From a virus, in the IMG/VR virus record IMGVR_UViG_3300021964_000024, positions 41,815 to 105,814 of that record: a DNA stretch of 64,000 nucleotides; one strand, 5' to 3'. This document shows, piece after piece, positions 1 through 64,000 of the stretch (positions within the stretch are counted from its first letter, which is position 1; each line of letters begins with the position of its first letter). Below the pieces are notes generated by a model. The model saw nothing but the letters and a program-made list of their open reading frames with translations. It was not told the origin of the DNA and did no database searches. The position numbers and the translations under genes are program-made.

Positions 1-142
1 TCATATCTTTAACCCAAGATGACGGGGTGCCGGGTATCCTGGCCTCGACCTCTTTGATGATGGCTTCCTCAGAGAAACCCTCATATACCATAGGATCGAC
101 AATATCCTGCAGATCCATAACATAACTTCCAATTTTACTCAT
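1..142 (-). CDS. hypothetical early protein, partial (runs off window start)
   Basis: ATG at 142, MSKIGSYVMDLQDIVDP..., RBS GAGGAG, sigma70 promoter upstream. Confidence 0.7.
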   Translation of the reverse strand, partial: MSKIGSYVMDLQDIVDPMVYEGFSEEAIIKEVEARIPGTPSSWVKDM

Positions 143-168
143 AATAGTCTCCTCACTGATCTTAGATC

Positions 169-197
169 AGTATATCAGAATTTTGGGAGGTTGTCAA
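169..197 (-). promoter_or_regulatory. sigma70-type early promoter
   Basis: TTGACA-17bp-TATACT. Confidence 0.8.
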
Positions 198-199
198 CA

Positions 200-237
200 T
201 ATAAATAAAAGAAAATTGAACAAAAAGGGTATAAATA
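200..237 (+). promoter_or_regulatory. T4-type late promoter(s)
   Basis: TATAAATA at 200-207 and 230-237. Confidence 0.7.
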
Positions 238-500
238 TGAGTGACGATCTATTTGATTTTGGTTTCTCCTTTGCGGATGAATCAGAAATAGAAGCAGTCC
301 AACAGGCAACCCAAAAGGTTGAAACTGTATCGACAGATGCCCAGTCTACTCAAGAGAGACTGGACAGACTATTCAATGCGATACAACCCCTGTTGAACAA
401 CTTAAAACAGAATCCTGAAAAGGAATATATTTTGTGGCCAAACCGACTAGATAAGATAGAACAGTTTGAAGACCACATACAAAACATCTATCAAGGGTAA
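237..500 (+). CDS. conserved T4-like hypothetical protein
   Basis: MSDDLFDFGFSF...LKQNPEKEYILWPNR; follows late promoter. Confidence 0.7.
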   Translation: MSDDLFDFGFSFADESEIEAVQQATQKVETVSTDAQSTQERLDRLFNAIQPLLNNLKQNPEKEYILWPNRLDKIEQFEDHIQNIYQG

Positions 501-503
501 TCC

Positions 504-1376
504 ATGAATTACAGACAGCGCAACGAGTTGATCGTAACCACACCCAGATCTCCTACGGATACTTCGATTGGGAAGTACATCCATAAAGAAAAGAAGCAAA
601 CTGAGTGGGGAAGACTTAACTACACTATTGGTGGTGAAGTCAGACAGAATGATCTAGTCTTGAGATGGAAAGATTTTTGGTCACATACAGTCAATGATGT
701 GTTCAACTACTGTCCTATGTTCCTCAACTATTTGGCGATCAAAGGATACAAGAAGATACTCTTCGTTGGTCACTATAACGCTGCTCAGACTACATGGACT
801 ATCAACCGCAAGATGGACAGGGTAGTACACAAAACTCCAAGTTATCATTCTTTGGATGAGACTATGGTTGACCCTAACATCTGGTTACAGTTTCTACCTA
901 TTGTCCGTATGGCATATGGGTACATCGATTTCGAAATGCATACAGTGTCTCCTCCGGAATCACGTCACCGTAAAGTCATGAATGCACTGTACAAGAGATA
1001 TGACGTTGATCTAGTGAATTCGGACAAGCAGTACAAGAAAGGTAGAGATGTTCAAATCACAACGCCACCTGATACCCAATATGATTGTGTAGTACTAGCA
1101 GGTGTTCCTAAAGATAGAGATGACTTAGATATCTCTCATCATCACATTCGTTCTGCATTTGCAGGAGTCTGTACTTCAGATTTTGATATCGTGGATTTCT
1201 ACTATAGTGCTCTTCCGTTACAGACTGGTGTATCAGAAGACAACGCCTATTACTTGAATGAAGTGTTTGCGTTGCGTAATGTATGGGATCAGAGATTCAG
1301 AGATGAAAACCCTGAAGACAAGGCAATCCAGTACGCAATTCTAAACGATTCGATTCACTGTTATAAGGGAAGTTAA
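504..1376 (+). CDS. hypothetical protein
   Basis: 290-aa ORF directly following previous gene. Confidence 0.7.
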   Translation: MNYRQRNELIVTTPRSPTDTSIGKYIHKEKKQTEWGRLNYTIGGEVRQNDLVLRWKDFWSHTVNDVFNYCPMFLNYLAIKGYKKILFVGHYNAAQTTWTINRKMDRVVHKTPSYHSLDETMVDPNIWLQFLPIVRMAYGYIDFEMHTVSPPESRHRKVMNALYKRYDVDLVNSDKQYKKGRDVQITTPPDTQYDCVVLAGVPKDRDDLDISHHHIRSAFAGVCTSDFDIVDFYYSALPLQTGVSEDNAYYLNEVFALRNVWDQRFRDENPEDKAIQYAILNDSIHCYKGS

Positions 1377-2245
1377 TTCCACTCTACGTTCTTAGGTACG
1401 TAGTCTTTAATTTTGCGTCTTATCTCTTTATCGAGCGACAGAATCGGAGTAGGTTGTTTTCCTGCTCGTTTGACGTAGAAGTAGTTTGCGTCCTTAACAT
1501 AGGAACCACCCTTACCAGACTTAACTAGAGTTGCGTCAACACCAACCTTATTGAATGCAAACACGATGTCTCCGTCGATGTACTTCTTGAGTTTCTTACC
1601 CATGTTGATGATGTCACCCATCGTATTAGCGGCACCACGGTGAGTGTTGATTAGAATCTCTGACGGTACAGTACGTGCACGTTTTGCATTTTGTTGTTTC
1701 GCAACTTCGATGTCGTTAACTACCCATACGATGTGAACGTTCTTTTTATCGTAACCCAACTTAGCGGCATCCTTTGCGATCTTGTCAAGTTTGTCCAGTG
1801 ACTTCAGAGTCATGTCAAATATGATGTTCGGTTTACGATCTGGATCTGCGGCAAGGACACCACGATAGAACGCACGTTCTTTTCTCTTATCGACCCCCAA
1901 GTAGTTACCCATGATGTCATGGAGTTTCTCTACGTTCTTGGGATCTTTAAGGTTCTGTGCAAGGTCTTCGATATCAACACCAAGTTCATCTGCTACACGC
2001 TTCTTGATAGCAGGAGTCTTTGATGCCAACGTTTTGAGTTCGTCAACATCAAAGACTTTACCTTCTAGTCCTACTAGATTGGACAATACAAATCCTTTCC
2101 CAGATCCCGCACCCCCTGCCATGAGTACGATGTTTCCAAACTTAGGATACGCCTCGCCACCAAAGGTGATGAGTTTCTCCATAAGGATATTGAATTCCTC
2201 TTGTAGAAAGAGGTCTTCTTTTAAAAATGAGTTAAAGGACTGCAT
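1373..2245 (-). CDS. P-loop kinase (Pnk/zeta-toxin-like) with capsid-targeting-like N-terminus
   Basis: Walker A GGAGSGKG, DVD, lid-like NAKRARTVP; N-term MQSFNSFLKE. Confidence 0.7.
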   Translation of the reverse strand: MQSFNSFLKEDLFLQEEFNILMEKLITFGGEAYPKFGNIVLMAGGAGSGKGFVLSNLVGLEGKVFDVDELKTLASKTPAIKKRVADELGVDIEDLAQNLKDPKNVEKLHDIMGNYLGVDKRKERAFYRGVLAADPDRKPNIIFDMTLKSLDKLDKIAKDAAKLGYDKKNVHIVWVVNDIEVAKQQNAKRARTVPSEILINTHRGAANTMGDIINMGKKLKKYIDGDIVFAFNKVGVDATLVKSGKGGSYVKDANYFYVKRAGKQPTPILSLDKEIRRKIKDYVPKNVEWN

Positions 2246-2278
2246 GTGTCAGTATAGATCCTGTTAGGTTAATAACAG

Positions 2279-2286
2279 TATTTATA
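2279..2286 (-). promoter_or_regulatory. T4-type late promoter
   Basis: TATAAATA upstream of the kinase gene. Confidence 0.75.
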
Positions 2287-2437
2287 CAAATAAGGCTACT
2301 AAGATAATGCATCCCATGATAATCATTACATTTGGATAGACTGACCAACAGTGTTTGAAGTCTTTCCATGTCTCTTGACCAAACCTTTTTAAGTCAGTAC
2401 CTAATCCGGCAAAAGATTCTTTTATTTGTTTTTTCAT
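2282..2437 (-). CDS. small membrane protein
   Basis: 51-aa ORF MKKQIKESF...IIMGCIILVALFV filling the gap. Confidence 0.55.
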   Translation of the reverse strand: MKKQIKESFAGLGTDLKRFGQETWKDFKHCWSVYPNVMIIMGCIILVALFV

Positions 2438-3066
2438 TTTTTATCCTTTACTATTATTGTTACGTTATCTCCGATAGGAAACTTGATCCTATCATGACTA
2501 TGATATAAGAAGAATTTAGTGTCACTGAACTCATCAAACATCTTAGGCCAGATCGGTCTCCAATTATTTGCTAATCGGTGAGTGTTCTGTGGACTCCTGT
2601 CTGATGCTAGTAGTAGATCTGTGTAACTACGTAGCGTAGTATCAAACATTGAGTCAAATCCATAGATGTGCACTTCACTCGCTTTTTGCACTCTACATGC
2701 ATAGTCAACCGCCATGTGACCGCAACTGTAGTTTGTTGCAGCTTGTCTTGCCGACTGTCCCGGCAACTGTGCATACGCAGGTATATGTGTATGCATAGCT
2801 TTAATTTTCTGGGCGTACTTCAGATAAAACATTGGTTGCATATCCATCCAGTGTCTAGGACGGGTTCCAAGTATCCAATCGTACATGTCCAATTTGATCA
2901 TACCTTCAGCAAGTGCCATCATCATTTTGAAATCAACCATACAGGTTGCAAACACTTCTGTGTTAGGTATATCAAAAGGTGGCATGTTGCATATCAACAA
3001 CCTGCCTGGCGATCCCCTCTCAAATTGGTGGGCATGATCACCGTTTCCAAGAACATTCCATCTCAT
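2434..3066 (-). CDS. hypothetical, glycosyltransferase-like protein
   Basis: VLGNG N-terminus, SCGHMA, IYGFD motifs. Confidence 0.45.
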   Translation of the reverse strand: MRWNVLGNGDHAHQFERGSPGRLLICNMPPFDIPNTEVFATCMVDFKMMMALAEGMIKLDMYDWILGTRPRHWMDMQPMFYLKYAQKIKAMHTHIPAYAQLPGQSARQAATNYSCGHMAVDYACRVQKASEVHIYGFDSMFDTTLRSYTDLLLASDRSPQNTHRLANNWRPIWPKMFDEFSDTKFFLYHSHDRIKFPIGDNVTIIVKDKK

Positions 3067-3081
3067 TGTAAAAGCACCCTA

Positions 3082-3564
3082 CTATCGGTTCCGCATCATA
3101 TGTAACGCTTTCTCGTAATCTTCCTGCGTCACGACACCCTCTTGAAGTAACTTCTGACGATTCCTCATATGCTTACCAACAAGTTCGTCTTTAGATCCAC
3201 CAAAGTAAGGTACTGCATGTCCCTCTTCAATAAGGACTTCAGTGACTTTCTTTCCGTCCGGTAGACGGAAGTCACCAAGGATACGACCAAACTTACCTTT
3301 CATATCTTCACCATGTTTGTCTTCGGTGGTGATAAGTTTAGCACCTGATTCCATTAGTTCCTTGAGACGTTTCTTTGCCGCCTCACCAAATAAGTCTTCT
3401 ACTCTGTCACTGGTGCGTGACTCCGGAGTATCAATACCAACAATTCTGACTCGCTCATCAGTGAGTACAACATTGAATCCTAAGTCAATGTCTACGTCCA
3501 CTGTGTCACCGTCTACTACTTTAATGACCGTAACGTCATACTCGTTTGAGACAATACGTCTCAT
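3082..3564 (-). CDS. thermonuclease (SNase family)
   Basis: VVDGDT, RVRIVGIDTPE, KFGRILG. Confidence 0.9.
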   Translation of the reverse strand: MRRIVSNEYDVTVIKVVDGDTVDVDIDLGFNVVLTDERVRIVGIDTPESRTSDRVEDLFGEAAKKRLKELMESGAKLITTEDKHGEDMKGKFGRILGDFRLPDGKKVTEVLIEEGHAVPYFGGSKDELVGKHMRNRQKLLQEGVVTQEDYEKALHMMRNR

Positions 3565-3704
3565 AATCTTACCCTCTTTTCTAGTGTTTCGATCATACGA
3601 TCTTTATTCTTCTGCCACGCCTCTTGTGTGCGGGTTCCTTTCTCAAAGAACTGTGATTCCTTGAGTCTCTCTAACGCAGACTCACGTCTACGCTTCTTCG
3701 CCAT
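3561..3704 (-). CDS. small basic hypothetical protein
   Basis: MAKKRRRESAL, RBS GAGGAG. Confidence 0.55.
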   Translation of the reverse strand: MAKKRRRESALERLKESQFFEKGTRTQEAWQKNKDRMIETLEKRVRL

Positions 3705-3712
3705 TGCTCCTC

Positions 3713-3913
3713 TCATTCGAAGTGCTTCTCCAATACAAACAGTTGATCTTCCCACTCTGCAATTGAGTGAAGTTCTTTTTGAACCGCTTCCATTACATCG
3801 GGATGTTCTCCGATACCTGCAGGGTTCTTTAGATACACTTCCACGTTTACCTTGTGTAGTGCAATCTGTCCTTCTGCATACTGACGTAGTGCAGCTAACA
3901 TTTTAGTCCTCAT
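3713..3913 (-). CDS. conserved hypothetical protein
   Basis: NPAGIGEHPD motif typical of T4-like phage small proteins. Confidence 0.7.
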   Translation of the reverse strand: MRTKMLAALRQYAEGQIALHKVNVEVYLKNPAGIGEHPDVMEAVQKELHSIAEWEDQLFVLEKHFE

Positions 3914-4334
3914 TACCTTCTTCCTTGACTGGTTCTTCTTCCTCGTTGGTGTTGATAGTGCGGTAGTACACCACCACTTCTTTCAACTGAGTTATATATC
4001 TACGAATTTCTTGCATGTTATATGCCATGAGTTCGTAGTCACCTACTGACATCGCCATAAAAACCAACTGTCCCTCATGACGTTTCTGGATATCTTCCAT
4101 GAAAGTATCCACGTTCTTGTCCGATACAACATACCACTGAGGATCACGTAGTTTGATACCACGAGGCATTGCGGGATGTGTAATCGGTATCTGTACTTCT
4201 ACAGTACGGATCTCTACTGGAATTGGTGCAGGTGGTTCCTTCTTACCAAAGAAGGGAATACCCATAGTGGAACAACCACTAATCGTCAATAGCATCAATG
4301 TCAGCAGTATCTTGTTCGATAGTTCTGAAAACAT
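3903..4334 (-). CDS. o-spanin (Rz1-like lipoprotein)
   Basis: lipobox ISG-C, Pro-rich linker, overlaps upstream i-spanin. Confidence 0.7.
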   Translation of the reverse strand: MFSELSNKILLTLMLLTISGCSTMGIPFFGKKEPPAPIPVEIRTVEVQIPITHPAMPRGIKLRDPQWYVVSDKNVDTFMEDIQKRHEGQLVFMAMSVGDYELMAYNMQEIRRYITQLKEVVVYYRTINTNEEEEPVKEEGNED

Positions 4335-4683
4335 CCTTAGTCCCCTTGTTTACTCGTGTTTCAATTAACCCCGGCTTTGCAGCAGCAAGTTTAGATAAGT
4401 TGTGTCTCGCAAAGATAGAGAGGTATCGATTCATCTCACCTTCGATCTCAGCGTTACGTGCAGACTGTGTTTGCAGTGCTTCGGTAGTCTTTTTCAGGTT
4501 ACCCTGAAGTGCTTCGATAGTCCTTACCTGCTCTTCCTGTCTGGTTTCAAATGCAGTAATAACCCCTGCTTGGGTTTGTAATTGTGCTTGCATATCTGCC
4601 ATCTTGGATTCGGTTGTCTGGAAATAAATGTATCCAACACCCGCACCCGCAACGATAAATGCAAACAGTAGTTTACTCAACAT
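4279..4683 (-). CDS. i-spanin (Rz-like)
   Basis: N-terminal TM plus coiled coil, KPGLIE motif. Confidence 0.7.
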   Translation of the reverse strand: MLSKLLFAFIVAGAGVGYIYFQTTESKMADMQAQLQTQAGVITAFETRQEEQVRTIEALQGNLKKTTEALQTQSARNAEIEGEMNRYLSIFARHNLSKLAAAKPGLIETRVNKGTKDVFRTIEQDTADIDAIDD

Positions 4684-5374
4684 CGTGCCAATTCTCCTTT
4701 ATATATTTTAAGTTACCCAGATCGTGTGGTTTTGGTCTTCCACCACAATCGACAATTTTACATTTAGGAGTAACGTAAGAGGGAAACTTCCATTGTCCTA
4801 GTACCTTACTACTTAGGTGAAACTTTAAGTTCAGTTTCACACTGGGAAACGTCTCATCTATGTAAAACACTTTCTTACCCAAACGTTCAATCAAGTGTCC
4901 GGTGTACACCTGATCCCCACCATCATATCCAAACTGAGGGTTGTTAACAAACATGTCCCACACGTCTTGCATCTTACCCTTCTCTAAAATCATCATTGAC
5001 GAAGAGTATTTATTATTTTTCCACATTATGGCATCGGAAACACACGCAACATCGTATCCACTTTTTAGTTGTTGGATCGAATAGTCTATCTCCTCATCAA
5101 AGTTACGTTGTAAAACGTTGTCGATGTCTAAGTATACCACATACTGTTGCGGAATGTCAAGGTCATATGCCTTCATCTTATTCCACCATCCATATCCTTT
5201 ACCAAAAGGTGGTTGGATAGGAGCACTGAGGTTACTCAGTTCGCCAGGCCGATCAGTAATACAATATGAAAAGACGTTGTATTCTGTCAGATCCACAAAC
5301 CTTTTTACGATCTTGTTCGCATACTCCATGGGGTAATTGTCTGTGCAGACTGTAAGTAATGCAATCTCTTTCAT
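4673..5374 (-). CDS. glycosyltransferase (GT-A, GT8-like)
   Basis: WWNK, YLDID, SSSMM, GGDQ, KPH. Confidence 0.8.
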   Translation of the reverse strand: MKEIALLTVCTDNYPMEYANKIVKRFVDLTEYNVFSYCITDRPGELSNLSAPIQPPFGKGYGWWNKMKAYDLDIPQQYVVYLDIDNVLQRNFDEEIDYSIQQLKSGYDVACVSDAIMWKNNKYSSSMMILEKGKMQDVWDMFVNNPQFGYDGGDQVYTGHLIERLGKKVFYIDETFPSVKLNLKFHLSSKVLGQWKFPSYVTPKCKIVDCGGRPKPHDLGNLKYIKENWHDVE

Positions 5375-6021
5375 ACCACCACCAACTCAATACCTTTCTC
5401 GTAGTTATGTTTTGCAACACATCCTCTCTCGTATTGAATCGTAGTGAACGAGTCATCTGCCTTTGCAACCCATGGATAACACTCTTGCAACCAAGGGAAG
5501 TTTAAAACGTTCAGGTAGATATCAGTAGGACGTGAATAATGTTCGATCTTGTTCAGTAACTCTTGTGCACCTTTTGGTTTTACGATGTACGCATGTGCAC
5601 CCTTGAAATAGTCTGCCTGCGTCAAAGGATTGACACCAAGAGTCATAGGGGTGTTGTACTTACCGTAACTGGGTTGTCCGATTGTAAGACACCTATCAAA
5701 TGACAGGGGTGGAAGACGATCAAAGAAAACAGTATCATGTTCAAGGATCATCACATTCTCGTTGTTCTGAACACTATAGTTCCAAAGGGATTTGTGCGAT
5801 AGGAAACACGCTAGCGCATTGTCTGCTCTAGAGTATTGACTCTCAAACATGTGACGTTGTAGTTTGGCGTTATCACACTGCAGTGCGAAATCCGAATCTC
5901 TGGGTGTAGTCGCTTTCCATTTATCTACGTGAATTCCGTACCTCTTCGCAGAAGTGATACACCTGTCTGCCGCACGTTGAGAAAGATCGTTGTCAAAAAT
6001 AGTAATTACAAAACTTTTCAT
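5371..6021 (-). CDS. glycosyltransferase family 25
   Basis: ACFLSH, ILEHD, GAHAYIV. Confidence 0.85.
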   Translation of the reverse strand: MKSFVITIFDNDLSQRAADRCITSAKRYGIHVDKWKATTPRDSDFALQCDNAKLQRHMFESQYSRADNALACFLSHKSLWNYSVQNNENVMILEHDTVFFDRLPPLSFDRCLTIGQPSYGKYNTPMTLGVNPLTQADYFKGAHAYIVKPKGAQELLNKIEHYSRPTDIYLNVLNFPWLQECYPWVAKADDSFTTIQYERGCVAKHNYEKGIELVVV

Positions 6022-6728
6022 TATGTCGTTGTTGTGGATTCGTCTCCACTAACCCTCGTGTAGTATGGGTGTATTACCCTAAGCCATGGGAACAGTTCCC
6101 GACACATGTATGCGTCATTAGGAAACATTCCATAATCTCTAACTCTATCTAGTAGTTCTTTAGCACCCGCAGGTTCGATGTAGTACGCAGAGTTACCCGC
6201 AAGTCCTTGTGGTACAGGATCCTCTCCTGCTTCAACTACTCTTGGTACTGGTTGAATACCACCCAACATTTGACTATGATATTGGTATGATCTTCGAGTC
6301 GCACCACGTGGATCATTCAGTCCTATGACTTTATGTCCCTTGAACGTCTCTAGGTCATCATCGGGTCTACGAATAAACCTTGCATCTGCTTCACATACGA
6401 TTCTAGGTTCGTCCTTAGTAACACAGTCATCCCACTGCAACATGTGACTGAGTGAACATGCAACCTTTTTCTTTTGGTCTGCAGCCCTGTATGCGAACTT
6501 GTATAGTCCTGTTTGTAAATCAAGACCGTTCTGATCTTCGGACACCGGCCAGTTCCATCTGAAATTTGACCGATTGAAGTATTTGAATTCCATCATCGAT
6601 GAGTCAATGGTATCTGGTACAACCGCATCAACTACAACAGGTGTCAGTCCACTCTTAACGGCGAACAGACTATTGATTAGAAATTTTTCAGTTTGGATCT
6701 TAGGGATCCTTATGATGTAGACATTCAT
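6021..6728 (-). CDS. glycosyltransferase family 25
   Basis: ACSLSH, CEADA, GNSAYYI. Confidence 0.8.
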   Translation of the reverse strand: MNVYIIRIPKIQTEKFLINSLFAVKSGLTPVVVDAVVPDTIDSSMMEFKYFNRSNFRWNWPVSEDQNGLDLQTGLYKFAYRAADQKKKVACSLSHMLQWDDCVTKDEPRIVCEADARFIRRPDDDLETFKGHKVIGLNDPRGATRRSYQYHSQMLGGIQPVPRVVEAGEDPVPQGLAGNSAYYIEPAGAKELLDRVRDYGMFPNDAYMCRELFPWLRVIHPYYTRVSGDESTTTT

Positions 6729-7516
6729 ATAGACTTGAATAGTTCCTCTACGTTCTCGCCTTGTTCTGGTAACAAGTCTTTCAAAAAGAAGTGCACGAAG
6801 TGACACTCTTCAATTTTAGTATTCGCACCGTACAGACCATTCCATTTCCAGTCCATATGTTGTACAGGTACGTCATACTTCTTGAGGAAGTAGTTCAATA
6901 AAGTCTGATCAGTAGACCACTTCCATGCACCAATACCATCCACAAAGTCCTTGAACTCCATGCGGTTAATAAATTCTTTTGCAGTATCGTCTTTCAGATA
7001 CGGTTTGAAGTTTTGACAGTTGATCACCATCATTCCCATGTTCGCAAACTCAAACCCAAGGTTAGTGGGACTGAAGTCTGTCTGGTTCGAGTGAAGTTGT
7101 CCATACTGCATACGAGAGTAGGTGACTATCTTCTGTTGGTACGCAGGAGTAATGGGCATCTCCCTTTCGTACACACACCCAAACGCAACGTCTGGATCGA
7201 TTGCATCAAAGATGTTAGGTGCATCCGGACGAATGTAGATATCCGCATCGATGATTGCGATCTGATCAAACTCATCTAGTAAATTGAACGCATTCTCTTT
7301 CTCGTAGATAGGGAGAAACCCACCATGCTTCATCCAACTATCCGTTGAACGATTGCTAGTGAAAGGATCGGGTTTGATCTTGAGAATCCCGTTGCGTTGT
7401 ACATGTTGCTTCAAGTTGTGCTTCTTAGAATAGTCGCACACACTATCGATGCACTTCTTGTACAATTTACTGTCGCCCTGTCTACCCAGAGCGACCTGAT
7501 ATATTAATCGTCGCAT
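6725..7516 (-). CDS. glycosyltransferase (GT-A)
   Basis: IIDADI, NMGMM, TDQTLLN, WKWN, FVHF. Confidence 0.8.
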   Translation of the reverse strand: MRRLIYQVALGRQGDSKLYKKCIDSVCDYSKKHNLKQHVQRNGILKIKPDPFTSNRSTDSWMKHGGFLPIYEKENAFNLLDEFDQIAIIDADIYIRPDAPNIFDAIDPDVAFGCVYEREMPITPAYQQKIVTYSRMQYGQLHSNQTDFSPTNLGFEFANMGMMVINCQNFKPYLKDDTAKEFINRMEFKDFVDGIGAWKWSTDQTLLNYFLKKYDVPVQHMDWKWNGLYGANTKIEECHFVHFFLKDLLPEQGENVEELFKSI

Positions 7517-7746
7517 TAGTGGATCTTTTCTATCTGATAGTCAAATGGGGCAACAGTCTTGATTTCAAAACTATTACCGTCCGTCTTCACTCCAACTAAG
7601 TGAGTGGGTTTCTTCGTGGTGATCTTCTTCAGATGATAGACACGCTTGGTTGTCTTAGGATCAAACTGCGTTCCACCCTTGTACCAAACGGTTACCACAA
7701 ACTCTTCAGTGAACCAGTCCAACCATAACTTGCGTAACCAACCCAT
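7516..7746 (-). CDS. hypothetical protein
   Basis: 76-aa ORF with RBS, in operon. Confidence 0.6.
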   Translation of the reverse strand: MGWLRKLWLDWFTEEFVVTVWYKGGTQFDPKTTKRVYHLKKITTKKPTHLVGVKTDGNSFEIKTVAPFDYQIEKIH

Positions 7747-7837
7747 GATTCAGTCCTCTGAAGTTAATGCAACATACATCATTGTAATTGCTGCACATAC
7801 AGATACCACTAAAATACCAGCTAAAACAGTTTCCATG

Positions 7838-8083
7838 TTATCTCCTACTATATTTACTTCTACCCTCGTTCAGTAGTTTGAACTTGGATAGTTTCTTCTT
7901 TCTCTTTAATTTAGCGTTTGCAGTATTCTTGATTTCGTTCGGTTTGACATGGAACTGTCTCTTCCTACACTCTGTCACGACTCCCGCTCTATTTACTGCA
8001 CGAGACCATCTTCTTAACATCTTGTCAAACGATTCCTCGTACTTCCCTTTATATCCAACTCTTTTTGGTTCTACTCTTGGCAT
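7838..8083 (-). CDS. rpsU: ribosomal protein bS21
   Basis: ESFDKMLRRWSRAV..GVVTECRKRQFHVKP. Confidence 0.85.
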   Translation of the reverse strand: MPRVEPKRVGYKGKYEESFDKMLRRWSRAVNRAGVVTECRKRQFHVKPNEIKNTANAKLKRKKKLSKFKLLNEGRSKYSRR

Positions 8084-8094
8084 GTTCCTCCTAG

Positions 8095-9096
8095 TTAAAG
8101 TGCATTAATATCTCTATAATCATTGAGATCGAACGCAGTGCCGATCATCTTATGGAGATCTCTATTATGATTAGTATACACTAAAACTTCGGGATCGTCA
8201 AGCAAAAAGTCACAACTTTTACAATAATCTGGATAATTCTTAGTTCTGTGTCCCTCTCTTAGTGCAGAGTATTCAGGGCCACGAATGATTTCTTCTATGG
8301 TATTGACTGACGTATGACCAAGTACAGCTTCTTCATCACGCCCCAAGACTTGACAACAAGGATGAACAGCACCACGGTGACCGTCCATTCCGCCAGCACG
8401 TATAACAACGTCTGGACTAAAAGGTCTTCCACAAGTTTTTACCTCTCCCTTTCTGGCGTTCTTGCCGATATCCCATGCACCAGACCAGTTATGCATTTTC
8501 CATATCTCAGTCTTAACACCTAGTTCCTCGACCAACGCTTTGTATTGTTCTAGTTCTTGTTCTATGTTATCGTTATCAGTTATGAGATGATACGTCTCTA
8601 CAACACAATCAGATCCAGACTCCTTGACATACGCAACCATCTCTTCGATGTTCTTCTTGATCAAATGATAGTTACTACCTCTTGTGTTGTGCATCCATTT
8701 GTCATAGAGTTCTGGGGTGGGGCCAATGAAAGAGAATCTAAAAAAGTCTAGTCCTGCATCAACACAATCTCTCATGAACTGACCCTGCATCTTGAATCCG
8801 TTCGAGAAGATGACCGCCTGTGCATTGTACTTCTTTACGATCTTGATGTATTCGGGTAGGTTACGATTGATCGTTGCCTCACCAGAACCATCTAGGTTAA
8901 CTACTCGCAGTCCGTGTTGTGCACAGTCTGCAACGTTATCCTCGAAGTCCAATAGGTTCATCTTACCTATAAAGTTCTTGTGTCTTCCTCCAGTTCGTTT
9001 GTCCTGTGGACACATTGTACAATCGAAATTACATCCCCCTTGTATTTCGATAACTGCTCTATCTATCTTGATAGAATTGTCTACACCTTTGCTCAT
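8095..9096 (-). CDS. radical SAM protein with SPASM/twitch domain
   Basis: CNFDCTMC, GSGEA, CGRPF, HPCC, CKSC. Confidence 0.9.
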   Translation of the reverse strand: MSKGVDNSIKIDRAVIEIQGGCNFDCTMCPQDKRTGGRHKNFIGKMNLLDFEDNVADCAQHGLRVVNLDGSGEATINRNLPEYIKIVKKYNAQAVIFSNGFKMQGQFMRDCVDAGLDFFRFSFIGPTPELYDKWMHNTRGSNYHLIKKNIEEMVAYVKESGSDCVVETYHLITDNDNIEQELEQYKALVEELGVKTEIWKMHNWSGAWDIGKNARKGEVKTCGRPFSPDVVIRAGGMDGHRGAVHPCCQVLGRDEEAVLGHTSVNTIEEIIRGPEYSALREGHRTKNYPDYCKSCDFLLDDPEVLVYTNHNRDLHKMIGTAFDLNDYRDINAL

Positions 9097-9922
9097 ATTC
9101 TATTGCTCGTTTTTTACTTGAACCTAACATCTCAGATAGGTTGTTCATCCAGTAATATATATTACGTGGGTTATCCTCTTCTGCGTCAGTCTTAACGCAG
9201 TGTGGTGTATGGTAATTAGTAATACCCTCAGTACTCAAAATCACCATCGGTGTTTGAAAGTTACGGGCAATGTAATGCCACATACCATCATAACACACTA
9301 CTTGTCTACACGTTGATATGTGATAGAACGCTTCTGATATAGGTGTTCTATATGTCAGTTCAACGGTATATAATCCTGCCTGACGCATTAAGCTTATTAT
9401 ATCATCCCATTGCTCATGTGTCAAGACCCTTTTCCAAGTTCTTGGTTGTTCTGCATTGAAGGTAGGTCTCCAGACTACTACCTTTCTTTTGTCTATTACT
9501 CTAGGGACATCTCGAAAGATCCAGTCGGGGAATGGTGCGTTACCACCCTCTCTATCGTCGTATACCCCTGACTGAAAAAAGAATCTATTTTTATGACCAC
9601 GATTGATTGCTGCTATACGTAAGGTTCCATCATCTTCTCTTACGAAGTCATCTGCAAATTTCCAATCACTGTATCGTGTAGTTTGTCCATATACATGCCT
9701 CACCTGAACATCATCTTTTCTATAATAGAAATTGTGCATGTACTCCAATCGTTCTATGATTGTTTCCGGATCTTCGAAGTGGTGTAGGTGATGCTCGTCG
9801 TGTTCCCAGTGAAACTCCAGTACTACTTTCTTCTTGTATTCATAACAATAGTTATGGACACAGTTAAGTGCCCACATGAAGTCACCTACACCAGGCGTAC
9901 CTCTCCAAGTTACATATTCCAT
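9059..9922 (-). CDS. glycosyltransferase-like (GT-B/GT9-like)
   Basis: GVGD N-terminus, YDGMWHYIA. Confidence 0.55.
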   Translation of the reverse strand: MEYVTWRGTPGVGDFMWALNCVHNYCYEYKKKVVLEFHWEHDEHHLHHFEDPETIIERLEYMHNFYYRKDDVQVRHVYGQTTRYSDWKFADDFVREDDGTLRIAAINRGHKNRFFFQSGVYDDREGGNAPFPDWIFRDVPRVIDKRKVVVWRPTFNAEQPRTWKRVLTHEQWDDIISLMRQAGLYTVELTYRTPISEAFYHISTCRQVVCYDGMWHYIARNFQTPMVILSTEGITNYHTPHCVKTDAEEDNPRNIYYWMNNLSEMLGSSKKRAIEYEQRCRQFYQDR

Positions 9923-9930
9923 TCATCACC

Positions 9931-10401
9931 TTATACACTGGTTATCAACACTACGGTTCCTCCGATAATAAACGCAGAAATTACCACCGCCGCCAGTATT
10001 GCAATACCATCTTCAAATGCCGCTTTACGATCCGCAGCTTCTTTTGCCGCTTGGATCCTCCGTTGACGTATCACACGTCTCTCTTTCATCATCTCATCGT
10101 AGAAGTCTGATTGTCCGGTATAGATTAAGAAATCCTTGAGTTCCTGTTCCATTTGTGCAATTTTACGTCGAGCAGCAGTCACTTGTAGTGCTTCTGCTTC
10201 GACACTGTTACCGGCAAACAACTTCTTTACTCTTGAGTGTGTTGCACCTTTTATCGCTTCCTCAGATATCTGCTCTTTTGCGTCAAAGAATCGGGCGAAA
10301 TAGTTATATAGGTCTTCTGCTTCTCGACCTGACTCTACCGCCCTTTTAATCATGTTAAATGCAGATCCGGCAAGCGACAATGCCGCTCCGATCTCTACCA
10401 T
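9931..10401 (-). CDS. membrane-anchored coiled-coil protein
   Basis: C-terminal TM helix. Confidence 0.65.
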   Translation of the reverse strand: MVEIGAALSLAGSAFNMIKRAVESGREAEDLYNYFARFFDAKEQISEEAIKGATHSRVKKLFAGNSVEAEALQVTAARRKIAQMEQELKDFLIYTGQSDFYDEMMKERRVIRQRRIQAAKEAADRKAAFEDGIAILAAVVISAFIIGGTVVLITSV

Positions 10402-10411
10402 GATTATTTAC

Positions 10412-10741
10412 CTACTTTTTACCTGACCATGCTTGAGCACCAAAGAACGCTGCTACGATACCTGCAACTGCAATGAAGTAAACTCCTGCCATGTCACCCA
10501 GTATGTCTGCCGCTTTCTCTAGACCTGTTAAATTTGCACTCACCACGAGTACGGGATACAATAACATACCCCACAGCGAGAACCATGCCATGGAACGCTG
10601 TGCGTCACGCATTGCATCTGCGTCTTCGAGTTCTTTACGTTTAAACTCCAAGTACATCGCCTCTTCTTCTTTAGAGACTTTACCGTCTCCGTTTGTGTCA
10701 GCAGGGTGGTGTCCCGCTGCCTTGATCTCTTCTTCTGACAT
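10412..10741 (-). CDS. 2-TM membrane protein with EF-hand-like motif (holin-like)
   Basis: DTNGDGKVSKEE, two hydrophobic helices, basic C-terminus. Confidence 0.55.
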   Translation of the reverse strand: MSEEEIKAAGHHPADTNGDGKVSKEEEAMYLEFKRKELEDADAMRDAQRSMAWFSLWGMLLYPVLVVSANLTGLEKAADILGDMAGVYFIAVAGIVAAFFGAQAWSGKK

Positions 10742-10770
10742 ATTGAATATCCTTTGTAATTTTGATTATA

Positions 10771-11292
10771 CTATTCATTATGTAAAAGACTGCCTGACAT
10801 ATTCAAATTGAATCCTATAACAATTTTGTGTCCTTGGCAGTTTGGCCCTCTGTGTGGTAACATTGATGGAAAAACCACCAAGTCACCTATGTGCAAAACC
10901 ATGTCTACAAACCCCATCAACTGTGTTGAGTTCTCTGGTAACCCATGAACTTGTAACACTGCAGACAAATTCGTTCCCTCATGTGTATGCCACTCAAAGT
11001 TGTTCCCCTCGTTGTACTCGGCAAACCACATACTTTCAACCTTAATCCTAGAACATTGCCATTGGTTAGCATAGTTCGTAAGGGCAGGTTGTATTAATTT
11101 AATAGCCTCATCCCAATACGGTGGTCTATAATTAATACCTTCCTTCCATGGAAGTTTGTAATCAGAGAATTGCATGTTCGCAAATGAACAATCATGCTCT
11201 GACTTCACCTTCGTCATTTCCTTCGTCAGATGTTCCTTGAATGCAAAGAACTCTCTTGGTGGAAATGTATAACGTTTAATAAACTGATTCAA
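10771..11292 (-). CDS. 2OG-Fe(II) oxygenase
   Basis: WHTH...VVFPSMLPH...IGFN. Confidence 0.8.
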   Translation of the reverse strand: MNQFIKRYTFPPREFFAFKEHLTKEMTKVKSEHDCSFANMQFSDYKLPWKEGINYRPPYWDEAIKLIQPALTNYANQWQCSRIKVESMWFAEYNEGNNFEWHTHEGTNLSAVLQVHGLPENSTQLMGFVDMVLHIGDLVVFPSMLPHRGPNCQGHKIVIGFNLNMSGSLLHNE

Positions 11293-12776
11293 AATACTTT
11301 AACACCGTATTTATTTTCAAACAATTCAGCATCATGTTCGTCGTTGACCATAGGTCTTCCACGAATGTTCAAACTGGTATTTAGTAACATCGGAACCCCT
11401 GTACGTTCGTAGTATTCCTCAATTACCTTCCTAAAGACCGATTCACAGTCCTGACGGACTATTTGTACTCGTGCAGTTCCATCTACGTGAGTAACCGAAT
11501 CATAGTCATGAAGTGCCTTTGACGTGTACTGCATGTACTCGTTCATTGGCCCCTCGAAGTATTTATACGCATATTCTTCTAGAACTGCAGGTGCAAAGGG
11601 ACGATATTTTTGTCTGCGTTTGATCTCATTCACAGTGTCCTGTACATCATAACGTACATCTGCGATCAGAGATCTATTACCCAGTGCACGTGGCCCAAAC
11701 TCTGCCTTACCGTTCGCTATACCACATACCCTATGTTCTAAGAGGTGATCAACTACTTCTCTTGGATTGATCTCTCGTTCAATGTTGTAACCCATGTAAG
11801 GTGTCCAAATCAACTGATCTTGATCGGTCAACCTTGACCAAGACAGTGCGGCAGCACCCAGAGAAGATCCTGCGTCTGTAGGTGAGATTGCAATGTGAAC
11901 GTCTTCGAACAATTCGAAGAGTCTTGAATTGATAACAACATTTTGTGCACATCCACCAGAGTAGACCAGTTTCTTACCATAAAGTGATGCGGTTCTCATG
12001 ATCTGCATGATGGCATATTCTGCGAACTTTTGTACCCCTGCCGCAAAGTCTTCTTTACTGTATTTCGTAACGAAGACTTTTAACATGGAACGAAGGTTCT
12101 CATACTCCGGATTACCTTTATCGGGAAAGTCGATTTTCTGCTTCTTTTCAATACGAGGATTAATGTCACCTGTATGTTCCCACCAGTTGACTAGTTTTGA
12201 CCAGATCTCTTCGGGTGCTTGACCATAGGAAGCAAGTCCCATAGTCACGTATTCGTCTTCTAGTGGACGTAAACCTAACAGACGTGTTGCGGTAGTGTAC
12301 ACCAACCCTACTGACTTAGGGTAGTGATATTCTTTGATGAGGTTGAAATTGTTGTCGTAGATAGTTGCGGTTTGGAATTCACCTACACCATCGATAGACA
12401 CCATGACAGTCGTATCACGGTCTTTCCATGGACGGGTAAAGAATGCGGATGCACAATGACTCTTATGATGTTCATAATTGGCATCATAATAGATACTATC
12501 ATAGACAGGGATCTGTTCGTGTGCGGTAATAGAATTCCCTGTGTGTAGGGGATTCTTAGTTTGATCCTTTCTATAGGTCTTCTTCCACTCTACGTTTTCG
12601 TAGAATGAGAAGTGATCATCATTAGTAGTATAATCCCAGAGATTTTCTGGAATCACCGGATCATTTTTCTTCTTAGTAAATCTCTCTGCATGAGAGGCAA
12701 ACTCTATCGTACCGTCCGAATTGACAATAGATAAAGCTGCATCGTGATAGTATTCACTAAACCCAACGTACCTCAT
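11289..12776 (-). CDS. carbamoyltransferase (NodU/CmcH family)
   Basis: HDAA, HHKSH, IDGVGE, EFGPRALGNRS, THVDGTARVQ, LLNTSLN. Confidence 0.92.
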   Translation of the reverse strand: MRYVGFSEYYHDAALSIVNSDGTIEFASHAERFTKKKNDPVIPENLWDYTTNDDHFSFYENVEWKKTYRKDQTKNPLHTGNSITAHEQIPVYDSIYYDANYEHHKSHCASAFFTRPWKDRDTTVMVSIDGVGEFQTATIYDNNFNLIKEYHYPKSVGLVYTTATRLLGLRPLEDEYVTMGLASYGQAPEEIWSKLVNWWEHTGDINPRIEKKQKIDFPDKGNPEYENLRSMLKVFVTKYSKEDFAAGVQKFAEYAIMQIMRTASLYGKKLVYSGGCAQNVVINSRLFELFEDVHIAISPTDAGSSLGAAALSWSRLTDQDQLIWTPYMGYNIEREINPREVVDHLLEHRVCGIANGKAEFGPRALGNRSLIADVRYDVQDTVNEIKRRQKYRPFAPAVLEEYAYKYFEGPMNEYMQYTSKALHDYDSVTHVDGTARVQIVRQDCESVFRKVIEEYYERTGVPMLLNTSLNIRGRPMVNDEHDAELFENKYGVKVF

Positions 12777-12805
12777 AAAAAACTCCACTTAGTTAGCGAA
12801 GTTAT

Positions 12806-13381
12806 TTATCCAGTAATTATCTCGTAGAGTTCTTTCCAGTTCTTGACTCTAGGGATACCGTGATCTCCTGTATTGAAGTCGTGTGCAATCAAGTGTGAAT
12901 TGAGACCCAAGTTCTTACCAACTGTTGCGTTCTCAACTTTATCTTCGATCCAGTAACAACCCGTACCTTCGTACTCTTTGAGGATCTCATCCTTGTCTGC
13001 ACCAGTATCTAGGTACACATATCTCTCGAACGCAGTCTTACCGAATAACTCAGTAAGGTTCTTGCATCTTAGATACTGTGCGTACTGGTCATTACTAAGA
13101 CTGGTGATTGCGTGAAACACGTAACCATGTTCCTCATGAAGTTTTTTAATATACTTCATTGCGTCTCTGAGAGGTGGTATCTTTCTGATCCACGCACTCT
13201 CGTTGAACAATCTTACTAGTCTTTTTGCATAGGGTCTCTCTAACCCGTACTGGTCTGCGACATCATAGACAGTATCATCTACAATCTCGAAACCTTGTCT
13301 GTGCATCCACCCTCTCCAAGAGTGTTGCCAGTCTAGGACTACACCATCGCAGTCCGTAAGTATTACTTTTTCTTTCATCAT
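12806..13381 (-). CDS. HAD-family 5'-nucleotidase (T4 gp30.2-like)
   Basis: DCDGV, WIEDK. Confidence 0.85.
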   Translation of the reverse strand: MMKEKVILTDCDGVVLDWQHSWRGWMHRQGFEIVDDTVYDVADQYGLERPYAKRLVRLFNESAWIRKIPPLRDAMKYIKKLHEEHGYVFHAITSLSNDQYAQYLRCKNLTELFGKTAFERYVYLDTGADKDEILKEYEGTGCYWIEDKVENATVGKNLGLNSHLIAHDFNTGDHGIPRVKNWKELYEIITG

Positions 13382-13590
13382 ATAGGTAATTCCATTTGTT
13401 TAGTATAACCTGCAATGGTGTCAGAGATGTTCTTCAGAACAATCTCTTTCTGTGCATCCCCTGCAAGTGCCCAATCTAGTTGGGTCTTCAAAACTCCATA
13501 ACAGTACGCATAGTTCTTCGTACCGTTACCTTCCAACGAATGAGTCTTTGACTCTTCTTCAATTATTTCAAAATACTGATCTAAGCACAT
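13378..13590 (-). CDS. hypothetical protein
   Basis: 70-aa ORF in early operon. Confidence 0.6.
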   Translation of the reverse strand: MCLDQYFEIIEEESKTHSLEGNGTKNYAYCYGVLKTQLDWALAGDAQKEIVLKNISDTIAGYTKQMELPI

Positions 13591-13967
13591 AACGTCAATC
13601 CTGCATCAAGTTTCTCTGCAATCTCTATGATTGCTTTGGTGTGTTCCTCTCTGTAAGCAACCCATTCATGGTACTGACCAATCGGGTATTTTGCAGGAGG
13701 GGTTATTCCAGTAACATCGTTACTAGTCTCAAACTCTTCATAGTTTGAATACGGGTAGATGGCAAAGGTATCTGCCTTATCCTTGTGAACAAAGTCTTTA
13801 GGTCTGTCGTAACCAACCTTACTGTTTCCTCTGTACCTGACAGTGAACAATCTAGTCCTCATTAGTTCTTGGACTTTAGGGTGGTTTCTGTATTCCATTG
13901 GAATACCCTTGTAGAGACCTGACTCATAGTCGGGACATCTATAATCTTCTAATATCAAATTTTTCAT
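13581..13967 (-). CDS. hypothetical early protein
   Basis: ATG after GAGG RBS of promoter cassette. Confidence 0.65.
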   Translation of the reverse strand: MKNLILEDYRCPDYESGLYKGIPMEYRNHPKVQELMRTRLFTVRYRGNSKVGYDRPKDFVHKDKADTFAIYPYSNYEEFETSNDVTGITPPAKYPIGQYHEWVAYREEHTKAIIEIAEKLDAGLTLCA

Positions 13968-13969
13968 AA

Positions 13970-14060
13970 TTAACCTCACTTTTCTCAATTACATGTTAAG
14001 TATACATGTTTTTGAAACAAGTGTCAAGGGTTTTTTGAAAAAAAGTATATATTTTTTATA
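13970..14060 (-). promoter_or_regulatory. early promoter/RBS cassette (repeat family)
   Basis: TTGACA-17-TATACT, CTTGTTT spacer motif, AATTGAGAAAAGTGAGG leader. Confidence 0.85.
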
Positions 14061-14070
14061 TATAATTTGA

Positions 14071-14895
14071 CTAAGCAAGTATCTTAAATTTACCTTCTTT
14101 GGCATGGCGTAACATATCGATTTTCCAACCACCACCAGTGTAGTGACACATCTTTGCCTTCTCAAAGAACTCATCTTCAGTGGCATAATGGGGGGAGTCG
14201 TTCCATGTCTGATCCAGTGCTTCGGTGTTTAGATCGAAGTCGTGTTTGATCAACTGTCCAGATATGTACGGTTGATCATTCATCACCGACATATGGAACT
14301 CTGGTTTTGCGTAGAACCATTCTGTCCAGTCCATGAATACCTCACGTGCACGTAGACGTGCCTCACGTGTCCATACGACAATACCTGTATTCAGGACAGT
14401 TAACTTAGATGGTCTACTAGGTGGTAGTGATGGGACAATAGGAATGTCGTGCATAGAGAACTTTGCAACAAAGTCTTGATATGTCTTTTCCTTGTAGTCC
14501 CAAGAGTTATACCCACCACCATTCGATGTGACGATATCACTCTCAAGTACACCAAAGACATCTCCGTCTTCACACAGATCAAAGATGTTCTCTTCGGTGT
14601 TTACTACAATGTCGGTATCGGCAAATAACACCTTGTCATACTGGTCAAACATAGGATCATAGATAACCCTCAAACACTCAAACAAAAGAGCGTTTGCATG
14701 GTCATGTCCTGCAGTGTACACTTGCTCATCTGAGTAGAAGTACTCTGCATCAATAATATCAGCATACTCTAGAAAGGAACGTCGAGATAAATCTGCTACC
14801 TCACGATAGACTTGACTTCTCTGTCTTCCCTCAATCTCTCCCCTTTCGTCTACATTAGGGTTGAGTACCATGTATTGAAATATCGCATTTCTCAT
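14071..14895 (-). CDS. glycosyltransferase (GT-A)
   Basis: FADTDI, NTGIV, NDQPY, HYTG. Confidence 0.8.
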   Translation of the reverse strand: MRNAIFQYMVLNPNVDERGEIEGRQRSQVYREVADLSRRSFLEYADIIDAEYFYSDEQVYTAGHDHANALLFECLRVIYDPMFDQYDKVLFADTDIVVNTEENIFDLCEDGDVFGVLESDIVTSNGGGYNSWDYKEKTYQDFVAKFSMHDIPIVPSLPPSRPSKLTVLNTGIVVWTREARLRAREVFMDWTEWFYAKPEFHMSVMNDQPYISGQLIKHDFDLNTEALDQTWNDSPHYATEDEFFEKAKMCHYTGGGWKIDMLRHAKEGKFKILA

Positions 14896-15036
14896 TGACA
14901 ATCCTTTTATCACGGGATCTATTGTAATCAGATCCTCTCATTTTATACCCAGAATCAAACTTGGTTCGATTCTTATGACTGTTACGTTTCTTGTTTCTTG
15001 AATCGTGACGGGTGTATTTCGCCATATATTTAGACG

Positions 15037-15486
15037 TTAACTAACGTTCTCCAATCTAACCATTAACCGTTCTGCACGGTTAGTTACCTGCCTGTGCCAG
15101 CGTGAATCACGTCCTTCCACGGCAGCCCTTTTCCAGTCACCCTCTTCGAGAGCGGCACGGAAATTCTTGAAACCACCCAGACGGGTGCGTCCCATGTTAA
15201 ACATCATGTTGACCAATACCTGCTGGACTTCATCGGGCCATCCTTCAAACATTGAATCTCCGAATAAAGCATTGCACTCTGATATTGCAAGGTCAAGGTC
15301 GAGTTCGAAACACTCTCTGACTCTATCTTCTGATACGGGCGTTCCAACTGGTTCTCCGTGTTCAGGATCCGATTCAAGCACCAAGTGCCCGACTCCGAAA
15401 GTTTCATATCCAAGATGATCTTTGTATACTTCATATACAACCCCCTCATCTATCTTGAGTTGTTCAAATACTGCTTCTCTGTTCAT
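15037..15486 (-). CDS. T4-type lysozyme (GH24)
   Basis: DEG..YKDHLGYETFGVGH, NMMFNMG, DSRW.RQV.NRA. Confidence 0.9.
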   Translation of the reverse strand: MNREAVFEQLKIDEGVVYEVYKDHLGYETFGVGHLVLESDPEHGEPVGTPVSEDRVRECFELDLDLAISECNALFGDSMFEGWPDEVQQVLVNMMFNMGRTRLGGFKNFRAALEEGDWKRAAVEGRDSRWHRQVTNRAERLMVRLENVS

Positions 15487-15488
15487 TT

Positions 15489-17198
15489 TTATATTTTCCT
15501 ATAATTGAGTTTTTGTTTCTTGTATTTAGCAATTATGCTACCGTAAGTAGATACGTCCGAATGATTTAGTACAGGTGGGTCGCCTGAGTATACACGATTC
15601 AAATCGTATCCTAGTTGACTGTACCAACCCATATGCCAACCACTCTGACTCTCTGGTTTCTTTCTTAGTTTGATCCTGTCAGAAGTAAACTCTGCACACC
15701 AAGTAATCATGTCAACTTCGTCATAGTCTTTACTAGGATGAACCCATACTTGTTGGAAAGTCTTGTCTTGACGATCTTTTGAGTCCTCTTCGAATAGTTT
15801 TTTCTTAGCTTTATCACTTATGTTGTCTACCAGTGATTGTATGTCAACATTGTCTGGTAAGACTCCATGTTTTCTCCACACGAAATCATAGAATCCTATG
15901 GTTGCCCGATCAATTATATTTTTTGATCTGAAACTATATCCCCACTTTTTAGGATTCGATTCTATCTCTGATACAGCGTCAATCCCATCGTGACCTACAT
16001 GCTGTGATATGTATAACGAATGTATAGTTACCTGATTCTTCCAATATCTATTCAACCAATCTGCAGTGTTATCCAAAGTCTCAAACGTCTCGTGAGGTAA
16101 TCCTGCTATCATTGACAGGGTTCCGTTATAGTGGTTGCCTGGCAACTTGTTCTTACGGAAGTATTCCTCTCCTTGTAGAAGACCTTCTTGTATGATCAGA
16201 GGCGACATACCTTTCCGTATTGATTTAGCAGAAGCGTGATTGAAAGACTCAAGACCCATTGAATGACTTGTGAATCCCATGGTGATCATGTTGTCCCAGT
16301 CTTCTCTGGATCGTTTTACAAACAAGTCTCCTCGAATGAATCCATGAAACTGTGGTTGAAAGTCTAGTCGTTTAGTTGCGTTTGCAAACTTCTCAATTTT
16401 TTCTGATCTATCGTTGCATGTCTCATCTGCCAATAGGTAACGAGTTACTCCCCACTTGTCATAGTTCTCCCTGAGTTCTTCTTCGAAGTCTTCCGCATCT
16501 CTTGTGTGATCACCCTTGACTCCCAGTGGAGCGTAGTCGCAGAACGAACATTTAAACATACACCCTCTTGACAGTTCTGTGGTCAACACTTCATTCGATC
16601 TTATAAAGTCCCTCTCTTCGTATGAAGTCTTTGCCTTCCTATGCGGATAGGCAGGATAGTCTCTAAAACAGTCAATGATTGTATACTCACGATGCAGTGA
16701 TCCATCTATTGATTGAAAAGGATTGAACACCCTTTTTACTTTAGGTTCAGGTGCATCACCTGCAAGATAATCGCACAGTGCAACAATCCCATGTTCACCA
16801 TTACCGATACAATAGTAGTCAACGTTTCTGTGTCGTATCACATTGACCAGTTTGTTAGCACCCACCACGGTCTTGATGTGGGGATACTTGTTCTTAATAT
16901 AAGACAGGATCTCGTTTTGTTTCTGAACGATTTCACCTTCACCATGTATTGAGTACGTAAAGAAAGTGCTAAACCCGATCCATTTGGTGTGACTACTCAC
17001 TCGACTGTCTACAAAGTCTTTGAGTTCTTGCACACCCCATGCACTGAAGAAGTCTAAGACTTCTACGTCCCAGTCTCTTGTCTTCCTTATATGAGATGCA
17101 ATTCTGTGAGCACCATGACCACGAACCGCAACTTCTATTCCAGTGTATCCAACTGGATACATCACATCTGCTCCAGTTAGGATAAGAGCATGATTCAT
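15489..17198 (-). CDS. B12-binding-like radical SAM protein
   Basis: SRGCMFKCSFC, ADET, GLES, IAGLPHET. Confidence 0.85.
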   Translation of the reverse strand: MNHALILTGADVMYPVGYTGIEVAVRGHGAHRIASHIRKTRDWDVEVLDFFSAWGVQELKDFVDSRVSSHTKWIGFSTFFTYSIHGEGEIVQKQNEILSYIKNKYPHIKTVVGANKLVNVIRHRNVDYYCIGNGEHGIVALCDYLAGDAPEPKVKRVFNPFQSIDGSLHREYTIIDCFRDYPAYPHRKAKTSYEERDFIRSNEVLTTELSRGCMFKCSFCDYAPLGVKGDHTRDAEDFEEELRENYDKWGVTRYLLADETCNDRSEKIEKFANATKRLDFQPQFHGFIRGDLFVKRSREDWDNMITMGFTSHSMGLESFNHASAKSIRKGMSPLIIQEGLLQGEEYFRKNKLPGNHYNGTLSMIAGLPHETFETLDNTADWLNRYWKNQVTIHSLYISQHVGHDGIDAVSEIESNPKKWGYSFRSKNIIDRATIGFYDFVWRKHGVLPDNVDIQSLVDNISDKAKKKLFEEDSKDRQDKTFQQVWVHPSKDYDEVDMITWCAEFTSDRIKLRKKPESQSGWHMGWYSQLGYDLNRVYSGDPPVLNHSDVSTYGSIIAKYKKQKLNYRKI

Positions 17199-18310
17199 TT
17201 TAGTTGAAACATCTTTATTTCGTTGTACTTGGTTCTACCCACAGTCTTCCAAGAAGGGTAGGGTTCTATGCACTCTACTTCTTTAAAACAATCTACTTTG
17301 TCCCATCCAGTTTTTGCCCAGAAATTTTCCATAGCAGGAAACGATGCAATAAGATATCCATTAGGTTTCAGACTCTTTACAATTGCAGGTACACATTCAG
17401 CGGTCAACAAACCAAATGCAAATACACCACACATGAAAATTACATCATAGGTCTTAGGTAGTTCACTATAACATATGTCGTGTTGAGTCACACTCTTATA
17501 GAACGGACGTGATTGATTACACATGGTTTCGGAGATGTCATACGCATCCCAAGGTGCAACACCATCCGGATAAAGTTCTTTTGCAAGTAGACCACTACCC
17601 TGTCCTATCTCAGCAACATCAAGTTCGTCAAGGTTGAGATCCAACCTGTTAACCAACTCTGCCATCTTTACATGACTGGCACTGTAGAATTGTTTGACGT
17701 TCTGTTCGTAGGATCCCCAGTTATCATAGAGAGATTGAATCTTCTCCATCTGAGGATGGATGTTCGCCTTCGCCTTTTTCTCCATGTAGGTTTCTTTTGG
17801 TAAGGATTGAATTGGAATGTGATTAGAATTTTCTCCGTGCATATTCCAATTGAATCCTATGATAATTTTTCTACCCGTAACAACAGGTGATCTGTGGGGT
17901 AACATAGAAGGGAACAGTACCACACTACCTACTGGCAACTGAAGACCACTACCAAATATCTGAGTCGCTTCTTCGGGTCTATTCAGATCAACCGTAATCA
18001 CTCCAGTTAAATTTGCACCTGTGTGAGTATGTGATGGATAGTCACCACCCTCATTATATGCATGGAACCACATAGATTCGATATTGTAATTCTCGCATCC
18101 CCAAGTCCTACAGTAGTCTTTCAGTATAGGGTGGATCCTTTTCTTAACAAGCTTATAGTAAGGTTTTCTTTCTGGACGAAACTGAGACGGAGAGTCGCTG
18201 ATATCGTAATCAGATTGTGCAGGCCAGTTACTACTAATAGTAACCGTATCTAAAAACTCTTCTCTAAACTCATCGAAGTTCTTTAAGTGGAATACCTGTA
18301 TATAATTCAT
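17195..18310 (-). CDS. 2OG-Fe(II) oxygenase / SAM methyltransferase fusion
   Basis: HTH..LFPSMLPH N-domain; EIGQGSG, DISETM C-domain. Confidence 0.8.
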   Translation of the reverse strand: MNYIQVFHLKNFDEFREEFLDTVTISSNWPAQSDYDISDSPSQFRPERKPYYKLVKKRIHPILKDYCRTWGCENYNIESMWFHAYNEGGDYPSHTHTGANLTGVITVDLNRPEEATQIFGSGLQLPVGSVVLFPSMLPHRSPVVTGRKIIIGFNWNMHGENSNHIPIQSLPKETYMEKKAKANIHPQMEKIQSLYDNWGSYEQNVKQFYSASHVKMAELVNRLDLNLDELDVAEIGQGSGLLAKELYPDGVAPWDAYDISETMCNQSRPFYKSVTQHDICYSELPKTYDVIFMCGVFAFGLLTAECVPAIVKSLKPNGYLIASFPAMENFWAKTGWDKVDCFKEVECIEPYPSWKTVGRTKYNEIKMFQLK

Positions 18311-18981
18311 CTCATCATTTCTTTGGTCATGATATAGTCACGTACAAAGTCAGACCTCACAATGTCTGCCCAAGTGAATTCTACCATCGTAAATTTTTTC
18401 ATCAATTCTAATATCGCAGTAAACTGATTTACTCCTGCTTTATCCTGCGTCTTAGTAAAGTCAGACTGGTAGTAATCACCACAGAAGATGATTCTACAAT
18501 TATGTCCAACACGAGTAATTATACTATCTAGTTCGTGGAATGTCAAGTTCTGCATCTCATCTACGATGATGATTGAGTCACTGATCGTCGTTCCTCGAAT
18601 GTGTGATGTGGATATGAAATCAATCACTCCGCACTTCGATAGTTTCTCGTATGCACCACGGTCTTCAAACAACTCAGTACATATCTGTCGATATGGCCCC
18701 GTGTATGCATCTATCTTTTCTTCGAGTGTGCCTGGCAGAAAACCGATCTCTCGTGTAGGTACGATGGATCTGACAATGGTAACGTTCTCGAAAGTATTGC
18801 CCTTGTCAAGGGTATCTTCTAGTGCAAGGTACATTGCAAGAAAGGTCTTACCTGATCCTGCAGTACCAGACATAACTATATGGTTACCTTCGTCCCATGC
18901 TTTGAAAACAACTTCCTGAGACATAGTAAGAGGTTCAATCGTCCGGAGATGATCGATCTTTAAAATCTGTGGTTTGGTCAT
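18307..18981 (-). CDS. phoH: PhoH family protein
   Basis: GTAGSGKT, GFLPG, DEMQN, GDYYQSD, DIVRS. Confidence 0.95.
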   Translation of the reverse strand: MTKPQILKIDHLRTIEPLTMSQEVVFKAWDEGNHIVMSGTAGSGKTFLAMYLALEDTLDKGNTFENVTIVRSIVPTREIGFLPGTLEEKIDAYTGPYRQICTELFEDRGAYEKLSKCGVIDFISTSHIRGTTISDSIIIVDEMQNLTFHELDSIITRVGHNCRIIFCGDYYQSDFTKTQDKAGVNQFTAILELMKKFTMVEFTWADIVRSDFVRDYIMTKEMMR

Positions 18982-18985
18982 TTGA

Positions 18986-19222
18986 TTAGGTCTTAATCGT
19001 ATTCCCTCTACCGGATCCTTTTTTGATTCGGTTAAGGTGGTCTTTCCATCCGTCACCTGCCGTACTCAATGCGGATTTACCGGCAGACACAAGAGCAGGG
19101 GTGCTCATAAAGTGTCGGGTTAAATGTGGGTTATCCTTTAAGAAGTTATCGTAGTCTGCGATCTTTACATTCACTTCTATAACTTCATCGGTCTCTTTGT
19201 TTTTAAAATCATAAATCGGCAT
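18986..19222 (-). CDS. FmdB-like regulatory protein
   Basis: MPIYDFKN..., typical neighbour of phoH in T4-like phages. Confidence 0.7.
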   Translation of the reverse strand: MPIYDFKNKETDEVIEVNVKIADYDNFLKDNPHLTRHFMSTPALVSAGKSALSTAGDGWKDHLNRIKKGSGRGNTIKT

Positions 19223-19242
19223 AATATGTCCTTTCCATACGA

Positions 19243-19262
19243 CACCCCGCTTAAGCGGGGTG
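19243..19262. other. perfect GC-rich hairpin
   Basis: CACCCCGC-TTAA-GCGGGGTG, no U tract. Confidence 0.6.
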
Positions 19263-19278
19263 AAGAGATATGGATCAC

Positions 19279-19446
19279 CTACCTTAGTTGAGTCACTGTT
19301 TGGTCAACAATTGTTTGATTGAGAAACGCTTGTTTTTTCGTTAATTTGTAAACAAGATCGTCCCGGCCTTTTTTCTTCAACCGTTGGATATAGTGATCCA
19401 ACTCATGACTATCCCTTTTAAGTCTTTCTAATTGTTTTTCTGACAT
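19279..19446 (-). CDS. small hypothetical protein
   Basis: MSEKQLERLKRD..., RBS GAGG. Confidence 0.6.
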   Translation of the reverse strand: MSEKQLERLKRDSHELDHYIQRLKKKGRDDLVYKLTKKQAFLNQTIVDQTVTQLR

Positions 19447-19477
19447 CAACACCTCATATGTTTGTTAATCGGAATGG

Positions 19478-19912
19478 TTAGGTTTTTATTAGGTTTGGAA
19501 AGGTCTCCTCCGTTAGTTTTTTAGTTAAGTATTTCACTGGTGGTTGCTTATTCACCATTGACAAAACGAGTTCCGCATCTGCGGGATGGATTGCTTCCAA
19601 CAATCGGATGAACATGTTCTCCCTTTTGTACGCTGGCATGTTATCGCCGGGCCCGCCTTTCACAAAGTATCCAAACTCTTTGTGTTTTTTCAGTAGGGTA
19701 GAGGGAACAGATTCCTCCCGATTAGGAGTGAATGGGGGTTTTCCTTCGGGGAGAAGGAATTGTAGAGAGTCATCAAATGTGCCTCTCAGTATGTCTTTAA
19801 ATGCAGGAACGTCTGCGTACTTCAATAGTACTTCCTTCCTTTTCGCTTTACTTGTTTGTTGTTCAAATTCTTCAAAGATCTCGAAGACCTGTTTCACAGT
19901 ATAGTGTACCAT
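19478..19912 (-). CDS. conserved T4-like hypothetical protein
   Basis: LLPEGKPPF, KRENMFIRLLE motifs. Confidence 0.75.
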   Translation of the reverse strand: MVHYTVKQVFEIFEEFEQQTSKAKRKEVLLKYADVPAFKDILRGTFDDSLQFLLPEGKPPFTPNREESVPSTLLKKHKEFGYFVKGGPGDNMPAYKRENMFIRLLEAIHPADAELVLSMVNKQPPVKYLTKKLTEETFPNLIKT

Positions 19913-19978
19913 ATTATTTCACCTTTAATGTATATAGGGTTTTGAGGTTGTCTAATGTATATATTCCTCAAATAAAAT

Positions 19979-20012
19979 TAAAAAAAACCCACCACCCCGA
20001 AGGATGATGGGA
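19979..20012 (-). terminator. intrinsic terminator
   Basis: CCCATCATCC-TTCG-GGGTGGTGGG followed by T8. Confidence 0.85.
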
Positions 20013-20057
20013 AAGGGGGTTCATCAACTATCCATAGGAATCATTACCAATTTTCGT

Positions 20058-20198
20058 CTAGTCAACTTCCCATTCTATCACTTGATAGTTATTCATTCCG
20101 TTCGCTTCTGCATACTCTATCGCAGCTTCCTCACTCTCGAAACACAACTCAGGTAGGAACTCTCCGTTCTCCTCTAAGTAATAAACACAATCATCCAC
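20058..20198 (-). CDS. small acidic hypothetical protein
   Basis: GTG start after GAGG; DDCVYYLEENGE...FESEEAAIEYA. Confidence 0.55.
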   Translation of the reverse strand: MDDCVYYLEENGEFLPELCFESEEAAIEYAEANGMNNYQVIEWEVD

Positions 20199-20215
20199 AA
20201 CACACCTCTAAAAAC

Positions 20216-20773
20216 TCACGCATACCAACTTCGGTAAAAATCCTTTCCTTCTTCCGCAGGACTCGCATATCGAACATCATCGATGTTGATCCCACGACCA
20301 GTGATTCGCTTCTTGAACTCTTGTCCAATGAACGCATCTTTGACAGGGACAACACGGTCACACATGAATCCCTCACTACCATCAATACTTTGAAGAGCAA
20401 TCTCACGAAGGACAACACTCGCACCCTTCTTCTCAACTACTTGGTAGGCATCGACATTAGTCTGTTCCCAACCCCAAGAAGCAACAAAGATATCACCCTC
20501 TTTCACACTCTCCTGTGCCTTGACACGGGCAGCAGCACGAGCAATTTTGCGTTCCTCTTTGACTTTCTTCGCACGTTCAATACCCGCAAGAAACTCTTCA
20601 AGATACTGGTTCATTCGTTCGAAACTACCGAACACATAGTTGAACTCAATCTTGTAACCCAGACGGGCACGAGGTGAAGGACGCACACACATCGCAACAG
20701 GACGTTCCGCATCAACAGTCAACTCAAAACCTTCCGCAGCAAACTTCTCAATAAATTTCATAATCATCTCCAA
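20216..20773 (-). CDS. hypothetical early protein
   Basis: GDIFVASWGWEQTNVDAYQVV motif. Confidence 0.7.
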   Translation of the reverse strand: MEMIMKFIEKFAAEGFELTVDAERPVAMCVRPSPRARLGYKIEFNYVFGSFERMNQYLEEFLAGIERAKKVKEERKIARAAARVKAQESVKEGDIFVASWGWEQTNVDAYQVVEKKGASVVLREIALQSIDGSEGFMCDRVVPVKDAFIGQEFKKRITGRGINIDDVRYASPAEEGKDFYRSWYA

Positions 20774-20774
20774 A

Positions 20775-20845
20775 ACAAAAAGGGGGGGAGAAGCAGTGAA
20801 CCCCGAAGGTTCCTAGTCAATTGTGACACCAGATCTCCCCAATCA
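20775..20845 (-). ncRNA. putative structured leader / small RNA
   Basis: GGGGAGA/TCTCCCC stem enclosing two hairpins (one UUCG), followed by T tract, immediately after an early promoter. Confidence 0.4.
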
Positions 20846-20849
20846 ACAA

Positions 20850-20900
20850 AGACATTATCTCATAGTTATTTCATGGTGTCAACACTTTTTTTAGACTTTT
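20850..20900 (-). promoter_or_regulatory. early promoter (repeat family)
   Basis: TTGACA-17-GATAAT with ATGA before -10. Confidence 0.8.
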
Positions 20901-20915
20901 TTGCTATATTAATCA

Positions 20916-21167
20916 CTATTTGACCCACACATGGTTATATCTCTCAGGTAGGTTGTCACAGGTATATGCGTCATCTGGATGATAATTGATCACCTCGACA
21001 CATTCCCCTGTAGAATTAGACATATGAACATCAGGCATATCGATCACACTCAATAACCCCTGTCCCACCGCAGTGAGGTAAATAGTCCCCACTACAACGA
21101 CGAAGATCAACGAGAACCACATCTCGTTAACCTCCATTTGGTGTTTATCTTTTCTTATAGGATTCAT
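20916..21167 (-). CDS. small membrane protein
   Basis: TM helix plus Cys pair. Confidence 0.6.
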   Translation of the reverse strand: MNPIRKDKHQMEVNEMWFSLIFVVVVGTIYLTAVGQGLLSVIDMPDVHMSNSTGECVEVINYHPDDAYTCDNLPERYNHVWVK

Positions 21168-21517
21168 TATGCCTCCACTCTGTCGTGAATTGCAACCGCA
21201 CCGTAGAAAGAACCACCAAGTAGTTTATCACAAAGTCTTGAGAACCTTGAGTCACTCGTACCCGCATAGTTCCCACCGAACATAGTCCACTTGTCTTTCT
21301 TAGACACTGGAATCAATCTGAGGATCTTTCTTCCACCGATTGGTTCTGCCATCACAAGTTCTGCGGCAGGATAGTCCTCGCACGGTTCAAAAGGCCCTTC
21401 TGCGTTCACCACAGTGAAACCCTTTGCGTAAGATGACTCACCACCTGCAGTACAGTCCACGTCACCAAAGAACGAATCAGTCCTGTCCTGCTTGTATATG
21501 TTTACATGAATTCCCAT
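21167..21517 (-). CDS. hypothetical early protein
   Basis: MFGGNYAGTSDSRF, AIHDRVE. Confidence 0.7.
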   Translation of the reverse strand: MGIHVNIYKQDRTDSFFGDVDCTAGGESSYAKGFTVVNAEGPFEPCEDYPAAELVMAEPIGGRKILRLIPVSKKDKWTMFGGNYAGTSDSRFSRLCDKLLGGSFYGAVAIHDRVEA

Positions 21518-21519
21518 AA

Positions 21520-21600
21520 TTTACCTCACTTTTCTCAATTACAAGGTAATTATCTCATAATCAAAACAAGATGTCAAGGGTTTTTTGAAAAAAAATTAAA
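21520..21600 (-). promoter_or_regulatory. early promoter/RBS cassette (repeat family)
   Basis: TTGACATCTTGTTTTGATTATGAGATAATTACCTTGTAATTGAGA; 46 bp identical to 43870-43915. Confidence 0.9.
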
Positions 21601-21611
21601 CTTTTTTTAGA

Positions 21612-22022
21612 TCATTTTGCTATATGTTTCGAGTGGATTTTGCACCCAATGAACTCGTTATAGTAATCATCTTTTAATAGGACATCCCGTTCAAACTGTT
21701 CCTTTGCCTCATAGTAAGAACACTCTCCCTTGGTCTTGCATAGTCTCAGGATCTCACGGTAGTAGTTGTCAACACCTCTTTCCTCTACAAGGGTCTTCAG
21801 ATCCTCTGAGGATCCGTAGTAGGTCTTCCAATCACTTTCTGATATTTTAATACGCTTACGGGTCTTTCCTTTCAATGGCGGGAGTCTCCTGCGACTCCAG
21901 AAGAATTTTTTACCGATATACTTCTTGTTAGATGACCTTTCGGTAATCATGTAGACGAACCCCTGCCACTGAGATAGTTCTTCTTCTGTAGGTTCGAATG
22001 GTACGTTCTGATAATGCCACAT
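21612..22022 (-). CDS. GIY-YIG nuclease
   Basis: GFVY...KKYIGKK, YYGSS, YYEAKEQ. Confidence 0.8.
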   Translation of the reverse strand: MWHYQNVPFEPTEEELSQWQGFVYMITERSSNKKYIGKKFFWSRRRLPPLKGKTRKRIKISESDWKTYYGSSEDLKTLVEERGVDNYYREILRLCKTKGECSYYEAKEQFERDVLLKDDYYNEFIGCKIHSKHIAK

Positions 22023-22036
22023 ATTACTATGTAGCT

Positions 22037-22378
22037 TTAGATTACCTCGTTGTTTTCGTCAACCTTAATTTGAGTAGGTTTGGGACACCTGAATCGTGTC
22101 GTAAGATACGTGCACATGTGAACTATGTCGCCTGGCATACACAGTCGAGCGCCTGGCCCCCTTACGGAGATTTCACGGGAACCTCTACCACCTTCGATAA
22201 CGTAGGTAGTCCACCTCTGTCCGTTAGTCTCATTGTAGATATCGATCTGTTCCCATAGTTTGATATTTGCTTCTGACATGAGATCAGGATCTATCGCAAC
22301 AGATCCTTCGTAGTCTAACTGTGTATCGGTGACAGTGGCACGGTGTATTTTGGATTTTAAATATGTAGATAAGTGCAT
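22037..22378 (-). CDS. panD: aspartate 1-decarboxylase (pyruvoyl enzyme), divergent
   Basis: KSKIHRATVT, YEG-S cleavage site, NGQRWTTY. Confidence 0.88.
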   Translation of the reverse strand: MHLSTYLKSKIHRATVTDTQLDYEGSVAIDPDLMSEANIKLWEQIDIYNETNGQRWTTYVIEGGRGSREISVRGPGARLCMPGDIVHMCTYLTTRFRCPKPTQIKVDENNEVI

Positions 22379-22380
22379 AA

Positions 22381-22515
22381 TTATGTTAGGTAGTCAATTA
22401 TTTGGATACAGGTGTACTGTAACAACAGAACACTTGCGATTGCAATTACAGGGTAAACACAGTTTGCCAACATAGGGTTCTCGTTTACCCACTCTTCTAT
22501 TTCTTTGTCATTCAT
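22381..22515 (-). CDS. small membrane protein
   Basis: 44-aa ORF with TM. Confidence 0.5.
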   Translation of the reverse strand: MNDKEIEEWVNENPMLANCVYPVIAIASVLLLQYTCIQIIDYLT

Positions 22516-22657
22516 CGGAATCTTTCAACTGAACAAGGTCTGAATCAGATCCGCACATCGGACAATGCGCTGGCGGATCGTCATCTTCATGAACAATAAT
22601 AGTAGTCTCTATGTCACAGATCGGACAGTCGTTAACATACTTGAAAGCATCTGTCAT
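22508..22657 (-). CDS. small zinc-ribbon protein
   Basis: CPIC...CPMCG, ATG overlaps nrdB stop. Confidence 0.65.
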   Translation of the reverse strand: MTDAFKYVNDCPICDIETTIIVHEDDDPPAHCPMCGSDSDLVQLKDSDE

Positions 22658-23661
22658 GCTGCACAACCCGTTCCGTCTAACTCACACATGACTGGTGCGG
22701 GAGCACCTTCTTCTTCCCATCCCCAGTCACCTTCCATTCCGTTTACAGAATACTCAGTGACTCGTTTTTCAAAGAAGTTGTCATGAGACGCACCATTCAA
22801 TACCCAGTCTAACCAAGGTAGTGGATTGTCCTTTTGTCGAAACTTCGGTTTCAATCCTAGTTGAAGTAAACGTCTATCCGCAATGTGACGGATGTATTGT
22901 TTCACTTCTTCCTTCGTTAGACCCTCGACATCATTACCTCTAAATGCAAGTTGAATGAACTTGTCTTCTAGTGCAACAGCAGTCTTTGCCATCTCATAGA
23001 TCTTAGACTTGAGTTCATCGTTTACGATACGTGGATGTTCATCACAGAACTCACGGAACAGCTTTGCGTTACCCTGCACGTGTAGAGACTCATCACGTAT
23101 CGACCACTCAACGATTGTACCCATACCCTTCATCTTACCAAAACGTTGGAAGTTGAGTAACATCACAAAAGAACTGAACAGACTCATACCCTCGTTGAAT
23201 ACTGATTGTGCGAGTGCAAGTGCAAGTCCGGTGTGAGTGTTTGAGTCACCTTCTTTCATGAAGTCAACCTTGTCTGCCATCTCTTTAAACTCAAGAAACT
23301 TGTGGTACTCTTCGTCGGGTAGACCCAGAGTATCATTCAACAGTGCATACGCACGTTGGTGTACTGCTTCTCGACCCGCAAACGATGACAACATGTTACG
23401 GACTTCATTGTTCTTGAATTTTGGAATCAAGAGTTCGTGATAGTTCTCACCCACCTGTACGTCTGACTGAGTAAACAGTCTCAAGATGTGAGTAATGAAC
23501 TCTTTCTCTGATTCAGTTAGTTTGGTTTTCCAGTCCTGTACGTCTTCGGACAGTTCTGCTTCGTCTTCAATCCAGTGCACCTCTTCGTGCTTCTTGGATA
23601 GTTCTACCGCCCATGGATACTTGAACGGTTTGTAAGTTGTACTAAATTCTAATAATGCCAT
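22654..23661 (-). CDS. nrdB: ribonucleotide reductase class I beta subunit
   Basis: EAVHQRAY, EGMSLFSSF, DESLH, NFFEKRVTEY. Confidence 0.95.
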   Translation of the reverse strand: MALLEFSTTYKPFKYPWAVELSKKHEEVHWIEDEAELSEDVQDWKTKLTESEKEFITHILRLFTQSDVQVGENYHELLIPKFKNNEVRNMLSSFAGREAVHQRAYALLNDTLGLPDEEYHKFLEFKEMADKVDFMKEGDSNTHTGLALALAQSVFNEGMSLFSSFVMLLNFQRFGKMKGMGTIVEWSIRDESLHVQGNAKLFREFCDEHPRIVNDELKSKIYEMAKTAVALEDKFIQLAFRGNDVEGLTKEEVKQYIRHIADRRLLQLGLKPKFRQKDNPLPWLDWVLNGASHDNFFEKRVTEYSVNGMEGDWGWEEEGAPAPVMCELDGTGCAA

Positions 23662-25641
23662 TTATCCCTCGCAAGCTTTGCATTCGTCTTCTTCGTTATT
23701 TTCTGCCGGTGTATCTAACCATTCCATTAGTTCTTGGTATCCACCTATGTAGTTCCCCTGAATATAGATTTGGGGTACAGTTTTGACCTTACGTCCCGTT
23801 ACTTCTGCAGCGGTCTTACCGATCTCTTCGAGATCTATCTTGTCAAATAGAATACCTCGTAACTTGAGTTCTTCCATTGCAAGAGCACACCAAGGGCAGT
23901 TCTTTTTACTATAGACAATGCTACGAGTATCATCCTGCAGTGCAACACGTTCTACTTTCTCAGATACGTTTTCTGCACGTGACTTTGCTTCGGTACGGAG
24001 ATAGTATAGACCTTTCAGTCCTTCTTTCCATGCCTTCAAATGCACCTTGTTAACATAAGATTTCTCTGCACCAGATGGGAAAAAGATATTAACTGACTGT
24101 CCTTGACAGATGTACTTCTGACGATCTGCTGCATGTTGGATAACCCAGTTCTGATCTAATTCCTGTGCAGTCTTATATATACTTTTTTCACCCTCTGTTA
24201 GGAAAGGTAAGTGCTGAACACTACCTTTATTTGTGATAATACTAGTCCAGTTGGACTCGTTGTTCTCACCCTTACTCTCCAGTAACTCTTCCAAGTATTT
24301 GTTCTTTACAAGGAACGAACCTGATCGGGTACGGTGCGTATATGCACATGCCTTTAACGGTTCGATGCTTGGACTTGTAGACAGAATGACTCCGCTTGAG
24401 GCGTTTGGTGCAATTGCAAGGAGATGTGCGTTTCTCCTTCCGGATCCTGCACCGTCAGGATATTCCCCCCTCTCTTCTGCAAGTCGTTGAGTTTCTGCGA
24501 CAGCTTCTCCGTTAATATGGGCAAACACAACATCGTTGATTTCTCTTGCCTTTCTTGATTCCCATGCGACTCCATTTTTTTGGAGGAGACTGTGGAATCC
24601 CATTGCTCCGAGTCCAATTGATCGTTCACGTTCTGCAGAGTACTTTGCACGGCTGATAGTGTCTGGTGCGTTTTCGATAAAGTATTCGAGAACATTATCA
24701 AGCATACGCACAATATCCCGCACAATAGTAGTGTTTTTCCATTCATCATAATACTCCAGATTCAAACTAGATAAACAACATACCGCAGTCCGGTCTTCAC
24801 TTGTCGGTAAGTGTATCTCATTACATAAATTGGATCCATGAATTTGTAGACCAAGATCCTTTAGTGGTTGGGGTAGCATTTCATTTGCAGTGTCGATGAA
24901 GTTCAGATAGGGTTCACCTGTACGGAACCTCACTTCCAAAATACGTTCCCATAGTTTACGTGCCTTGATCGTCTCCTTCACAGTTCCATCTTTTGGATCA
25001 CGCAGATCAAAGTCAGAGTTAGTCATGACTGCTTCCATGAACTCATTACTGACATTGATTGCGTTGTGTAGGTTTAACGCTTTACGTTGCACGTCACCCG
25101 TAGGAATACGGATGTTTAAAAATTCGATAATGTCTGGATGCGACACGTCCATGTAAGCGGCATAAGAACCCTTACGAGTCTTACCTTGACGGTAAGCAAT
25201 CATGTCTGCATCTACAGTGTGTAGGAACGGGATAGGGCCTGGTGCAATGTCTGACACGGTTCGCACGTCACTCCAGTGACCCCCAACACCGCCACCATAA
25301 ACACTAAGCCAACGTAACTCAGAACTGTGACCAATGAGACCCTCCAGAGTATCTGGCACATAAGTGAGGAAACACGAGATAGGCATTCCTTTCCCTTTAC
25401 CGTGTCCATTAGGTGCGTTAGAAAGTACAGGAGAAGCGTACATAAACCACTTATTACTAACATAATCATATAACCGTTGAGCAAGATCTTCATCCATCTC
25501 TCCCTTATATGTTGACCATGCCTTTGCGGCACGTGCGTATCCCTCTTGAGGGGAGTCTTCATAATCATTCAGGTAGAAGTCTTTCAGCATCCCTACTGCA
25601 TAGTCCTCTAACAACTTATCCTTTTTCTTATCAATTTTCAT
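23662..25641 (-). CDS. nrdA: ribonucleotide reductase class I alpha subunit with fused glutaredoxin
   Basis: SNLCNEI, IAPNASS, LYYLR, then CPWC/TVPQI Grx domain and C-terminal CKAC. Confidence 0.95.
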   Translation of the reverse strand: MKIDKKKDKLLEDYAVGMLKDFYLNDYEDSPQEGYARAAKAWSTYKGEMDEDLAQRLYDYVSNKWFMYASPVLSNAPNGHGKGKGMPISCFLTYVPDTLEGLIGHSSELRWLSVYGGGVGGHWSDVRTVSDIAPGPIPFLHTVDADMIAYRQGKTRKGSYAAYMDVSHPDIIEFLNIRIPTGDVQRKALNLHNAINVSNEFMEAVMTNSDFDLRDPKDGTVKETIKARKLWERILEVRFRTGEPYLNFIDTANEMLPQPLKDLGLQIHGSNLCNEIHLPTSEDRTAVCCLSSLNLEYYDEWKNTTIVRDIVRMLDNVLEYFIENAPDTISRAKYSAERERSIGLGAMGFHSLLQKNGVAWESRKAREINDVVFAHINGEAVAETQRLAEERGEYPDGAGSGRRNAHLLAIAPNASSGVILSTSPSIEPLKACAYTHRTRSGSFLVKNKYLEELLESKGENNESNWTSIITNKGSVQHLPFLTEGEKSIYKTAQELDQNWVIQHAADRQKYICQGQSVNIFFPSGAEKSYVNKVHLKAWKEGLKGLYYLRTEAKSRAENVSEKVERVALQDDTRSIVYSKKNCPWCALAMEELKLRGILFDKIDLEEIGKTAAEVTGRKVKTVPQIYIQGNYIGGYQELMEWLDTPAENNEEDECKACEG

Positions 25642-26010
25642 TTATCTTCCACCACTGTAATCGTAAAATGGTTCATCGGGAACATATTCATAGTTCTCAA
25701 TTACCGCTTGTTTCTTTGTATCTATGAACTTGTCAACCATGGTTAACACTTTCTGGTCTTGTTCCGTCTGAGACCAAATCTCTTCCCACATAAAGTGATT
25801 TACAAGAGACGACTCAGGATTGGAAATTAGAAATCTGTCTTGTCGGAGTTCTTCACTGTCGCATCCTTCCATAGGTACAAAGATCAATTTTTCTACATGT
25901 CCGCCTGCCATACCCAGATTATTCTGCAGGGCTACTACCTCTTCTACTTCATCTTGATCCTTACCATGAAAAACGCAGACAGTAAATCCCCTATGATCTA
26001 TAGTCTTCAT
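25642..26010 (-). CDS. hypothetical protein
   Basis: 122-aa ORF upstream of nrdA. Confidence 0.65.
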   Translation of the reverse strand: MKTIDHRGFTVCVFHGKDQDEVEEVVALQNNLGMAGGHVEKLIFVPMEGCDSEELRQDRFLISNPESSLVNHFMWEEIWSQTEQDQKVLTMVDKFIDTKKQAVIENYEYVPDEPFYDYSGGR

Positions 26011-26037
26011 AGCGTTAGTTCCTAGTTTGGTTTGAAC

Positions 26038-26066
26038 ATCATAACAGACTCAACGAGAAATGTCAA
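26038..26066 (-). promoter_or_regulatory. sigma70-type promoter for nrd operon
   Basis: TTGACA-17-TATGAT with extended TG. Confidence 0.75.
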
Positions 26067-26068
26067 GC

Positions 26069-26221
26069 CTATAAGGGAGATTTTCGTTTAAGAACCTTCG
26101 CAAGCAGTTCATCACGCTTACGTTTCTTTTTCTTTTTCACTACCACTGTAGAGGCATCATCACCCGTACCAACTACGGATGCTGTCGTTGTGTCCTCAGC
26201 ATGTGTTTTAAATTTCTTCAT
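26069..26221 (-). CDS. small basic protein with capsid-targeting-like N-terminus
   Basis: MKKFKTHAE...Lys-rich tail, RBS GAGG. Confidence 0.6.
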   Translation of the reverse strand: MKKFKTHAEDTTTASVVGTGDDASTVVVKKKKKRKRDELLAKVLKRKSPL

Positions 26222-26825
26222 TGGTGTCCTCTCTTTTAAGTAAAACCACAACCGACACTTCTACTCCATCACCCCCGTTCCAACGTCTCTTAGAGTTTTC
26301 GATTTCATACACTTCATGTATCTTATAGGGATGATTGTCACTCTGGTCTATATGGTTTACAAATCTTTTTATGTCCGAAAACAGGTTTATGTCATCTATT
26401 AGGATATATGGAATTTTTGCTAGACTACAGTTGATGTAATCTCTTCGCATTGCTTCATGTCTATGATCCCCGTCGATATACGCCAAATCGTATCCTTCTG
26501 ATAATTCTTCGGGTGTGATCTCACGAGAATCTTTGATACCAAATTTGAACCTGTCTCCAAAGATCTTTTCCATCTTATTGGCGGCTGGTCTAGTATAACG
26601 ATGTCTTCCAATGTCGATAGAGTGAACTTCGATGTCACGGTCTGTTGAGAGGAAACAGTACGTAGAATGTCCTGCGTTGAATCCGATTTCTAAAATCTTC
26701 TTTGCACCAGTTGTTGCCAACATGGATTTAAAATTGCGAACGGTCTTATCTGATAGATATGCATGACCTTCGTTGATATATCTTTCCATACCAGAAAAAT
26801 GATGGTCATACCTATCTTGCATCAT
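26208..26825 (-). CDS. class I SAM methyltransferase (Methyltransf_24-like)
   Basis: ILEIGFNAGHS, YIDGDH, LIDD. Confidence 0.85.
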   Translation of the reverse strand: MMQDRYDHHFSGMERYINEGHAYLSDKTVRNFKSMLATTGAKKILEIGFNAGHSTYCFLSTDRDIEVHSIDIGRHRYTRPAANKMEKIFGDRFKFGIKDSREITPEELSEGYDLAYIDGDHRHEAMRRDYINCSLAKIPYILIDDINLFSDIKRFVNHIDQSDNHPYKIHEVYEIENSKRRWNGGDGVEVSVVVLLKREDTNEEI

Positions 26826-27403
26826 TTCGATAACTCCGCCGTGGTTATGTAAACTTTTTGATTGGATTTCAGATGAGTCGCTTCGTAAATGGATAGACCA
26901 AGTATCTCATCTATAGGCATAGTCACTTCTACTCTAAGTTGGTCACCTTTCTTGACAACCTCTTCGCACTTAGTAGTGATGCTGTCATTCTTGATTCGGT
27001 AGATGCCTGGCGATAACTCATTACCTTCTAACATAAACCACTGAGTCTCTTCTGCGAGACAGTCAAGAATGTCTATACCTGTTTCTTTGTGGATCTTATC
27101 TATGTCTCCACCGTGTTCTTTGATCAGTGCAAGAGCGGCACCGTATCGTGCGACCACAGATGAACCGCCTGGCGCTTTTGCCATGATTCGTTTTAAATTG
27201 AAAACAAGACGATGGAATGTCGTGTAGTGTGCTCTATATGCTTCACGATCATCCATAGAATTCTGTGAGAAGTCTTTGTTCTTATTTCCGTCTTTGTCTA
27301 TGATTCCCGCTTTGAACGCTTCGGTATCCTCGAACTTCGTTACCAGAAGTTTCAAGAACCGGATAGTATAGACAAGATCTGCTGCTGATTTTAATAGTCC
27401 CAT
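26822..27403 (-). CDS. conserved T4-like late protein
   Basis: AFKAGIIDKDG, FHRLVFNLKR; late promoter upstream. Confidence 0.7.
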   Translation of the reverse strand: MGLLKSAADLVYTIRFLKLLVTKFEDTEAFKAGIIDKDGNKNKDFSQNSMDDREAYRAHYTTFHRLVFNLKRIMAKAPGGSSVVARYGAALALIKEHGGDIDKIHKETGIDILDCLAEETQWFMLEGNELSPGIYRIKNDSITTKCEEVVKKGDQLRVEVTMPIDEILGLSIYEATHLKSNQKVYITTAELSK

Positions 27404-27409
27404 AGTGCT

Positions 27410-27417
27410 TATTTATA
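27410..27417 (-). promoter_or_regulatory. T4-type late promoter
   Basis: TATAAATA. Confidence 0.7.
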
Positions 27418-28819
27418 CCGTTTCTACCAGTGCTTTTGGTACTGTTGAATTAAAAATGTTATCAAAGATTCCTTGGTACATAGCGTACAGGGCATCCTTG
27501 TGAGGAGTAATAAGTTCGTAATCAAACTTGTCCTTGAGGATCTTTCTCTGTATCGGTGAGTCCATACCGAATTCCTGTAACCATCCCTTTGGACACTTCA
27601 ACACCTCATGGAAAATTCTCCTGTCATTATATAGTGATCCACACATCACGTCATTATTCTGTGATATGGCACGAGTATAGAACTTAGGTGTTGTCCACTT
27701 TACCATAGCATTCAAGGAGTCCTCACGTGATCTATCTTTATTAAACCACCCCCCTACAAACTGTTCTAAGATCTCCTCGAACGTTTCATCATCACCCAAG
27801 GTATATGTTGCACCGTACTGACCACCCTTGGACGCAATATCCTTTCTTAGTTTGGAAACAACAGACTCTTGATCCTCGTTCCAAAACTCATACGCCAACA
27901 TCTGCATGTGGGGAATGAGATCTCGAAAGAACATCTCATCACCGTTGACTCCGTACATCACTATATCTGGTTTGACTTCACAGTCTGCAATTTGTTTCAT
28001 CGTAGGTAAGATAGTTGCCCATCTTGTACTGGAATCATTCAAATACTTTTCAGTATACTCCTTTGCACGGTTCATGTCAAATTCTTCGAACAGTACGTTT
28101 GGATAGTGTGTCGCAATCTCACGTTTATACTTGTGACCATTTTCGCCAGCTAAACATGGTACAACTGTGTACATGTATTGTGGATCTTCATAAAAGTAGT
28201 GAGACTGCAGTGCAGAGTCTATACCCTCTGATAGAGCAATGAATCTATTAGGATACCTGTCCTTGATAACTTGTGCATGACCACTCATACACTCGTGAAT
28301 GAAATCGACCAGTTCTTCGGGATCATTCCTTACTTCAGATTCGTATGCATCACGAGAATCTTGTGTGTATCGATATGAGGGTAGTAAAGAATTGATGTGA
28401 CCAAAGAAGGTCTGACGTTCTTTACCAGAAAACTCTCTACGAAGAAATGGTTCATATTGCAAAGACTTCTGTACAATGTCTGATTCTTGTATCGTCATCC
28501 ATGGAAGGTGATTGGATAACTCGAACCCATATATCTGAGAAGTAAAGATCTTGTGGTTGTTGAAGTAGTCTAGTGCATAGTCAATTTTATGAGGTAGAAT
28601 ACGTACCGCAAAGAAATTACCGTTGGCATTTTGTAGTGACCACCAGTCATCCAATAGGGTTTCGATGGGTTGCTCGATAGTGTATCCCTGCCAGAGTAGA
28701 ACATATCCCGTACCACTATGTACGTTGACTTCATCATCATGACAGTAGTAGTACTTACCGAAATTTTTTACTTCATGATTTTTTATTTTTTTGGGATTCG
28801 TACAGACGAAAAACTTCAC
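27413..28819 (-). CDS. asparagine synthetase-like ATP pyrophosphatase
   Basis: NGNFFA, ALSEGIDS, GVNGDEMF. Confidence 0.65.
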   Translation of the reverse strand: MKFFVCTNPKKIKNHEVKNFGKYYYCHDDEVNVHSGTGYVLLWQGYTIEQPIETLLDDWWSLQNANGNFFAVRILPHKIDYALDYFNNHKIFTSQIYGFELSNHLPWMTIQESDIVQKSLQYEPFLRREFSGKERQTFFGHINSLLPSYRYTQDSRDAYESEVRNDPEELVDFIHECMSGHAQVIKDRYPNRFIALSEGIDSALQSHYFYEDPQYMYTVVPCLAGENGHKYKREIATHYPNVLFEEFDMNRAKEYTEKYLNDSSTRWATILPTMKQIADCEVKPDIVMYGVNGDEMFFRDLIPHMQMLAYEFWNEDQESVVSKLRKDIASKGGQYGATYTLGDDETFEEILEQFVGGWFNKDRSREDSLNAMVKWTTPKFYTRAISQNNDVMCGSLYNDRRIFHEVLKCPKGWLQEFGMDSPIQRKILKDKFDYELITPHKDALYAMYQGIFDNIFNSTVPKALVETV

Positions 28820-28829
28820 CTAAATTTCC

Positions 28830-29303
28830 TCATATTTTTACCCAATAGGATTTTTCGTAACTCTGTAACATATACTCTTTATACATGACACCTGTCTCTT
28901 GCGATATGTCACCCAGTACGTCTTTTACTGATTCGTGATTCTCTACTCTCCACTTATCTATATCTATTCCTCTCTGACCGTGCAACCACGGAGTGACCAT
29001 TATCCACCCATCATTGACTTCGGTAATGAATCCACATTGATCCGGTCTTGTTTCTAAATCAAGACCATACTTCAGGTATCCACAATCAAAGGATCGGCAG
29101 ACGTGCGGTCTCTTTTCGTAGATTTTACAGTCACCGGATTTCGAGCACAGTTTATTACAACCGGATCCCCAGTCGTATTTGATACCCTCTTTCAGGGCGA
29201 CTTTCTGCGATAGGATGATATCAGGATCTTGTCTGGTGTACCAGTTGTCGTGAGTGAATCCTAGTGAGTCGCAACAAGCCGTGCAATCTCCACATGGGTT
29301 CAT
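28830..29303 (-). CDS. YkgJ-like Cys-cluster (Zn/Fe) protein
   Basis: CGDCTACC, CKIYEKRPHVCRSFDC. Confidence 0.8.
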   Translation of the reverse strand: MNPCGDCTACCDSLGFTHDNWYTRQDPDIILSQKVALKEGIKYDWGSGCNKLCSKSGDCKIYEKRPHVCRSFDCGYLKYGLDLETRPDQCGFITEVNDGWIMVTPWLHGQRGIDIDKWRVENHESVKDVLGDISQETGVMYKEYMLQSYEKSYWVKI

Positions 29304-29662
29304 AGATTTCGTAACCTATCCACCACGAACATATCTTGATCGATACCGACCAGATCATTACCTTCAAGTGCTTTCAAAAAGATAAGAAACGGTTTGAGAG
29401 CAGACCAGTGTTCTGGTTCTATCTTGAGTGCTAACATCTCAACACCAGATTCGAATCCCCAACAATTGAAGATCACGATCAGGTGATTAAGGATGAGTCT
29501 TTCGGAGAGTTCTTGTGTGTCTCTATAACGATTGAGTAATCGCTTGACATACTTGAATCGTTTGATGTCATCGAAGAATTCTTCACTGTCTATGCAGGTA
29601 GGATTATAATAATTCTGCGCTGCATAGAGCGTGAAGGTTTTGGGGGTCAGTTCTAATTTCAT
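29300..29662 (-). CDS. conserved T4-like hypothetical protein
   Basis: YYNP.C, ERLILNH motifs. Confidence 0.75.
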   Translation of the reverse strand: MKLELTPKTFTLYAAQNYYNPTCIDSEEFFDDIKRFKYVKRLLNRYRDTQELSERLILNHLIVIFNCWGFESGVEMLALKIEPEHWSALKPFLIFLKALEGNDLVGIDQDMFVVDRLRNL

Positions 29663-29680
29663 AATATATCTAGTTGTAAA

Positions 29681-29995
29681 TTAAGAGAGTGCTTCGATCA
29701 ATACTGCCTTCGTTGCGTACTTGGAAACTTCAACACCAGTTGACTCTGCGAGTGCAACTAGTTCTGCTTTGGTCATATTTTCGAGAGACTTGTTACCTAC
29801 AGGTGCTTCATGCAACATTGCAGGTGCTTCGTGTACTACTTCTTCGACTACAACTTGACCAGAATCAGGATTGATATATGCAGCAATGTCATCTGCACTC
29901 AATCTAGTGGAGATCAAAAGTTCTCCTGTGTTTGGATCTGCCCATCCACGTGGAGTGGGCACTGCGTCTGTACACCATCTTGGGGGTTGTAACAT
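29681..29995 (-). CDS. hypothetical with C-terminal Rho-N/HeH-like motif
   Basis: MTKAELVALA..GV......TKAVLI. Confidence 0.6.
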   Translation of the reverse strand: MLQPPRWCTDAVPTPRGWADPNTGELLISTRLSADDIAAYINPDSGQVVVEEVVHEAPAMLHEAPVGNKSLENMTKAELVALAESTGVEVSKYATKAVLIEALS

Positions 29996-30011
29996 AATTT
30001 ACTCCTTATCA

Positions 30012-30770
30012 TTACTCAGGGGTTTTACCAGAGAGAATCGCACGAATCACTTCGAACTCTGTCATCTCTTTTTTCACTTTAACATCTTTAGGTGGTAAAA
30101 CCTTTTCCATGTCTTCGTGATCTTTTTTGTCAACTTTATGTTTAGCAATGAAGTCCTTACCAGACTTGGATTCTTTGTCATCCATCTTCTCTGCTTCTGT
30201 TGCACCCTTTGCCTGAGCAGCTTTTGCTTCAAACATTGCATCAATAGCATGGAGTAACTCTGCAGTTGCGTCAGATAGGTCTACACCCATGTAACTCTCT
30301 TTCTTGGTTTTACCGTGCTTCTTCTCACCAATTTTAGAGATCTCGGCAGTCTTGTCGGCAGTGCGAGGGTTCTTATCCTTCTTCTTAGGATCTTCAGGTT
30401 TTTCGTCTTCACCATCAGCGTCTACAGGATCTTCTTCTTTCTCATCCTTTTCTGCTTCTGACTCTTCCTCATCACCATTTTTCTTTGGAGGGAAAGGCTT
30501 CTTCTTCTTCTCTTCGCCTTCCTCTTCGTCTTCTGATTCTTTCTTCACTGCATTCTTGGCAGGTTTCTTACCACCGTCGATTGCATCGTCCGTTGCGGCA
30601 CGTCTCTTATGAAGATACTCATCTGAAGAATCTACGTCTCCATCGTTATCGATATCCTTGTCCTTACGATCTTTGAACTTCTTGTCGTTCGCTTTATCGT
30701 CTACAGGATCAAGTTTGTTTTTTTCGGAGACCATTTCCAAATATGCCTCCATAGTTTTTTGAATTGACAT
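30012..30770 (-). CDS. highly charged putative internal head/core protein
   Basis: K/E/D-rich, DIDNDGDVDSSDEYLHKRR motif. Confidence 0.6.
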   Translation of the reverse strand: MSIQKTMEAYLEMVSEKNKLDPVDDKANDKKFKDRKDKDIDNDGDVDSSDEYLHKRRAATDDAIDGGKKPAKNAVKKESEDEEEGEEKKKKPFPPKKNGDEEESEAEKDEKEEDPVDADGEDEKPEDPKKKDKNPRTADKTAEISKIGEKKHGKTKKESYMGVDLSDATAELLHAIDAMFEAKAAQAKGATEAEKMDDKESKSGKDFIAKHKVDKKDHEDMEKVLPPKDVKVKKEMTEFEVIRAILSGKTPE

Positions 30771-30780
30771 TGTTAGTCTC

Positions 30781-31062
30781 CTAGAACCAAAACATTTTAA
30801 TTAGACCACCCAACAGTATTGTCGTAGTGACCCATGCAACTTTATTTATAATCCCCACTGTGTGAGCATTCTCGTTTACCTTCACCTCTATCTGATCTAA
30901 CTTTTGAGAGAAGCGGTTCATCCTATCGAAGTTAGCGTGATTGTTTTTTTCAATCGCTATCAACTTCTCTTCCGCTCTCGCCAGACTGATCATTGCGTCT
31001 GAAAGTTTATCTATTTTACCCTCGATCCTATCGAGACGTTTAGCTTGTGTTTCTGCTGCCAT
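30781..31062 (-). CDS. coiled-coil plus C-terminal TM protein (XhlA/holin-like)
   Basis: RLDRIEGKID heptads, terminal TM. Confidence 0.55.
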   Translation of the reverse strand: MAAETQAKRLDRIEGKIDKLSDAMISLARAEEKLIAIEKNNHANFDRMNRFSQKLDQIEVKVNENAHTVGIINKVAWVTTTILLGGLIKMFWF

Positions 31063-31101
31063 GTGAGGACTTTCCCATTTAATAAAGTACAAATATACTT
31101 C

Positions 31102-31109
31102 TATTTATA
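31102..31109 (-). promoter_or_regulatory. T4-type late promoter
   Basis: TATAAATA. Confidence 0.7.
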
Positions 31110-31395
31110 CAGTTTTAATTCTTATGACTAGTTGATCTTCACCTTTTATGACTCTATGAAAGGTCATTTTTGGTATAAACAACTTGTCACCCTTGTTTAA
31201 TAATCTAGGAAGTTCGTTGTCAAACTGGAATTTCCAACCTTGTCCAGTCTGTTCAATATAGACATACCTGTCCTCACTATCCATATGCCAAATGTAATCC
31301 ATTGGATTACTGTGTATATCAAATGATCTTAGAACATCTCCGTTCATCAACTCATATTGAGTATATGGTCTACCAGAAGAAGTTTCCACCACCAC
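31105..31395 (-). CDS. cupin-like protein
   Basis: WHMD.EDR, FHRVIKG. Confidence 0.65.
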   Translation of the reverse strand: MVVETSSGRPYTQYELMNGDVLRSFDIHSNPMDYIWHMDSEDRYVYIEQTGQGWKFQFDNELPRLLNKGDKLFIPKMTFHRVIKGEDQLVIRIKTV

Positions 31396-31882
31396 TTAAT
31401 CCTAGTTGCTTTGCGTATCTAGGCAATCTACATGCCCAGTATGCCGCAGAAGTTTTGTCATTCTGTTGTGCACACTTGTGACGTGCAGCGAATGACTTAC
31501 GTGCTTCAGGATCATTCAACTTGACCTTGAGTCCAGTCGTATCACCCCATGACACTTTCTTAATGTTACCAGTAGATGGATCCTTGACGTACACGTAGTA
31601 CTTCTTCGGGCCACCTGCCTTTGGTTTGTTCAGTTCTGGTTGCTTCTCTTCTTCGAAGATACAGTCCAGTGCAACGTGTTCACCATTGAACTCTGCGAAC
31701 TCACCAAGGTTTGATTCCATGATGTCTACTTCGTTTGGTTGAACCTCAATATCACCGTTCTGATACTGTTCACGCTTTTCACGCCAGTACTCGAAGTATC
31801 TCTCAGATCCTACACGGTATGGATTGTCCTCAACTAGTTTGGACTCAGATCCGCATTCGCAATGTTCGTTAAATGTCTTCAT
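31370..31882 (-). CDS. putative internal virion protein
   Basis: MKTFNEHCE; RKSFAARHKC...YWAC motif. Confidence 0.65.
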   Translation of the reverse strand: MKTFNEHCECGSESKLVEDNPYRVGSERYFEYWREKREQYQNGDIEVQPNEVDIMESNLGEFAEFNGEHVALDCIFEEEKQPELNKPKAGGPKKYYVYVKDPSTGNIKKVSWGDTTGLKVKLNDPEARKSFAARHKCAQQNDKTSAAYWACRLPRYAKQLGLSGGGNFFW

Positions 31883-33003
31883 GTGATATACGTATTCAGT
31901 TCGTACTTACCACCACCCATGCCATAGACTTGGACTGCAAGTTTCTTTTTAGGATTGTCCTTGAGTTTCAGTGTGAAACTGTTGGTCTTACCGTCAGAGG
32001 GTTTCTTCGGCCCCATAGCGACTTGACGGTCTACATCATCCATATCAACTTCATGTCCCTTCTTCTTCGCCCATGCATATGCGTGTTGCATTGCCGCAGA
32101 GTAAGTCTTGTGATATAGGTCATACCCAGACGAAGACTTAGAACCCATCTTAGGTGGTTCTTGCTTCTTTGGTGTTGCCCTACGTTGACCACGGTAGTAT
32201 GCTTCACGAATCTGTGAGAGAGGTTTACCGACTTCCTCTTTTACAATTTTGGTCATGACCGCAGCCATGTCACCCAGTGCAAGTGTTGCGTCCTTACCAC
32301 CACGACTGTACAGGAAGTACTTCATGCCGCCTGGCTTACCCTTGGGATACATCTGGATCTTATCCACGTTGTACTTAGCACTACGTGACTTACCTTTTAC
32401 AACAAAGGTAGTAGTAGTCCCTTTACGAATAGATGAGTCATAAGTGATAGTGACTTCATCACCCTTCTTCAACTTATCGAAATCTTTACGAGGCATCGCC
32501 ATTTCACTCAACGTTGATTCTTTCAATTTATAACCCATCTTGTCAAACTTGTCGTGATCTGCAGGAGTATTTACTTTAACGCTTTTACCTGTCTTAGGAT
32601 TATACATCATATGAGGTTCGAAGTCAACACTTTCACCTTTCTCTTTCTTAGAGATTGCGATTGCCGCTTGTTGTGCAGGGGATACTGCTTCGTTCTTACT
32701 TCTAAGTACTGCAGCTACCTGTTTGTGCTTAGACAAACCTTTCTTGATCTTTTCGATTGCCTTGACCGCACCAGTGTAGTTACCACCCGCATATCGTTTA
32801 TCAGATGCAACACCGATTGCCATCTTGATTTCTTTGGGGGTGAAACCCTCCGCAACCTTCTTAGCCTGTGCAGTAGCGATTGCCATTTTCTTATCCATTG
32901 GCATGTCTGGATCGTCTTTCTCAATCGCTTTTGCAATTTCCTCACGCTTCTTTTTCTCAGCGGGAGTAAGGGTCTTTTCTCTTAGGGAATCAAAACTTCT
33001 CAT
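31879..33003 (-). CDS. putative internal virion protein, modular
   Basis: MRSFDSLRE; repeated L/V/I-x-E junctions. Confidence 0.65.
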   Translation of the reverse strand: MRSFDSLREKTLTPAEKKKREEIAKAIEKDDPDMPMDKKMAIATAQAKKVAEGFTPKEIKMAIGVASDKRYAGGNYTGAVKAIEKIKKGLSKHKQVAAVLRSKNEAVSPAQQAAIAISKKEKGESVDFEPHMMYNPKTGKSVKVNTPADHDKFDKMGYKLKESTLSEMAMPRKDFDKLKKGDEVTITYDSSIRKGTTTTFVVKGKSRSAKYNVDKIQMYPKGKPGGMKYFLYSRGGKDATLALGDMAAVMTKIVKEEVGKPLSQIREAYYRGQRRATPKKQEPPKMGSKSSSGYDLYHKTYSAAMQHAYAWAKKKGHEVDMDDVDRQVAMGPKKPSDGKTNSFTLKLKDNPKKKLAVQVYGMGGGKYELNTYIT

Positions 33004-33278
33004 CTTGGCCTCGGTGGTTGGTATCCTGCTTTCTTCAGAAGGTCTTTTGCTTTTACACGATCATGGTACATGAACTGATACTGCTTACCATTCTTTAAAT
33101 CCTTAACGATGTAACTCTTCGGCCCCATCTTAATGATCTTACCTTCTCTCTTATCACCGTTCTCACTCTTGTAGAAATCAACCTCTCTACCTACACTGAT
33201 AGAGTTCTTGGTTTCAGCACCCATACCTTTAGTTGCGAGAACACGGTAATTCTCTCTTAATTCTTTAAACGTCTTCAT
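33000..33278 (-). CDS. putative internal virion protein (SH3-like)
   Basis: MKTFKELRE. Confidence 0.65.
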   Translation of the reverse strand: MKTFKELRENYRVLATKGMGAETKNSISVGREVDFYKSENGDKREGKIIKMGPKSYIVKDLKNGKQYQFMYHDRVKAKDLLKKAGYQPPRPR

Positions 33279-33547
33279 GCCAGATCCTTGTCGTGATTAA
33301 GGTTACCCTTCTTTTTCTTAACTATAAATGCATTGACTCGTGCCATTCCCCACTGCTGTGGTGTAGTGCCGGGTCTATGCCCTGTTTTCCATGCAGCGAC
33401 TCCACGATTGTATACCTTCTTCAATGTCTCCGGAGAGATACCAGACTTCTTTGCTTTTGCCGCAATGCCATCTGGGCCTTCTTTGACATCAAGAGTATCG
33501 TATAGAGAATAACGCCCCTCTTCCAAATACTTACTAAAACCTATCAT
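33275..33547 (-). CDS. putative internal virion protein
   Basis: MIGFSKYLEE; VYNRGVAAW..GHRPG...QQWGMARVN. Confidence 0.65.
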   Translation of the reverse strand: MIGFSKYLEEGRYSLYDTLDVKEGPDGIAAKAKKSGISPETLKKVYNRGVAAWKTGHRPGTTPQQWGMARVNAFIVKKKKGNLNHDKDLA

Positions 33548-35169
33548 TTGGTTGCCCTATTTTTTTGTTTAGCACGAGCGAGTCGTGCACGATCTAATAA
33601 CTTGTCGTGTTTGATCTTATCTGATTCTTTCTCACGTTCGATGTCTGCACGTGCATTCTTAACTGGATCGGTTTCTTCGTTTTTAACCATCTTACCCAGT
33701 GCTCTGACATCTAACTTGAGTCCGTGTTTACGAACCAACTCTGAAGCATAGTACTCAGGGGAGTGTCTGTTGTTGTCCTTCTCCATCTGTTTCTTGATGT
33801 AGTCTGCAACTTGACTATACTGTTTTTTCTGTATAGTTTTAGACATCCATCTCCTTAACATCTGAGGGGTAGTCTCTGCATTGAGACACATCTCAAACGA
33901 GATCTCTAAACCCTCACTGAGTTGTGCGTCAGTGTAGAACCTCTTCAGTTCACGGTTGAGACCAGAGAGCATTGCAGGTTTTAGGAGTTTGAAAATGACA
34001 CCCTTGTCGGTGTTTCCGTCGAACTTCAACACGCCCTTCTTCTCGTATTTCTGGAGAATGTCTACGACCTTATCTTCATCCTTACCCAAGTTGTCCATAC
34101 GGACGTGTACTTCTTTCTCTTTCGCTTCGTTGTACATATCCTTGAACGCCTTCGTGTACTTCGAAGGTTTGGTCTCTGCACTCTTATCGCCAGGCGCAGG
34201 TTTGTACGCAGACGAATCGTCATCGTCTTTCTTACCGTGCTTCTTGAAGTGTGCGTCTCTCTTTGCCTTGGTGGACTTCTTCAGTCCTGCATGATATCGG
34301 GCAGGTTGAGTTCCCTCTCTATCTTTGATATCTGGGTCTTGTTTTTCAACGAGTTCGACTGCATCCAACCATTTGCGTAGTCGAGTGCCATCTGTGCGTT
34401 CGACGATAACGTAATTTGCTCCGAGCACTGAGACTGTAACCAGTTCGTCATTTTCTTTGACAACCACTGTGTCACCGACCTCATACAGTTCCCCCTGTAC
34501 GTATTGTTCTCTTGTTTCTGAAACAGGTTTTAGTGAGATGTGGTTCTTGAATTCGGTAGTCTCTTTGAGACCCATACCAGTACGCACATCATTGAATAGT
34601 TTACGTGCGTCCTTGTTGGACATTGTTTTTGGTACACCCTGAGAGAATGTAACGAAGTCATTCTTAGAGGCGTTCTCACGTTGCTTAGATGCAGACATAC
34701 CTTCTACACCCGCCGCATCTGGATCACGTGCACCCGCAGAGATCACATTGATACTCTTGAAGTTGTAGAATCCGTGACGTGCCTTCTTACCGTTGTACTT
34801 GTTCAGGAGAACTTCAAACTCACGGATGCGATCTTCACCCACAACCATGTTGACCTTGGTGTAACCTGCATTGTAAAGTTTGTTTGCAACGTCGAATACA
34901 TTGCGACAGTCCTTATCCATAATCACTTGACGTGCATGTTTTGGAAACATTTTACGCACGTGCTTGATCTTATCTGAGTAGGACAGAGGATCTTTCTTAG
35001 GATTAGATACCTGAGATAAGTATACCTTGTAGTCTGACTTACCTGACTTAGATGCAAGAGTGTCCATAACCTTACCATGTCCTATGGTAGGTGGGTTCAT
35101 ACGTCCGAAGGTAAAGTAGACTTCTCTCTCTTCTTCTAGTAGGTACTGCGAGAAATTCTTAATCGGCAC
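33544..35169 (-). CDS. HIGH-class nucleotidyltransferase (cytidyltransferase/NMNAT-like) with C-terminal modules
   Basis: TFGRMNPPTIGH, VGEDR, MSASKQR; N-term IKNFSQYLLEE; GTG start inferred. Confidence 0.8.
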   Translation of the reverse strand: MPIKNFSQYLLEEEREVYFTFGRMNPPTIGHGKVMDTLASKSGKSDYKVYLSQVSNPKKDPLSYSDKIKHVRKMFPKHARQVIMDKDCRNVFDVANKLYNAGYTKVNMVVGEDRIREFEVLLNKYNGKKARHGFYNFKSINVISAGARDPDAAGVEGMSASKQRENASKNDFVTFSQGVPKTMSNKDARKLFNDVRTGMGLKETTEFKNHISLKPVSETREQYVQGELYEVGDTVVVKENDELVTVSVLGANYVIVERTDGTRLRKWLDAVELVEKQDPDIKDREGTQPARYHAGLKKSTKAKRDAHFKKHGKKDDDDSSAYKPAPGDKSAETKPSKYTKAFKDMYNEAKEKEVHVRMDNLGKDEDKVVDILQKYEKKGVLKFDGNTDKGVIFKLLKPAMLSGLNRELKRFYTDAQLSEGLEISFEMCLNAETTPQMLRRWMSKTIQKKQYSQVADYIKKQMEKDNNRHSPEYYASELVRKHGLKLDVRALGKMVKNEETDPVKNARADIEREKESDKIKHDKLLDRARLARAKQKNRATK

Positions 35170-35539
35170 TCTGACTTCCCTTCTTCTTTCTTGCAAGTTC
35201 TGCTTTGCGAACTTGTGGAATCATCTTACGTGCTAACTTGTCGATAACCGCTTTCTTCTTATCCAGTTGTTTCTCTATGTTCTGTCTACGAGACATAGAG
35301 AGTTCTGCCTTAGGAATGTCTTTGGTTATCTTCTTGAGTAATACTTCACGTGCAGCTTTACGTGCACGTTTCTTGAGAACGTCTAGACTAGCAATTTTCT
35401 TTGCCGCTCTCTTTCTACCGATAGCGATCTTTGCTTTGTTCTTTTTGAATGCACGTGAGCGAGCCATGCGTTGTTGCATGGACAATGCCTCGTCGGGAGA
35501 CTCGCTAAATTGTTTGAATCGTAACGGACTATCCGCCAT
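35159..35539 (-). CDS. basic putative internal virion protein
   Basis: LRFKQFSE, R/K-rich. Confidence 0.65.
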   Translation of the reverse strand: MADSPLRFKQFSESPDEALSMQQRMARSRAFKKNKAKIAIGRKRAAKKIASLDVLKKRARKAAREVLLKKITKDIPKAELSMSRRQNIEKQLDKKKAVIDKLARKMIPQVRKAELARKKKGSQSAD

Positions 35540-35541
35540 TT

Positions 35542-36762
35542 TTAATTCCTCGTAGGTTTATCCCATCCTTTAAGTATATCTGGTGAAAAGTTGTTGTATG
35601 AAAATTCCATACGATCAACAAGTTTCACTGCATCACCACCAAGTATATCGATTGCAACGTAACCCTCTTCTCCGGTTACCTTATACCCTTGATTTGTTTT
35701 GACAAAAGTATCAATCTTCTTCAAACTGTTAAGTTTATTTATAAGTTTTAGTTTCGCAAGTATGATGACTTTTTGCAATTCAATCATTTTTATTAGACTC
35801 GCCTTGTTCGTAGGTGAGAAGAATACCATGATTGCATCTAATTTGTCCTGTTGTGTTTTCTTTCCTCTTGCGGTGCTTCGTGCATTGATTTGCTTCTGAT
35901 ACTTCTGCTTAATCCAACGGATAAGTCCCGCAACATGTCTTCTTGAATCGGGGATAACTGTTCCCGCACGTACATACGTGTTGTAGTATTGTTCGATAAG
36001 TTTTGCGAGATCTTCGTTCGCTTCGAGCGTCCTAAGAGTCGTTCCCGAAATTTGGTTAAACAACTTACCGGCTTGCGATAGATACCCATTGACCTCTTCT
36101 GTCTCCTCTTGCGTCATGGTTGCTTTAGTCGCATCCGTCAACATGGCATCCTGAGACCAAACATTACTTGATTTTTTGAATCCTTTTACGTTTACACCAT
36201 ACGATGCTTTCATGTTTTCGAATGTAGTACCGTTATATGTAGTATGCCACACTATACCGATTTTTGCAGATCGTATCTCTGCAGCGGCATCATAGGGTAC
36301 TGCATATGCGATTGTGTTGGGGTGAAATACTGTGTACTTCTCTTTGTCTATTGTTTTGGTTTCAAGGTCATCTGAACTGAACAGGAAGTCTCCCTGTATC
36401 ACACCCTTGATACCTAGATCTGGTAGATACTGCAAAGCAGCTTTCATCTTAGATGCAAGATCACCAGACATATCTGCATCGATCTCTGCATTAGTCTTAT
36501 AGACCTTTGGGTTCTTTGCAAAGATACCTTTCTTCGCCACAAAGAACTCACCGTCTCGTGGATCTTCACCACAGAAAATTGCAGGTGCACCATCCCACTT
36601 AACAGAAACTCTTCCGTCCTTTTTACCAGATAACATATCACGCAGTTCACGTAGTGCATTGATTGCTTGACGTGTACCGTTCACACCACCATAGAGAACC
36701 TTGTCCTCAATATGGGTCATGTGGGTGTTCTTCTGTTCTGTGATAAACTCTGCGAAATTCAT
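35542..36762 (-). CDS. ATP-dependent ligase-like covalent nucleotidyltransferase (putative)
   Basis: KWDG, QGD, EGYV, VKLVDR; N-term MNFAEFITE. Confidence 0.65.
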   Translation of the reverse strand: MNFAEFITEQKNTHMTHIEDKVLYGGVNGTRQAINALRELRDMLSGKKDGRVSVKWDGAPAIFCGEDPRDGEFFVAKKGIFAKNPKVYKTNAEIDADMSGDLASKMKAALQYLPDLGIKGVIQGDFLFSSDDLETKTIDKEKYTVFHPNTIAYAVPYDAAAEIRSAKIGIVWHTTYNGTTFENMKASYGVNVKGFKKSSNVWSQDAMLTDATKATMTQEETEEVNGYLSQAGKLFNQISGTTLRTLEANEDLAKLIEQYYNTYVRAGTVIPDSRRHVAGLIRWIKQKYQKQINARSTARGKKTQQDKLDAIMVFFSPTNKASLIKMIELQKVIILAKLKLINKLNSLKKIDTFVKTNQGYKVTGEEGYVAIDILGGDAVKLVDRMEFSYNNFSPDILKGWDKPTRN

Positions 36763-37472
36763 AGTTTGACCAGTATACCTTCTGCAAAGACGGAACCAAA
36801 CGTTGAACCGGACAAAGAACGCAACTGCATCTCAATGTCCGTCTTCTCATCATACTTGAACGGTGCTTGTCTCACGATATTCATGTTCTCAAAGAAAGTT
36901 GTATCTGCGACTCTCAACTGTCTTCCATTTGAAGCCGTCAAAAAGTTTCTGAATCGAGCCGCTTTACCACCGTTCGCATCTGTACAGAATGCATCGATAC
37001 GAGTCAAAAAGAAACAGTGTCCTGCTGGCACCGTGTATACCGATTTTTGATCTCTACCAGTCCCCGCAAGAATCTTTGCGTATGTGGTTCCGCCATTAGA
37101 GACGGTGATATCACCAACTGCATTTCCGACTGTGATCACCGCATCATTGATTCGATAGAAAGAGTTTGTCGTTGTGACGGTAGTTGTACCGTTTACGGCA
37201 ACCACTTCACTGATAGGATTGCAATCCCCGTCTAGTCCTAGAAGTAGGAGAGATATCCCAGTATCCCCCGCATCAGAACTAACCACAGACATGGTTACTG
37301 CCGAAGATGGGAACGCATAGTTTGATGCCTCTTCCCAAGGGGTTCGAAACTCTGAGGTAACGATATTATCCGTACCGCCTGTGGTTCCGAAGATGTTACG
37401 CACCGAAGTGTTGACTACCAACTCCCGTGCGATATTTAATTGGACATCATCTATATAGTGTGATATGGCCAT
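36759..37472 (-). CDS. beta-rich hypothetical (possible virion) protein
   Basis: Thr/Gly/Val-rich, VYTVPAG motif. Confidence 0.55.
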   Translation of the reverse strand: MAISHYIDDVQLNIARELVVNTSVRNIFGTTGGTDNIVTSEFRTPWEEASNYAFPSSAVTMSVVSSDAGDTGISLLLLGLDGDCNPISEVVAVNGTTTVTTTNSFYRINDAVITVGNAVGDITVSNGGTTYAKILAGTGRDQKSVYTVPAGHCFFLTRIDAFCTDANGGKAARFRNFLTASNGRQLRVADTTFFENMNIVRQAPFKYDEKTDIEMQLRSLSGSTFGSVFAEGILVKL

Positions 37473-37473
37473 G

Positions 37474-38781
37474 TTACATTACCTTTAAGTGGACGGCAGA
37501 ATCTGCTGATTCTGATTTGGCAACCCTGTACAACAGGGTCATTAGTTGTTGCTCTCTACCTTTTACCATAGTGAACATAGTTGTCACGTAGTACTTAGAG
37601 ACTAACCAGTTAGAATCTTTGTTCTTTAGTTTAGTGCCAAATGTTTGACGGTCAACAGGGTTGTCAATCGCACCAGTATAGAATCCATAGAACTTATCAA
37701 GGAACGCTTCCCTGTCACTACGGATCTCTGCTTCAATTGTTTTACGAACCTCAAGACGATTACGAGTAGTCGCATACAATGCGGCATCAATACCACCCTG
37801 AGATACCTTACCATGCTTTGCCTTCTTACCAATGATCTCACACTGGAACGTAGGGAAGGTACGGAATTGAATCTCAAGACCGCCCTGACCAAACAAGTAT
37901 CCGTCCTTTGACTTAAAGAAGTCATTACGCTTGTTGTAGGACACAGCACGGAAGACAGGTGGTTTAAATGGTTTCTTGTAGTTGACCTGAGATATTCTAG
38001 GTTTACCACTAGCAGCTTTCTTCAGTGAGATACCAAGAATGTCACGTGCTGCATATGCCTTGAGTAATTCTTGATTGAGTGCTTTGATGGATCCTGCACC
38101 CTCAATATCATACGCACCCTCTTTACCAGATTTGACCATCCAGATGTCTGCAGGTGTCCACTTATTAACGTCTTGGAATAATTTCTCTGCACGGTTCAAC
38201 TCTTTGAACTTGTTTTCCAAAGCAGTGACCCAAGGTGATCCACGATGGAAACTATATGTTCCCTGTTTCTTTAGAACCTTATATAAGGTACGTGCGACAT
38301 CAATAGATGATGCAATCCATTTTTCATCTCTTAACATCACTTCATCTGCAGTTGCATCGACGTGAACTTTAGCGTATGCGTTCTGGATTGCTTCGGGTGT
38401 GAACTGAGTTGTGGGATCGTCCCACACTGCTTGAAGGTAAACACACTGTGCAGACTCAGTTGCTTTAGTGTTGTCAGATCCACCACCGGATCCACGACCA
38501 CCACCAAACTCTTTGGTCTTTGCTAGTTTACCAAATGAAATTTTGTTCCCTGCATTGTCTTCTAGACCAATGCTGTTTGCAGTTTTACTGTCTTTTGCCT
38601 TGAGTGCTTTTTCAATCTCTGCGTTATACTTCAGGACAACCGTACCACCGGCTGATAACTCAAACGGTTCATTACCCTTGTACTTTCTCAAGAACAATTC
38701 TAGTCGGAACGCCCTGTCATCACGAGTGATCTCACCAAATGTGAGATTACCTTCTGACAGAAAGCTAGAAAATTTTAACAT
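37474..38781 (-). CDS. PD-(D/E)xK-like nuclease with capsid-targeting-like N-terminus
   Basis: ESAQ, KWTPADIW, GISLKK; N-term MLKFSSFLSE. Confidence 0.6.
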   Translation of the reverse strand: MLKFSSFLSEGNLTFGEITRDDRAFRLELFLRKYKGNEPFELSAGGTVVLKYNAEIEKALKAKDSKTANSIGLEDNAGNKISFGKLAKTKEFGGGRGSGGGSDNTKATESAQCVYLQAVWDDPTTQFTPEAIQNAYAKVHVDATADEVMLRDEKWIASSIDVARTLYKVLKKQGTYSFHRGSPWVTALENKFKELNRAEKLFQDVNKWTPADIWMVKSGKEGAYDIEGAGSIKALNQELLKAYAARDILGISLKKAASGKPRISQVNYKKPFKPPVFRAVSYNKRNDFFKSKDGYLFGQGGLEIQFRTFPTFQCEIIGKKAKHGKVSQGGIDAALYATTRNRLEVRKTIEAEIRSDREAFLDKFYGFYTGAIDNPVDRQTFGTKLKNKDSNWLVSKYYVTTMFTMVKGREQQLMTLLYRVAKSESADSAVHLKVM

Positions 38782-38823
38782 TAATCGGTCTCCGTTTCTT
38801 TACTGTTGCCCACAGTATACCAC

Positions 38824-38831
38824 TATTTATA
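38824..38831 (-). promoter_or_regulatory. T4-type late promoter
   Basis: TATAAATA heading the 31.1-38.8 kb block. Confidence 0.75.
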
Positions 38832-39501
38832 AGAAAAGAGAACCCGAATTTTCCTCATTATACTGTGCAATTGTTTCTTTTAATGGACGTACCCAGTTAT
38901 CACGATGTTCGATAAAGATCTGTGGTTCATGATTATCCACTGAGATTATCGTTACAAGTTGTGTGATGGGCTGCCCGGTTCTCTCTTCCCACATAATTGC
39001 ATATGCGGATTCTTGCATGAAATAATTTTTGATCCAGTCGAGTCGTTTAGGTTTGAGGGATGTTTTAAAATCAATGATAGAAAGTTTCCCGTCAAACTCA
39101 GCAACACAATCAACCCTACCTGCAACCCCCAAGTGGTTACTATAGAGTGGTGCTTCCTGTGCGAATACTCTGCCAATACGATCATCCAAAATGGGACGGA
39201 TAGCAATAAAACTGTCAATAATATCTGGAGTATATCCATTACGATAATCCTCATCGTTGTTGATGTACTTTTCAATGATCTCGTGTACCCTTGTACCACG
39301 GGATGATGCACGATGAGAAATTTTATTTGCTTCTGCCTCACCCACACGTTTACGCCATGCAGCAATGGAGTCACGAGACAGTATTGAAAGTACTGTGGTT
39401 ATAGAAGGAAGGTTTACGCCTTCCGGTGTTTTGTATTTACGACCAGAGTCGGTAGTGACCGACTCCATCTCATTTAGTTCTGTTAAAACATGTTCAAACA
39501 T
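38827..39501 (-). CDS. PD-(D/E)xK exonuclease
   Basis: PSITTVL, RGTRVH, AGRVD, IDFKTS, QESAY. Confidence 0.88.
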   Translation of the reverse strand: MFEHVLTELNEMESVTTDSGRKYKTPEGVNLPSITTVLSILSRDSIAAWRKRVGEAEANKISHRASSRGTRVHEIIEKYINNDEDYRNGYTPDIIDSFIAIRPILDDRIGRVFAQEAPLYSNHLGVAGRVDCVAEFDGKLSIIDFKTSLKPKRLDWIKNYFMQESAYAIMWEERTGQPITQLVTIISVDNHEPQIFIEHRDNWVRPLKETIAQYNEENSGSLFL

Positions 39502-39760
39502 TAGATAATTTTTCCATTTGTTTACGTGCGTAGTCCCCAAGTTCTTCTAGTGTTCGCACGAACTCTTCGACCTCATCAAGGTGTCTCTCAGGGATCTTTC
39601 CATTAATAGTATACGACGATAGTTCTAGATCCACAAGTTCTTTGTATGGAGTGTGACCCTCATAGACAGGTTCACATGCGTCTCCAATATAGAGACTAGT
39701 AAAAACACCCTCTTCATCAAACCAAGGTGTCACTTCAACCATCAATTTAGTTGTTGTCAT
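39494..39760 (-). CDS. hypothetical protein
   Basis: 88-aa ORF. Confidence 0.6.
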   Translation of the reverse strand: MTTTKLMVEVTPWFDEEGVFTSLYIGDACEPVYEGHTPYKELVDLELSSYTINGKIPERHLDEVEEFVRTLEELGDYARKQMEKLSNV

Positions 39761-39766
39761 TTTTAA

Positions 39767-40126
39767 TTATCCAAAAAAATATCGTATCAGTCCCGAAAAC
39801 AACAGGACTCCCATTACACCGTTCAAAAGAATAAGTGCTCTATCCTTCCATATATAGGAAACTATAAACCAACCAATTGCACCTAACCAAGAGAACATCA
39901 AATCATAAACTTGCAGTTCCGGAATCCCACTGGATCGGATTGTCACTGCAGACAAAACGCAGACAGTAGATGCCCACTTTATGTACCAGTCAAGTCCACC
40001 CTTTGGAGTTGCAGATTTATAAATTCTCTTTGAGTTCGCAAGTTCTTCTTCGCTGAACTGTTGTTCTTCTTGAACTCTTTTTTGTTCCATAAGTTTCCTC
40101 AGTTTTACATTCTTCATTGTTGTCAT
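39767..40126 (-). CDS. 3-TM membrane protein
   Basis: WYIKW, WKDRALILLN. Confidence 0.7.
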   Translation of the reverse strand: MTTMKNVKLRKLMEQKRVQEEQQFSEEELANSKRIYKSATPKGGLDWYIKWASTVCVLSAVTIRSSGIPELQVYDLMFSWLGAIGWFIVSYIWKDRALILLNGVMGVLLFSGLIRYFFG

Positions 40127-40764
40127 AATTTCTCCCGCATCGCTGCCATGCGAACACGTGCCGCATTCCATTGGTCAAACGTTTGCGGTTTACGTGCCTC
40201 ACCACAGGCAAGCTTTCGTTTCTTAAATTCTTCCTTGAGTGCTTTCGCACAATCACGTCCAAGGAATCGTGACACCAGTGATAACAGATCCTTACGGAAG
40301 GATCGACCATGGTGCATATTACCCAGACAGTGAGTCAGTTCATGGATTAGAGTATACGCATCCAAACCAACCTTAGTATCTAGGGTCACACTACGACCAT
40401 TCGACCAACCCGCAGTACCACGACCACTCGACTTCAACTTTGCGTTGACTTCAGGAGACGCATTGAAGATACGAGTCACATCACCGTTGATAGACTCAGA
40501 CCAGATCTTCTGCCAAGTCTTTGACTTGTAGATCTTCTTGGCGTACTTCTGTGCCTCTTTGATATCCTTGAACTTAGGGATCTGACCAGAACACTTGGAC
40601 TGGAATGCCCACTCTGCACTGTAACACTTACTACGTTCAGAGTCTTGACCACGTGCACCCTTGTTCTGTTTCTTGGCATGTTTCCGGAGATACTCATTGT
40701 AGTAGTGTTCCGGAGTGCCATGGTAGGGACGGTCAATACGATATGATTCATAGATATTGGTCAT
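40123..40764 (-). CDS. HExxH metallopeptidase-like protein
   Basis: LIHELTH, HGRSF. Confidence 0.7.
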   Translation of the reverse strand: MTNIYESYRIDRPYHGTPEHYYNEYLRKHAKKQNKGARGQDSERSKCYSAEWAFQSKCSGQIPKFKDIKEAQKYAKKIYKSKTWQKIWSESINGDVTRIFNASPEVNAKLKSSGRGTAGWSNGRSVTLDTKVGLDAYTLIHELTHCLGNMHHGRSFRKDLLSLVSRFLGRDCAKALKEEFKKRKLACGEARKPQTFDQWNAARVRMAAMREKL

Positions 40765-40769
40765 AACAA

Positions 40770-40830
40770 ATCCTTATTTCTCTCACTTACATGCACATTA
40801 TCTCATATTCGAAACAAGAAGTCAAGCTTT
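40770..40830 (-). promoter_or_regulatory. early promoter cassette (repeat family)
   Basis: TTGACT-17-GATAAT, CTTGTTTCGA spacer. Confidence 0.8.
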
Positions 40831-42025
40831 ATTTTGTCATTTTTGCACTAATTTCGAAATTTCCATTATTCATCTCGTGAATGAACCCCTCTGGAATGAC
40901 CTTATCACAGATCACCAGTCCGATTCTCCCATCCGGAGTTCTCTTTCGCATATGCCTAGATACTCTGTACTCACCATCAATTATATCAAGTCCACAAGGA
41001 ATTGCAACCCCATAGGACTCATGCAGATGGTAGGGGTAGATCGAATCCGGTTCCTTTGGCATCACAATCAACTTGTCAACGTCATTTGGGAATGCATCTC
41101 CAAGGATCTCTGGTTTCCCTCTCAATGATTCAAGGTACTCATCTCCAGTTACAAAGTAAGGTAGACTGCAGGTTTGTTCTGGTCTCACGTTGATCTCACA
41201 GAAATACCAGTCACCATTTGGTGTACATAGTCCAGTAATCTGACCAACGAAAGATGACTTGTCACATACATCTTTAGTAATCCAGTCCAAGATAACCACC
41301 GCATTTTCTACAGTGATCTCTTCTACCCATTCTGGTAATGGTTTAAAACTAGAGGTCTTAGTCCAGTGTTGAAACTTACCTGCAAGTTTTGCGGTATCTT
41401 CACCAATGATTTCTTGAGTGTGTCGAATAGACCACTTACCCTTCGCAACAACAAAATCTACATTAGTTTCTATTGTGGGTTTGGGTATGTACTCTTCATA
41501 GAACATACCTTCTGCATATTCATCTCTACTAAAACGATCTGCTTCACTTTGAGTCATGCAGATACTTACGTGGTCAGTTGGTTTAGGAATTCGTATTGGT
41601 TTTGCCACACAAGGTGCAATAGGTTTTCTGACTTTAGGACACAATATGTTTCGACGCAACATGGACTCTCGCACTGCCCACTTACCAGTCTCTAACATTG
41701 CAGTAGGTCTGTAAAGTCCAAGGTACTCAAAACGATCCTGATCAATAATGTTGGAATCACTTAGATGTCCTAGTATAGGATGAGTGTTGATCACTATTTC
41801 TCTGTCAGAATTATTCAACCACTTCATCAATACCGAATCTCTATTCTCGGCATTGACGATCTCAACACCATATTGATCCCAGAACTTGTGAGGAACATCT
41901 TCAAAGTGTTCATATGAAGAAGTCACGACTTTTACATCGTGACCTGATTTTACTAGTTCAAGGATATTATGGAAGTTGCACCAACCATAATCGATGATAA
42001 GAATTTTACTCACCGAGGTCTTCAT
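40829..42025 (-). CDS. ATP-grasp domain protein
   Basis: LETGKW, PCVAKP, YEEYI, FCEINVRP. Confidence 0.7.
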   Translation of the reverse strand: MKTSVSKILIIDYGWCNFHNILELVKSGHDVKVVTSSYEHFEDVPHKFWDQYGVEIVNAENRDSVLMKWLNNSDREIVINTHPILGHLSDSNIIDQDRFEYLGLYRPTAMLETGKWAVRESMLRRNILCPKVRKPIAPCVAKPIRIPKPTDHVSICMTQSEADRFSRDEYAEGMFYEEYIPKPTIETNVDFVVAKGKWSIRHTQEIIGEDTAKLAGKFQHWTKTSSFKPLPEWVEEITVENAVVILDWITKDVCDKSSFVGQITGLCTPNGDWYFCEINVRPEQTCSLPYFVTGDEYLESLRGKPEILGDAFPNDVDKLIVMPKEPDSIYPYHLHESYGVAIPCGLDIIDGEYRVSRHMRKRTPDGRIGLVICDKVIPEGFIHEMNNGNFEISAKMTK

Positions 42026-42302
42026 CCATGGTCTTTCGCATTGCCCAGTAATTTTCGGCATCTCTATCTAGATCGAAACATTCTGTAAAGGTATCCCACA
42101 ACTTTTGGAAACGAATGTCATAGAGTTCCTTGATACCAAGATACTTGTTACAGAGAGCATCCGCAACATCAGGCGGTATATGTTTCCACTTAGGACTGTC
42201 CATAAAATGTTCAGTCACCACATTAATATCGTCGGTTACATTCCAACATTCCATGATAGATTGTTCTAAGTCAAATCGATCTTTACTCATATAAAAACCC
42301 AC
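42006..42302 (-). CDS. hypothetical protein
   Basis: DRFDLEQSIMECW motif. Confidence 0.65.
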   Translation of the reverse strand: MGFYMSKDRFDLEQSIMECWNVTDDINVVTEHFMDSPKWKHIPPDVADALCNKYLGIKELYDIRFQKLWDTFTECFDLDRDAENYWAMRKTMDEDLGE

Positions 42303-42322
42303 CCTGCGAACAGGGTGGTCTC
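42293..42322 (-). terminator. intrinsic terminator
   Basis: CCACCCTG-TTCG-CAGGGTGG followed by T5. Confidence 0.8.
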
Positions 42323-42332
42323 CTTTAGTTGG

Positions 42333-43298
42333 TTAGGCAGCTTCTGCGAATTCGATTGCTTTCGAAACTGCGGTTTGTTTTCTGTTCTGGTTTGCACCGA
42401 ACCATGCAGATGTCATTCTGGAATCTGCTTCCCTACCCATTACGTGGTCAGTCAAGTAGGTCACACTGTTAAGTGCTTGCCACCATGAACCTTTCCCAAA
42501 CTGAGCGCCTGGTTGTGAATCCAGAACTTCAAACGCTTTCTGACCGTTTGCAGTAAGATCCTTAAACTCTTTTACTACTGGAGGGTTCTTACCTTGATAA
42601 GTTCTTGGGAAGACCTCATTGTAGTATTCGATCAGTGACTCTGCAGAGAACTTCTTAGACGCAAGGAACTGTGATAGTTCTTTGTACTGTTCGAACTTCT
42701 CGTGTGCAAGACCCAGAGTAGTCTTTACGTGGTTCGCATCAAACACTTTTCTGTGGTTCAATTTTGCACCAGTAATTGCAGTACCCTTCAATGCCATTGC
42801 AAGAGTGTTCATGCATGAAACCCTGATCGGAGTAAACCTAATGTCAATAGACTTACCGTACTCATGCGGGTTAGAGAACAGAAGGTAAGAATCAATCTGG
42901 TCACCCCTTAGAACATCAAAAGACTCTTTGACCTTCGCAAGTGCCCATACCATCTTACCACCTTTCAGTGAACCTGCGGTACTCATTTCCATATCACCCT
43001 CAAGGCAATACTCATTGAAGAACTCAAACGCAGTTTCGTTCTGACAGGGTTCCCAGTTCTTACCGACTTGGGTTAGGATCTTGTTATCAGAATCCCTAAC
43101 AAGTGCTTCCATCCCTGTAGGGATTTTCTCACCGTTGAAGTCTGCGTAGGTAGGAACCTTCTCGACTTTCCAGTCAACACCTGCCTTTTCCATCATCTGT
43201 TGTGGAGATAGATCATTGGATACGATCTCTCCGATACCCCAAGGGGACGATCCTACAGATGCAGTAGTCTCGATTTGTAAAATGTCATTCATACTCAT
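42333..43298 (-). CDS. DUF932-family protein
   Basis: TAGSLKGG, TPIRVSCMNTL, GSWWQALNSVTY..DH. Confidence 0.85.
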   Translation of the reverse strand: MSMNDILQIETTASVGSSPWGIGEIVSNDLSPQQMMEKAGVDWKVEKVPTYADFNGEKIPTGMEALVRDSDNKILTQVGKNWEPCQNETAFEFFNEYCLEGDMEMSTAGSLKGGKMVWALAKVKESFDVLRGDQIDSYLLFSNPHEYGKSIDIRFTPIRVSCMNTLAMALKGTAITGAKLNHRKVFDANHVKTTLGLAHEKFEQYKELSQFLASKKFSAESLIEYYNEVFPRTYQGKNPPVVKEFKDLTANGQKAFEVLDSQPGAQFGKGSWWQALNSVTYLTDHVMGREADSRMTSAWFGANQNRKQTAVSKAIEFAEAA

Positions 43299-43299
43299 A

Positions 43300-43365
43300 A
43301 TAATTTCCTCACTAAAAATTTAACTTACACTAACATGTTATCAAAACAAGAGAACAATGTCAAGC
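43300..43365 (-). promoter_or_regulatory. early promoter cassette (repeat family)
   Basis: TTGACA-17-TAACAT containing CTTGTTTTGA. Confidence 0.7.
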
Positions 43366-43860
43366 TTTTTCTTTCCAAATTTTCTCAGTCCCCATTACCT
43401 TCAAAAGACTCTTGGTTTCCTTCTTGAACAATTTGAAAAATTTTGGATCGTGTTCTTCGATACTGTACCCGTTATGCATCATATCAAAAGTCTTAATGAT
43501 CTTGATGATCTCAGGTGCAGTCGCAAGACGTGCTTCACACATCTTCTTTCGAGTCGCACGGTTACCAACGAACTCAGGAACTTTAGTCAAAAACCAAACT
43601 CCCTTCGCAACGTCCTTTCCAAAATTCTCTTCAATGTCTTCATGAGTCGCAATAGTGTCCTCGACAGTATCGTGCAACAATGCAACCTTGATTGCATACA
43701 CGATATCATCTTGGTCAAATTTTTTCTCGACCATGTATTCTTCGACCATTTCCGCAACTGCGATAGGGTGGAAGAAGTAATTCTCACCAGTGTATTTACG
43801 TTTCTGATCCTTATGGCACTCAGACGCAAAATGGGTCACTTTCAAAATTTCTTGGTTCAT
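43360..43860 (-). CDS. HD-domain hydrolase (RelA/SpoT hydrolase, Mesh1-like)
   Basis: HKDQKRKYTG..Y..HP, LLHDTVEDT, K..D..HN. Confidence 0.85.
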   Translation of the reverse strand: MNQEILKVTHFASECHKDQKRKYTGENYFFHPIAVAEMVEEYMVEKKFDQDDIVYAIKVALLHDTVEDTIATHEDIEENFGKDVAKGVWFLTKVPEFVGNRATRKKMCEARLATAPEIIKIIKTFDMMHNGYSIEEHDPKFFKLFKKETKSLLKVMGTEKIWKEKA

Positions 43861-43864
43861 AACA

Positions 43865-43925
43865 ATATCTCTCAATTACAAGGTAATTATCTCATAATCA
43901 AAACAAGATGTCAAGCTTTTTTTTA
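43865..43925 (-). promoter_or_regulatory. early promoter cassette (repeat family)
   Basis: 46 bp identical to 21533-21578. Confidence 0.9.
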
Positions 43926-44120
43926 AATTATTTTCAATAAAAGATCCAATGCCTTGATGCAGTTTGCCTTCATTTCCATTGCATTGGTCTCATCCATCAT
44001 CTCGACTTCACGTTTCAGATCTTCGATCAGATCCGTGTATTCTTGTTGACTAAGGTAACCACCATCCAGTAGTTCCTTGTATTCTCTTCCTTGTTGTTCT
44101 TGCGGTAATGTATCTGCCAT
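43923..44120 (-). CDS. small hypothetical protein
   Basis: 65-aa ORF coupled to lipoprotein gene. Confidence 0.55.
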   Translation of the reverse strand: MADTLPQEQQGREYKELLDGGYLSQQEYTDLIEDLKREVEMMDETNAMEMKANCIKALDLLLKII

Positions 44121-44494
44121 TAGTATCTCCCCATGATTGCTTCTGCCGCCATCTTAGATTGCGTTTGTAGGTTCTTCTTTTTGATTCGACAGTATGTCGG
44201 AGTCAATGGATCTGCGTCCACCAAACCCTGTAAAGTCTTATCCATGATTCCGGTAATTTTCGTGACATCCTGAGATCCCTTTGCAAGGGAGTACTGATTC
44301 AACCACTCGACATAAAAGTCGATTGACCGAATCTGTTTCTTCAGAGATGCGGGTTTTAGATCACAGTCCATCATCTCGACACGTGTACTAATGTCGATAA
44401 TAGCTTTGGACTCGTTTGGATCATAGAAGGAAGGAATAGAAGAACACCCTGCAACAATCAGGGTGGTCATTAAAATAGTTGATAGTTTGTTCAT
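44120..44494 (-). CDS. lipoprotein
   Basis: MNKLSTILMTTLIVAG-C lipobox, Cys pair. Confidence 0.7.
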   Translation of the reverse strand: MNKLSTILMTTLIVAGCSSIPSFYDPNESKAIIDISTRVEMMDCDLKPASLKKQIRSIDFYVEWLNQYSLAKGSQDVTKITGIMDKTLQGLVDADPLTPTYCRIKKKNLQTQSKMAAEAIMGRY

Positions 44495-44525
44495 ATGATA
44501 TCTCCGTTGGATACCATGGTATTTA

Positions 44526-44960
44526 TCAATTTGTGAACGGTTGATCCCAAGGGAAACAACTCTGAAACAACACCTTCTCTTGTTTGTATGCTTCCTTTTC
44601 CCAAGGTTGGTTATCGTATTCATAACCATCCGCATTACGACCTTTCCACTTCCACGCACCTTCTGCACTCAACTGACCTCGAAGGAACTGACGTGCGTGA
44701 ACCATCTCGTGTGCGAGAGTTCCCATCTGTTCCATGAACGTCATCTTCTCACCAGTGATAGGACACTTACGTGCAATGGTGATCTCTGCATATTCACGAT
44801 CACCTTCGCACAGACCGTAGGCATCACACTTGTTAGTGAACCGCACATTGATGTACGGTTTACGCAACCGACCAAGACCCAGAGTCTTGATCATGTTTGC
44901 GATGTAGGTTCGAACGACCTCTTGATTTTTTACTTGACCTTCTATATAGAAGTCAATCAT
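44526..44960 (-). CDS. HExxH metallopeptidase
   Basis: TLAHEMVHARQ, PWEKEA. Confidence 0.8.
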   Translation of the reverse strand: MIDFYIEGQVKNQEVVRTYIANMIKTLGLGRLRKPYINVRFTNKCDAYGLCEGDREYAEITIARKCPITGEKMTFMEQMGTLAHEMVHARQFLRGQLSAEGAWKWKGRNADGYEYDNQPWEKEAYKQEKVLFQSCFPWDQPFTN

Positions 44961-45212
44961 TCACTTTTTCTCCGCAAGTTCTTCCATAATTTGATAGACT
45001 CTTTCTCTGTCGATAGAGTCACCGTCACCCCACTCTTCGTGGTTCTCAGGATTAGAACACACTGCAAGGTATCTCATGATACCTCTCTCTACCATGGCAA
45101 CGTCCACCCAAGGGGTTGGATAGATACCATCGTAAGCGTAGAAAGACAGGATGTAGTTCCTGAAGTCAGTCAAAGACGGGTTAGATCTCAATGCAATAAA
45201 ATTTGTTTTCAT
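44961..45212 (-). CDS. hypothetical early protein
   Basis: SFYAYDGIY, GDSIDRE. Confidence 0.7.
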   Translation of the reverse strand: MKTNFIALRSNPSLTDFRNYILSFYAYDGIYPTPWVDVAMVERGIMRYLAVCSNPENHEEWGDGDSIDRERVYQIMEELAEKK

Positions 45213-45214
45213 AA

Positions 45215-45305
45215 TGTATTCCTCACTCTCAATTACAAGGTAATTATCTCATATTCAAAACAAGATGTCAACCCCTAAATCGAAAAAAAGTATATATTTT
45301 TTATA
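45215..45305 (-). promoter_or_regulatory. early promoter/RBS cassette (repeat family)
   Basis: TTGACA-17-GATAAT, one mismatch to the 46-bp core; AT-rich upstream element shared with the 14 kb copy. Confidence 0.9.
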
Positions 45306-45321
45306 CTTATTTTTCATAAGG

Positions 45322-45543
45322 TTATAGCATTTTGGAATAAGAACGGATCTCCTTCAGACCCAATTTACGGAACTTTCGACGGGATGGTGACCACCGTTTC
45401 ATAGGATTCTTGAAGATCTTCAGTACCCCACCCTTGGGGACAAATCCGACCAACTCAGTACCCTTGGTCACATAGATGTGATTTGGGGTGTTATCTCCCC
45501 AGTCAGTAGTTTCCTCACGCCATAGGCACTTCTCAAGATTCAT
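45322..45543 (-). CDS. hypothetical protein
   Basis: E.TDW...PNHIY, RRKF. Confidence 0.65.
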   Translation of the reverse strand: MNLEKCLWREETTDWGDNTPNHIYVTKGTELVGFVPKGGVLKIFKNPMKRWSPSRRKFRKLGLKEIRSYSKML

Positions 45544-45830
45544 CGTCGCATCCTCGCATGTTCAATAGCTTCTTTCTGGTCAATGATCGGTACTGCATTC
45601 GACTTGTGCATGGTACTGATACCCTTGATCAGGGTTCCGGTGTAGTTTATCTTTTCTTTGATTTGTGTATTGTGAGTACCCGAATCGTGAGATTTGTAAA
45701 CCGGAGTCTCTCTCCGGTATGTCTCAGGTGGGGTGTACTCCTTGAACTCTACCTTGCGTTTCTTGGTAGTCCAGTAGTTGGTCTTCTTTTTCTTACCACT
45801 AGGGTAGTGTCTCATACTACCGTGGATCAT
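45540..45830 (-). CDS. conserved T4-like hypothetical protein
   Basis: YTGTLIKGISTMHKSNAVP. Confidence 0.75.
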   Translation of the reverse strand: MIHGSMRHYPSGKKKKTNYWTTKKRKVEFKEYTPPETYRRETPVYKSHDSGTHNTQIKEKINYTGTLIKGISTMHKSNAVPIIDQKEAIEHARMRR

Positions 45831-46021
45831 TTCAACTCGTCCAGTATTTTCTGCAGTTCACCGAACACCATTGTATTCAAATACAGATCATTTGGTTCTT
45901 TAGACTCAACCGCCTTTTTCCGAAACTCTTCGACCTTCGCTTTCAACAACTTGGTGTGTTGAGTGTGTCTATATGCCTGATCCCATTCTTCGGGAGTCGC
46001 ATCATTCAAACGTTTCGCCAC
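45827..46021 (-). CDS. hypothetical protein
   Basis: LNDATPEEWD. Confidence 0.6.
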   Translation of the reverse strand: MAKRLNDATPEEWDQAYRHTQHTKLLKAKVEEFRKKAVESKEPNDLYLNTMVFGELQKILDELK

Positions 46022-46449
46022 TACGCCACCTCCTCAAATGTAGTTAGTTGCATCTCAGAACGACCATCAGCATCCTGAACCCACGTGCGCTCTCCGAACG
46101 GAGTTGCAGACATATCGTACTTACGTGCGACAGACGTGCACATAAGTTTGTCACCTTCGAGGAAACAGCAGATGGGAGACTCCCACTCCGCAACGTGGTC
46201 TGACTCCACGAAGTCGATATCATCGATTAGTTCAGAACCAAGGATGTACTCCTCAGAGTAATCATTTTTATATTCGATGCACTTTTCCACAGACGCATAG
46301 AACGACTTGTCCTGCGCTTCCTGCAGGGTTACATCAACGATGTAGGTGTCACCACCCTTGTACTTCCAGTACTGAGGGCATACACCCTTACCGTCCCAAT
46401 CATGGGCACCATAGTTTTCCATAAACTGCGTGTGAATTACATATTTCAT
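46021..46449 (-). CDS. hypothetical protein
   Basis: TQFMENYGAHDW, YWKYKGG. Confidence 0.7.
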   Translation of the reverse strand: MKYVIHTQFMENYGAHDWDGKGVCPQYWKYKGGDTYIVDVTLQEAQDKSFYASVEKCIEYKNDYSEEYILGSELIDDIDFVESDHVAEWESPICCFLEGDKLMCTSVARKYDMSATPFGERTWVQDADGRSEMQLTTFEEVA

Positions 46450-46625
46450 TATACTACTCCTGAAATTAAAACTTTACCTTGATCGATCTTGTCAAACAAC
46501 TTATCGATCTCTTGTTGATGGTTAAGAAGTTCGTTGATCTTCTTCTCGTTAGATGTCCAAATCCGTTGCAGAACAGCAAGTTCCTTCTCAGAAATAGAAT
46601 CGACCATATGGATTGGTTTACTCAT
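46449..46625 (-). CDS. small hypothetical protein
   Basis: 58-aa ORF MSKPIHMVDS filling the gap, RBS GGAGG. Confidence 0.55.
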   Translation of the reverse strand: MSKPIHMVDSISEKELAVLQRIWTSNEKKINELLNHQQEIDKLFDKIDQGKVLISGVV

Positions 46626-46750
46626 GACAACTCCTCCAGTTGATTTTTGATTTCAGCAATGCGTTGCTCCAGACGAGCATTGCCTTCGGCATCTAACTCA
46701 CCACGTACCTCACAGAGGCAGACCAACTCATTCATCAAATCATCATACAT
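46622..46750 (-). CDS. small hypothetical protein
   Basis: MYDDLMNELV... Confidence 0.5.
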   Translation of the reverse strand: MYDDLMNELVCLCEVRGELDAEGNARLEQRIAEIKNQLEELS

Positions 46751-46925
46751 AGTTTTGCTCCAAGAAAGCGTAAACAGGTTTTTTGAACATGTTGTCAAAC
46801 ATACCAATCTCATCAAAACCCATCAGGACAAGAGCAGAGTCGAGATCACCTTTTTCCATCACAACCAGATCATGACCAACAGGAACCCGACCCAAAAACT
46901 CATTAATGTTCTCAATAACTTTCAT
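46743..46925 (-). CDS. small early hypothetical protein
   Basis: first gene after promoter cassette. Confidence 0.55.
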   Translation of the reverse strand: MKVIENINEFLGRVPVGHDLVVMEKGDLDSALVLMGFDEIGMFDNMFKKPVYAFLEQNYV

Positions 46926-46929
46926 AACA

Positions 46930-47000
46930 ATACCTCTATCAACTCAACATACATATTGTCTCATAATTAAAACAAGGAGTCAACACTTTTTTGCACTTTT
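46930..47000 (-). promoter_or_regulatory. early promoter cassette (repeat family)
   Basis: TTGACT-17-GACAAT with CTTGTTTT and ATGA. Confidence 0.75.
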
Positions 47001-47038
47001 TTTAGACTTTTTTCACACTTTTTTGCGCTTTCTTATAG

Positions 47039-47428
47039 CTAAAAAGCTACTCTCCAAGATATCCCCAATTCACTGTTCTGGTGGACTACGTAGGATCTGA
47101 TCACAATCGCACCCCACATTGCGTCATTATTATAGTTCGGAGAACCACTTCCAACCCAATAATATAGTATACCTGAAAATGCGACCTGTGTCAAGGCCAG
47201 TCTTTGAGATGAGGGATAATCCCCAAACAGGGGATTCGCCTCACGGTAGCACTGACACGGATGTTTCAGTGCGAGAGATGTTTGTTTGTAGTCTGTGTAC
47301 GCCAGTATGTTGTATGTCGTAAACAGACCCTTTTCTTTGTTAGTCCAGTCACCGAAGTGTCTGAACTCTGCATGTACTGGACTACTGATCAGCCAGAGGA
47401 TTATCCAAAAATGCTTGAATTTTGTCAT
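47039..47428 (-). CDS. exported/membrane protein
   Basis: signal peptide (VHA-), EANPL motif. Confidence 0.6.
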   Translation of the reverse strand: MTKFKHFWIILWLISSPVHAEFRHFGDWTNKEKGLFTTYNILAYTDYKQTSLALKHPCQCYREANPLFGDYPSSQRLALTQVAFSGILYYWVGSGSPNYNNDAMWGAIVIRSYVVHQNSELGISWRVAF

Positions 47429-47843
47429 TGAGTCTCTTCTCAAGGGCTTCCATTTTTTTGTCTGTATCAGTAGACAAAGCGTCCCTCTTGTTGTCAAAAC
47501 GTTCATCTGCCCTGTCGATCATATCCTCGACTTTGGTCTCTAGATCACGTCCTGCATCCTCAATTCTGTCAACGTTTCGTTCCATACGATTAAAGTCATC
47601 ACGTAGATCGTTCTTGATACTACGTGAGTAATCGATGGCTTCGTTAAGTTTTATTTCTATTTGTTTGTTACGGGATTCAATTTCGTTCACGTCAATGTTC
47701 TGGACAATCTCTTTCATGTCCATGTAGTCTTTGTAGAACTCGAAACCTGCCCATGACGCACCACCTAGTGATGACAATGCAGTCAAGATGATTGCGATTC
47801 TTCCCCCTGCGAATTTGACCCCAGCAAATTCAATCTCTGCCAT
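47382..47843 (-). CDS. membrane-anchored coiled-coil protein
   Basis: N-terminal TM, long heptads. Confidence 0.7.
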   Translation of the reverse strand: MAEIEFAGVKFAGGRIAIILTALSSLGGASWAGFEFYKDYMDMKEIVQNIDVNEIESRNKQIEIKLNEAIDYSRSIKNDLRDDFNRMERNVDRIEDAGRDLETKVEDMIDRADERFDNKRDALSTDTDKKMEALEKRLNDKIQAFLDNPLADQ

Positions 47844-47845
47844 TT

Positions 47846-48301
47846 TTACTCCTCTTCGAATTTAAGTGCACGAAGATTTGCGATTTCTTGTTTTAACTTC
47901 ATGACTTCTAGTCTTTTCTTTTCTAGTTCTAATTTGTATAGTGCGTTACAGTTGAGTCTCTCTTTAGGTGCACCCAGTGGTATGGTTATCTTCGCATACA
48001 CACCAACATCCCGCATGAAGTTGTCGTTGTAACTGGGCATCAATCCTTGATCCATACCCATACCCATTCTGTACTGATCCCATGGATCATTCTGATTCAA
48101 TATCCCCACCACACCAAACTCCACGTTTGTGGATGATCCAATTGCGGCAGAACATTCTACGTCTCCTGCTCTGACTCTATCAGACTGAAACTGTGGTGAT
48201 GACTGAGGTATCGCTAGATTAAGAGACGAAGATTGACCATAAGCTGCACCAGTCCACATCCCTACTATAAAAAACGTCAGTAATAATAAAATTTTTCTCA
48301 T
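47846..48301 (-). CDS. exported protein with Cys-flanked beta-hairpin and coiled coil
   Basis: signal peptide, NVEFGVVG...VGVYAKITIPLG. Confidence 0.7.
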   Translation of the reverse strand: MRKILLLLTFFIVGMWTGAAYGQSSSLNLAIPQSSPQFQSDRVRAGDVECSAAIGSSTNVEFGVVGILNQNDPWDQYRMGMGMDQGLMPSYNDNFMRDVGVYAKITIPLGAPKERLNCNALYKLELEKKRLEVMKLKQEIANLRALKFEEE

Positions 48302-48675
48302 TTGAATTTAGAACATATTTTTGAGGTAATCAGTGCTTTCGTTCCGGTATCCCTCAATAGTTTTGATTTCGTACAGACATAGACCGCTCTATCTCTATCC
48401 ACTCCTCTAACAAATACGGTGATCTTTTTACGTCTTTGAAATTCGACGTTAACGATCTTCTCAGCCGTAGCAAATGAGACAGGATTCATTTCTTCATCGA
48501 ACACCCCGATCTCATAGTACTCAACATCCTGTCGAGCGTTATACAAAGTCATCTCAGTTTGTAAAATACCTTCCACATAAGATTGAACCAATGTTGGATA
48601 GGTTGGTAACCACTCGTGGGCACTTGCGTACCCACTCGTGAGGAACATAAACAATGTCATGACAAACCGTTTCAT
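48298..48675 (-). CDS. exported Ig-like protein (pilus chaperone-like)
   Basis: signal ASA-, TLYN...YYEIGV, two C-terminal Cys. Confidence 0.55.
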   Translation of the reverse strand: MKRFVMTLFMFLTSGYASAHEWLPTYPTLVQSYVEGILQTEMTLYNARQDVEYYEIGVFDEEMNPVSFATAEKIVNVEFQRRKKITVFVRGVDRDRAVYVCTKSKLLRDTGTKALITSKICSKFK

Positions 48676-48678
48676 GAG

Positions 48679-49179
48679 TTAGATCGCTATACACTCTGCT
48701 TGAACAGTTGCACGGTATTGACCGGCAGGGAATGCCTTGTCATAACCATACTCTGCAGTCGAGGCAACTTTGAACCACGTTGAACCTGCGATTGTTAGAT
48801 CGATCTCAGTCACGTTATTATATAGTCTTTTCTCATTGTCATATGCAGACATGTTGACATCTGATACTTCAGCGACAGTTACTTCACCAACCCAGTTAAC
48901 AACGTCTGAAAGTGCAGGACTCTCAGTGAATGTAGTAGGGTGTGAGATTAACGCCTTGTAGTAGTCTGCTTGAATGACATCGTAACGAACGATAGGTGGT
49001 ACACCACCATTTGACATGTCAGTAGTCAACTTACTTGGAGTAGGGTTACCATAGACACCTTGAGTGTCAGTAGTGATGACACACTTGGATTCTACAGAAC
49101 CTACGATTGGAATCTCTGCTGCAACTGCCGCAGACATCATAGTACCCATTAAAAGAATGGGAAGGGTTTTTCTGAACAT
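48679..49179 (-). CDS. exported pilin/fimbrial-like protein
   Basis: signal AVA-, GSVESKCVI N-term, PAGQYRATV C-terminal strand. Confidence 0.6.
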   Translation of the reverse strand: MFRKTLPILLMGTMMSAAVAAEIPIVGSVESKCVITTDTQGVYGNPTPSKLTTDMSNGGVPPIVRYDVIQADYYKALISHPTTFTESPALSDVVNWVGEVTVAEVSDVNMSAYDNEKRLYNNVTEIDLTIAGSTWFKVASTAEYGYDKAFPAGQYRATVQAECIAI

Positions 49180-49202
49180 TGAATTGCTCCTAATTTTTAT
49201 AG

Positions 49203-50069
49203 TTAATTTTCATACTGTAGATTTACCAACTCTTGATGTAACAGTTGTTGTGAAACACTCTGTCTCCTTGCCTTTCGATTCTCAGGGAGATTAGAATCCT
49301 TCAGAACAACAGTGTCCTCGATCTTTTGAGGATCTGGTAAAGCGTCGAAGTAGTTGACTGGAATAAAGTTGAGTGCCAGCATCTCTGTATGTTTCTTTAG
49401 TGACTCTACTGCCAATAAAGAACTGTTCACTGCACCCAGTATAGACTCTAGTCTTCTATCCTCTGGTTCTTCCTCAGACATCTTCTGTCTTCTTTTACGG
49501 TCTTCTTCTTCTTCTTCATCAAGAACTGCTCTACGTTCAAGCTGTTCTTTTACGTAATCCTCATCTAAAGGATCACTGGTAGCAACGTCAATAGGATCTA
49601 CTGGTGGAATATAATCCGGACATGCCGGATCAGTCGTAACTTGATAACAACTATCATATCGATAATTGTAAACCACCAAAGGATCTTCTACGGATCCTTC
49701 TCCATCAACTTGGATCGATCCGTCACCCCAATACTCTATAGGAATTCCACCTACAGAAACTTGTTTATTGATCGTGTTGCCAGGCAACCCAGACCAATCA
49801 TCTGCTTCCCTAAAGATATAACCACCGTCAATTGCGTTCTCGTTCTGAACGTAGACAATCATGTCACTGTTCGGATCTTTGACTGCAGTATATCTGTATA
49901 CAACTCCATTCACGGTAAGTCCTGCCTGTTGGGGCAGAATGTTAGTCATAACCCAATTTAAACCAAACGCTGCCGCATTCGGTGAAGTCCCATAGACTTC
50001 CTCAGAGTAAGAGTAAGACGAGCAGACTAGCAACGCCAGCACCGCCCAACAATGTCTTAGTAGAATCAT
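49203..50069 (-). CDS. exported protein
   Basis: signal peptide, beta domain, Cys pair, charged coiled coil. Confidence 0.65.
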   Translation of the reverse strand: MILLRHCWAVLALLVCSSYSYSEEVYGTSPNAAAFGLNWVMTNILPQQAGLTVNGVVYRYTAVKDPNSDMIVYVQNENAIDGGYIFREADDWSGLPGNTINKQVSVGGIPIEYWGDGSIQVDGEGSVEDPLVVYNYRYDSCYQVTTDPACPDYIPPVDPIDVATSDPLDEDYVKEQLERRAVLDEEEEEDRKRRQKMSEEEPEDRRLESILGAVNSSLLAVESLKKHTEMLALNFIPVNYFDALPDPQKIEDTVVLKDSNLPENRKARRQSVSQQLLHQELVNLQYEN

Positions 50070-50565
50070 CCATTCCTTCCTTCTCTTTTTGTGCATCCGG
50101 AGCAAGTTCAGAGTTAACTTCCCAAGCTGCCTTTGCTTCCTGTCCGATTAGACCGTCAAACGGACAGGGGGTTCCTGCGTTCATCATAGCGTCAAAAACT
50201 CGTTTGTCTTGACACATAACTGATACTGCTGCAACTTTCATGCCCATATCGAACAAAGTCTTAGCATTCTTCAATCTTTCACAATTTTCATCCACTACTT
50301 GAGTACCCGTAGAGATACCAAGTATTTGGGTTTGAATCGCACCCGCAACTCCGAAAGTACAGAGATCAGAATTGGAAGTGTTGATTGTAGGTGAAATGGC
50401 AGAAGCAGGGGGCGACTTCAGAGTCGTCTCTGTGCTACCATTAGTGGTTACTGTTGATTCAGTAACAATAGGTACTACACTATTTTCTCCTTCGGCAGGA
50501 GCGTCCTGTGCATATGAGTGAGATGCCAATAATATAAGCATCCAAAAGGAAATGATGTAACGCAT
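50002..50565 (-). CDS. exported Cys-rich protein with C-terminal anchor
   Basis: signal SYA-, C..GVAGAIQTQILGISTG..C, C-terminal TM. Confidence 0.7.
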   Translation of the reverse strand: MRYIISFWMLILLASHSYAQDAPAEGENSVVPIVTESTVTTNGSTETTLKSPPASAISPTINTSNSDLCTFGVAGAIQTQILGISTGTQVVDENCERLKNAKTLFDMGMKVAAVSVMCQDKRVFDAMMNAGTPCPFDGLIGQEAKAAWEVNSELAPDAQKEKEGMDDSTKTLLGGAGVASLLVLLLL

Positions 50566-50598
50566 AAAATAAGTCCCATGTATGTTAATATACAAGGG

Positions 50599-50606
50599 TA
50601 TTTATA
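50599..50606 (-). promoter_or_regulatory. T4-type late promoter
   Basis: TATAAATA heading the exported-protein operon. Confidence 0.75.
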
Positions 50607-50651
50607 CTTTGGTTTTCTCTAAAAGACGAAAAGTGTCAATTAAATGACACC

Positions 50652-51335
50652 CTAGATAAGATTTCTCTGTACCAATTCACGGTAATTTTTAATCTTCTCT
50701 CTCTTTGGGCCTTGGGGTGTGACCTTGGTGCGAATGTGAATGAAGTTTGCACGTTCTACATCGGGTTCAAACGAAGAGTAGTTCCACATCTGACCATTTA
50801 GGTATATGTCTTTGTCGGTGTGTTTCATACCTAACTTGTTCGCTAAGCAGTGCATCACACCTTCATCATGGTAGCGTCGAGCAAATGCCATAACAATATC
50901 TTCGGTCAATGCCTCACGAAACTTCTGTCGGATCTCACGTGATAATCGAAACACTGACCCACCCCAGTAAGGTGCGTCCAAGGATCCAAGGTCTGGATAA
51001 ATCTCGACAAGTCTCTGTCGCAACGATGTCTGGACTCCGGTATGTCTACCAATACCCACATCGTCTGTGAAGATGTTTTGATTACAAGACTTTGCGACAA
51101 ACATGTCTGCGTCAACCATGACAACAGTGTCATATTTGTCATACTTCTCATCAAGGTAGATAAGTTTCTGGCACGGGTAGTCTAGTTTGTGAGCAATTTT
51201 TTTCATGAATACAACACCACGAATAAACTCGTAGTCTGCACCAATCCTTTCTGCATATCCTTTGATTGACTCAGTAGACTTCTCTACCAGTTCATTCATC
51301 GGCCCTGCCCAATGTTGTAAAATTATGTTCTTCAT
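50652..51335 (-). CDS. glycosyltransferase (GT-A)
   Basis: MVDADM, HDEG, FIHI. Confidence 0.75.
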   Translation of the reverse strand: MKNIILQHWAGPMNELVEKSTESIKGYAERIGADYEFIRGVVFMKKIAHKLDYPCQKLIYLDEKYDKYDTVVMVDADMFVAKSCNQNIFTDDVGIGRHTGVQTSLRQRLVEIYPDLGSLDAPYWGGSVFRLSREIRQKFREALTEDIVMAFARRYHDEGVMHCLANKLGMKHTDKDIYLNGQMWNYSSFEPDVERANFIHIRTKVTPQGPKREKIKNYRELVQRNLI

Positions 51336-52096
51336 ACTTTCTGGAATGCTTCGTATAGTGTGTCTGCAAATACTAGCTGTGACTTTTCACCCGCATGAGA
51401 AGAAGGTTTCATATCATCGTTCTCCTCAGCGATAGTGGCGAGATCTGTATAACGATTTAATCCAACTCTGGATTCGTCTCTCAGATAATTTAATTCGTCT
51501 TGGATGTGCTCCATCCACTCACCCCACCATTTGTCGGGGGCATCACCACTGTAGTTCTCTGGTTTCATAACGTCCACAAGTTCTTCCCAACATCTATAGT
51601 GGAACATACCTTGTACCAGTTTGATACCCATCATATCACACAACCATTGCATATTGGTCATATATGTCATGGTCTCCATTATGTTGGTTCGTTTGACATC
51701 ATAATGATCGTACAGATATTCTAGTGCTTGAGCGAACTGCATGTTACGAATCATGTTGATTCTAGCAGGAGAGAACTGAGTCATACACTGATTCCGTTTG
51801 ATCTTCATCAATGCTTCTTCACTGGGGCCATAACTCTCTGCAACCTCTTCTCTTTCCCATGCAGACCAAATCACTACACAGTGTGTGATCTCATCGGAAT
51901 AGTTACGTAAGTACTGCATGGTATCTCGAAAAATTTTACGATTACCATTACCGCACTGAGCAATGTTTACATACTCAAGACCCAGTTTCTTTGCAAGGTG
52001 ATGAGTGAATGTTTTGTCCCAGTGAGTAGGTGGACTTTGATCAAACCCCTCTAACTCATCTCCCCAGACAAATGAACAACCACTAGTTAAGAGCAT
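51332..52096 (-). CDS. SGNH hydrolase-like protein
   Basis: GCSFVWG, N.A.CG.GN, H near C-terminus. Confidence 0.7.
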   Translation of the reverse strand: MLLTSGCSFVWGDELEGFDQSPPTHWDKTFTHHLAKKLGLEYVNIAQCGNGNRKIFRDTMQYLRNYSDEITHCVVIWSAWEREEVAESYGPSEEALMKIKRNQCMTQFSPARINMIRNMQFAQALEYLYDHYDVKRTNIMETMTYMTNMQWLCDMMGIKLVQGMFHYRCWEELVDVMKPENYSGDAPDKWWGEWMEHIQDELNYLRDESRVGLNRYTDLATIAEENDDMKPSSHAGEKSQLVFADTLYEAFQKV

Positions 52097-52512
52097 TACT
52101 TTCCATGCAACCTGTCATGTTCGAACAATGCAAGAAATCCGTAGTGGATAATTTTTACAATGTCTTTACGTTGATCTTCGGGTGTACCCTTCTTACCATA
52201 ACGTGCATTGTATTTGTCCACGTTACCTAGAAAGAAACCCATACCATGACCACGGTCAATGATTACTTCAGAAGACTGAAGTCCACCTTGACCATAATGA
52301 CCACCGTAAGTAGAATCGATATAATCCTTGAACTCAGCAATCAGTTCATCTTCTCTGAATTTGTATTCAGGGGTGTCTGTGAGGGTTAGGGTAACAGTAT
52401 CCAAGGGGATCGTGTCTACGGTGATAGTGCCAGTATTACTGACGCTGCCCGTGTATTGACCACCATCTACTGTATCAAATGGTGGCAAGTGTGCTTTAAT
52501 TTCTTTACTCAT
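52096..52512 (-). CDS. DUF3310-like protein
   Basis: HY, GFFLGNVDKY..RYGKK, KIIHY. Confidence 0.75.
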   Translation of the reverse strand: MSKEIKAHLPPFDTVDGGQYTGSVSNTGTITVDTIPLDTVTLTLTDTPEYKFREDELIAEFKDYIDSTYGGHYGQGGLQSSEVIIDRGHGMGFFLGNVDKYNARYGKKGTPEDQRKDIVKIIHYGFLALFEHDRLHGK

Positions 52513-53179
52513 TTTCAATTTCCTCAATCAATAAATCACGTAGTAGTCTTGCTTGTTGGTCTTCCGGAGAGTTCTCTCCATAACCACAAAACTTGTACGC
52601 AAGTGTTATTCTCTCATCTCCTGCATATGCAGAATGCCAACAATGATTGTGGGGTTCATCCTCTGGCCCGAAATAGTAGTGTCTACACTGCCATCCCTCT
52701 ACATCTTGGATAGTCACAATCTCACCTGTATTTTTATCTAGGTAACGGAAATACCCGTCTCCCTTAGACCAAGTAAACAGTACTTGATATGCACTTGCAT
52801 CATAGTTAGTATGCCATCCTACAAATCCGCCAGGCGGATAGTAGGACAATAGTGCAGACGTGTGTGCACCGATCTCTGCGGCAAAGTCATACTTCACCTT
52901 CTTCATATAGTCACCCCACTTCTCAGGTTCCGCACGTACCATCTTTGCAATGGGATTTGCGTAATGCCGATCAGGTACTCCGACTAATTGATCACGGGAC
53001 ATACACTCTTTAAGATACTCATCGGAACACCAGTATTCACCACGTCCGTTCTTCGTATCTTCTTCATGACTGTACATGCTGTACTTAGAGTCATTATAAC
53101 CCTCGACAGCAAACAGTTCATCCTTAAACCCGTTAAGAGTCTCTAGGAGATCCTTATTACGGATTACGACTTCTGTCAT
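52505..53179 (-). CDS. 2OG-Fe(II) oxygenase-like protein
   Basis: GWHTN, CWHSA, RITLA. Confidence 0.65.
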   Translation of the reverse strand: MTEVVIRNKDLLETLNGFKDELFAVEGYNDSKYSMYSHEEDTKNGRGEYWCSDEYLKECMSRDQLVGVPDRHYANPIAKMVRAEPEKWGDYMKKVKYDFAAEIGAHTSALLSYYPPGGFVGWHTNYDASAYQVLFTWSKGDGYFRYLDKNTGEIVTIQDVEGWQCRHYYFGPEDEPHNHCWHSAYAGDERITLAYKFCGYGENSPEDQQARLLRDLLIEEIENE

Positions 53180-53445
53180 AGAATCAGACCGGAAGTCGCC
53201 TCACGCCACGCTTTCTCAAACGTTTCGTTAGTAGGTGCAATGAAAAGATAGTTACAGAAAGTAACCTCTTCAATGTTCTCTACTGCTGACATGCAAACAC
53301 CACGTCCAAATCCAACCTTGTTGTCTGGACTGTTCACAATCAATTTAGGGTCTGTCACATACAACTCGCCCTTGTTTAGGTTTTCAAATCTACCAACGTA
53401 TTCACCAATAGGTGTCATGATAGTAATAACGTCACCCTTCTCCAT
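53176..53445 (-). CDS. hypothetical protein (Sm/SH3-like)
   Basis: GEYVGR, TSGLIL C-terminus. Confidence 0.6.
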   Translation of the reverse strand: MEKGDVITIMTPIGEYVGRFENLNKGELYVTDPKLIVNSPDNKVGFGRGVCMSAVENIEEVTFCNYLFIAPTNETFEKAWREATSGLIL

Positions 53446-53620
53446 TTTCTTTCTCCTCAACAAATTTTTTAAGTACCCACGTTCCCATAGGTTGTGGTTC
53501 CCATGATAACACATCACCTACTGATAAGTCAAGTGCATCCATTAAATTATCTGGAAATTCCAGACAAAGTTCTCCGTCCACTTCTATAACTGGACAAATA
53601 AATCGATTAACTGATTTCAT
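53432..53620 (-). CDS. AbrB/MazE-like protein
   Basis: LEFPDNLMDALDLSVGDVLSW. Confidence 0.7.
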   Translation of the reverse strand: MKSVNRFICPVIEVDGELCLEFPDNLMDALDLSVGDVLSWEPQPMGTWVLKKFVEEKENGEG

Positions 53621-54311
53621 TTACTGCCTCCGCAACATCTGGGAAGTGCATCACGATATGTTCCCAACATTGATCTGCGACGATACGGTGTTCTTTCTGT
53701 GTACCATTACCTCGACGCAATTGACAATAGTGAATCCATGAACGCAACGATCCTGCCATATACAGTGTGGTTTGAGTATTACCTTCGGGTAACACTGCAC
53801 GTGCCTGTTCCTTTGCAATACCTTGATTTAGTGCCCAGTTATATGCCTTTTTAGACGCATTGATAACTTCGGACTGTTTCATGTTCCAGTCTTCATAGAG
53901 TCTCTCGTGTTGGGTCTTGTTACCACCCTTACCAAAGTCTTCGACATCTTCTAACTCAATAGAGTTCTGTCGATTCTTAGGATCCTGCAGACGTGCTTCA
54001 CGAAGCAGAAAATCTTCTGACTCTGCGTATCGTTGACTAAACTCTTGAAATGAGAACGAGCGATGTCGGACAATCTGACGTGAGATATCACGGGTTGTCT
54101 TAATCTCTAGTGTCATATGCACCATCTCAAACGGAGACCAGTGATCATTCTTGATCAGATACCGTAAGAGTTTTGGTGCAGTCGAACTATTACTCTGATT
54201 GCTCGGATTACTCACCCGTGCAACATATGCAATCAACTCGTTTGCATCCACACCATCAGTCACACCAACGTTCGGTTTACTAATCGCAACCAAATTCACT
54301 TCACTCATCAT
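53607..54311 (-). CDS. thyX: flavin-dependent thymidylate synthase
   Basis: HWSPFE, RHRSFSFQEFSQRY. Confidence 0.95.
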   Translation of the reverse strand: MMSEVNLVAISKPNVGVTDGVDANELIAYVARVSNPSNQSNSSTAPKLLRYLIKNDHWSPFEMVHMTLEIKTTRDISRQIVRHRSFSFQEFSQRYAESEDFLLREARLQDPKNRQNSIELEDVEDFGKGGNKTQHERLYEDWNMKQSEVINASKKAYNWALNQGIAKEQARAVLPEGNTQTTLYMAGSLRSWIHYCQLRRGNGTQKEHRIVADQCWEHIVMHFPDVAEAVNEIS

Positions 54312-54322
54312 TCTTCCTTACA

Positions 54323-54550
54323 TTAAATTAACAAATTTATATAGTGGGATCTTACCACTGTACTTTCCAAGTGTCCGTTTCTATTGTAGGTGTAAACTGT
54401 CTCTTGTTGTTGAGACGTTGCAGCTAGAATTTTAACGGTTGACTTCACCAATGGTCTCTCCACTGGTTCTGTCTGTTGAGTTGTTGGATATGTTCCTGAA
54501 ACGGGTAGAGCAGTTACCGACGATACGGGCGGTATACTATGTTCGCTCAC
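54323..54550 (-). CDS. hypothetical protein
   Basis: 75-aa ORF. Confidence 0.55.
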   Translation of the reverse strand: MSEHSIPPVSSVTALPVSGTYPTTQQTEPVERPLVKSTVKILAATSQQQETVYTYNRNGHLESTVVRSHYINLLI

Positions 54551-54725
54551 CTAAATTTTCCATCTCTTTGTGACCTTCTTCGGTCATCCAACCTTTCCTT
54601 ATCATGAACTCCAGACAGTATTCAATACCATCTAGTGTTCCTGATTCCTTTCCTTGTCGGTGACCGTGCCAAAATGACAAGGTGACCAACGTCATAATTA
54701 TTGCTACTGTTTCGTATGGTGTCAT
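54537..54725 (-). CDS. small membrane protein
   Basis: N-terminal TM. Confidence 0.55.
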   Translation of the reverse strand: MTPYETVAIIMTLVTLSFWHGHRQGKESGTLDGIEYCLEFMIRKGWMTEEGHKEMENLGERT

Positions 54726-56119
54726 ACCCTAAAGTCCTCGAATCTTTCTGACCTGAGTCGCTGACCACTTGAACTATTATCGAATGCGGGGCCAGTATCC
54801 TCTTCCTGATTCAACGGTGATGTGTTTTGATCAACGTCGAACAACCTCATTTTACTACGGTCAATACCCACAACGAATCTCTGATACGTGGTAGGATCGT
54901 TATACCTGTTCTTCAACTGCTTGACAAGTATTTGACCGTTATTCGATAACTCTTCATTTGAAATCAAGGCAAACATAAAGTCTGCGGTAGCGGGTAGACC
55001 GAATGATTCAGATGTATCCTCAAGACCCACGTCATCATTTGAATAACCAGATCGAGTCGTTTGTGTTGCGGATACAATAGGAACATCGAATTCCACTGCG
55101 AGTCCACGTAACTCTTCTGCTATCGACTTAATATATGTATAAGAATTAATCGCACCACCCATAGATTTCATACGGGATGATGCACATATATTTAGGTAAT
55201 CGATATAGATGATATCGGGTACAAAATTCTTCTTTAGTTTTAGTTCGTTCAACAACGCACGGAAGTGTGATGAATTCGCCTGTCCTGTCGGGTATTCCTT
55301 AACAACCAGTTTACCCTGCGTCTTCTTCGCAATCGCATGTACCTTGTCGGTGAACATATCCTTAGATAGGTTCTCTAGTTGATCTATCGGGACGTTAAGT
55401 AGATTTGCATCGATCCGTTCCGCAATACGTTCTTCAGCCATCTCCATAGTGATGTACAGGACATTCTTCCCTTGTGACAAGGCACTGCCAGCACAATGAC
55501 ACATGAAAAGACTCTTACCAACACCCGTACCTGCAAGTGCGATGTTGAGAGTTTTGTTAGGTAGTCCACCTTTAGTGATACGGTTGAAGTAGTCCAAGTC
55601 AAAAGGCAGTTTCTCCTCTTGAGTATGGTAGAAGTCAAAACGCTCTTCTACGTTCTCTAAGTAGTCGTGTCCGATATTTGTATCGAAGGTCACACCCAGT
55701 GCCTTACTCAATACATCCGGTATTGCATTCTTAGATAGCGTCTGGTGCTTCCCATCAATAATACTTATAGATTCCATTACCGCATTGAATACCGCACGGT
55801 CTTGACACCACTTCTCAGTACGATCAATCAACCATTCAAGGTTCTCTGGTTCTGGTGTAAAGATATTGGGGAGCAGTTCGATAGCATGTCGGTACTGCTC
55901 ATCGTTGAGTCGATTATTCTCATCGATCTCAATTTTGAATGCTTCCATAGTAGGAAGTTTATTGTACTTCGCAATAAATTGTGTGAACTCTTTGAAGAGT
56001 CCTTTGTAGACACCCTCGAAGTAGTCAGGTGTCAGAAACGCTGCTACCTTCCTCGCATACTGGTCATTCGTCAATAGATTCCGTAGAATCGTTTGTTCCA
56101 ATTGTATTTCCATCATCAT
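54722..56119 (-). CDS. 41: replicative DNA helicase (T4 gp41)
   Basis: AGTGVGKS, IDYLNIC, ESFGLPATAD, KNRY. Confidence 0.95.
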   Translation of the reverse strand: MMMEIQLEQTILRNLLTNDQYARKVAAFLTPDYFEGVYKGLFKEFTQFIAKYNKLPTMEAFKIEIDENNRLNDEQYRHAIELLPNIFTPEPENLEWLIDRTEKWCQDRAVFNAVMESISIIDGKHQTLSKNAIPDVLSKALGVTFDTNIGHDYLENVEERFDFYHTQEEKLPFDLDYFNRITKGGLPNKTLNIALAGTGVGKSLFMCHCAGSALSQGKNVLYITMEMAEERIAERIDANLLNVPIDQLENLSKDMFTDKVHAIAKKTQGKLVVKEYPTGQANSSHFRALLNELKLKKNFVPDIIYIDYLNICASSRMKSMGGAINSYTYIKSIAEELRGLAVEFDVPIVSATQTTRSGYSNDDVGLEDTSESFGLPATADFMFALISNEELSNNGQILVKQLKNRYNDPTTYQRFVVGIDRSKMRLFDVDQNTSPLNQEEDTGPAFDNSSSGQRLRSERFEDFRV

Positions 56120-56444
56120 CCTTATTTAACCGTTCTTTAGTATAGATCCAACCATCATGACATCCACGTTCGATAATATCCTCTAAGATATCTGCGGCAC
56201 ATTCCTGAAGTTCTACGTTACTAGGTTCAAGGAATGGAACAGGTGACTGTACAACCCGAAAGTTGAAAGTGAGGCAGTCACGAGTTCCATCAAACTTGAT
56301 TGTCCCATACCGTATAACGGTTTCCACAAAATCGCCACGTAAGATACGTACATCCCATGCGGCATCATTATCAACATAATCAACAGGGATCATTTCATAA
56401 TCGACCCCTTCAGAAGCTTTATTTACATTAATCGTTTTCGACAT
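56064..56444 (-). CDS. gp40-like protein
   Basis: position between uvsX and 41. Confidence 0.5.
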   Translation of the reverse strand: MSKTINVNKASEGVDYEMIPVDYVDNDAAWDVRILRGDFVETVIRYGTIKFDGTRDCLTFNFRVVQSPVPFLEPSNVELQECAADILEDIIERGCHDGWIYTKERLNKDDDGNTIGTNDSTESIDE

Positions 56445-57489
56445 CTGAATCTACTATTGTATCAGGATCTACTTGAGTTGGCAAGCCAATTTTGAATTGT
56501 TTTTCTACAAACTCTTTGAAGTCAGTGAATTCTAGGATAGGAGTCCAGAATTCTTCATCCAATGTTTGAGCGAGTCGAACCTTTGGATCAACCAACTCAC
56601 CAGTAGAAGTATCAACCCTACAGTACCAACCGTTACTAGGCTTAGCAACATAACCGCCAGCGAGAGCAACATCCAGAAGACCGCTGAAACGTTGGACACC
56701 ACCATCCCAAGAAACTGAGATAGGGATCTTAGACTTTTCTTTAACATACCTACTTTTCTCCACGTTGATTACAAAGTGATACCCTTTGATTTCTGTACCA
56801 ACTTTGTCCTGTTGTCTCCCTAGAATCCAGATGTTGTCTGCAGAGTAGTAGATACCAGTACCACCACCTACAATGTCTTTGGGGAAAAGACCGATTTCTT
56901 TGTAGGTGTGGTTAACTGCGAGTAAAGGGATACTCTTCATTGCAAGGTATGGTGTAGTCATACGGAACAGACCCTTCAGTGCTTTCGCACGAGACATATC
57001 CGCAACTGACTTTTCACTCATTGCATCCTCAAGTTCTTTCTTGGACGCAAGGTTACCGATAGAGTCGATCACGATAATCACGTCATCATCCCTATCCAGA
57101 TTCTCTAACTGAGCAATCAGGTCAAATTTTAATTCTTCTACATTTGTGATAGGAGTATGCAGAACCCTAGTAGTGTCAATTCCAAACTGCTCGAAATAAG
57201 ACTGGGGGGAACCGAACTCACTATCATAGAATAGTAATACCGCATCTTTCTTTGCCTCCAGATACGCACCCGCCATCAATAGGGCGAACGATGTTTTAAA
57301 GTGTTTAGATGGCCCTGCTAGGACTGTAAGTCCCGGCGTAACACCACCATCAAAGGATCCCGATAACGCAACGTTCACCATAGGAACATTGGTGGGAACC
57401 ATATCTTTTTCAGTGAAGAACTTACTCTCCGACAGTACTTCCGTTGCCTTGAGTTTTGAGTTCTTCTTCAGTTTGTCCATTATTGACAT
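56428..57489 (-). CDS. uvsX: RecA-like recombinase
   Basis: AGPSKHFKT, YDSEFG, DSIGNL. Confidence 0.95.
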   Translation of the reverse strand: MSIMDKLKKNSKLKATEVLSESKFFTEKDMVPTNVPMVNVALSGSFDGGVTPGLTVLAGPSKHFKTSFALLMAGAYLEAKKDAVLLFYDSEFGSPQSYFEQFGIDTTRVLHTPITNVEELKFDLIAQLENLDRDDDVIIVIDSIGNLASKKELEDAMSEKSVADMSRAKALKGLFRMTTPYLAMKSIPLLAVNHTYKEIGLFPKDIVGGGTGIYYSADNIWILGRQQDKVGTEIKGYHFVINVEKSRYVKEKSKIPISVSWDGGVQRFSGLLDVALAGGYVAKPSNGWYCRVDTSTGELVDPKVRLAQTLDEEFWTPILEFTDFKEFVEKQFKIGLPTQVDPDTIVDSDVEND

Positions 57490-58423
57490 CATCATCTCCA
57501 AATGTAATGTTGTTTACTTTTTCACGTTCATCTAGATCATATTGTACACGATAAGCACTATTAATGTCAAGCACTTTTTGCAACAAATCGAAATTATTTT
57601 CCTTACCACGAGTTTCGGAAAACTTTAAAAACGCCATTGTGTCCTTTGGTAGACACGCACCACCGAACCCACGTTTCTTATCGGGGCCGGGCACTCGTGT
57701 ATGTTTTACTCCAATACGATCATCTGCACCCATTGCACGAGTAATCATATTGTAACTGCAGTCAAATGAATCCACCACATCCTTCAGTTGATTGAAGAAG
57801 GTCAGTTTGGTTGCAAGATATGCATTGGTTGCATACTTGACAAATGACGCTTCACAACCAGACATGCGGTAATACTTATCTGATTTACAGTTAGAAAAAA
57901 TATCATAGATCTGTGAAATTTCATCACATGCTTTCTGTGTACCACCAAACACATGATGTTCCGCATTTACAAAATCCTCACATGCGGATTTCTCTGTCAG
58001 GAACTCAGGGTTATAACAGAACCGATCATAGTCTTGTGGTTCGATAGAGTTGTACAGTCGGTCTACAATGTCTGGTGTGATTGTTGATTTCACAACAACA
58101 AATGCGTTAGTGTGGTAGATCAACTTCAGTACTGCATCTTCTACAATAGACGCATCTACGAATCCGCTGTCAGGGTTCTGAGGTGTCGGTGCACATACAA
58201 ATACAATCTGAGGTTTCCAATCGATGAGATCGTCTACACTTGTATTGTAAATAGGATCTACCAAGAAGTGTTCAATCATAGGATGATAGAATGCATACTC
58301 TACTGCTTTACCTACGAAACCATGACCCACGATACCCATTTTCAACGGGTTGTTGGGGTTGATAGGTTCTGGTGTTCCTTCGGTAGGTTTCTCAGGAACG
58401 AACTCATCAAAATTATCTGCCAT
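57422..58423 (-). CDS. UDP-glucose/GDP-mannose dehydrogenase-like
   Basis: GHGFVG, KSTI.P, NPEFL, GFGGACLPKD. Confidence 0.9.
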   Translation of the reverse strand: MADNFDEFVPEKPTEGTPEPINPNNPLKMGIVGHGFVGKAVEYAFYHPMIEHFLVDPIYNTSVDDLIDWKPQIVFVCAPTPQNPDSGFVDASIVEDAVLKLIYHTNAFVVVKSTITPDIVDRLYNSIEPQDYDRFCYNPEFLTEKSACEDFVNAEHHVFGGTQKACDEISQIYDIFSNCKSDKYYRMSGCEASFVKYATNAYLATKLTFFNQLKDVVDSFDCSYNMITRAMGADDRIGVKHTRVPGPDKKRGFGGACLPKDTMAFLKFSETRGKENNFDLLQKVLDINSAYRVQYDLDEREKVNNITFGDDDVNNGQTEEELKTQGNGSTVGE

Positions 58424-59354
58424 TATGATACTCCACATACCAATCGTAAAAATTCTTAATACCCACACTCACGTCAGTGTGAGGGTGATAACCCAGTGCT
58501 TCTAGTTTAGAAGTGTTTGAATATGTTTCTAGTGTGTCTGCAGGATGTTTAGGTTGCATGTCATATATTGCAGACTTACCAACATTCTTCTCAATCTCTT
58601 TAATGAAGTCCATCAACTGAACTGGACTACCTCTACCGATATTGTAGATCTCTCCAGAAGGTGCGTCCTCAAACAATACACACAGAATACCATCTATGAT
58701 GTCATCAACGTAGGTAAAGTCACGTTTCATGTCTCCGTAGTTGAACACAGTAATCGGTTCATCTGCAATAATGTTCTTGGTGAAACTAAACAGTGCCATG
58801 TCAGGTCTTCCCCAAGGGCCATATACAGTAAAGAAACGTAGACCCACATTATTCAAACCGGATGCTTGGAACTGACATTCATTAGTCCACTTAGACCAAC
58901 CGTATGGGTTCAACTGCTTACCTGTTTCTTTACCCTCAGTCCACGGTAACTCAGATCCCGCAAAGACACAAGAGGTTGATGCATACACGATGCGTACATT
59001 AGGTAAATGCTTCTTACATAGATCAATCAGGTTTTGAGTTCCGTCGATATTGTTCTCATGGTATTGTTTCTCTTTACCAAACGAGTCACGTACACCCGCA
59101 TGTGCGGCAAGGTGAATGATATCTGTGGGTTGATGTTTAACCAGAAACTCTTCTAGGTGATACGAGTTACGAATATCAACATATCTGACATCGATGTCAA
59201 AGTGATTTACCCTATCCTTTTTTAGTGTGGGTGAATACAGGTGATCATTAAAGTTGTCTAACCCAATCACCTTCTCTCCTGCATTGTACAGTGTGTTCAT
59301 CAACTGAGATCCGATAAATCCCGCTGCTCCTGTAATTAAAAACTTTCTATCCAT
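58413..59354 (-). CDS. NAD-dependent epimerase (UDP-glucuronate 4-epimerase-like)
   Basis: GAAGFIG, Y..SK, RFFTVYGPWGRPDMA. Confidence 0.92.
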   Translation of the reverse strand: MDRKFLITGAAGFIGSQLMNTLYNAGEKVIGLDNFNDHLYSPTLKKDRVNHFDIDVRYVDIRNSYHLEEFLVKHQPTDIIHLAAHAGVRDSFGKEKQYHENNIDGTQNLIDLCKKHLPNVRIVYASTSCVFAGSELPWTEGKETGKQLNPYGWSKWTNECQFQASGLNNVGLRFFTVYGPWGRPDMALFSFTKNIIADEPITVFNYGDMKRDFTYVDDIIDGILCVLFEDAPSGEIYNIGRGSPVQLMDFIKEIEKNVGKSAIYDMQPKHPADTLETYSNTSKLEALGYHPHTDVSVGIKNFYDWYVEYHNGR

Positions 59355-60288
59355 TTCTGTATATGTACTCCAGTGCTCTGTCTGCCTCTACGATCAGTGG
59401 ACGATTCTCATACCAGTTACCTGTCTCACGATCAAACTCCTTACACATATCTGCAATTTGATTTGCGGTGATAGGGTAACCCTTCTCGAATGCACGTCCG
59501 GCAATCGCAATCATTATTTGATACATCTTGTGATACCAACCTGTACCAGTAATCGACTGATACTCTGCACCCAGTTTACGTGGCCAGAACGGACAGTCTC
59601 TATAGGATATCCAATTGATGTCAGTGTTATTTAGTTGATTCTTACGATACTCAATTATCTCTTTCTGCATCTCTGGTGGTAGTCGATCTAGGAATGAGTT
59701 GCCTGTCTTCTCTACATACGGATACTTAGCAATTAACTCAGAGACGTTTAGTGCGTCACCTGAGTTAGTAAAAAAGAAACTGAATGCGTCAGGATATATT
59801 GCAGGTACATAATACATACGTGCAAGATCCTTAGTTTGCGGATCTCCTATCTCACCCAGTTCTGTGTTCAGTGCATACCAGAATGGTTTGATGCGTTCGT
59901 TCTCAATGTGTTCGTCCAGTCTAAAGACGATGCGGAACTTTGGTATGTCCTCACGGGAACTCGCAGTGTTGTATACCACATAGTCCAAGTGACCAAACTT
60001 CTCCCGCAACGATTCTTCTAGAGATAGAACATCATGAGGAAAAACATGATCGTCCACATCAACAGCACACCAACCAGCCCAACATACAGTAGATTTATTA
60101 CTACGTGTGCTATCGGTTTGAAAAATAGCAGGAGTAATAAGAGGACTAGAATTATTTCCACCCTTCTCTCCTTTTTGTTGTGACAACCCACGCAACAACG
60201 CAACGAGTTCATCCCAGTCTGAGAGTGACACTCGCCGGTGCGTTTTGTTGTCAAATTGATTTTTGAATATCGTTAATTCGTATCGCAT
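59347..60288 (-). CDS. primase-polymerase (AEP-like) protein
   Basis: VDVDD, TASS, KFRIV, D...KD..RMYYVP. Confidence 0.7.
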   Translation of the reverse strand: MRYELTIFKNQFDNKTHRRVSLSDWDELVALLRGLSQQKGEKGGNNSSPLITPAIFQTDSTRSNKSTVCWAGWCAVDVDDHVFPHDVLSLEESLREKFGHLDYVVYNTASSREDIPKFRIVFRLDEHIENERIKPFWYALNTELGEIGDPQTKDLARMYYVPAIYPDAFSFFFTNSGDALNVSELIAKYPYVEKTGNSFLDRLPPEMQKEIIEYRKNQLNNTDINWISYRDCPFWPRKLGAEYQSITGTGWYHKMYQIMIAIAGRAFEKGYPITANQIADMCKEFDRETGNWYENRPLIVEADRALEYIYRNG

Positions 60289-60295
60289 GTATTCA

Positions 60296-61093
60296 TTATA
60301 ACAGATCACATAGTACTTTGTCAAGCTGATCAGGATTTGATATCAGGGCACGTGCAAACAACTGGACTAGAGTGTTATTGATTCTGTACTTGATCCACCC
60401 ATCTGTCGCACTCTTAAAGTACTGGTTAGCGTTCTTGGTGTGAGTCCAGAGTCCACGTTGCAATGCGTTCGCAGTTCTACCTCCGTATCTGACCTCCATG
60501 ATATAGTCACCGTACCTATCATAGAACCTATAGACCGGATGCTTTCTTCCAGACCCAGACTCAAGTAGTCGTATGTATCTGGTATTCAACTCTGCCTTTC
60601 TTGCATTGAAAACAAGAATGTTGCACTCTAGTTTATTCTCCTTGTAGATCAAGGGTAGGACATTCATCTTACCGAAGTGACTGAACGCTTCGTGATCAAA
60701 GACATCCTTAATTTCTTCTGGATCAGTAATCTCTGATCCGTAGGATTCTAGTAATGGAAACATGAGACATTCTTTGTCAGTAGACAATTGCAGTGGCCCG
60801 TCTCCGTATGCCTTCAGACTGATAGGGAACTCATCGTAGTTATCAGTATTCGTTACTATCACGTCCTCTTCGTGTCCCTTAGAACGGAACAACTCTTTAC
60901 CCACATGGATACAGTTGTATCCTTTCATGTGTTCGTTGATGAACTCAGTGATCGCAACTTCTGCAAGGTCACCATGGGTCTTGTTACCAATGACCCGCAT
61001 GGTAAAGATATTACTCAGGGTATCGGTTAGTTCTTTTTTCTTATATTTGGATAAGGATAACAGGTCTTCATTAAATTTAGTAAATGCACTCAT
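60296..61093 (-). CDS. type II restriction endonuclease-like protein
   Basis: GDLAE...EEDVIV...ISLK (PD-(D/E)xK variant). Confidence 0.55.
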   Translation of the reverse strand: MSAFTKFNEDLLSLSKYKKKELTDTLSNIFTMRVIGNKTHGDLAEVAITEFINEHMKGYNCIHVGKELFRSKGHEEDVIVTNTDNYDEFPISLKAYGDGPLQLSTDKECLMFPLLESYGSEITDPEEIKDVFDHEAFSHFGKMNVLPLIYKENKLECNILVFNARKAELNTRYIRLLESGSGRKHPVYRFYDRYGDYIMEVRYGGRTANALQRGLWTHTKNANQYFKSATDGWIKYRINNTLVQLFARALISNPDQLDKVLCDLL

Positions 61094-61634
61094 ATAGTCT
61101 CATCTCCCCAACTCCACCGCCTTTGAAGTCTGTGCGGTATGGGTAGTTTTTTATAAATCTCAAACGTTCTTCATCTTCAAAAATTCTGACCACCATATCA
61201 ACTTGTGGTAACTCCGTATTGTCATACAAGACATACTTCGCACCTAGTCGAAACGCAACGATAGTATCATCGATCACATTTTGTTTATCATGATTACCAT
61301 CGACAAACACTAGGTCAAACTCTTCACCTTTCACCCTATCTAAAATTTTAGGTGACGGTACAAGATGCACTGTCACGTTAGGGTACTTCTCCATCACTAC
61401 CTCACCATACTCACGTCCTCGTGGATGGTCAGGACAACAGGATATAATTTTGCAGTCCGGATGGAAATGCTCTGCCATGTAACTGGTAGAGTGTCCTGCA
61501 TAAAATCCAATCTCTAATACACTCATGGGGTTTACCACTTCACGTATATGCTTCAGTGCATCGAAGATGTGTTTGTTTGCGGGTAGATAACCCCACCCAT
61601 CTTCTTTCCACATCAAGTGTTCAAAATTATCCAA
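61077..61634 (-). CDS. class I SAM methyltransferase (Methyltransf_24-like)
   Basis: LEIGFYAGHS, FVDGNH; TTG start. Confidence 0.8.
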   Translation of the reverse strand: MDNFEHLMWKEDGWGYLPANKHIFDALKHIREVVNPMSVLEIGFYAGHSTSYMAEHFHPDCKIISCCPDHPRGREYGEVVMEKYPNVTVHLVPSPKILDRVKGEEFDLVFVDGNHDKQNVIDDTIVAFRLGAKYVLYDNTELPQVDMVVRIFEDEERLRFIKNYPYRTDFKGGGVGEMRLYECIY

Positions 61635-62022
61635 AGAAATCCTCCAAGGACGGTTGTTTTTGACCAGTTACGAATTCAAGAAATCCACTTTCCGAAACGT
61701 CTTTAATAAAAAGTGACTCCCAATTAGTAGAACCATCTTTGTTCAATCGATACCAGTGTTTAATATCTCGATCTTCTCGATATTTTTTCATAGAGTGATT
61801 GTCGGTGTTCCACGCATTTTTCACAGACCAGTAGACACCATCTACAATGTAGTCAACACCTTCCGGTCTGTTTTTATCCCTACCAACAAAGATAACATTA
61901 TCTGGCAATTTAGAATTTATATAATCTTCCAACAAACGTCCAACGTTCTGTTGCAGTAAACGAATTCTTTTGTACACTTCGATATCCGATTTAGTAAAAA
62001 ATTTTTCTATAATACTATCCAA
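61627..62022 (-). CDS. SinI-like restriction endonuclease with C-terminal clamp-binding motif
   Basis: [25 protein letters not shown]; ends SLEDFFG; TTG start after GGAGG inferred. Confidence 0.6.
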
Positions 62023-62034
62023 AGAAATCCTCCA
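61628..62034. repeat. 19-bp direct repeat flanking the nuclease gene
   Basis: TATCCAAAGAAATCCTCCA at 61628-61646 and 62016-62034. Confidence 0.9.
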
Positions 62035-64000
62035 GTGTCGCCTTGGGTTCTGCAACCCAACCCACCGCATCCAGAATGGGTGTAATAGGATCAATGAATG
62101 TCTTATCGAACATCATATCATAATTTATGTGATCATGCAACCCCAGTTCTTTCGGAAGGTTCAGGGGAAACGATACCACGTTCTCACCCAGACGGTTGGG
62201 CATTTTCAGATAGACGAACTTGATCTTCTCTCCGTTCTTGACCATCTCGTACCTACGTTCTAGGGCATTCTCCTTGATCGCACTGTTGTACATTAACGCA
62301 CCACGCACGTGAATGGGGGTGCCTTTCTTGTACACAGCGGTACGGTCTTCCCATTTGTCAACGTCCGATACTCCACGAGGAAACGAGATGTCTTCGGGTG
62401 GAAGGTTCTTGAATTGGGACTTAAAGTCTGAAATGAACCGTTGTGTTTCTAATTCTGTACCTTGGACTAGTATATGAAACAGTTCTTTCATTTTATCCCG
62501 CACCACCGAAGGTGTGGACGATTTGATTGCTTCAATACCCATCATCTTGAGTTTGGGTTCTGCGTACTGGACACCCTCATTGTTGTGGACGTTGAGGATG
62601 TATCGTTTCTTTGCCATCCAGATACCACGATCTGCAATAACCTCACGACCCATCTCCATGCGATTTTCATACGCACCCGTCACAGTCGCCATGCTCTGAT
62701 ATGATTTCTCTAGAACTTTCTCGAAGTGTTCACTGCAGATCTTGTCTAGAAACCCAACAGGATTCTTGGGAGAAAAATGATCAACGAGATCCCCCATACG
62801 AATATAAAGAGAATCGGTGTCAATTGCAACAACGTAGTCCTCATCTGTCTTGAGAAGATTTTGCATCTCATTATTCACTGCCCTCTCTGCCCATTTGATT
62901 GCGAGTTGTCCCGCAAGAGTAATCGACTCCGCAACACGTTGATCGAAGTAACGAAACCATCGGTTACCCAACGCACCATAGAGTGAGTTCATCAAGATCT
63001 TGATCGCCATCTGATTGTTGTTGAGTGACGTGATCTTGTATTCTAATTCCTTGGAAGGATTCTTCTGGTACTCTGTCTGTAGCTTCAGCATCTGATCCTT
63101 GATCACTCGACGTTCAGAGTAGTACTCCTTAATCACGGAAGGTACGACACCCTCACGTTCATGAGTAAACTTAGAACCAGTCGGTGCAACAGAGTAACCT
63201 ACATCTCCGACATTGACAGACCCGTCAAGGAACTTCTCTACTGACACATCATGTATGAATCCATCCATGACAGTCTCAGGCGACATATTGTACTGGACAA
63301 TGATATTCGGGTACAGGGAGTTCAGGTCGAATGAGGTAACCCAATCGTGTGATCCAACCTGCGGATCCTTGACATACCCGCCGGGGTATGCAGTCTTGGG
63401 TTTCTCGACCTTGGGTGGTACAACGATCTTCCTCTTGTTTAGAATACGATAGATGATCGAATCCCAGATTGCAGTCGTACCCAGAGTATCACCATAGTTC
63501 ACACCACCACGATATGCCATGGTCAGAACCAGAGAGATCAGGTCAAGCTTCTCATCGATCTTGTGTACCAACTCCACGTCCTTGACGTTGTAGTCAATGA
63601 ACTTCTGGTAGTCTTCCTTGTGCAAGGTGTATAGGTTACCGTGTTCCTCATACGAGAGTTTACGTTCACCCAGTACCACGTTCGCAATGTTGTCCAGTCG
63701 ATAGGACTCTTGTTGACCCAGAGTATTCAGGGTGAACTTCTTGAAGACCTCAAGGTAGTCGAGGTGCTCGACACCCTCAATCACAAAGTACTGATTGGGT
63801 TTACCGTTGATAGTGATGTTACGATCCTGCACCAGACCCCAAGGACTGAGGCGGCTGGACATCTTGGTATCACCAGTGATCTTGTACATACGGTTGATCA
63901 GATATGGAATATCGAAGAACCGTGTGTTCCACCCAGTAATAATATCAGGAGTATGCATCTCCCAGAACCGGACGAACTTCTGCAACAGATCGAACTCGTT
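62015..64000 (-). CDS. 43: family B DNA polymerase (T4 gp43), 5'-partial
   Basis: [24 protein letters not shown]; C-terminal TLEDFFG; frame open to the window end. Confidence 0.97.

Follow-up and report, generated by a model that had tools for sequence, protein, structure and literature searches.

Why should a phage genome lack certain short palindromes altogether, and keep another one only where a particular base stands beside it? The question is raised by a 64,000-nucleotide stretch of DNA (hereafter the window), positions 41815–105814 of IMG/VR record IMGVR_UViG_3300021964_000024 (G000; 105,814 bp, 62% complete). It derives from an uncultured T4-like phage related to the Kyanoviridae, for which Phage C48C1 is the only relative found in GenBank; among its IMG/VR relatives, G001 is 91% complete. 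Site counts in G000 were compared with a null of 300 synonymous codon shuffles inside genes.

Missing sites and codon choice

GGWCC is absent from the window and from the whole record, where the null gives 80.2±7.1 copies. A preliminary description had confined GGNCC to places where it overlaps GCC or GGC; since GGSCC always contains GCC, that statement is equivalent to the absence of GGWCC, and it holds for the whole record. CCNGG is present under a condition: all 26 copies in the window, and all 46 in G000 (null 123.8), have a G before or a C after them, so that the flank requirement proposed earlier stands up to the codon shuffles. The unflanked form (HCCNGGD) is found 0 times in G000 against 91.1±7.8 in the null, the doubly flanked GCCNGGC is found 22 times (null 2.3±1.5), and every tolerated CCNGG overlaps GCC.

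In-frame Pro-Gly, where the site is unavoidable, accounts for 42 of the 46 CCNGG sites of G000. The glycine codon is GGC in 34 of these 42, although GGC makes up 6% of all Gly codons, and the remaining 8 are preceded by a codon with a final G. Gly-Pro pairs use GGG or GGC in 34 of 34 cases; codon choice is thus bent in the manner first described. Amino acid choice is bent too, since both pairs fall below expectation (42 Pro-Gly vs 82 expected, 34 Gly-Pro vs 82); Pro-Gly ratios in the control phages are 0.9–1.3. Three sites in the window lie outside the Pro-Gly frame:

38..42, CCTGGC, which keeps its 3′ C flank; one of only four such sites
19362, further CCNGG outside the Pro-Gly frame
38974, further CCNGG outside the Pro-Gly frame

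CCGG (119 vs 138) and GATC (659 vs 487) are not depleted in G000, in agreement with the earlier remark that both are common. The purge of the two motifs is real, but it is not limited to them as that description had it. The window has no CGCG and no AATATT, and G000 as a whole has 0 CGCG (null 129), 18 GCGC (null 96) and 175 RGCY (null 554). Also at zero, where the nulls run from 6 to 39, are AATATT, GGTACC, GACGTC, CGTACG, CGATCG, GTCGAC, ACCGGT, GCATGC, CYCGRG, GRCGYC, CCTAGG, CAGCTG, TGCGCA and GACNNNGTC; palindromic hexamers at zero number about 12. The GpC odds ratio is 0.67, and RGCY depletion with TGCA excess is common to S-PM2, P-SSM2 and S-B43, which makes the GC-context bias in part a trait of the lineage. 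The missing sites as a whole support strong selection of the restriction-avoidance type, acting on codon choice.

Two separate rules among the relatives

The proposal that a single GCC/GGC rule governs both motifs fails in the relatives, which split them. G004 has HCCNGGD at 0/118 (observed/expected) and GGWCC at 87/109; G001 obeys both rules, yet in avoidable frames its GGSCC is neutral (34 vs 37) and its GGWCC count is 0 vs 78. The GGWCC and CCNGG rules are mutually independent, and because G004 and G001 uncouple the motifs, the absence of GGWCC amounts to plain AvaII-type avoidance.

The CCNGG flank rule is clade-wide, extending over about 50 related IMG/VR loci. Among 52 deduplicated loci (710 kb) there are 312 CCNGG sites, of which 41 (13%) are unflanked, compared with about 65–75% for other CC..GG spacings. 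The rule applies to a spacer of 1 only and is symmetric on both strands; one flank suffices and both are preferred, and in avoidable frames even flanked CCNGG is depleted 1.4- to 5.7-fold. It is constant across loci with differing sets of other avoided sites, and it is not obeyed in the 50-kb stretches sampled from the control phages S-PM2, P-SSM2, BUCT-ZZ01, DLP_6 and S-B43 (the first 50 kb of the last).

These features leave very little probability that codon usage, dinucleotide bias or mutation (deamination of methylated CCNGG, for instance) gave rise to the pattern as a by-product, without selection against cleavage. The low GpC odds ratio and the RGCY/TGCA bias shared with S-PM2, P-SSM2 and S-B43 are what such a by-product would leave, but shuffles that preserve codons yield 80 GGWCC and 91 unflanked CCNGG where none are seen, the Pro-Gly flank is supplied by a rare codon, and the rule is strand-symmetric and spacer-1-specific. 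The codon shuffles, the use of GGC and the spacer specificity contradict it.

A short AvaII-like nuclease gene next to the DNA polymerase gene

Orphan restriction enzyme-like genes had been noted at 60.3–62.0 kb, and closer analysis bears this out: one encodes an AvaII/SinI-type nuclease (mini-AvaII) and the other a protein with a ThaI/NaeI-like fold, and neither comes with a DNA methylase. The region is laid out as follows:

59347..60324, minus strand, DNA primase (gp61-like); closes the variable slot between PolB and primase on its downstream side
60296..61093, minus strand, orf265, PD-(D/E)XK restriction-fold protein of 265 aa, ThaI/NaeI blunt-cutter type, without DNA methylase
61077..61634, minus strand, class-I SAM methyltransferase of 185 aa, Methyltransf_24/O-methyltransferase-like, no recognisable DNA methylase
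61627..62022, minus strand, mini-AvaII/SinI-type nuclease gene, 131 aa, C-terminus SLEDFFG, without methylase partner
61628..61646, minus strand, 19-nt repeat TGGAGGATTTCTTTGGATA, copy 2; encodes the nuclease end and provides the next gene's ribosome binding site and start codon
62015..64000, minus strand, family-B DNA polymerase (PolB, gp43-like), 3′ part, C-terminal TLEDFFG; the contig ends inside the gene
62016..62034, minus strand, 19-nt repeat TGGAGGATTTCTTTGGATA, copy 1; encodes the PolB end and provides the nuclease gene's ribosome binding site and start codon

A GGAGG lies 6 nt ahead of the TTG that starts the nuclease gene, and this start overlaps the stop codon of PolB. The 131-aa product matches Pfam RE_SinI (PF09570) with 28.8 bits (cut-off 22; E 8.9e-7), and its family profile matches AvaII (6G3B) with E 1.5e-8. 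An AF2 model (pLDDT 86) finds AvaII chains at Foldseek ranks 1–8 (TMq 0.51–0.65, prob 1.00); only AvaII chains are significant, two of them with E < 0.001. Residues E32, D57 and K68 align with E123, D147 and K163 of AvaII, and the loop N72-T73-D74-N75-H76 aligns with N167–S171. In AvaII these are, respectively, the catalytic residues and the recognition loop (PMC7337904). Within the mini-AvaII family D57, K68, T73 and N75 are invariant, and E32 and N72 are at least 90% conserved.

With AvaII and SinI (6S48, 6G3B; PF09570), mini-AvaII thus shares the PD-(D/E)XK core, the Glu/Asp/Lys triad and the NT(D/E)N(S/H) loop. It does not have their full-length architecture of about 220–240 aa, as it matches only positions 102–213 of the 218-position profile. 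AvaII is about 238 aa long, and its N-terminal ~100 residues, with the three-helix bundle and part of the dimer-interface surroundings, are missing from the phage protein; a profile search with mini-AvaII gave 220 clusters, mostly proteins of 200–270 aa matched in their C-terminal half. It further differs from AvaII and SinI in being phage-encoded, fixed in position between PolB and primase (its neighbours in the relatives as well), equipped with a clamp-peptide tail, and methylase-less: PF00145, PF01555 and PF02086 have no match in G000, and no GGWCC methyltransferase gene is adjacent.

GGWCC is the likely target of mini-AvaII, to judge from homology and from site counts: it is at zero in 10 of 10 deduplicated loci that carry the gene and in 14 of 35 that do not (Fisher 7e-4, phylogeny-uncorrected). 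G001 also has no GGWCC and lacks the gene, and because it and these 14 loci do so, host AvaII-type pressure alone can produce the absence.

The nuclease and PolB both end in [ST]L[ED]xFF in 15 loci. The two tails are the same peptide written in synonymously different DNA, they co-vary between lineages, and that of the nuclease is under purifying selection. A predicted complex of nuclease and sliding clamp scored 0.56 (best of 3 controls 0.00; partner pLDDT 46–50), and repeat runs agreed in at least 93% of contacts. Among 78 solved complexes, 51 attain the mark for such predictions, as do 2 of 108 mismatched pairs; with scores of 0.60 or below, the mark was attained by just 5 of these 78 and by all 4 mismatches that passed. 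The prediction therefore hints only weakly that mini-AvaII might bind the clamp.

A second nuclease-fold protein in the same slot

For orf265, VIA-align places ThaI best (Z 10.6, rmsd 4.4, 188 aligned residues), followed by NaeI (Z 9.1) and SwaI (Z 7.0); Foldseek gives weak matches only, all to nucleases. The fold is shared with ThaI (CG/CG, PDB 3NDH), NaeI and SwaI at about 11% identity, and its Glu...Asp...Ser-x-Lys resembles the ThaI arrangement (PMC3025569). At one locus (L124) a 52% identical homolog of orf265 extends into the beginning of a D12 N6-adenine methylase gene, to which it is translationally coupled, and the genome footprint points to AATATT rather than CGCG. The pairing with an N6-adenine methylase suggests that the orf265 target holds an A. 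AATATT stands at 0/65 (observed/expected) in G000, and at 484/532 in all other clade loci, among them the nearest relative without orf265 (L024, 6/6.8). AATATT is probably the target, judging from its absence in this single lineage.

Candidate agents behind the CCNGG rule

The GC- or GCC-specific C5 or N4 methyltransferase that the preliminary description had suggested seeking elsewhere in the genome turned up neither in G000 nor in the 91%-complete, rule-obeying G001. No PF00145 or PF01555 methylase was found in G000 or in G001–G005, and the absence of PF00145 leaves these six without a CmoX-type C5-methylase homolog; CmoA has no match in the window's three methyltransferase-like ORFs. Homologs of EcoRII-C and LlaMI were likewise not found, and none of the genes up to 10 kb on either side of PolB follows the flank rule in its occurrence. 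Among the agents considered, an unrecognised phage writer that marks the G-C step and so blocks CCNGG enzymes has perhaps one chance in three; somewhat less likely, and on a par with each other, are a conserved phage-borne nuclease with the site HCCNGGD and host CCNGG enzymes that spare G-flanked sites.

A proposed layered purge and its alternatives

The reading that we favor, with some reservation, is a purge in three layers (GGWCC, AATATT and CCNGG) in a phage that carries methylase-less nucleases. Short nuclease targets would be removed through the choice of synonymous codons and, where Gly-Pro or Pro-Gly is concerned, of amino acids as well. GGWCC would have been lost by avoidance of AvaII/SinI-type enzymes while the phage itself encodes a truncated nuclease of that type, to which its DNA would be immune because the site is absent; a putative clamp-riding mini-AvaII could then cut the GGWCC sites of host or competing-phage DNA. 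The same logic would apply to AATATT, missing only in the orf265-carrying lineage. CCNGG would be removed wherever a synonymous change permits, the unavoidable Pro-Gly sites receiving a 5′ G or 3′ C, and the loss of CGCG, GCGC, CYCGRG, GRCGYC, CGTACG, CGATCG and others would reflect ordinary avoidance of host restriction. We regard a stronger version as speculative: throughout this abundant aquatic clade, self and non-self would be told apart by the absence of sites instead of by base modification, with methylase-less short-site nucleases, one of them clamp-tethered, destroying host or rival-phage DNA, with codons and proteins recast until the phage's own genome held no target, and with the HCCNGGD rule as the footprint of a third agent, either a core nuclease whose 7-bp site was favored for being avoidable through codon choice or a new writer of the G-C step.

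About as doubtful is a single modification of cytosine in the GC or GCC context that shields both CCNGG and GGNCC, Sau96I-like and ScrFI-like enzymes purging the rest. That one flank suffices and both are preferred is what hemi- and full modification would lead one to expect, and a GC-directed C5 writer that blocks HhaI is known in the T4-like cyanophage S-B43 (PMC12783734). RGCY and GCGC are as depleted in S-B43 as in G000, so avoidance of GC sites is no argument against a GC writer. Against this modification stand the failure to find PF00145 or PF01555 in G000–G005, or CmoA among the scanned methylase-like ORFs, the continued depletion of flanked CCNGG where it is avoidable, the lack of a CCNGG flank rule in the first 50 kb of S-B43, and the separation of the two motifs in the relatives, which with the neutral GGSCC of G001 leaves a GGNCC enzyme unneeded. 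Slightly less likely again is avoidance driven purely by the host, the nuclease genes being captured host genes, possibly inactive and irrelevant to the pattern, and a host CCNGG enzyme sparing G-flanked sites. The avoided set fits what we take to be the classic cyanobacterial specificities (AvaI, AvaII, AcyI, AflII, MstI/FspI, SplI, PvuI-type and DsaV), many relatives without the nuclease gene also lack GGWCC, and base pairs next to the site are read by enzymes of the CCGG family, PfoI and AgeI among them. However, AATATT is missing only in the orf265 lineage, the residues for catalysis and recognition are retained in mini-AvaII and purifying selection acts on its tail, a constant CCNGG rule amid differing avoided sites would be unusual for strain-variable restriction-modification, and we know of no enzyme with an HCCNGGD site.

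Relation to known systems

Avoidance of restriction sites by phages is textbook knowledge, classically in T7, other coliphages and the cyanophages of Anabaena and Nostoc. As there, palindromes in the window phage lie far below the codon-preserving expectation and the lost set varies between relatives; unlike there, the phage halves its Pro-Gly and Gly-Pro pairs, adheres strictly to the flank rule where codon choice cannot remove a site, and has lost two sites that match its own nucleases. Virus nucleases directed at host DNA are familiar from chlorella-virus restriction-modification and from T4 EndoII and EndoIV, where methylation or hmC shields the virus's own DNA. The window phage resembles these viruses in bearing nucleases and sparing its own DNA, but its protection would consist in the absence of sites, without a modifying partner. 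The CmoA-CmoX-CmoY system of S-B43 makes GC-directed 5-carboxymethyl- and glycyl-carboxymethyl-cytosine, CmoX producing 5gcxmC (PMC12783734). Both phages are T4-like and aquatic, the S-B43 mark falls on the C of the G-C step, which is the context that rescues CCNGG, and both have the same GC-context word bias; in the window phage, however, no CmoX homolog was found, nor CmoA among the methylase-like ORFs scanned, and the first 50 kb of S-B43 lack the CCNGG flank footprint.

Beyond textbook avoidance, then, lie a strict symmetric flank rule at Pro-Gly, the one restriction site beyond the reach of codon choice, across an uncultured clade, methylase-less phage restriction nucleases whose putative targets are absent from the genome that carries them, and a nuclease with the clamp-binding tail of the DNA polymerase. 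If active, the 131-aa mini-AvaII would rank among the smallest sequence-specific restriction enzymes. If these nucleases are active, phages with unmodified DNA could safely shred the DNA of hosts or competitors, and the flank rule would be a read-out, from sequence alone, of a DNA modification or a nuclease specificity, in either case a new one.

Avoidance of GGWCC and of unflanked CCNGG

The window contains no GGWCC, and each of its 26 CCNGG sequences has a 5' G or a 3' C. The whole record (linear, 105,814 bp and 62% complete according to CheckV; the window spans its bases 41815–105814) behaves likewise; against a null of 300 synonymous codon shuffles over the whole record, GGWCC occurs 0 times (80.2±7.1 expected) and unflanked CCNGG, or HCCNGGD, occurs 0 times (91.1±7.8 expected), the latter in every frame, and GCCNGGC is found 22 times (2.3±1.5 expected). 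These absences, reported in the preliminary description from the window alone, are real and are confirmed here, as is its claim that codon choice is bent to produce them. In-frame Pro-Gly, the only reading in which the site is not removable, accounts for 42 of the 46 CCNGG sites in the record; GGC, at 6% of glycine codons overall, is the codon in 34 of the 42, and in the remainder the preceding codon ends in G. All 34 Gly-Pro pairs are written GGS-CCN. The pattern is strand-symmetric and extends to the protein level, where Pro-Gly and Gly-Pro each reach roughly half the frequency predicted from amino acid composition (Pro-Gly in control phages is 0.9–1.3 of expectation).

Relatives of the phage

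The window carries T4-type replication genes (family-B polymerase [PolB], primase, gp41-like helicase, UvsX and RNR). Phage C48C1 (Kyanoviridae) is its only close GenBank relative (UvsX 80% and PolB 77% identical), and PolB identity to marine cyanomyoviruses is about 49%; we found no paper that mentions C48C1. PolB has 526 matches in IMG/VR, of which 80 loci, 71–100% identical, were kept. No psbA gene is present in the record, in the related IMG/VR records G001 (a 151-kb relative, 91% complete) and G004, or in C48C1. Two whole clade contigs (L118, 93 kb, and L120, 142 kb), both with 0 unflanked CCNGG, are binned in MAGs labeled Porticoccaceae and Sphingobacteriales, which is likely mis-binning, and bins holding clade contigs (Porticoccaceae, Sphingobacteriales and Melainabacteria) were dismissed as host evidence. 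The window also has a large glycan/tailoring island:

Window 4673–18310: two GT25 and two GT8 glycosyltransferases, a radical SAM-SPASM protein, a B12-binding radical SAM protein, two 2OG-oxygenase-like proteins, a NodU-type carbamoyltransferase, an NT5C-like deoxynucleotidase and a methyltransferase

Two separate rules

The preliminary description had united the two motifs under one rule, that GGNCC and CCNGG are tolerated only where they overlap GCC/GGC. For GGNCC this is the same statement as "no GGWCC". In the avoidable frames of G001, GGWCC is 0 (null 78) while GGSCC is neutral (34 vs 37); selection there is thus W-specific and AvaII-like. G004 has a normal GGWCC count (87 observed, 109 expected) with 0 of an expected 118 unflanked CCNGG. 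The unified rule is rejected because the two avoidances come apart in G004 and G001.

In 710 kb of sequence from 52 deduplicated loci of the clade, 41 of 312 CCNGG sites (13%) are unflanked, compared with 67–75% for the other spacers of CC-N(k)-GG (k from 0 to 6) in the same loci. The 41 come mostly from a C48C1-like subgroup whose PolB-primase slot encodes a Dam methylase. The flank rule is broken in the sampled 50-kb stretches of phages S-PM2, P-SSM2, BUCT-ZZ01, Stenotrophomonas phage DLP_6 and S-B43. In the rule-breaking subgroup (C48C1, 33480–34364, and loci L036 and L067) a Dam-type N6-adenine methylase occupies the position of the nuclease between PolB and primase, and GATC is about 1.7-fold above expectation; the C48C1 methylase is unrelated to the orf265 and Methyltransf_24 proteins described below.

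Other purged and enriched words

The purge is wider than first reported. CGCG is absent from the record (null 129), and GCGC (18 vs 96) and RGCY (175 vs 554) are depleted. AATATT, GGTACC, GACGTC, CGTACG, CGATCG, GTCGAC, ACCGGT, GCATGC, CYCGRG, GRCGYC, CCTAGG, CAGCTG, TGCGCA and GACNNNGTC are all zero, and CTTAAG (2) and CCTNAGG (1) nearly so. In contrast to these palindromes, GATC (659 vs null 487), TGCA (767 vs 609) and CTGCAG (68 vs 44) are enriched over the whole record. Some non-palindromic words are also strongly depleted (AGCTC/GAGCT 1 vs 22.6, CATCAG 16 vs 58, CTCGTC 8 vs 31.5; GCACGC and CGACCG 0 in the whole record); asymmetric (type IIS/III/I) enzymes may recognize them. Many purged sites are specificities of the classical cyanobacterial enzymes AvaI, AvaII, AcyI, AflII, MstI/FspI, SplI and DsaV; this set fits the Kyanoviridae affinity of the phage and names no host. 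In the first 50 kb of S-PM2, P-SSM2 and S-B43, CCSGG is 0 and GGCC, AGCC and AGCT are strongly depleted; in that of P-SSM2, CGCG and GCGC are each 0 of an expected 55, yet GGWCC and CCWGG are abundant. Since marine cyanomyoviruses share this GC-context depletion, part of the GC-context bias is family-wide.

A trimmed AvaII-like nuclease with a polymerase-like tail

The orphan restriction-enzyme-like genes proposed in the preliminary description lie just downstream of PolB, and both hold up:

Window 61627–62022: mini-AvaII, 131 aa; start codon TTG at 62022, preceded by GGAGG; overlaps the PolB stop
Between mini-AvaII and orf265: small Methyltransf_24 enzyme, not a recognizable DNA methylase, found elsewhere too in relatives
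Window 60296–61093: orf265, 265-aa restriction-fold protein with no Pfam family

Mini-AvaII matches Pfam RE_SinI and, in the PDB, AvaII (E 1.5e-8), which is also the sole significant structural match of its AF2 model (pLDDT 86). Its E32/D57/K68 correspond to the AvaII catalytic residues E123/D147/K163, and its N72-T73-D74-N75-H76 to the guanine-reading loop N167-T168-E169-N170-S171 (PMC7337904); these positions are invariant or nearly so across the family, which comprises 43 metagenomic clusters of about 131–150 aa and no member in GenBank phages. Searching 1.84 billion representatives with a profile returned the mini forms and many 200–270-aa proteins that match through their C-terminal halves, which identifies the phage protein as a trimmed AvaII/SinI. 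A word search gave no longer forms of the mini-AvaII family. The six-frame ORFs of the record, G001, G004 and C48C1 contain no paralog by profile search; a single 17-bit match was an out-of-frame 67-aa stretch.

In relatives the gene always lies between PolB and primase. All 10 deduplicated loci that carry it have 0 GGWCC (128 expected in sum), and thus the gene is found only in genomes that already were, or have since become, GGWCC-free. Among 35 loci without it, GGWCC is absent from 14 and plentiful in 21 (Fisher 7e-4, a value that ignores phylogeny). One strain (IMGVR_UViG_3300023116_000483, 3124–3204), 99% identical to our record across PolB, orf265, primase and UvsX, has lost all but the first 27 codons of the gene, and GGWCC is still absent there.

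The nuclease and PolB of a given phage both terminate in [ST]L[ED]xFF in 15 loci, and in our record a 19-nt repeat encodes the end of each. The DNA encoding the two tails differs synonymously (locus L004, for example, loses the Shine-Dalgarno-like GGAGG), and the tails co-vary, SLDSFFG accompanying SLDGFF in L016–18; selection therefore acts on the peptide itself. A C-terminal peptide of this kind binds the gp45 clamp in T4. A predicted clamp-nuclease complex scored 0.56 (best control 0.00); scores of 0.60 or less were obtained for just 5 of the 78 solved complexes and for all 4 passing mismatches. Partner pLDDT was 46–50, and runs shared at least 93% of contacts. This prediction hints that the nuclease may bind the clamp.

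orf265 and AATATT

The closest structure to the orf265 AF2 model (pLDDT 86) is ThaI (PDB 3NDH; PMC3025569; Z 10.6, rmsd 4.4, 188 residues aligned), followed by NaeI (9.1), then SwaI, MspI and HinP1I. Its conserved E45/E50, D77 and S92-x-K94 resemble the Glu-Asp-Ser-x-Lys of ThaI. There are 3908 homologs (about 277–281 aa, 55–65% identical); the cluster members are unnamed, with no plasmid match and no PDB sequence match. Locus L124 encodes a 52% identical homolog in translational coupling with a D12 N6-adenine DNA methylase, and the target therefore contains A. That pair adjoins, on the opposite strand, a 637-aa N6_Mtase/Eco57I-type methylase, and the whole is a small restriction-modification island (IMGVR_UViG_2663763167_000013, 1479–5846).

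AATATT is 0 in the record (null 39±5) and in two near-identical contigs, and stands at 484 of an expected 532 across all other clade loci; L024, whose PolB is 92% identical and which lacks orf265, has 6 (6.8 expected). From this single lineage, orf265 would be an SspI-like AATATT enzyme.

Strength and possible agents of the CCNGG flank rule

One flank is enough, and both are present at 22 of the 46 sites in the record. In avoidable frames flanked CCNGG is itself depleted (5 vs 18.9 in the record, 13 vs 36.3 in G001, 16 vs 22.9 in G004 and 7 vs 39.9 in C48C1); a flank eases the cost of CCNGG without making the site neutral.

Three models are compatible with the rescue of G-flanked sites. The one we tentatively place first is modification of the cytosine in G-C steps. 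CmoX of S-B43, which acts at a GC motif and blocks HhaI, is a precedent (PMC12783734), but the GC/GCC-specific C5 or N4 methyltransferase suggested earlier did not appear: the 106-kb record has no C5, N4/N6 or Dam methylase, its scanned methylase-like ORFs gave zero CmoA matches, and 43 scanned window ORFs gave none to GNAT or Mom. S-B43, the positive control for GC-writer activity, has no flank footprint in its first 50 kb; it does have RGCY/GCGC depletion like that of our record, so this depletion is no argument against such a writer.

A clade-core phage nuclease cutting HCCNGGD would account for a flank rule that stays constant while other avoided sites vary, and for codon-level escape at the site; we rate it somewhat less likely than such a mark. 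No candidate was found. The CCNGG/CCWGG nuclease families EcoRII-C and LlaMI have no match in the record, G001, G004 or C48C1, and mini-AvaII is ruled out because the rule is kept in records without it. A conserved PD-(D/E)XK gene (window 38827–39540) is an MGME1/Cas4-like exonuclease and not restriction-like, and an ORF at 30012–30770, present in obeyers and not in C48C1, has no informative match. Within 10 kb on either side of PolB, 27 rule-obeying and 5 rule-breaking loci reveal no obeyer-specific gene; the Dam methylase alone tracks the rule-breaking loci. The third model, CCNGG enzymes of the host whose cutting depends on the flank, is rated level with the nuclease and is likewise rather doubtful.

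We read the pattern as restriction avoidance. Of the original interpretation, two parts are supported, namely that sites are selected against because they are cleaved and that the phage bears orphan nucleases; its single GCC-modification rule is not. The most testable and most interesting parts are mini-AvaII, with its clamp tail and no methylase, and the pairing of AATATT absence with orf265 in one lineage.

Follow-up and report, generated by a model that had tools for sequence, protein, structure and literature searches.

A candidate T4-type capsid targeting sequence on unrelated late proteins of an uncultured marine T4-like myovirus

In bacteriophage T4, the internal proteins IPI, IPII and IPIII (and also Alt) carry the N-terminal capsid targeting sequence (CTS) MKTYQEFIAE (Mullaney and Black, 1996; reviewed in PMC9026906 and PMC3012670), in which residues 4 and 7 are needed for targeting and residues 8 and 10 for processing (PMC9026906). 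The locus described here, which comes from an uncultured marine T4-like myovirus of the Kyanoviridae type, resembles this system in several respects. A 9-10-residue N-terminal tag, with an aromatic residue at position 4, an aromatic or other hydrophobic residue at 7, an aliphatic residue at 8 and Glu at 10, is found on unrelated proteins encoded by predicted late genes, in a lineage whose characterised relatives encode a gp21-type protease and a gp22 scaffold. Unlike T4, the virus belongs to a Kyanoviridae-type family and not to the Straboviridae, position 4 favours Phe over Tyr, a short form M-x-x-F-x-x-L-x-E is common, the distance of the tag from Met varies, and the tagged genes of the main group lie in one operon adjoining replication genes. 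The portability of the tag is experimental in T4 and natural, as seen by comparison, in this lineage, and cleavage and ejection would here follow by analogy with T4.

In the giant phages phiKZ and SPN3US the propeptides are long and the cleavage motif is S/A/G-x-E, and neither phage is known to use a short N-terminal decapeptide shared among its head proteins. The P1 Dar proteins are incorporated hierarchically, by dependence of one protein on another rather than by means of a cleavable decapeptide that all of them share. The likeness of these systems to the present locus is that many head-internal ejection or inner-body proteins of phiKZ and SPN3US are packaged together with the DNA, trimmed after Glu by a gp21-related protease and ejected (PMC5694885, PMC7411985), and that DarA, DarB, Hdf and other antirestriction proteins of P1 form a defence-countering set that is built into the head and delivered with the DNA (PMC9024508, PMC12810830). 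A further likeness is offered by the NMNAT-like/cytidylyltransferase (T4-GC190) of cyanophage virions, which belongs to the same family as the enzyme encoded at 33544-35172, occupies the same genomic block and has been found in particles. The papers reporting cyanophage virion proteomes leave open whether such enzymes are cargo or contaminants, and no packaging or targeting signal is named in them (PMC3037559, PMC9602691, PMC10665884); the term "internal protein" has no occurrence in PMC10665884. In the literature searched, "capsid targeting sequence" met "cyanophage" only through a cited title. Beyond these published enzymes, the shared tag would supply a mechanism and extend the set to DUF6267 and other proteins.

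Tagged genes, late promoters and motif enrichment

The window, that is, the whole stretch of 64,000 nucleotides analysed, contains the tag in two forms. Both forms open with Met and two variable residues, then Phe and a further two variable residues. The long form continues with Phe or Tyr, Leu or Ile, one variable residue and Glu, and the short form with Leu, one variable residue and Glu. The spacing between Met and the tag shifts by one to five residues. The ten N-termini quoted in the earlier note were all present in the ORF listing at the coordinates that it had given, all on the minus strand. Eight of them cluster in a single late operon running from 38781 to 31370, namely MLKFSSFLSE on a 435-aa protein (37474-38781), MNFAEFITE on a 406-aa DUF6267 protein (35542-36762), MADSPLRFKQFSE with the displaced core ..PLRFKQFSE on a 126-aa protein (35159-35539), ..PIKNFSQYLLEE on a cytidylyltransferase/NMNAT-like protein (ORF 33544-35196), MIGFSKYLEE on a 90-aa protein (33275-33547), MKTFKELRE on a 92-aa protein (33000-33278), MRSFDSLRE on a 374-aa protein (31879-33003) and MKTFNEHCE on a 170-aa protein (31370-31882). 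The other two are MQSFNSFLKE on a 290-aa kinase (1373-2245) and MKKFKTHAE on a 50-aa basic protein (26069-26221). In the eight block proteins and the kinase, a Phe at positions 3-8 is followed three residues later by Phe, Tyr or Leu. The last gene of the operon (31105-31395, minus strand) encodes an untagged 96-aa protein.

The T4-type late promoter box TATAAATA occurred ten times in the window, whereas shuffled sequences gave an expectation of 2.15. One copy (38824-38831, minus strand) precedes the ATG of the first operon gene, at 38781, by 43 nt, and another (2279-2286, minus strand) lies upstream of the kinase gene, as the earlier note had proposed for both. A second box of the operon (35736-35743, minus strand) is located inside the DUF6267 gene, upstream of the 126-aa gene, and a box at 27410 lies upstream of the gene group containing the 50-aa gene. 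A further copy (31102-31109, minus strand) precedes the following pair of late genes, both untagged (30012-31062, minus strand), which encode a 93-aa protein with a C-terminal hydrophobic stretch and an acidic, low-complexity 252-aa protein; a short motif common to the latter and S-SM1 SSM1_191 was not significant by BLASTP. The boxes before the operon and the kinase gene suggest, at the sequence level, that the tagged genes are expressed late.

Of the 137 ORFs called heuristically on the complete contig of 105.8 kb, 10 had the motif F-x-x-[FYL]-x(1,2)-E in their first 16 residues, where its rate of occurrence in protein interiors would predict 1.3 (binomial P ~9e-7), and the enrichment at N-termini that had been put forward as a check was thus borne out. 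An anchored form of the motif followed only 3 of 648 internal Met residues and stood at eight gene starts. Additionally, a pattern fixed in advance on the basis of the T4 CTS picked four tagged proteins among 139 ORFs, and the same type of pattern applied to T4 itself, as a positive control, found ipII and ipIII.

Similarity at gene starts could also stem from common descent, from duplication of a gene start or from an mRNA-level feature of the translation-initiation region, with no function of the peptide. The operon genes are translationally coupled, with starts overlapping the preceding stops, so that their start regions are under shared constraints, and the AT-rich codons AAA, TTT and GAA are common at starts. 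We regard this explanation as scarcely credible, since the tagged proteins come from unrelated families, the motif is almost never found at internal Met residues, and hundreds of homologues keep Phe and Glu unchanged while their variable positions differ freely. Furthermore, codon usage differs among the tags, including the codons of the conserved residues, which places the repeat at the peptide level and not at the DNA level.

Conservation and modularity of the tag

About five of the tags are strong and canonical, two or three belong to a moderate, shorter class and three are weak. The aliphatic P3 and Glu P1 residues (L/I-x-E) are present in the 435-aa, DUF6267, cytidylyltransferase, 90-aa, 92-aa, 374-aa and 290-aa proteins, and a proper L/I-x-E was not found in three of the ten tags, those of the 126-aa (F-S-E), 170-aa (H-C-E) and 50-aa (H-A-E) proteins. 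In each of these three, either the aliphatic residue at P3 or conservation of the Glu is missing. In families sampled at about 120 homologues each, the Phe and Glu of the tag were invariant or nearly so, and Asp never replaced the Glu in the closest homologues of either the cytidylyltransferase or DUF6267. The conserved positions are those that the T4 experiments show to matter, both for targeting (4, 7) and for processing (8, 10).

The DUF6267 protein matched its Pfam family with E 9e-102, the profile beginning at residue 12, past the tag. A Glu-ending tag pattern was found in 118 of its 120 nearest homologues, and one more was tagged behind an over-long called start. In the alignment, F3, E9 and K55-W-D-G58 were invariant and F6 and I7 were conserved in at least 90%, and in the AlphaFold model the tag formed an isolated helix with pLDDT <50. 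The true start of the cytidylyltransferase/NMNAT-like enzyme is likely the GTG at 35172, behind a GAAGGG Shine-Dalgarno sequence, which would give a 542-aa protein (33544-35172, minus strand) with the tag (M)PIKNFSQYLLEE. This protein is assigned by its sequence to the phage cytidylyltransferase/NMNAT-like family (T4-GC190, phrog_395). It matched phrog_395 with E 2.6e-68, PF01467 (CTP_transf_like) with E 5.9e-5, a hit that passes the family's cut-off, and the first half of DUF5824, and a T-I-G-H-G motif of the HxGH nucleotidyltransferase domain was visible. Its tag was present in 120/120 of the nearest homologues and in at least 70 of 111 diverse full-length representatives. The 90-aa protein corresponds to the second half of DUF5824 (profile positions 63-125) and carries a tag of its own, retained by its orthologues as MI[NGS]FKKYL.E.

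In the 435-aa protein, E10 was invariant and F4 was conserved in at least 90% of 48 homologues (47-82% identity), and the long and short tag forms interchanged among 120 homologues of the family. The AlphaFold model of this protein had a pLDDT of 88, with residues 1-9 below 50. No solved fold was matched by it, though it aligned weakly over long stretches with MspI, HinP1I and a protein of the Cas4 family; this cargo is possibly a PD-(D/E)xK-like nuclease. The 92-aa protein bears a short-class tag kept by its few orthologues, a tag of the same kind is found on S-SM1 SSM1_192, and the short-class tag of the 374-aa protein is represented by MK[ST][FIL]KELRE in its orthologues and by MKDFFELRE in C48C1.

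Among the weak cases, the very basic 126-aa protein has orthologues that retain P-L-R-F-K-x-F, often without the Glu, and its C48C1 orthologue begins with the canonical MLSFKQFVSE. A similar sequence, PLRFASFMAE, is present at residues 17-25 of the virion protein S-CREM2 ORF12. The tag of the 170-aa protein is at best a degenerate one, its orthologues conserving MK.F.[ED]H[CT].CG and not the Glu; the C48C1 orthologue carries the canonical MKKFKQYIDE. The N-terminus of the 50-aa protein is only weakly tag-like. Outside the operon, the 290-aa protein is predicted to be a Zeta-toxin/AAA_33-type P-loop kinase with a canonical tag, the phrog_5268 profile beginning at residue 17, past the tag. A 265-aa protein (60296-61093, minus strand) that starts with MSAFTKFNE and matched no Pfam or PHROG family may be an extra tagged member or a chance match.

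The tag thus occurs on unrelated folds and families (Pfam, PHROG), whose profiles begin downstream of it, and it is disordered in AlphaFold models (pLDDT <50), outside the fold. The DUF6267 proteins of Syn1 and S-SM1 and the Syn1 cytidylyltransferase have no tag and begin directly at the domain. In multi-domain fusions the tag is found only at the extreme N-terminus. P0352, a tagged kinase of the Zeta-toxin/AAA_33 type fused to the cytidylyltransferase, and P0377 each carry a single tag in that place and none at the cytidylyltransferase junction; in P0255 the 126-aa protein is fused to the cytidylyltransferase, and in P0334 the order is tag, 110-aa linker and domain. Among 80 related loci, tags were retained in the orthologues of tagged families and absent from those of untagged neighbours. 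By comparison, the tag appears to behave as a portable N-terminal label, independent of the attached fold. The central claim of the earlier note, a T4-type CTS on unrelated late proteins, is supported by this modularity and by the conservation of the experimentally important positions.

Virion proteomes of related cyanomyoviruses

Tagged proteins of three cultured cyanomyoviruses have been detected by others through mass spectrometry of purified virions, in the published proteomes of S-SM1 (Sullivan 2010; PMC3037559), S-SCSM1 (PMC9602691) and S-CREM2 (PMC10665884). They include a SAM hydrolase, a kinase and others, and tagged cytidylyltransferase/NMNAT-like orthologues were present in all three virions. 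In S-SM1, the tagged SSM1_190 (cytidylyltransferase) had 25 counts and the tagged SSM1_192 had 7; in S-SCSM1, ORF91 was tagged and detected. In S-CREM2, the tagged ORF6, 13, 14, 15, 136 and 154 were all detected, and the chance of 4/4 being detected was ~0.003.

Several untagged proteins of the same block are also virion proteins, namely S-SCSM1 ORF90, S-SM1 SSM1_188 and the family of an untagged 237-aa protein (36759-37472, minus strand), which indicates that the tag is not the only route into the particle. S-SCSM1 ORF90, annotated "virion protein" in that record, is 31% identical to the tagged 435-aa protein (E 1e-28). The tag was found in none of 27 homologues of the 237-aa protein, which is 31% identical over 198 aa to S-CREM2 ORF176, a protein with 20 unique peptides in the S-CREM2 virion proteome, and is probably a virion structural protein. 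Tag-like N-termini absent from the virion lists were those of S-CREM2 106821-107282 and 149124-149501 and of S-SM1 SSM1_196.

The virion detections might instead reflect contamination by abundant late proteins, the N-terminus being a signal unrelated to the capsid, such as one for degradation or for chaperones, or a helix that associates with membranes. The authors of the S-SCSM1 and S-CREM2 papers themselves raised the co-purification of abundant late proteins with particles (PMC9602691, PMC10665884), and some tagged proteins had low peptide counts (1-4 for S-CREM2 ORF13, 15 and 154). Even so, this explanation is very unlikely, since the "non-structural" proteins detected in three independent proteomes are selectively the tagged ones, the S-SM1 cytidylyltransferase, at 25 counts, equals gp6 (25) and exceeds the portal protein (18), and the untagged S-SM1 DUF6267, encoded next door to this enzyme, is absent from the virion list. 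Residue for residue, moreover, the motif agrees with the T4 CTS, and it is similar to the site at which gp23 is cleaved. Cyanophage gp23 retains the T4 maturation site [FIL]-L-T-E, the sequences being GSFLTE in T4, GGFLTE in C48C1, GQILTE in S-SM1 and GLLTE in S-CREM2.

In the contig, which is 62% complete, gp20-gp23 were not found and there is no gp21 gene. Peptidase_S77, the gp21-type prohead protease, is encoded by C48C1 (the nearest relative), Syn1, S-CREM2 and S-SM1. Packaging, the other part of the central claim, is favoured by the tagged relatives in the virions of three cyanophages and by a gp21-type protease in the nearest relative, together with the retained gp23 site.

Proposed packaging and its meaning

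It is likely that several unrelated late proteins are directed into the head by a T4-type capsid targeting sequence, and we propose that they are then freed and ejected with the DNA. On the model of T4 IPI-III and Alt, the aromatic residues at positions 4 and 7 would bind the gp22 scaffolding core during prohead assembly, so that the protein becomes enclosed; a gp21-type prohead protease would cut after the Glu of L/I-x-E, freeing the mature protein inside the head; and the cargo would leave with the DNA at infection, where its enzymes may act in the host. The cargo would comprise the NMNAT-like cytidylyltransferase, DUF6267 (K-W-D-G), the Zeta-type P-loop kinase, the 435-aa possible nuclease, the small, very basic protein and several others. 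There would be about eight cargo species per genome here against three to four in T4, many of them sizeable enzymes; the "much larger" payload of the earlier note slightly overstated the difference from IPI-III, because T4 also packages the enzyme Alt.

Alternatively, the tag may package the proteins only for them to stay in the head as scaffold-core, DNA-condensing or capsid-internal parts. The extreme basicity of the 126-aa protein would suit a neutraliser of DNA charge, and in C48C1 a 65-aa protein with a short-class tag is encoded between gp20 and gp21, just upstream of gp21, the place of the T4 core proteins gp67 and gp68. This is unlikely, as the NMNAT-like transferase, the P-loop kinase and the S-CREM2 SAM hydrolase have no obvious role inside a capsid, and the T4 proteins with the same tag (IPI-III and Alt) are ejected.

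The shared T4-type tag would give enzymes that were puzzling in three virion proteomes a mechanism and a simple sequence rule. With this rule, sets of packaged and probably injected proteins may be predicted for thousands of uncultured marine T4-like phages (the two families searched had thousands of metagenomic relatives each), and candidate early-acting effectors may be selected for study. Lineages that gained or lost the tag, fusions with a single tag and the split gene with a tag on each piece provide natural experiments on what the tag requires. For T4 biology, the CTS rule (positions 4, 7, 8 and 10) is conserved far beyond the T-even phages. More speculatively, and with low confidence, the decapeptide may be a general, genome-readable label by which marine T4-like phages mark their injected proteins, and the tagged P-loop kinase, nucleotidyltransferase, NMNAT-like enzyme and DUF6267 (K-x-D-G), sometimes fused, might constitute a pre-made nucleotide, NAD or RNA-repair kit, brought in with the DNA against host abortive-infection defences (such as NAD depletion or tRNA cleavage) and acting before phage gene expression.

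Late block and tag enrichment

On the basis of its gene content and of the nearest record, Phage C48C1 (OQ984149, Kyanoviridae), whose DUF6267 protein showed 69% amino-acid identity, the phage was placed among the T4-like cyanomyovirus-type phages. The window makes up the right-hand 64 kb of a viral contig of 105.8 kb that was about 62% complete and lacked the head module; nearly all genes lay on the minus strand. A megablast search with the late block found no close phage record. The block comprised ten consecutive genes between the ATG at 38781 and position 31105, the stop of one and the start of the next either overlapping or directly adjoining. Upstream of its first gene, at a distance of 43 nt, the minus strand carried a T4-type late box, TATAAATA, and further copies were located at 35736, 31102, 30843, 27410 and 2279 (10 copies in the window versus 2.15 expected). 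Sigma-70 and terminator scans of the block gave matches at chance level only.

All of the N-termini listed in the earlier note were found at the positions it reported, and the motif enrichment that it had suggested as a check was borne out, since 10 of the 137 contig ORFs carried the motif among their first 16 residues, versus 1.3 expected (P ~9e-7). The anchored form of the motif followed just 3 of the 648 internal methionines. A match in the DNA polymerase ORF (62015-63985) was discarded because it resulted from a wrongly assigned TTG start in a frame open at the window edge, and another at 19478-19912 probably arose by chance. Because the codons used for the conserved tag residues differed from gene to gene, the repeat was one of peptide and not of DNA.

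Relation to the T4 capsid targeting sequence

For packaging in T4, the N-terminal ten residues of IPIII suffice. Within this capsid targeting sequence (CTS), targeting depends on residues 4 and 7 and processing on residues 8 and 10; with Asp at position 10, cleavage is blocked and targeting is retained (PMC9026906). Canonical tags, with Phe 4, Phe/Tyr 7, Leu/Ile 8 and Glu 10, were carried by the 435-aa protein (37474-38781), the 290-aa kinase (1373-2245) and the 90-aa protein (33275-33547). The tags of the DUF6267 protein (406 aa, 35542-36762) and the cytidylyltransferase (542 aa, 33544-35172) were also canonical once a displacement of the Met by one or two residues was allowed for. The most likely start of the cytidylyltransferase was the GTG at 35172, which is preceded by a GAAGGG ribosome-binding site, rather than the TTG at 35196. 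A short form, M-x-x-F-x-x-L-x-E, was observed on the 92-aa and 374-aa proteins. Since long and short tags interchanged ahead of one conserved mature start in the 435-aa family, the short form is another version of this signal. Eight ten-residue tags verified in virions were used to train a position-specific matrix, with which only the 435-aa and 290-aa proteins scored clearly. Its narrow scope did not cover tags that were shifted or short; therefore, patterns and homologue conservation were relied upon.

When applied to T4, the tag pattern recovered ipII, ipIII and, unexpectedly, 61.1, along with a few false positives such as dda. The hypothetical 54-aa product of gene 61.1 (NC_000866, 18966-19130) begins with MKTFKEFIKE, a near-perfect CTS, and may represent a small internal protein of T4 that has escaped recognition. 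This gene adjoins the primase gene 61, and the tagged block of cyanophages likewise adjoins gp61. Separately, the counterparts of the DUF7207 protein of the window (29300-29662) in cyanophages S-SM1 and S-CREM2 begin with M-K-F-D-E-L-N-E and M-N-F-S-E-L-N-K, a tag-like start, yet they were absent from the virion lists; DUF7207 is thus a caution that look-alikes of the short class can belong to a fold.

The tag was strongly conserved among homologues. It was present in all 120 of the nearest homologues of the cytidylyltransferase, and a Glu-ending tag pattern was found in 118 of 120 DUF6267 homologues, one of the two non-matching proteins having its tag behind an over-long called start. In the DUF6267 tag, F3 and E9 were invariant and positions 2, 4 and 5 were free to vary; in the 435-aa family, E10 was invariant and F4 was kept in at least 90%, against a mean column identity of 57%. 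Close homologues of the DUF6267 protein and the cytidylyltransferase had Glu, never Asp, as the last tag residue, the pattern that a Glu-specific protease site would produce. Furthermore, across 80 related viral loci, tags were kept in the orthologues of tagged genes, and the orthologues of the untagged 237-, 96-, 93- and 252-aa neighbours were never tagged. The 126-aa family retained a P-L-R-F-K-x-F core, often with the Glu missing, and the 170-aa family retained M-K-x-F, with an H-C-x-C-G motif in place of the remainder. Both families, like the 50-aa protein, count as weak members of the tagged set.

Additionally, the tag is an add-on that lies outside the folds. The Pfam and PHROG profiles of the DUF6267 protein and the kinase began downstream of it, and in AlphaFold models it had a pLDDT below 50, being unstructured in the 435-aa protein and an isolated helix in the DUF6267 protein. 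The DUF6267 protein and cytidylyltransferase of cyanophage Syn1 and the DUF6267 protein of S-SM1 started directly at the conserved domain. Among diverse cytidylyltransferases (150 representatives), the tag was present on at least 70 of the 111 full-length proteins, and about ten began at the first strand. The representative P0334 had a 110-residue linker between tag and domain, and in P0255 a basic protein of the 126-aa type was fused to the cytidylyltransferase, with the internal tag kept. The metagenomic proteins P0352 and P0377, giant fusions of 863-910 aa, joined a tagged P-loop kinase, a nucleotidyltransferase-like domain and the cytidylyltransferase; each was tagged once, at its very N-terminal end, and the junction inside the protein bore no tag. 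DUF5824 was split here, with profile positions 1-60 in the cytidylyltransferase and 63-125 in the 90-aa product, each with its own tag; these pieces form one protein in other phages (phrog_3041, 678 positions).

Prohead protease and virion proteomes of relatives

A Peptidase_S77 homologue of the prohead protease gp21 was encoded by C48C1, Syn1, S-CREM2 and S-SM1, and the three homologues compared by BLAST were 39-45% identical to T4 gp21. The T4 gp23 sequence around the maturation site is G-S-F-L-T-E, which is cut after the Glu, and the homologous position read G-G-F-L-T-E in C48C1, G-Q-I-L-T-E in S-SM1 and G-L-L-T-E in S-CREM2. Between its portal (gp20) and gp21 genes, C48C1 encodes a tagged 65-aa protein starting with MRTFKELRE (14434-14631), beside a very acidic 122-aa protein; in T4, this place is taken by the core proteins gp67 and gp68.

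In S-SM1 virions, the cytidylyltransferase T4-GC190 and its neighbour GC1455 were detected with 25 and 7 peptide counts, respectively (Sullivan et al., 2010). Both were tagged at the start, and the adjoining untagged DUF6267 protein was not in the virion list. A scan of the S-CREM2 genome gave four strict tag matches, ORF6 (SAM hydrolase), ORF14 (kinase), ORF15 and ORF154 (cytidylyltransferase), all four of which were in the published virion proteome (chance about 0.003). Tag-like sequences were also found in ORF13, ORF136 and ORF12, at residues 17-25 in the last. This ORF12 (7704-10313), a virion protein annotated as 'CRISPR-Cas9 nuclease', has the core P-L-R-F-A-S-F-M-A-E away from its start; either the annotation places its start too far upstream, or residues ahead of the tag are tolerated, as would be the case for the 126-aa protein of the window. 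The NMNAT of S-SCSM1 (ORF91), detected in the virion, also begins with the tag. The untagged 237-aa protein (36759-37472) within the tagged operon is related to S-CREM2 ORF176, which is abundant in the virion (20 peptides), and hence is presumably incorporated into the particle as a structural component rather than through the tag.

In the cyanophage virion proteome papers such enzymes were often detected and contamination was considered, and no packaging signal was named. A search of the literature outside subscription journals found no paper that connects a capsid targeting sequence with cyanophages.

Putative cargo proteins and scope of the system

The putative cargo included a cytidylyltransferase/NMNAT-like enzyme, a Zeta-toxin/AAA_33-type kinase (the 290-aa protein), the DUF6267 protein with an invariant K-W-D-G, the 435-aa protein, the very basic 126-aa protein and three small or uncharacterised proteins. 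Because they are fused elsewhere (P0352, P0377), the kinase, nucleotidyltransferase and cytidylyltransferase were suggested to work together in one pathway. PDB sequence searches with the cytidylyltransferase, the DUF6267 protein and the 435-aa protein gave no match. The AlphaFold model of the DUF6267 protein was moderate (pLDDT 68); Foldseek and VIA-align returned generic helical-bundle matches only, the Atlas search returned DUF6267 clusters only, and for its N-terminal half a relaxed Pfam scan gave no match to a ligase family. Since the structure, Atlas and Pfam searches gave no support, it is the invariant K-W-D-G by itself that would offer a lead towards a ligase.

The 435-aa protein, with invariant E109, P-x-D212 and S252-L-K254, gave a confident model (pLDDT 88), for which Foldseek found nothing and VIA-align no solved fold match (Z ≤3.7). 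Long, weak VIA-align alignments to the PD-(D/E)xK nucleases MspI, HinP1I and a Cas4-family protein were too weak for a nuclease fold to be claimed; the protein could represent either a new fold or a divergent PD-(D/E)xK nuclease resembling MspI and HinP1I. Regarding S-SM1 SSM1_191, homology of the 252-aa protein was unsupported by BLASTP, and a relationship of the 374-aa protein was ruled out.

Capsid targeting, which the earlier note had extended to about ten proteins, had good support for some seven or eight of them, the 126-, 170- and 50-aa proteins being weak. We infer that the tags would be cleaved and the cargo injected. The system is the same as the CTS system of T4, but in a different phage family, where the cargo is larger and richer in enzymes, and the tag explains published virion proteome findings that have so far been unexplained.

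What the first reader, a model, noticed from the sequence alone, without database searches (positions are those of the whole stretch)
47382..50606. Late-promoter operon of six exported proteins resembling a minimal pilus/pore apparatus
Seen: TATAAATA at 50599 precedes six tightly linked genes, each with a Sec signal or TM anchor. They are a Cys-flanked beta-hairpin protein, a beta/coiled-coil protein, a pilin-like subunit (V.SKC.I N-term, PAGQYRATV final strand as in chaperone-usher/Csu-type pilins), a small Ig-like chaperone-like protein, a second Cys-flanked amphipathic beta-hairpin protein and a TM coiled coil. Virion parts assemble in the cytoplasm and do not need signal peptides, and no usher is present. 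Inference: a phage-encoded envelope-spanning structure built on the infected cell late in infection, possibly using oligomeric hairpin barrels instead of an usher. Possible roles are adhesion to new hosts, exclusion, or lysis control.
Basis: partly seen in the sequence, partly recalled or inferred. Interest (0 to 1): 0.82.

Follow-up and report, generated by a model that had tools for sequence, protein, structure and literature searches.

The report
Phage late exported envelope cassette, usher-less
An uncultured marine T4-like phage switches on, late in infection, six tightly packed genes for proteins sent to the host cell envelope; one folds like the front half of a pilus chaperone and its neighbour looks like a pilus subunit, but there is no outer-membrane pore, and three of the six recur beside the cell-bursting genes of cultured ocean phages, so this is an undescribed envelope assembly and not a classical pilus.

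Summary
TATAAATA at 50599-50606(-), just after a terminator-like hairpin, precedes six packed minus-strand genes (g1-g6). g1-g5 have signal peptides and an even number of invariant Cys. g6 has an N-terminal TM and a coiled coil. The order g1-g6 is the same in all 120 related viral and metagenome loci.

- g4: a confident model (pLDDT 90) matches the N-domains of chaperone-usher chaperones best (DraB, PapD, Caf1M, SafB; Foldseek E 1e-4, VIA Z 10.6).
- g3: pilin-like only by language-model and ESM-fold leads (SCPU 0.94; DUF4402 TM 0.63). Profile comparisons fail and my own model was poor.
- No usher is present. Hairpin barrels were not tested.

New here: the block is two modules. The trio g1-g2-g6 occurs without g3-g5 in cultured pelagiphages, roseophages and a freshwater podovirus. 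In some it lies next to an endolysin or holin gene. One contig with the full cassette has canonical Rz/Rz1 spanins and an endolysin right after g6.

Best reading: a periplasmic, membrane-tethered assembly with a chaperone-subunit pair. It probably acts on the envelope around lysis and does not build a surface pilus. Function is untested.

This scan has reported the same cassette on other genomes several times, with similar verdicts.

The parts
50630..50653 (-). Terminator-like hairpin that closes the upstream gene (50652-51335)
   Evidence: 9-pair stem followed by a T-rich tail, directly before the late promoter.
50599..50606 (-). T4-type late promoter TATAAATA
   Evidence: 10 copies in the window against 2.15 expected. 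Kept upstream of g1 in the T4-like relatives.
50002..50565 (-). g1, 187 aa: signal peptide, Ser/Thr-rich stretch, very conserved 4-Cys periplasmic core, C-terminal TM
   Evidence: 65 invariant columns. phrog_20531 at 8.5e-16. Homologues in pelagiphages, roseophages and a freshwater podovirus.
49203..50069 (-). g2, 288 aa: signal peptide (coded in the overlap with g1's TM), beta-rich N-domain with 2 Cys, acidic linker, conserved C-terminal helices ending LQYE
   Evidence: The same architecture is seen in HTVC115P gp53, HTVC023P gp46, HTVC033P gp45 and Mosig_00201.
48679..49179 (-). g3, 166 aa: signal peptide and all-beta subunit with Cys33 and Cys163; pilin-like (SCPU/DUF4402-like) lead
   Evidence: My own model was poor. 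Profile tests were negative.
48298..48675 (-). g4, 125 aa: signal peptide and a single PapD-like (MSP) Ig domain. The mature N-terminus is an invariant His; Cys101 and Cys121 lie on the last two strands
   Evidence: (pLDDT 89.9).
47846..48301 (-). g5, 151 aa: signal peptide, two amphipathic beta-strands between Cys50 and Cys118, C-terminal amphipathic helix ending LKFE
   Evidence: phrog_37374 at 2.8e-6 over residues 97-132.
47382..47843 (-). g6, 153 aa: N-terminal TM, periplasmic coiled coil, invariant C-terminal NPL (i-spanin-like architecture)
   Evidence: Homologues in HTVC115P gp49 (3.5e-37), CRP-207 gp73, CRP-810 gp51 and MW202481.
47039..47431 (-). g7, 130 aa: lineage-specific seventh exported protein that overlaps the end of g6 by 50 nt
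   Evidence: found only in loci L002-L006. No lipobox.

Best explanation
The block is one late transcription unit. It sends six proteins into the host envelope and is built from two modules.

Module A is g1, g2 and g6. It is a membrane-tethered set that faces the periplasm.
- g6 is held in the inner membrane by an N-terminal helix and carries a coiled coil.
- g1 is exported and held by a C-terminal helix.
- g2 is a secreted beta-domain protein with an acidic linker and C-terminal helices.
This trio is widespread in aquatic phages. In some cultured phages it lies beside lysis genes.

Module B is g3, g4 and g5, inserted between g2 and g6.
- g4 is a one-domain PapD-like 'half chaperone'.
- g3 is a two-Cys beta-sandwich subunit resembling SCPU/DUF4402 pilins.
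- g5 is a hairpin protein with a C-terminal helix like that of g2.

Proposed course, step by step:
1. Late transcription. The promoter and its conservation are shown.
2. Sec export and disulfide formation. Inferred from the signal peptides and the paired invariant Cys.
3. g4 caps g3 by donor-strand complementation. Inferred from the fold and from gene adjacency only.
4. With no usher, the product stays in the periplasm or on the envelope, tied to module A through the helices of g2, g5 and g6. Inferred.
5. It acts on the envelope around lysis and does not form a classical surface pilus. Inferred from gene neighbourhoods.

The actual function is unknown.
For: - Promoter and operon structure.
- Export signatures and paired Cys.
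- The order g1-g6 is kept in 120 loci.
- g4 fold: the model has pLDDT 89.9. Foldseek against the PDB gives ranks 1-10 that are all chaperone-usher chaperones (DraB 1.0e-4, PapD, Caf1M, FaeE), with SafB, FimC and CsuC below them. VIA gives Z 10.6 SafB, 10.5 FimC complex, 10.2 YadV, 9.3 PapD and 9.0 CsuC, each aligned to the chaperone's N-domain.
- g4 language-model lead: nearest named cluster is PapD_N at 0.83.
- g3: Atlas features give SCPU 0.94 with 174 shared features; the Atlas model has TM 0.63 to a DUF4402 cluster.
- Bacterial DUF4402 genes sit with PapD_N-like and usher-sized genes.
- Two modules: g1, a g2-like protein and a g6-like protein occur without g3-g5 in HTVC115P, HTVC023P, HTVC033P, Mosig, CRP-207, CRP-810 and MW202481.
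- Lysis genes next to the trio: peptidase M15 in HTVC023P, a lysozyme gene in HTVC033P, and a holin-like gene plus a lysozyme gene in MW202481.
- Rz/Rz1-like spanins and an endolysin follow g6 in the full-cassette contig L027.
- No usher.
Against: - g3 and g4 are not detectable sequence members of the SCPU, DUF4402 or PapD_N families. An apparent 87-90% hhalign hit of g3 to DUF4402 vanished once signal peptides were removed.
- My own g3 model was poor (pLDDT 55) and its fold searches were meaningless. The pilin fold therefore rests on one source.
- PapD-like/MSP domains also occur in proteins that are not chaperones. g4 lacks the second domain that forms the subunit-binding cleft.
- No docking was computed.
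- In this T4-like window no lysis gene lies near the cassette, so the link to lysis is by neighbourhood in other phages only.
Confidence: 0.45

Rival explanations
1. The six proteins build an usher-less pilus or pore on the infected cell. g4 chaperones g3. Oligomers of the hairpin proteins g5 and/or g1 form the outer-membrane conduit in place of an usher. The fibre serves adhesion or exclusion.
For: g4 has a PapD-like fold and g3 has pilin-like leads. g5 has two strands with strictly alternating hydrophobic residues between two invariant Cys, plus a C-terminal helix. No usher is present. The order g1-g6 is the same in every locus.
Against: No evidence that g5 or g1 oligomerises or inserts into the outer membrane. 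g1, g2 and g6 occur without any pilin or chaperone in cultured phages, so they are not a dedicated pilus machine. No usher-free chaperone-subunit fibre that crosses the outer membrane is known (my own knowledge). A late-expressed fibre would have little time to act before lysis.
Confidence: 0.15
2. The cassette, or at least the trio g1-g2-g6, is a non-canonical outer-membrane-disrupting device or a lysis-timing device. g6 would act as an i-spanin-like inner-membrane coiled coil. g1 and g2 would link it to the wall or outer membrane. g3-g5 would be accessories.
For: g6 has i-spanin architecture: N-terminal TM, coiled coil and a conserved C-terminus. The g1/g2 overlap recalls overlapped spanin genes. 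The trio lies next to an endolysin or holin gene in HTVC023P, HTVC033P and MW202481. In L027 the full cassette lies next to spanins and an endolysin. Expression is late.
Against: None of the six is a lipoprotein. Only 9 of 61 loci have a lipoprotein gene after g6, and the window is not among them. No PHROG or Pfam spanin match was found. L027 carries canonical Rz/Rz1 as well as the cassette. No lysis genes lie nearby in this window.
Confidence: 0.2
3. A moron-like cassette for remodelling the cell surface: masking receptors, excluding superinfecting phages, or keeping progeny from sticking to cell debris. This would be comparable in logic to T5 Llp or lambda Lom/Bor.
For: In podovirus-like carriers the cassette lies between tail-fibre-like genes and lysis genes, a typical moron site. 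It is accessory: the closest cultured relative, C48C1, lacks it. All products are exported.
Against: Exclusion genes are usually early, whereas this unit has a late promoter. Six co-conserved genes is a lot for masking a receptor. There is no similarity to any known exclusion protein.
Confidence: 0.12
4. The proteins are ordinary virion or fibre-assembly parts, and the N-terminal hydrophobic stretches are not export signals.
For: Late promoter. The cassette lies directly after tail-fibre-like genes in several podovirus-like contigs and in HTVC115P.
Against: Five families keep a signal-peptide-like N-terminus whose sequence is free to vary and which is followed by an AxA-type site. Each has an even number of invariant Cys. 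Two members have membrane anchors. The PapD-like fold is periplasmic in bacteria. No structural PHROG matched.
Confidence: 0.05

Closest known systems
Chaperone-usher pilus pathway, chaperone-subunit pairs (PapD-PapK, FimC-FimA, and the FGL type Caf1M-Caf1, SafB-SafA, DraB; archaic CsuC-CsuA/B)
   Same: g4 has the PapD-like Ig fold of the chaperone's subunit-binding N-domain. Its two invariant Cys lie on the last two strands, either side of a 13-residue loop; FGL chaperones have an F1-G1 disulfide, which I state from my own knowledge. g4 lies next to a secreted beta-sandwich subunit (g3) with an alternating N-terminal strand and a C-terminal GxY strand.
   Different: g4 has one domain instead of two, and no Pfam or profile match. 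No usher is present anywhere. The genes are carried by lytic phages behind a late promoter, together with four other exported proteins unknown to that pathway.
SCPU (PF05229) and DUF4402 (PF14352) pilin-type families
   Same: Size, signal peptide, an N-terminal strand followed by Cys (in SCPU), and a C-terminal P-x-G-x-Y strand. Language-model features give SCPU 0.94, and the ESM model has TM 0.63 to DUF4402. In the Bacteroidota clusters examined, DUF4402 genes sit with a PapD_N-like gene.
   Different: No HMM or profile-profile signal once signal peptides are removed (probability 1-3%), whereas SCPU against DUF4402 gives 92.7%. g3 has a Cys three residues from its C-terminus. The g3 family is almost confined to viral contigs.
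Two-component spanins (lambda Rz/Rz1, T7 gp18.5/18.7, T4 PseT.3/PseT.2)
   Same: g6 has the architecture of an i-spanin. The genes overlap, are expressed late, and in other phages lie beside endolysin, holin or spanin genes.
   Different: There is no outer-membrane lipoprotein partner in the window and no family match. Canonical spanins occur alongside the cassette in L027.

Membership tests
PapD-like chaperone of the chaperone-usher pathway (PF00345 + PF02753) | N-terminal PapD-like Ig fold | tested here: met
   Model pLDDT 89.9. Foldseek ranks 1-10 are all chaperone-usher chaperones, E 1e-4 to 9e-4, TMq 0.54-0.64. VIA Z 10.6-8.2 for SafB, FimC, YadV, CfaA, PapD, FaeE, CsuC, CupB2 and EcpB, alongside MSP domains at Z 9.5-10.
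PapD-like chaperone of the chaperone-usher pathway (PF00345 + PF02753) | Sequence match to PapD_N | tested here: not met
   No Pfam hit at E<=1. hhalign of the g4 profile against 13 bacterial chaperone N-domains gave probability 2.9%, E 0.015. The Atlas feature score of 0.83 is only a lead.
PapD-like chaperone of the chaperone-usher pathway (PF00345 + PF02753) | Second (C-terminal) domain that forms the subunit-binding cleft | tested here: not met
   Mature g4 is about 105 aa and forms one domain. All 139 aligned homologues have this length.
PapD-like chaperone of the chaperone-usher pathway (PF00345 + PF02753) | Basic residues that anchor the subunit C-terminus (Arg8/Lys112 of PapD) and a donor G1 strand | tested here: inconclusive
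   R48, H20, Y26, N46 and Y99 are invariant, and the last strand reads I-C-S-K-[IF]-K. No complex was modelled.
PapD-like chaperone of the chaperone-usher pathway (PF00345 + PF02753) | An usher gene in the same cluster | tested here: not met
   No PF00577 match in the 105.8-kb contig at E<=1, with E. coli ringing as control. None of the 120 related loci has an usher-sized gene inside the cassette.
SCPU / DUF4402 pilin-type subunits | HMM or profile membership | tested here: not met
   Pfam found none for g3. The best remote relative, P0226, gave SCPU E 1.5. hhalign of mature regions gave probability 1.5-2.9% against SCPU and DUF4402, while the control SCPU against DUF4402 gave 92.7%.
SCPU / DUF4402 pilin-type subunits | Pilin-type beta-sandwich fold | tested here: inconclusive
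   The Atlas's own model (pLDDT 0.84) has TM 0.63 to a DUF4402 cluster over 150 residues. My AF2 model had pLDDT 55, and its searches gave nothing usable.
SCPU / DUF4402 pilin-type subunits | Polymerisation by donor-strand exchange | not testable with these tools
   No multimer prediction was available. Only the alternating I-x-G-x-V N-terminal strand and the GxY C-terminal strand are visible in the sequence.
Two-component spanin | i-spanin: N-terminal TM plus periplasmic coiled coil | tested here: met
   g6 alignment. Only coiled-coil-type weak matches were found.
Two-component spanin | Adjacent or embedded outer-membrane lipoprotein (o-spanin) | tested here: not met
   No lipobox ORF within or after g6 in the window. 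Only 9 of 61 distinct loci have one.
Two-component spanin | Family match to Rz/Rz1 | tested here: not met
   PHROG Rz-like spanin matched only 3 of 17 members, at E 0.36. True Rz/Rz1 matches (2e-14, 3e-13) belong to the two genes after g6 in L027.
T4-type late transcription unit | TATAAATA shortly upstream of the first gene | tested here: met

The most novel reading that the evidence does not exclude
Aquatic phages of several morphotypes share an undescribed way of building a disulfide-bonded structure in the periplasm of the dying cell. Its parts would be a membrane-tethered coiled-coil trio (g1, g2, g6), onto which some lineages have grafted a one-domain chaperone, a strand-exchanging subunit and a hairpin protein (g3-g5). 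Together they would form an usher-independent fibre or lattice that controls how and when the envelope fails, or what the burst cell leaves behind.
Probability: 0.3. Interest if true: 0.8.

Novelty: new variant of a known kind. Interest (0 to 1): 0.62.

Why it matters
The g3 and g4 families each comprise more than 1,600 clusters at 90% identity in public metagenomes. Parts of the cassette occur in phages of SAR11 and of roseobacters, among the most abundant bacteria in the sea. No Pfam, NCBIfam or PDB sequence match was found for any of the six proteins, only two PHROG families of unknown function, and the paper searches found no description of it.

If the chaperone-subunit reading is right, phages have taken half of the bacterial pilus-assembly mechanism and run it without an usher. 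That would be a new use of donor-strand complementation.

If the link to lysis is right, the trio could fill a gap in how these marine phages open the host envelope. The trio lies next to an endolysin or holin gene in cultured pelagiphages and a freshwater podovirus.

The trio sits in cultured, tractable phage-host pairs, so both ideas can be tested.

Tried and rejected
- Pfam, NCBIfam and PDB sequence or profile searches of all six proteins gave nothing meaningful. PHROGs matched only three families of unknown function.
- AF2 of g3 with a 20-sequence alignment gave pLDDT 55. Foldseek and VIA on that model gave no usable match.
- hhalign of g3 against DUF4402 first gave 87-90% probability. I reject this as an artefact of aligned signal peptides, because it fell to 1-3% on the mature regions.
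- An exhaustive HMMER search with the g3 profile found only 110 representatives, none carrying a Pfam family. A profile of the five most remote relatives found 9 proteins, none annotated, so no transitive link to SCPU exists.
- Bacterial genomes: only 6 MAG contigs from unrelated phyla carry g3; I read these as mis-binned phage contigs. The g4 profile found nothing significant in 400 genomes of the class of G002, the MAG titled Pseudomonadales. I therefore could not confirm earlier notes that place a related core in Vibrio chromosomes.
- tblastn of g3, g4 and g5 against 50,697 phage records gave no match.
- No paralogy among the six families.
- The GenBank labels 'OmpA family', 'tonB' and 'carbohydrate binding' on g1-like and g2-like genes got no Pfam hit at E<=0.1. 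The 'lysozyme' labels on the g6-like genes of CRP-207 and CRP-810 sit on TM plus coiled-coil proteins that match the g6 profile.
- The first metagenome scan, with P0196, found nothing.
- Loci from the unpublished genome G042 were left out of all alignments.

Full report
**Source and setting.** The window is bases 41815-105814 of a 105.8-kb IMG/VR viral contig that CheckV rates 62% complete. It is a T4-like phage.
- It carries a gp43-type DNA polymerase, a gp41-type helicase and a ribonucleotide reductase.
- The polymerase is 77% identical to that of Phage C48C1 (OQ984149, Kyanoviridae) and about 49% identical to those of cyanophages.
- C48C1 shares gene order around the polymerase and helicase but lacks the cassette. 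The cassette is therefore accessory.

**Observation.**
- TATAAATA lies at 50599-50606(-), 33 nt before the ATG of g1. The window has 10 copies against 2.15 expected.
- A terminator-like hairpin at 50653-50630(-) closes the preceding gene.
- Six minus-strand genes follow with overlaps or gaps of at most 23 nt.
- g1's C-terminal membrane helix and g2's signal peptide are coded by the same 68 nt in two frames. This overlap is kept in all relatives.
- A seventh exported gene, g7 (47039-47431), overlaps the end of g6 but is found only in close relatives.

**Evidence for export.**
- In g1-g5 the N-terminal 20-25 residues are hydrophobic in every homologue but free to vary. Conservation starts just after an AxA-type site.
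- The N-termini of different families align with one another in hhalign, and nothing else does.
- The mature parts hold 4, 2, 2, 2 and 2 invariant Cys. This fits disulfide formation in the periplasm, by inference from established knowledge of DsbA substrates.
- g6 has an N-terminal TM, a coiled coil and an invariant C-terminal NPL.
- g1 has a conserved C-terminal TM.

**Conservation.**
- The order g1-g6 is identical in 40 IMG/VR loci, down to 35-55% identity.
- It is also identical in 80 JGI metagenome loci. Fifty are complete and the rest are cut by contig ends.
- The g3 and g4 families have 1,602 and 1,728 clusters at 90% identity.
- The late promoter is kept in the T4-like carriers. More distant carriers have sigma-70-like promoters (L029, L034) or none obvious. 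In L025, L027, L033, L034 and L038 the cassette follows large genes whose N-termini read like tail fibres, though PHROGs matched only one of the four tested, as a virion structural protein. The block therefore moves between phage types.
- In 185,579 species genomes only six MAG contigs carry g3, and they come from unrelated phyla. I read these as phage contigs.

**What the parts are: g4.**
- With a 139-sequence alignment, AF2 gave pLDDT 89.9.
- Foldseek against the PDB returned chaperone-usher chaperones only at ranks 1-10 (DraB 1.0e-4, PapD, Caf1M, FaeE). SafB, FimC, SfaE and CsuC came below them, mixed with MSP domains, which belong to the same superfamily.
- VIA-align, which does not rely on Foldseek, gave Z 10.6 for SafB, 10.5 for FimC, 10.2 for YadV, 9.3 for PapD and 9.0 for CsuC. 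Each was aligned to the chaperone's N-domain.
- The Atlas language-model lead was also PapD_N, at 0.83.
- g4 has only one domain and no Pfam hit. Its profile does not match bacterial chaperone N-domains (probability 2.9%).
- The two invariant Cys (101, 121) lie on the last two strands, either side of a 13-residue loop. FGL chaperones have an F1-G1 disulfide; I state this from my own knowledge, and the resemblance is a lead.
- The mature N-terminus is an invariant His in the motif H-x-x-T-P-x-Y-P. I cannot explain this.

**What the parts are: g3.**
- The Atlas holds a confident ESM model (pLDDT 0.84). Its nearest named structure cluster is DUF4402 (TM 0.63 over 150 residues), and its features point to SCPU (0.94, 174 shared features).
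- I collected SCPU and DUF4402 proteins from genomes and compared profiles. An apparent 87-90% hit to DUF4402 was due to signal peptides. On mature regions the probability is 1-3%, while SCPU against DUF4402 gives 92.7%.
- The exhaustive profile search found a tight family of 110 representatives. The few remote full-length relatives keep the same N-terminal ..S-C-[ST].. strand and the C-terminal FP-x-G-x-Y...C, but none carries a Pfam family.
- My own model of g3 was poor.
- g3 is therefore pilin-like by one line of evidence plus motif resemblance. It is not a shown member of either family.
- In Bacteroidota, DUF4402 genes lie with a PapD_N-like gene and an 823-956-aa gene. Having g3-like and g4-like genes side by side thus mirrors a real bacterial arrangement, minus the large gene.

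**Two modules.**
- The profiles of g1, g2 and g6 find homologues in cultured phages that have no g3-g5:
  - HTVC115P gp54, gp53 and gp49 (g6-like at 3.5e-37);
  - HTVC023P gp45, gp46 and gp48;
  - HTVC033P gp46, gp45 and gp44;
  - Mosig_00202, 00201 and 00200;
  - CRP-207 gp75, gp74 and gp73;
  - CRP-810 gp53, gp52 and gp51;
  - the freshwater podovirus MW202481.
  The g6-like proteins of HTVC023P, HTVC033P and Mosig were recognised by reading their sequences; the g6 profile did not reach them.
- The g2-like proteins share one architecture: signal peptide, beta-rich N-domain, long acidic linker and conserved C-terminal helices.
- The g6-like proteins all end in NPL.
- Lysis genes lie next to the trio in several cases:
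  - peptidase M15 directly after the g6-like gene in HTVC023P;
  - a lysozyme gene three genes upstream in HTVC033P;
  - a 165-aa three-TM holin-like gene and a lysozyme gene after it in MW202481.
- In L027, a non-T4 contig with the full six-gene cassette, g6 is followed by Rz-like (2.2e-14) and Rz1-like (3.4e-13) spanins, an endonuclease and an endolysin (7e-74).
- In this window no lysis gene is near the cassette. The neighbours are a thymidylate synthase, a phosphohydrolase and unknowns.

**Weighing the readings.**
- The chaperone-subunit pair is the best-anchored mechanistic element, but only at fold level.
- With no usher, and with g1, g2 and g6 working elsewhere without a pilin, a dedicated surface-pilus machine is unlikely.
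- A pure spanin role is weakened by three things: none of the six is a lipoprotein, with a lipoprotein after g6 in only 9 of 61 loci; no family match was found; and canonical spanins co-occur with the cassette.
- I therefore favour a periplasmic, membrane-tethered assembly that acts on the envelope around lysis. I give it moderate confidence (0.45), and its function is untested.

**Earlier notes of this scan.** After I had reached this reading I looked the cassette up.
- The same cassette has been reported repeatedly on other genomes, namely T4-like marine and freshwater phages and T5-like Vibrio phages.
- The verdicts were the same: observation confirmed, first reading partly supported, closest known FGL-type chaperone-usher pairs.
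- One note says the cassette lies beside lysis genes in cultured relatives, and one says the block is two modules. My own tests agree with both.
- Notes that place a related three-gene core in Vibrio and sphingomonad chromosomes could not be confirmed with my g4 profile in 400 genomes of the class of G002, the MAG titled Pseudomonadales, or by tblastn against phages. They may concern relatives more remote than my profile can reach.

**Limits.**
- Signal peptides were judged from the alignments, not with SignalP.

Noticed in passing
window 50002-50069 (-): The same 68 nt encode g1's C-terminal membrane helix (KTLLGGAGVASLLVLLLL) in one frame and g2's signal peptide (MILLRHCWAVLALLVCSSYSYS) in another. 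An overlap of 66-100 nt is kept in all related loci.
   Followed up: partly
L125 5219-5641 (CRP-810 gp51) and L210 3292-3873 (CRP-207 gp73): These genes are labelled 'lysozyme' or 'putative lysozyme' in GenBank, but the proteins are g6-like: an N-terminal TM and a coiled coil, ending NPL. By eye they show no lysozyme domain. The labels 'OmpA family' (CRP-810 gp53), 'tonB' (MW202481) and 'carbohydrate binding' (HTVC033P gp45) get no Pfam hit at E<=0.1.
   Followed up: partly
L041 7343-8340; L018 7417-7884: Some lineages carry insertions between g5 and g6. One has a 240-aa class-3-lipase-like protein (GHSLGG motif) plus a 91-aa TM protein. Another has a 155-aa protein anchored by its C-terminus.
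   Followed up: no
L018 8377-8760; also L006, L007, L009, L011, L015, L030: A lipoprotein family of about 127 aa (lipobox, then ..S.WDDNEAAG.. or ..YDDNES..) follows g6 directly in 9 of 61 distinct loci. It matches no PHROG. The window has the unrelated g7 in that position.
   Followed up: partly
L105 and L106 (Bacteroidota genomes G319, G303): DUF4402 genes lie in clusters of 4-5 paralogues. Each cluster also has a 281-291-aa PapD_N-like protein (21.9 bits against a cut-off of 23) and an 823-956-aa protein with a CarboxypepD_reg domain. This looks like an unannotated chaperone-usher-like system. No paper in the library mentions DUF4402.
   Followed up: partly
window 48616-48618 (g4 residue 20): The first residue of mature g4 is an invariant His in the motif H-x-[WFML]-T-P-x-Y-P, across 139 homologues. 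An N-terminal His recalls the copper-binding 'histidine brace' of proteins such as LPMOs, CopC and YcnI (my own knowledge). A Cu-only SOD subunit (8aca) appears among the weaker fold matches (18% identity).
   Followed up: no
window 47039-47431 (-): g7 is a 130-aa exported protein that ends ..ISWRVAF, with a weak DUF5658 match (E 0.029). It is found only in the closest relatives (L002-L006).
   Followed up: no
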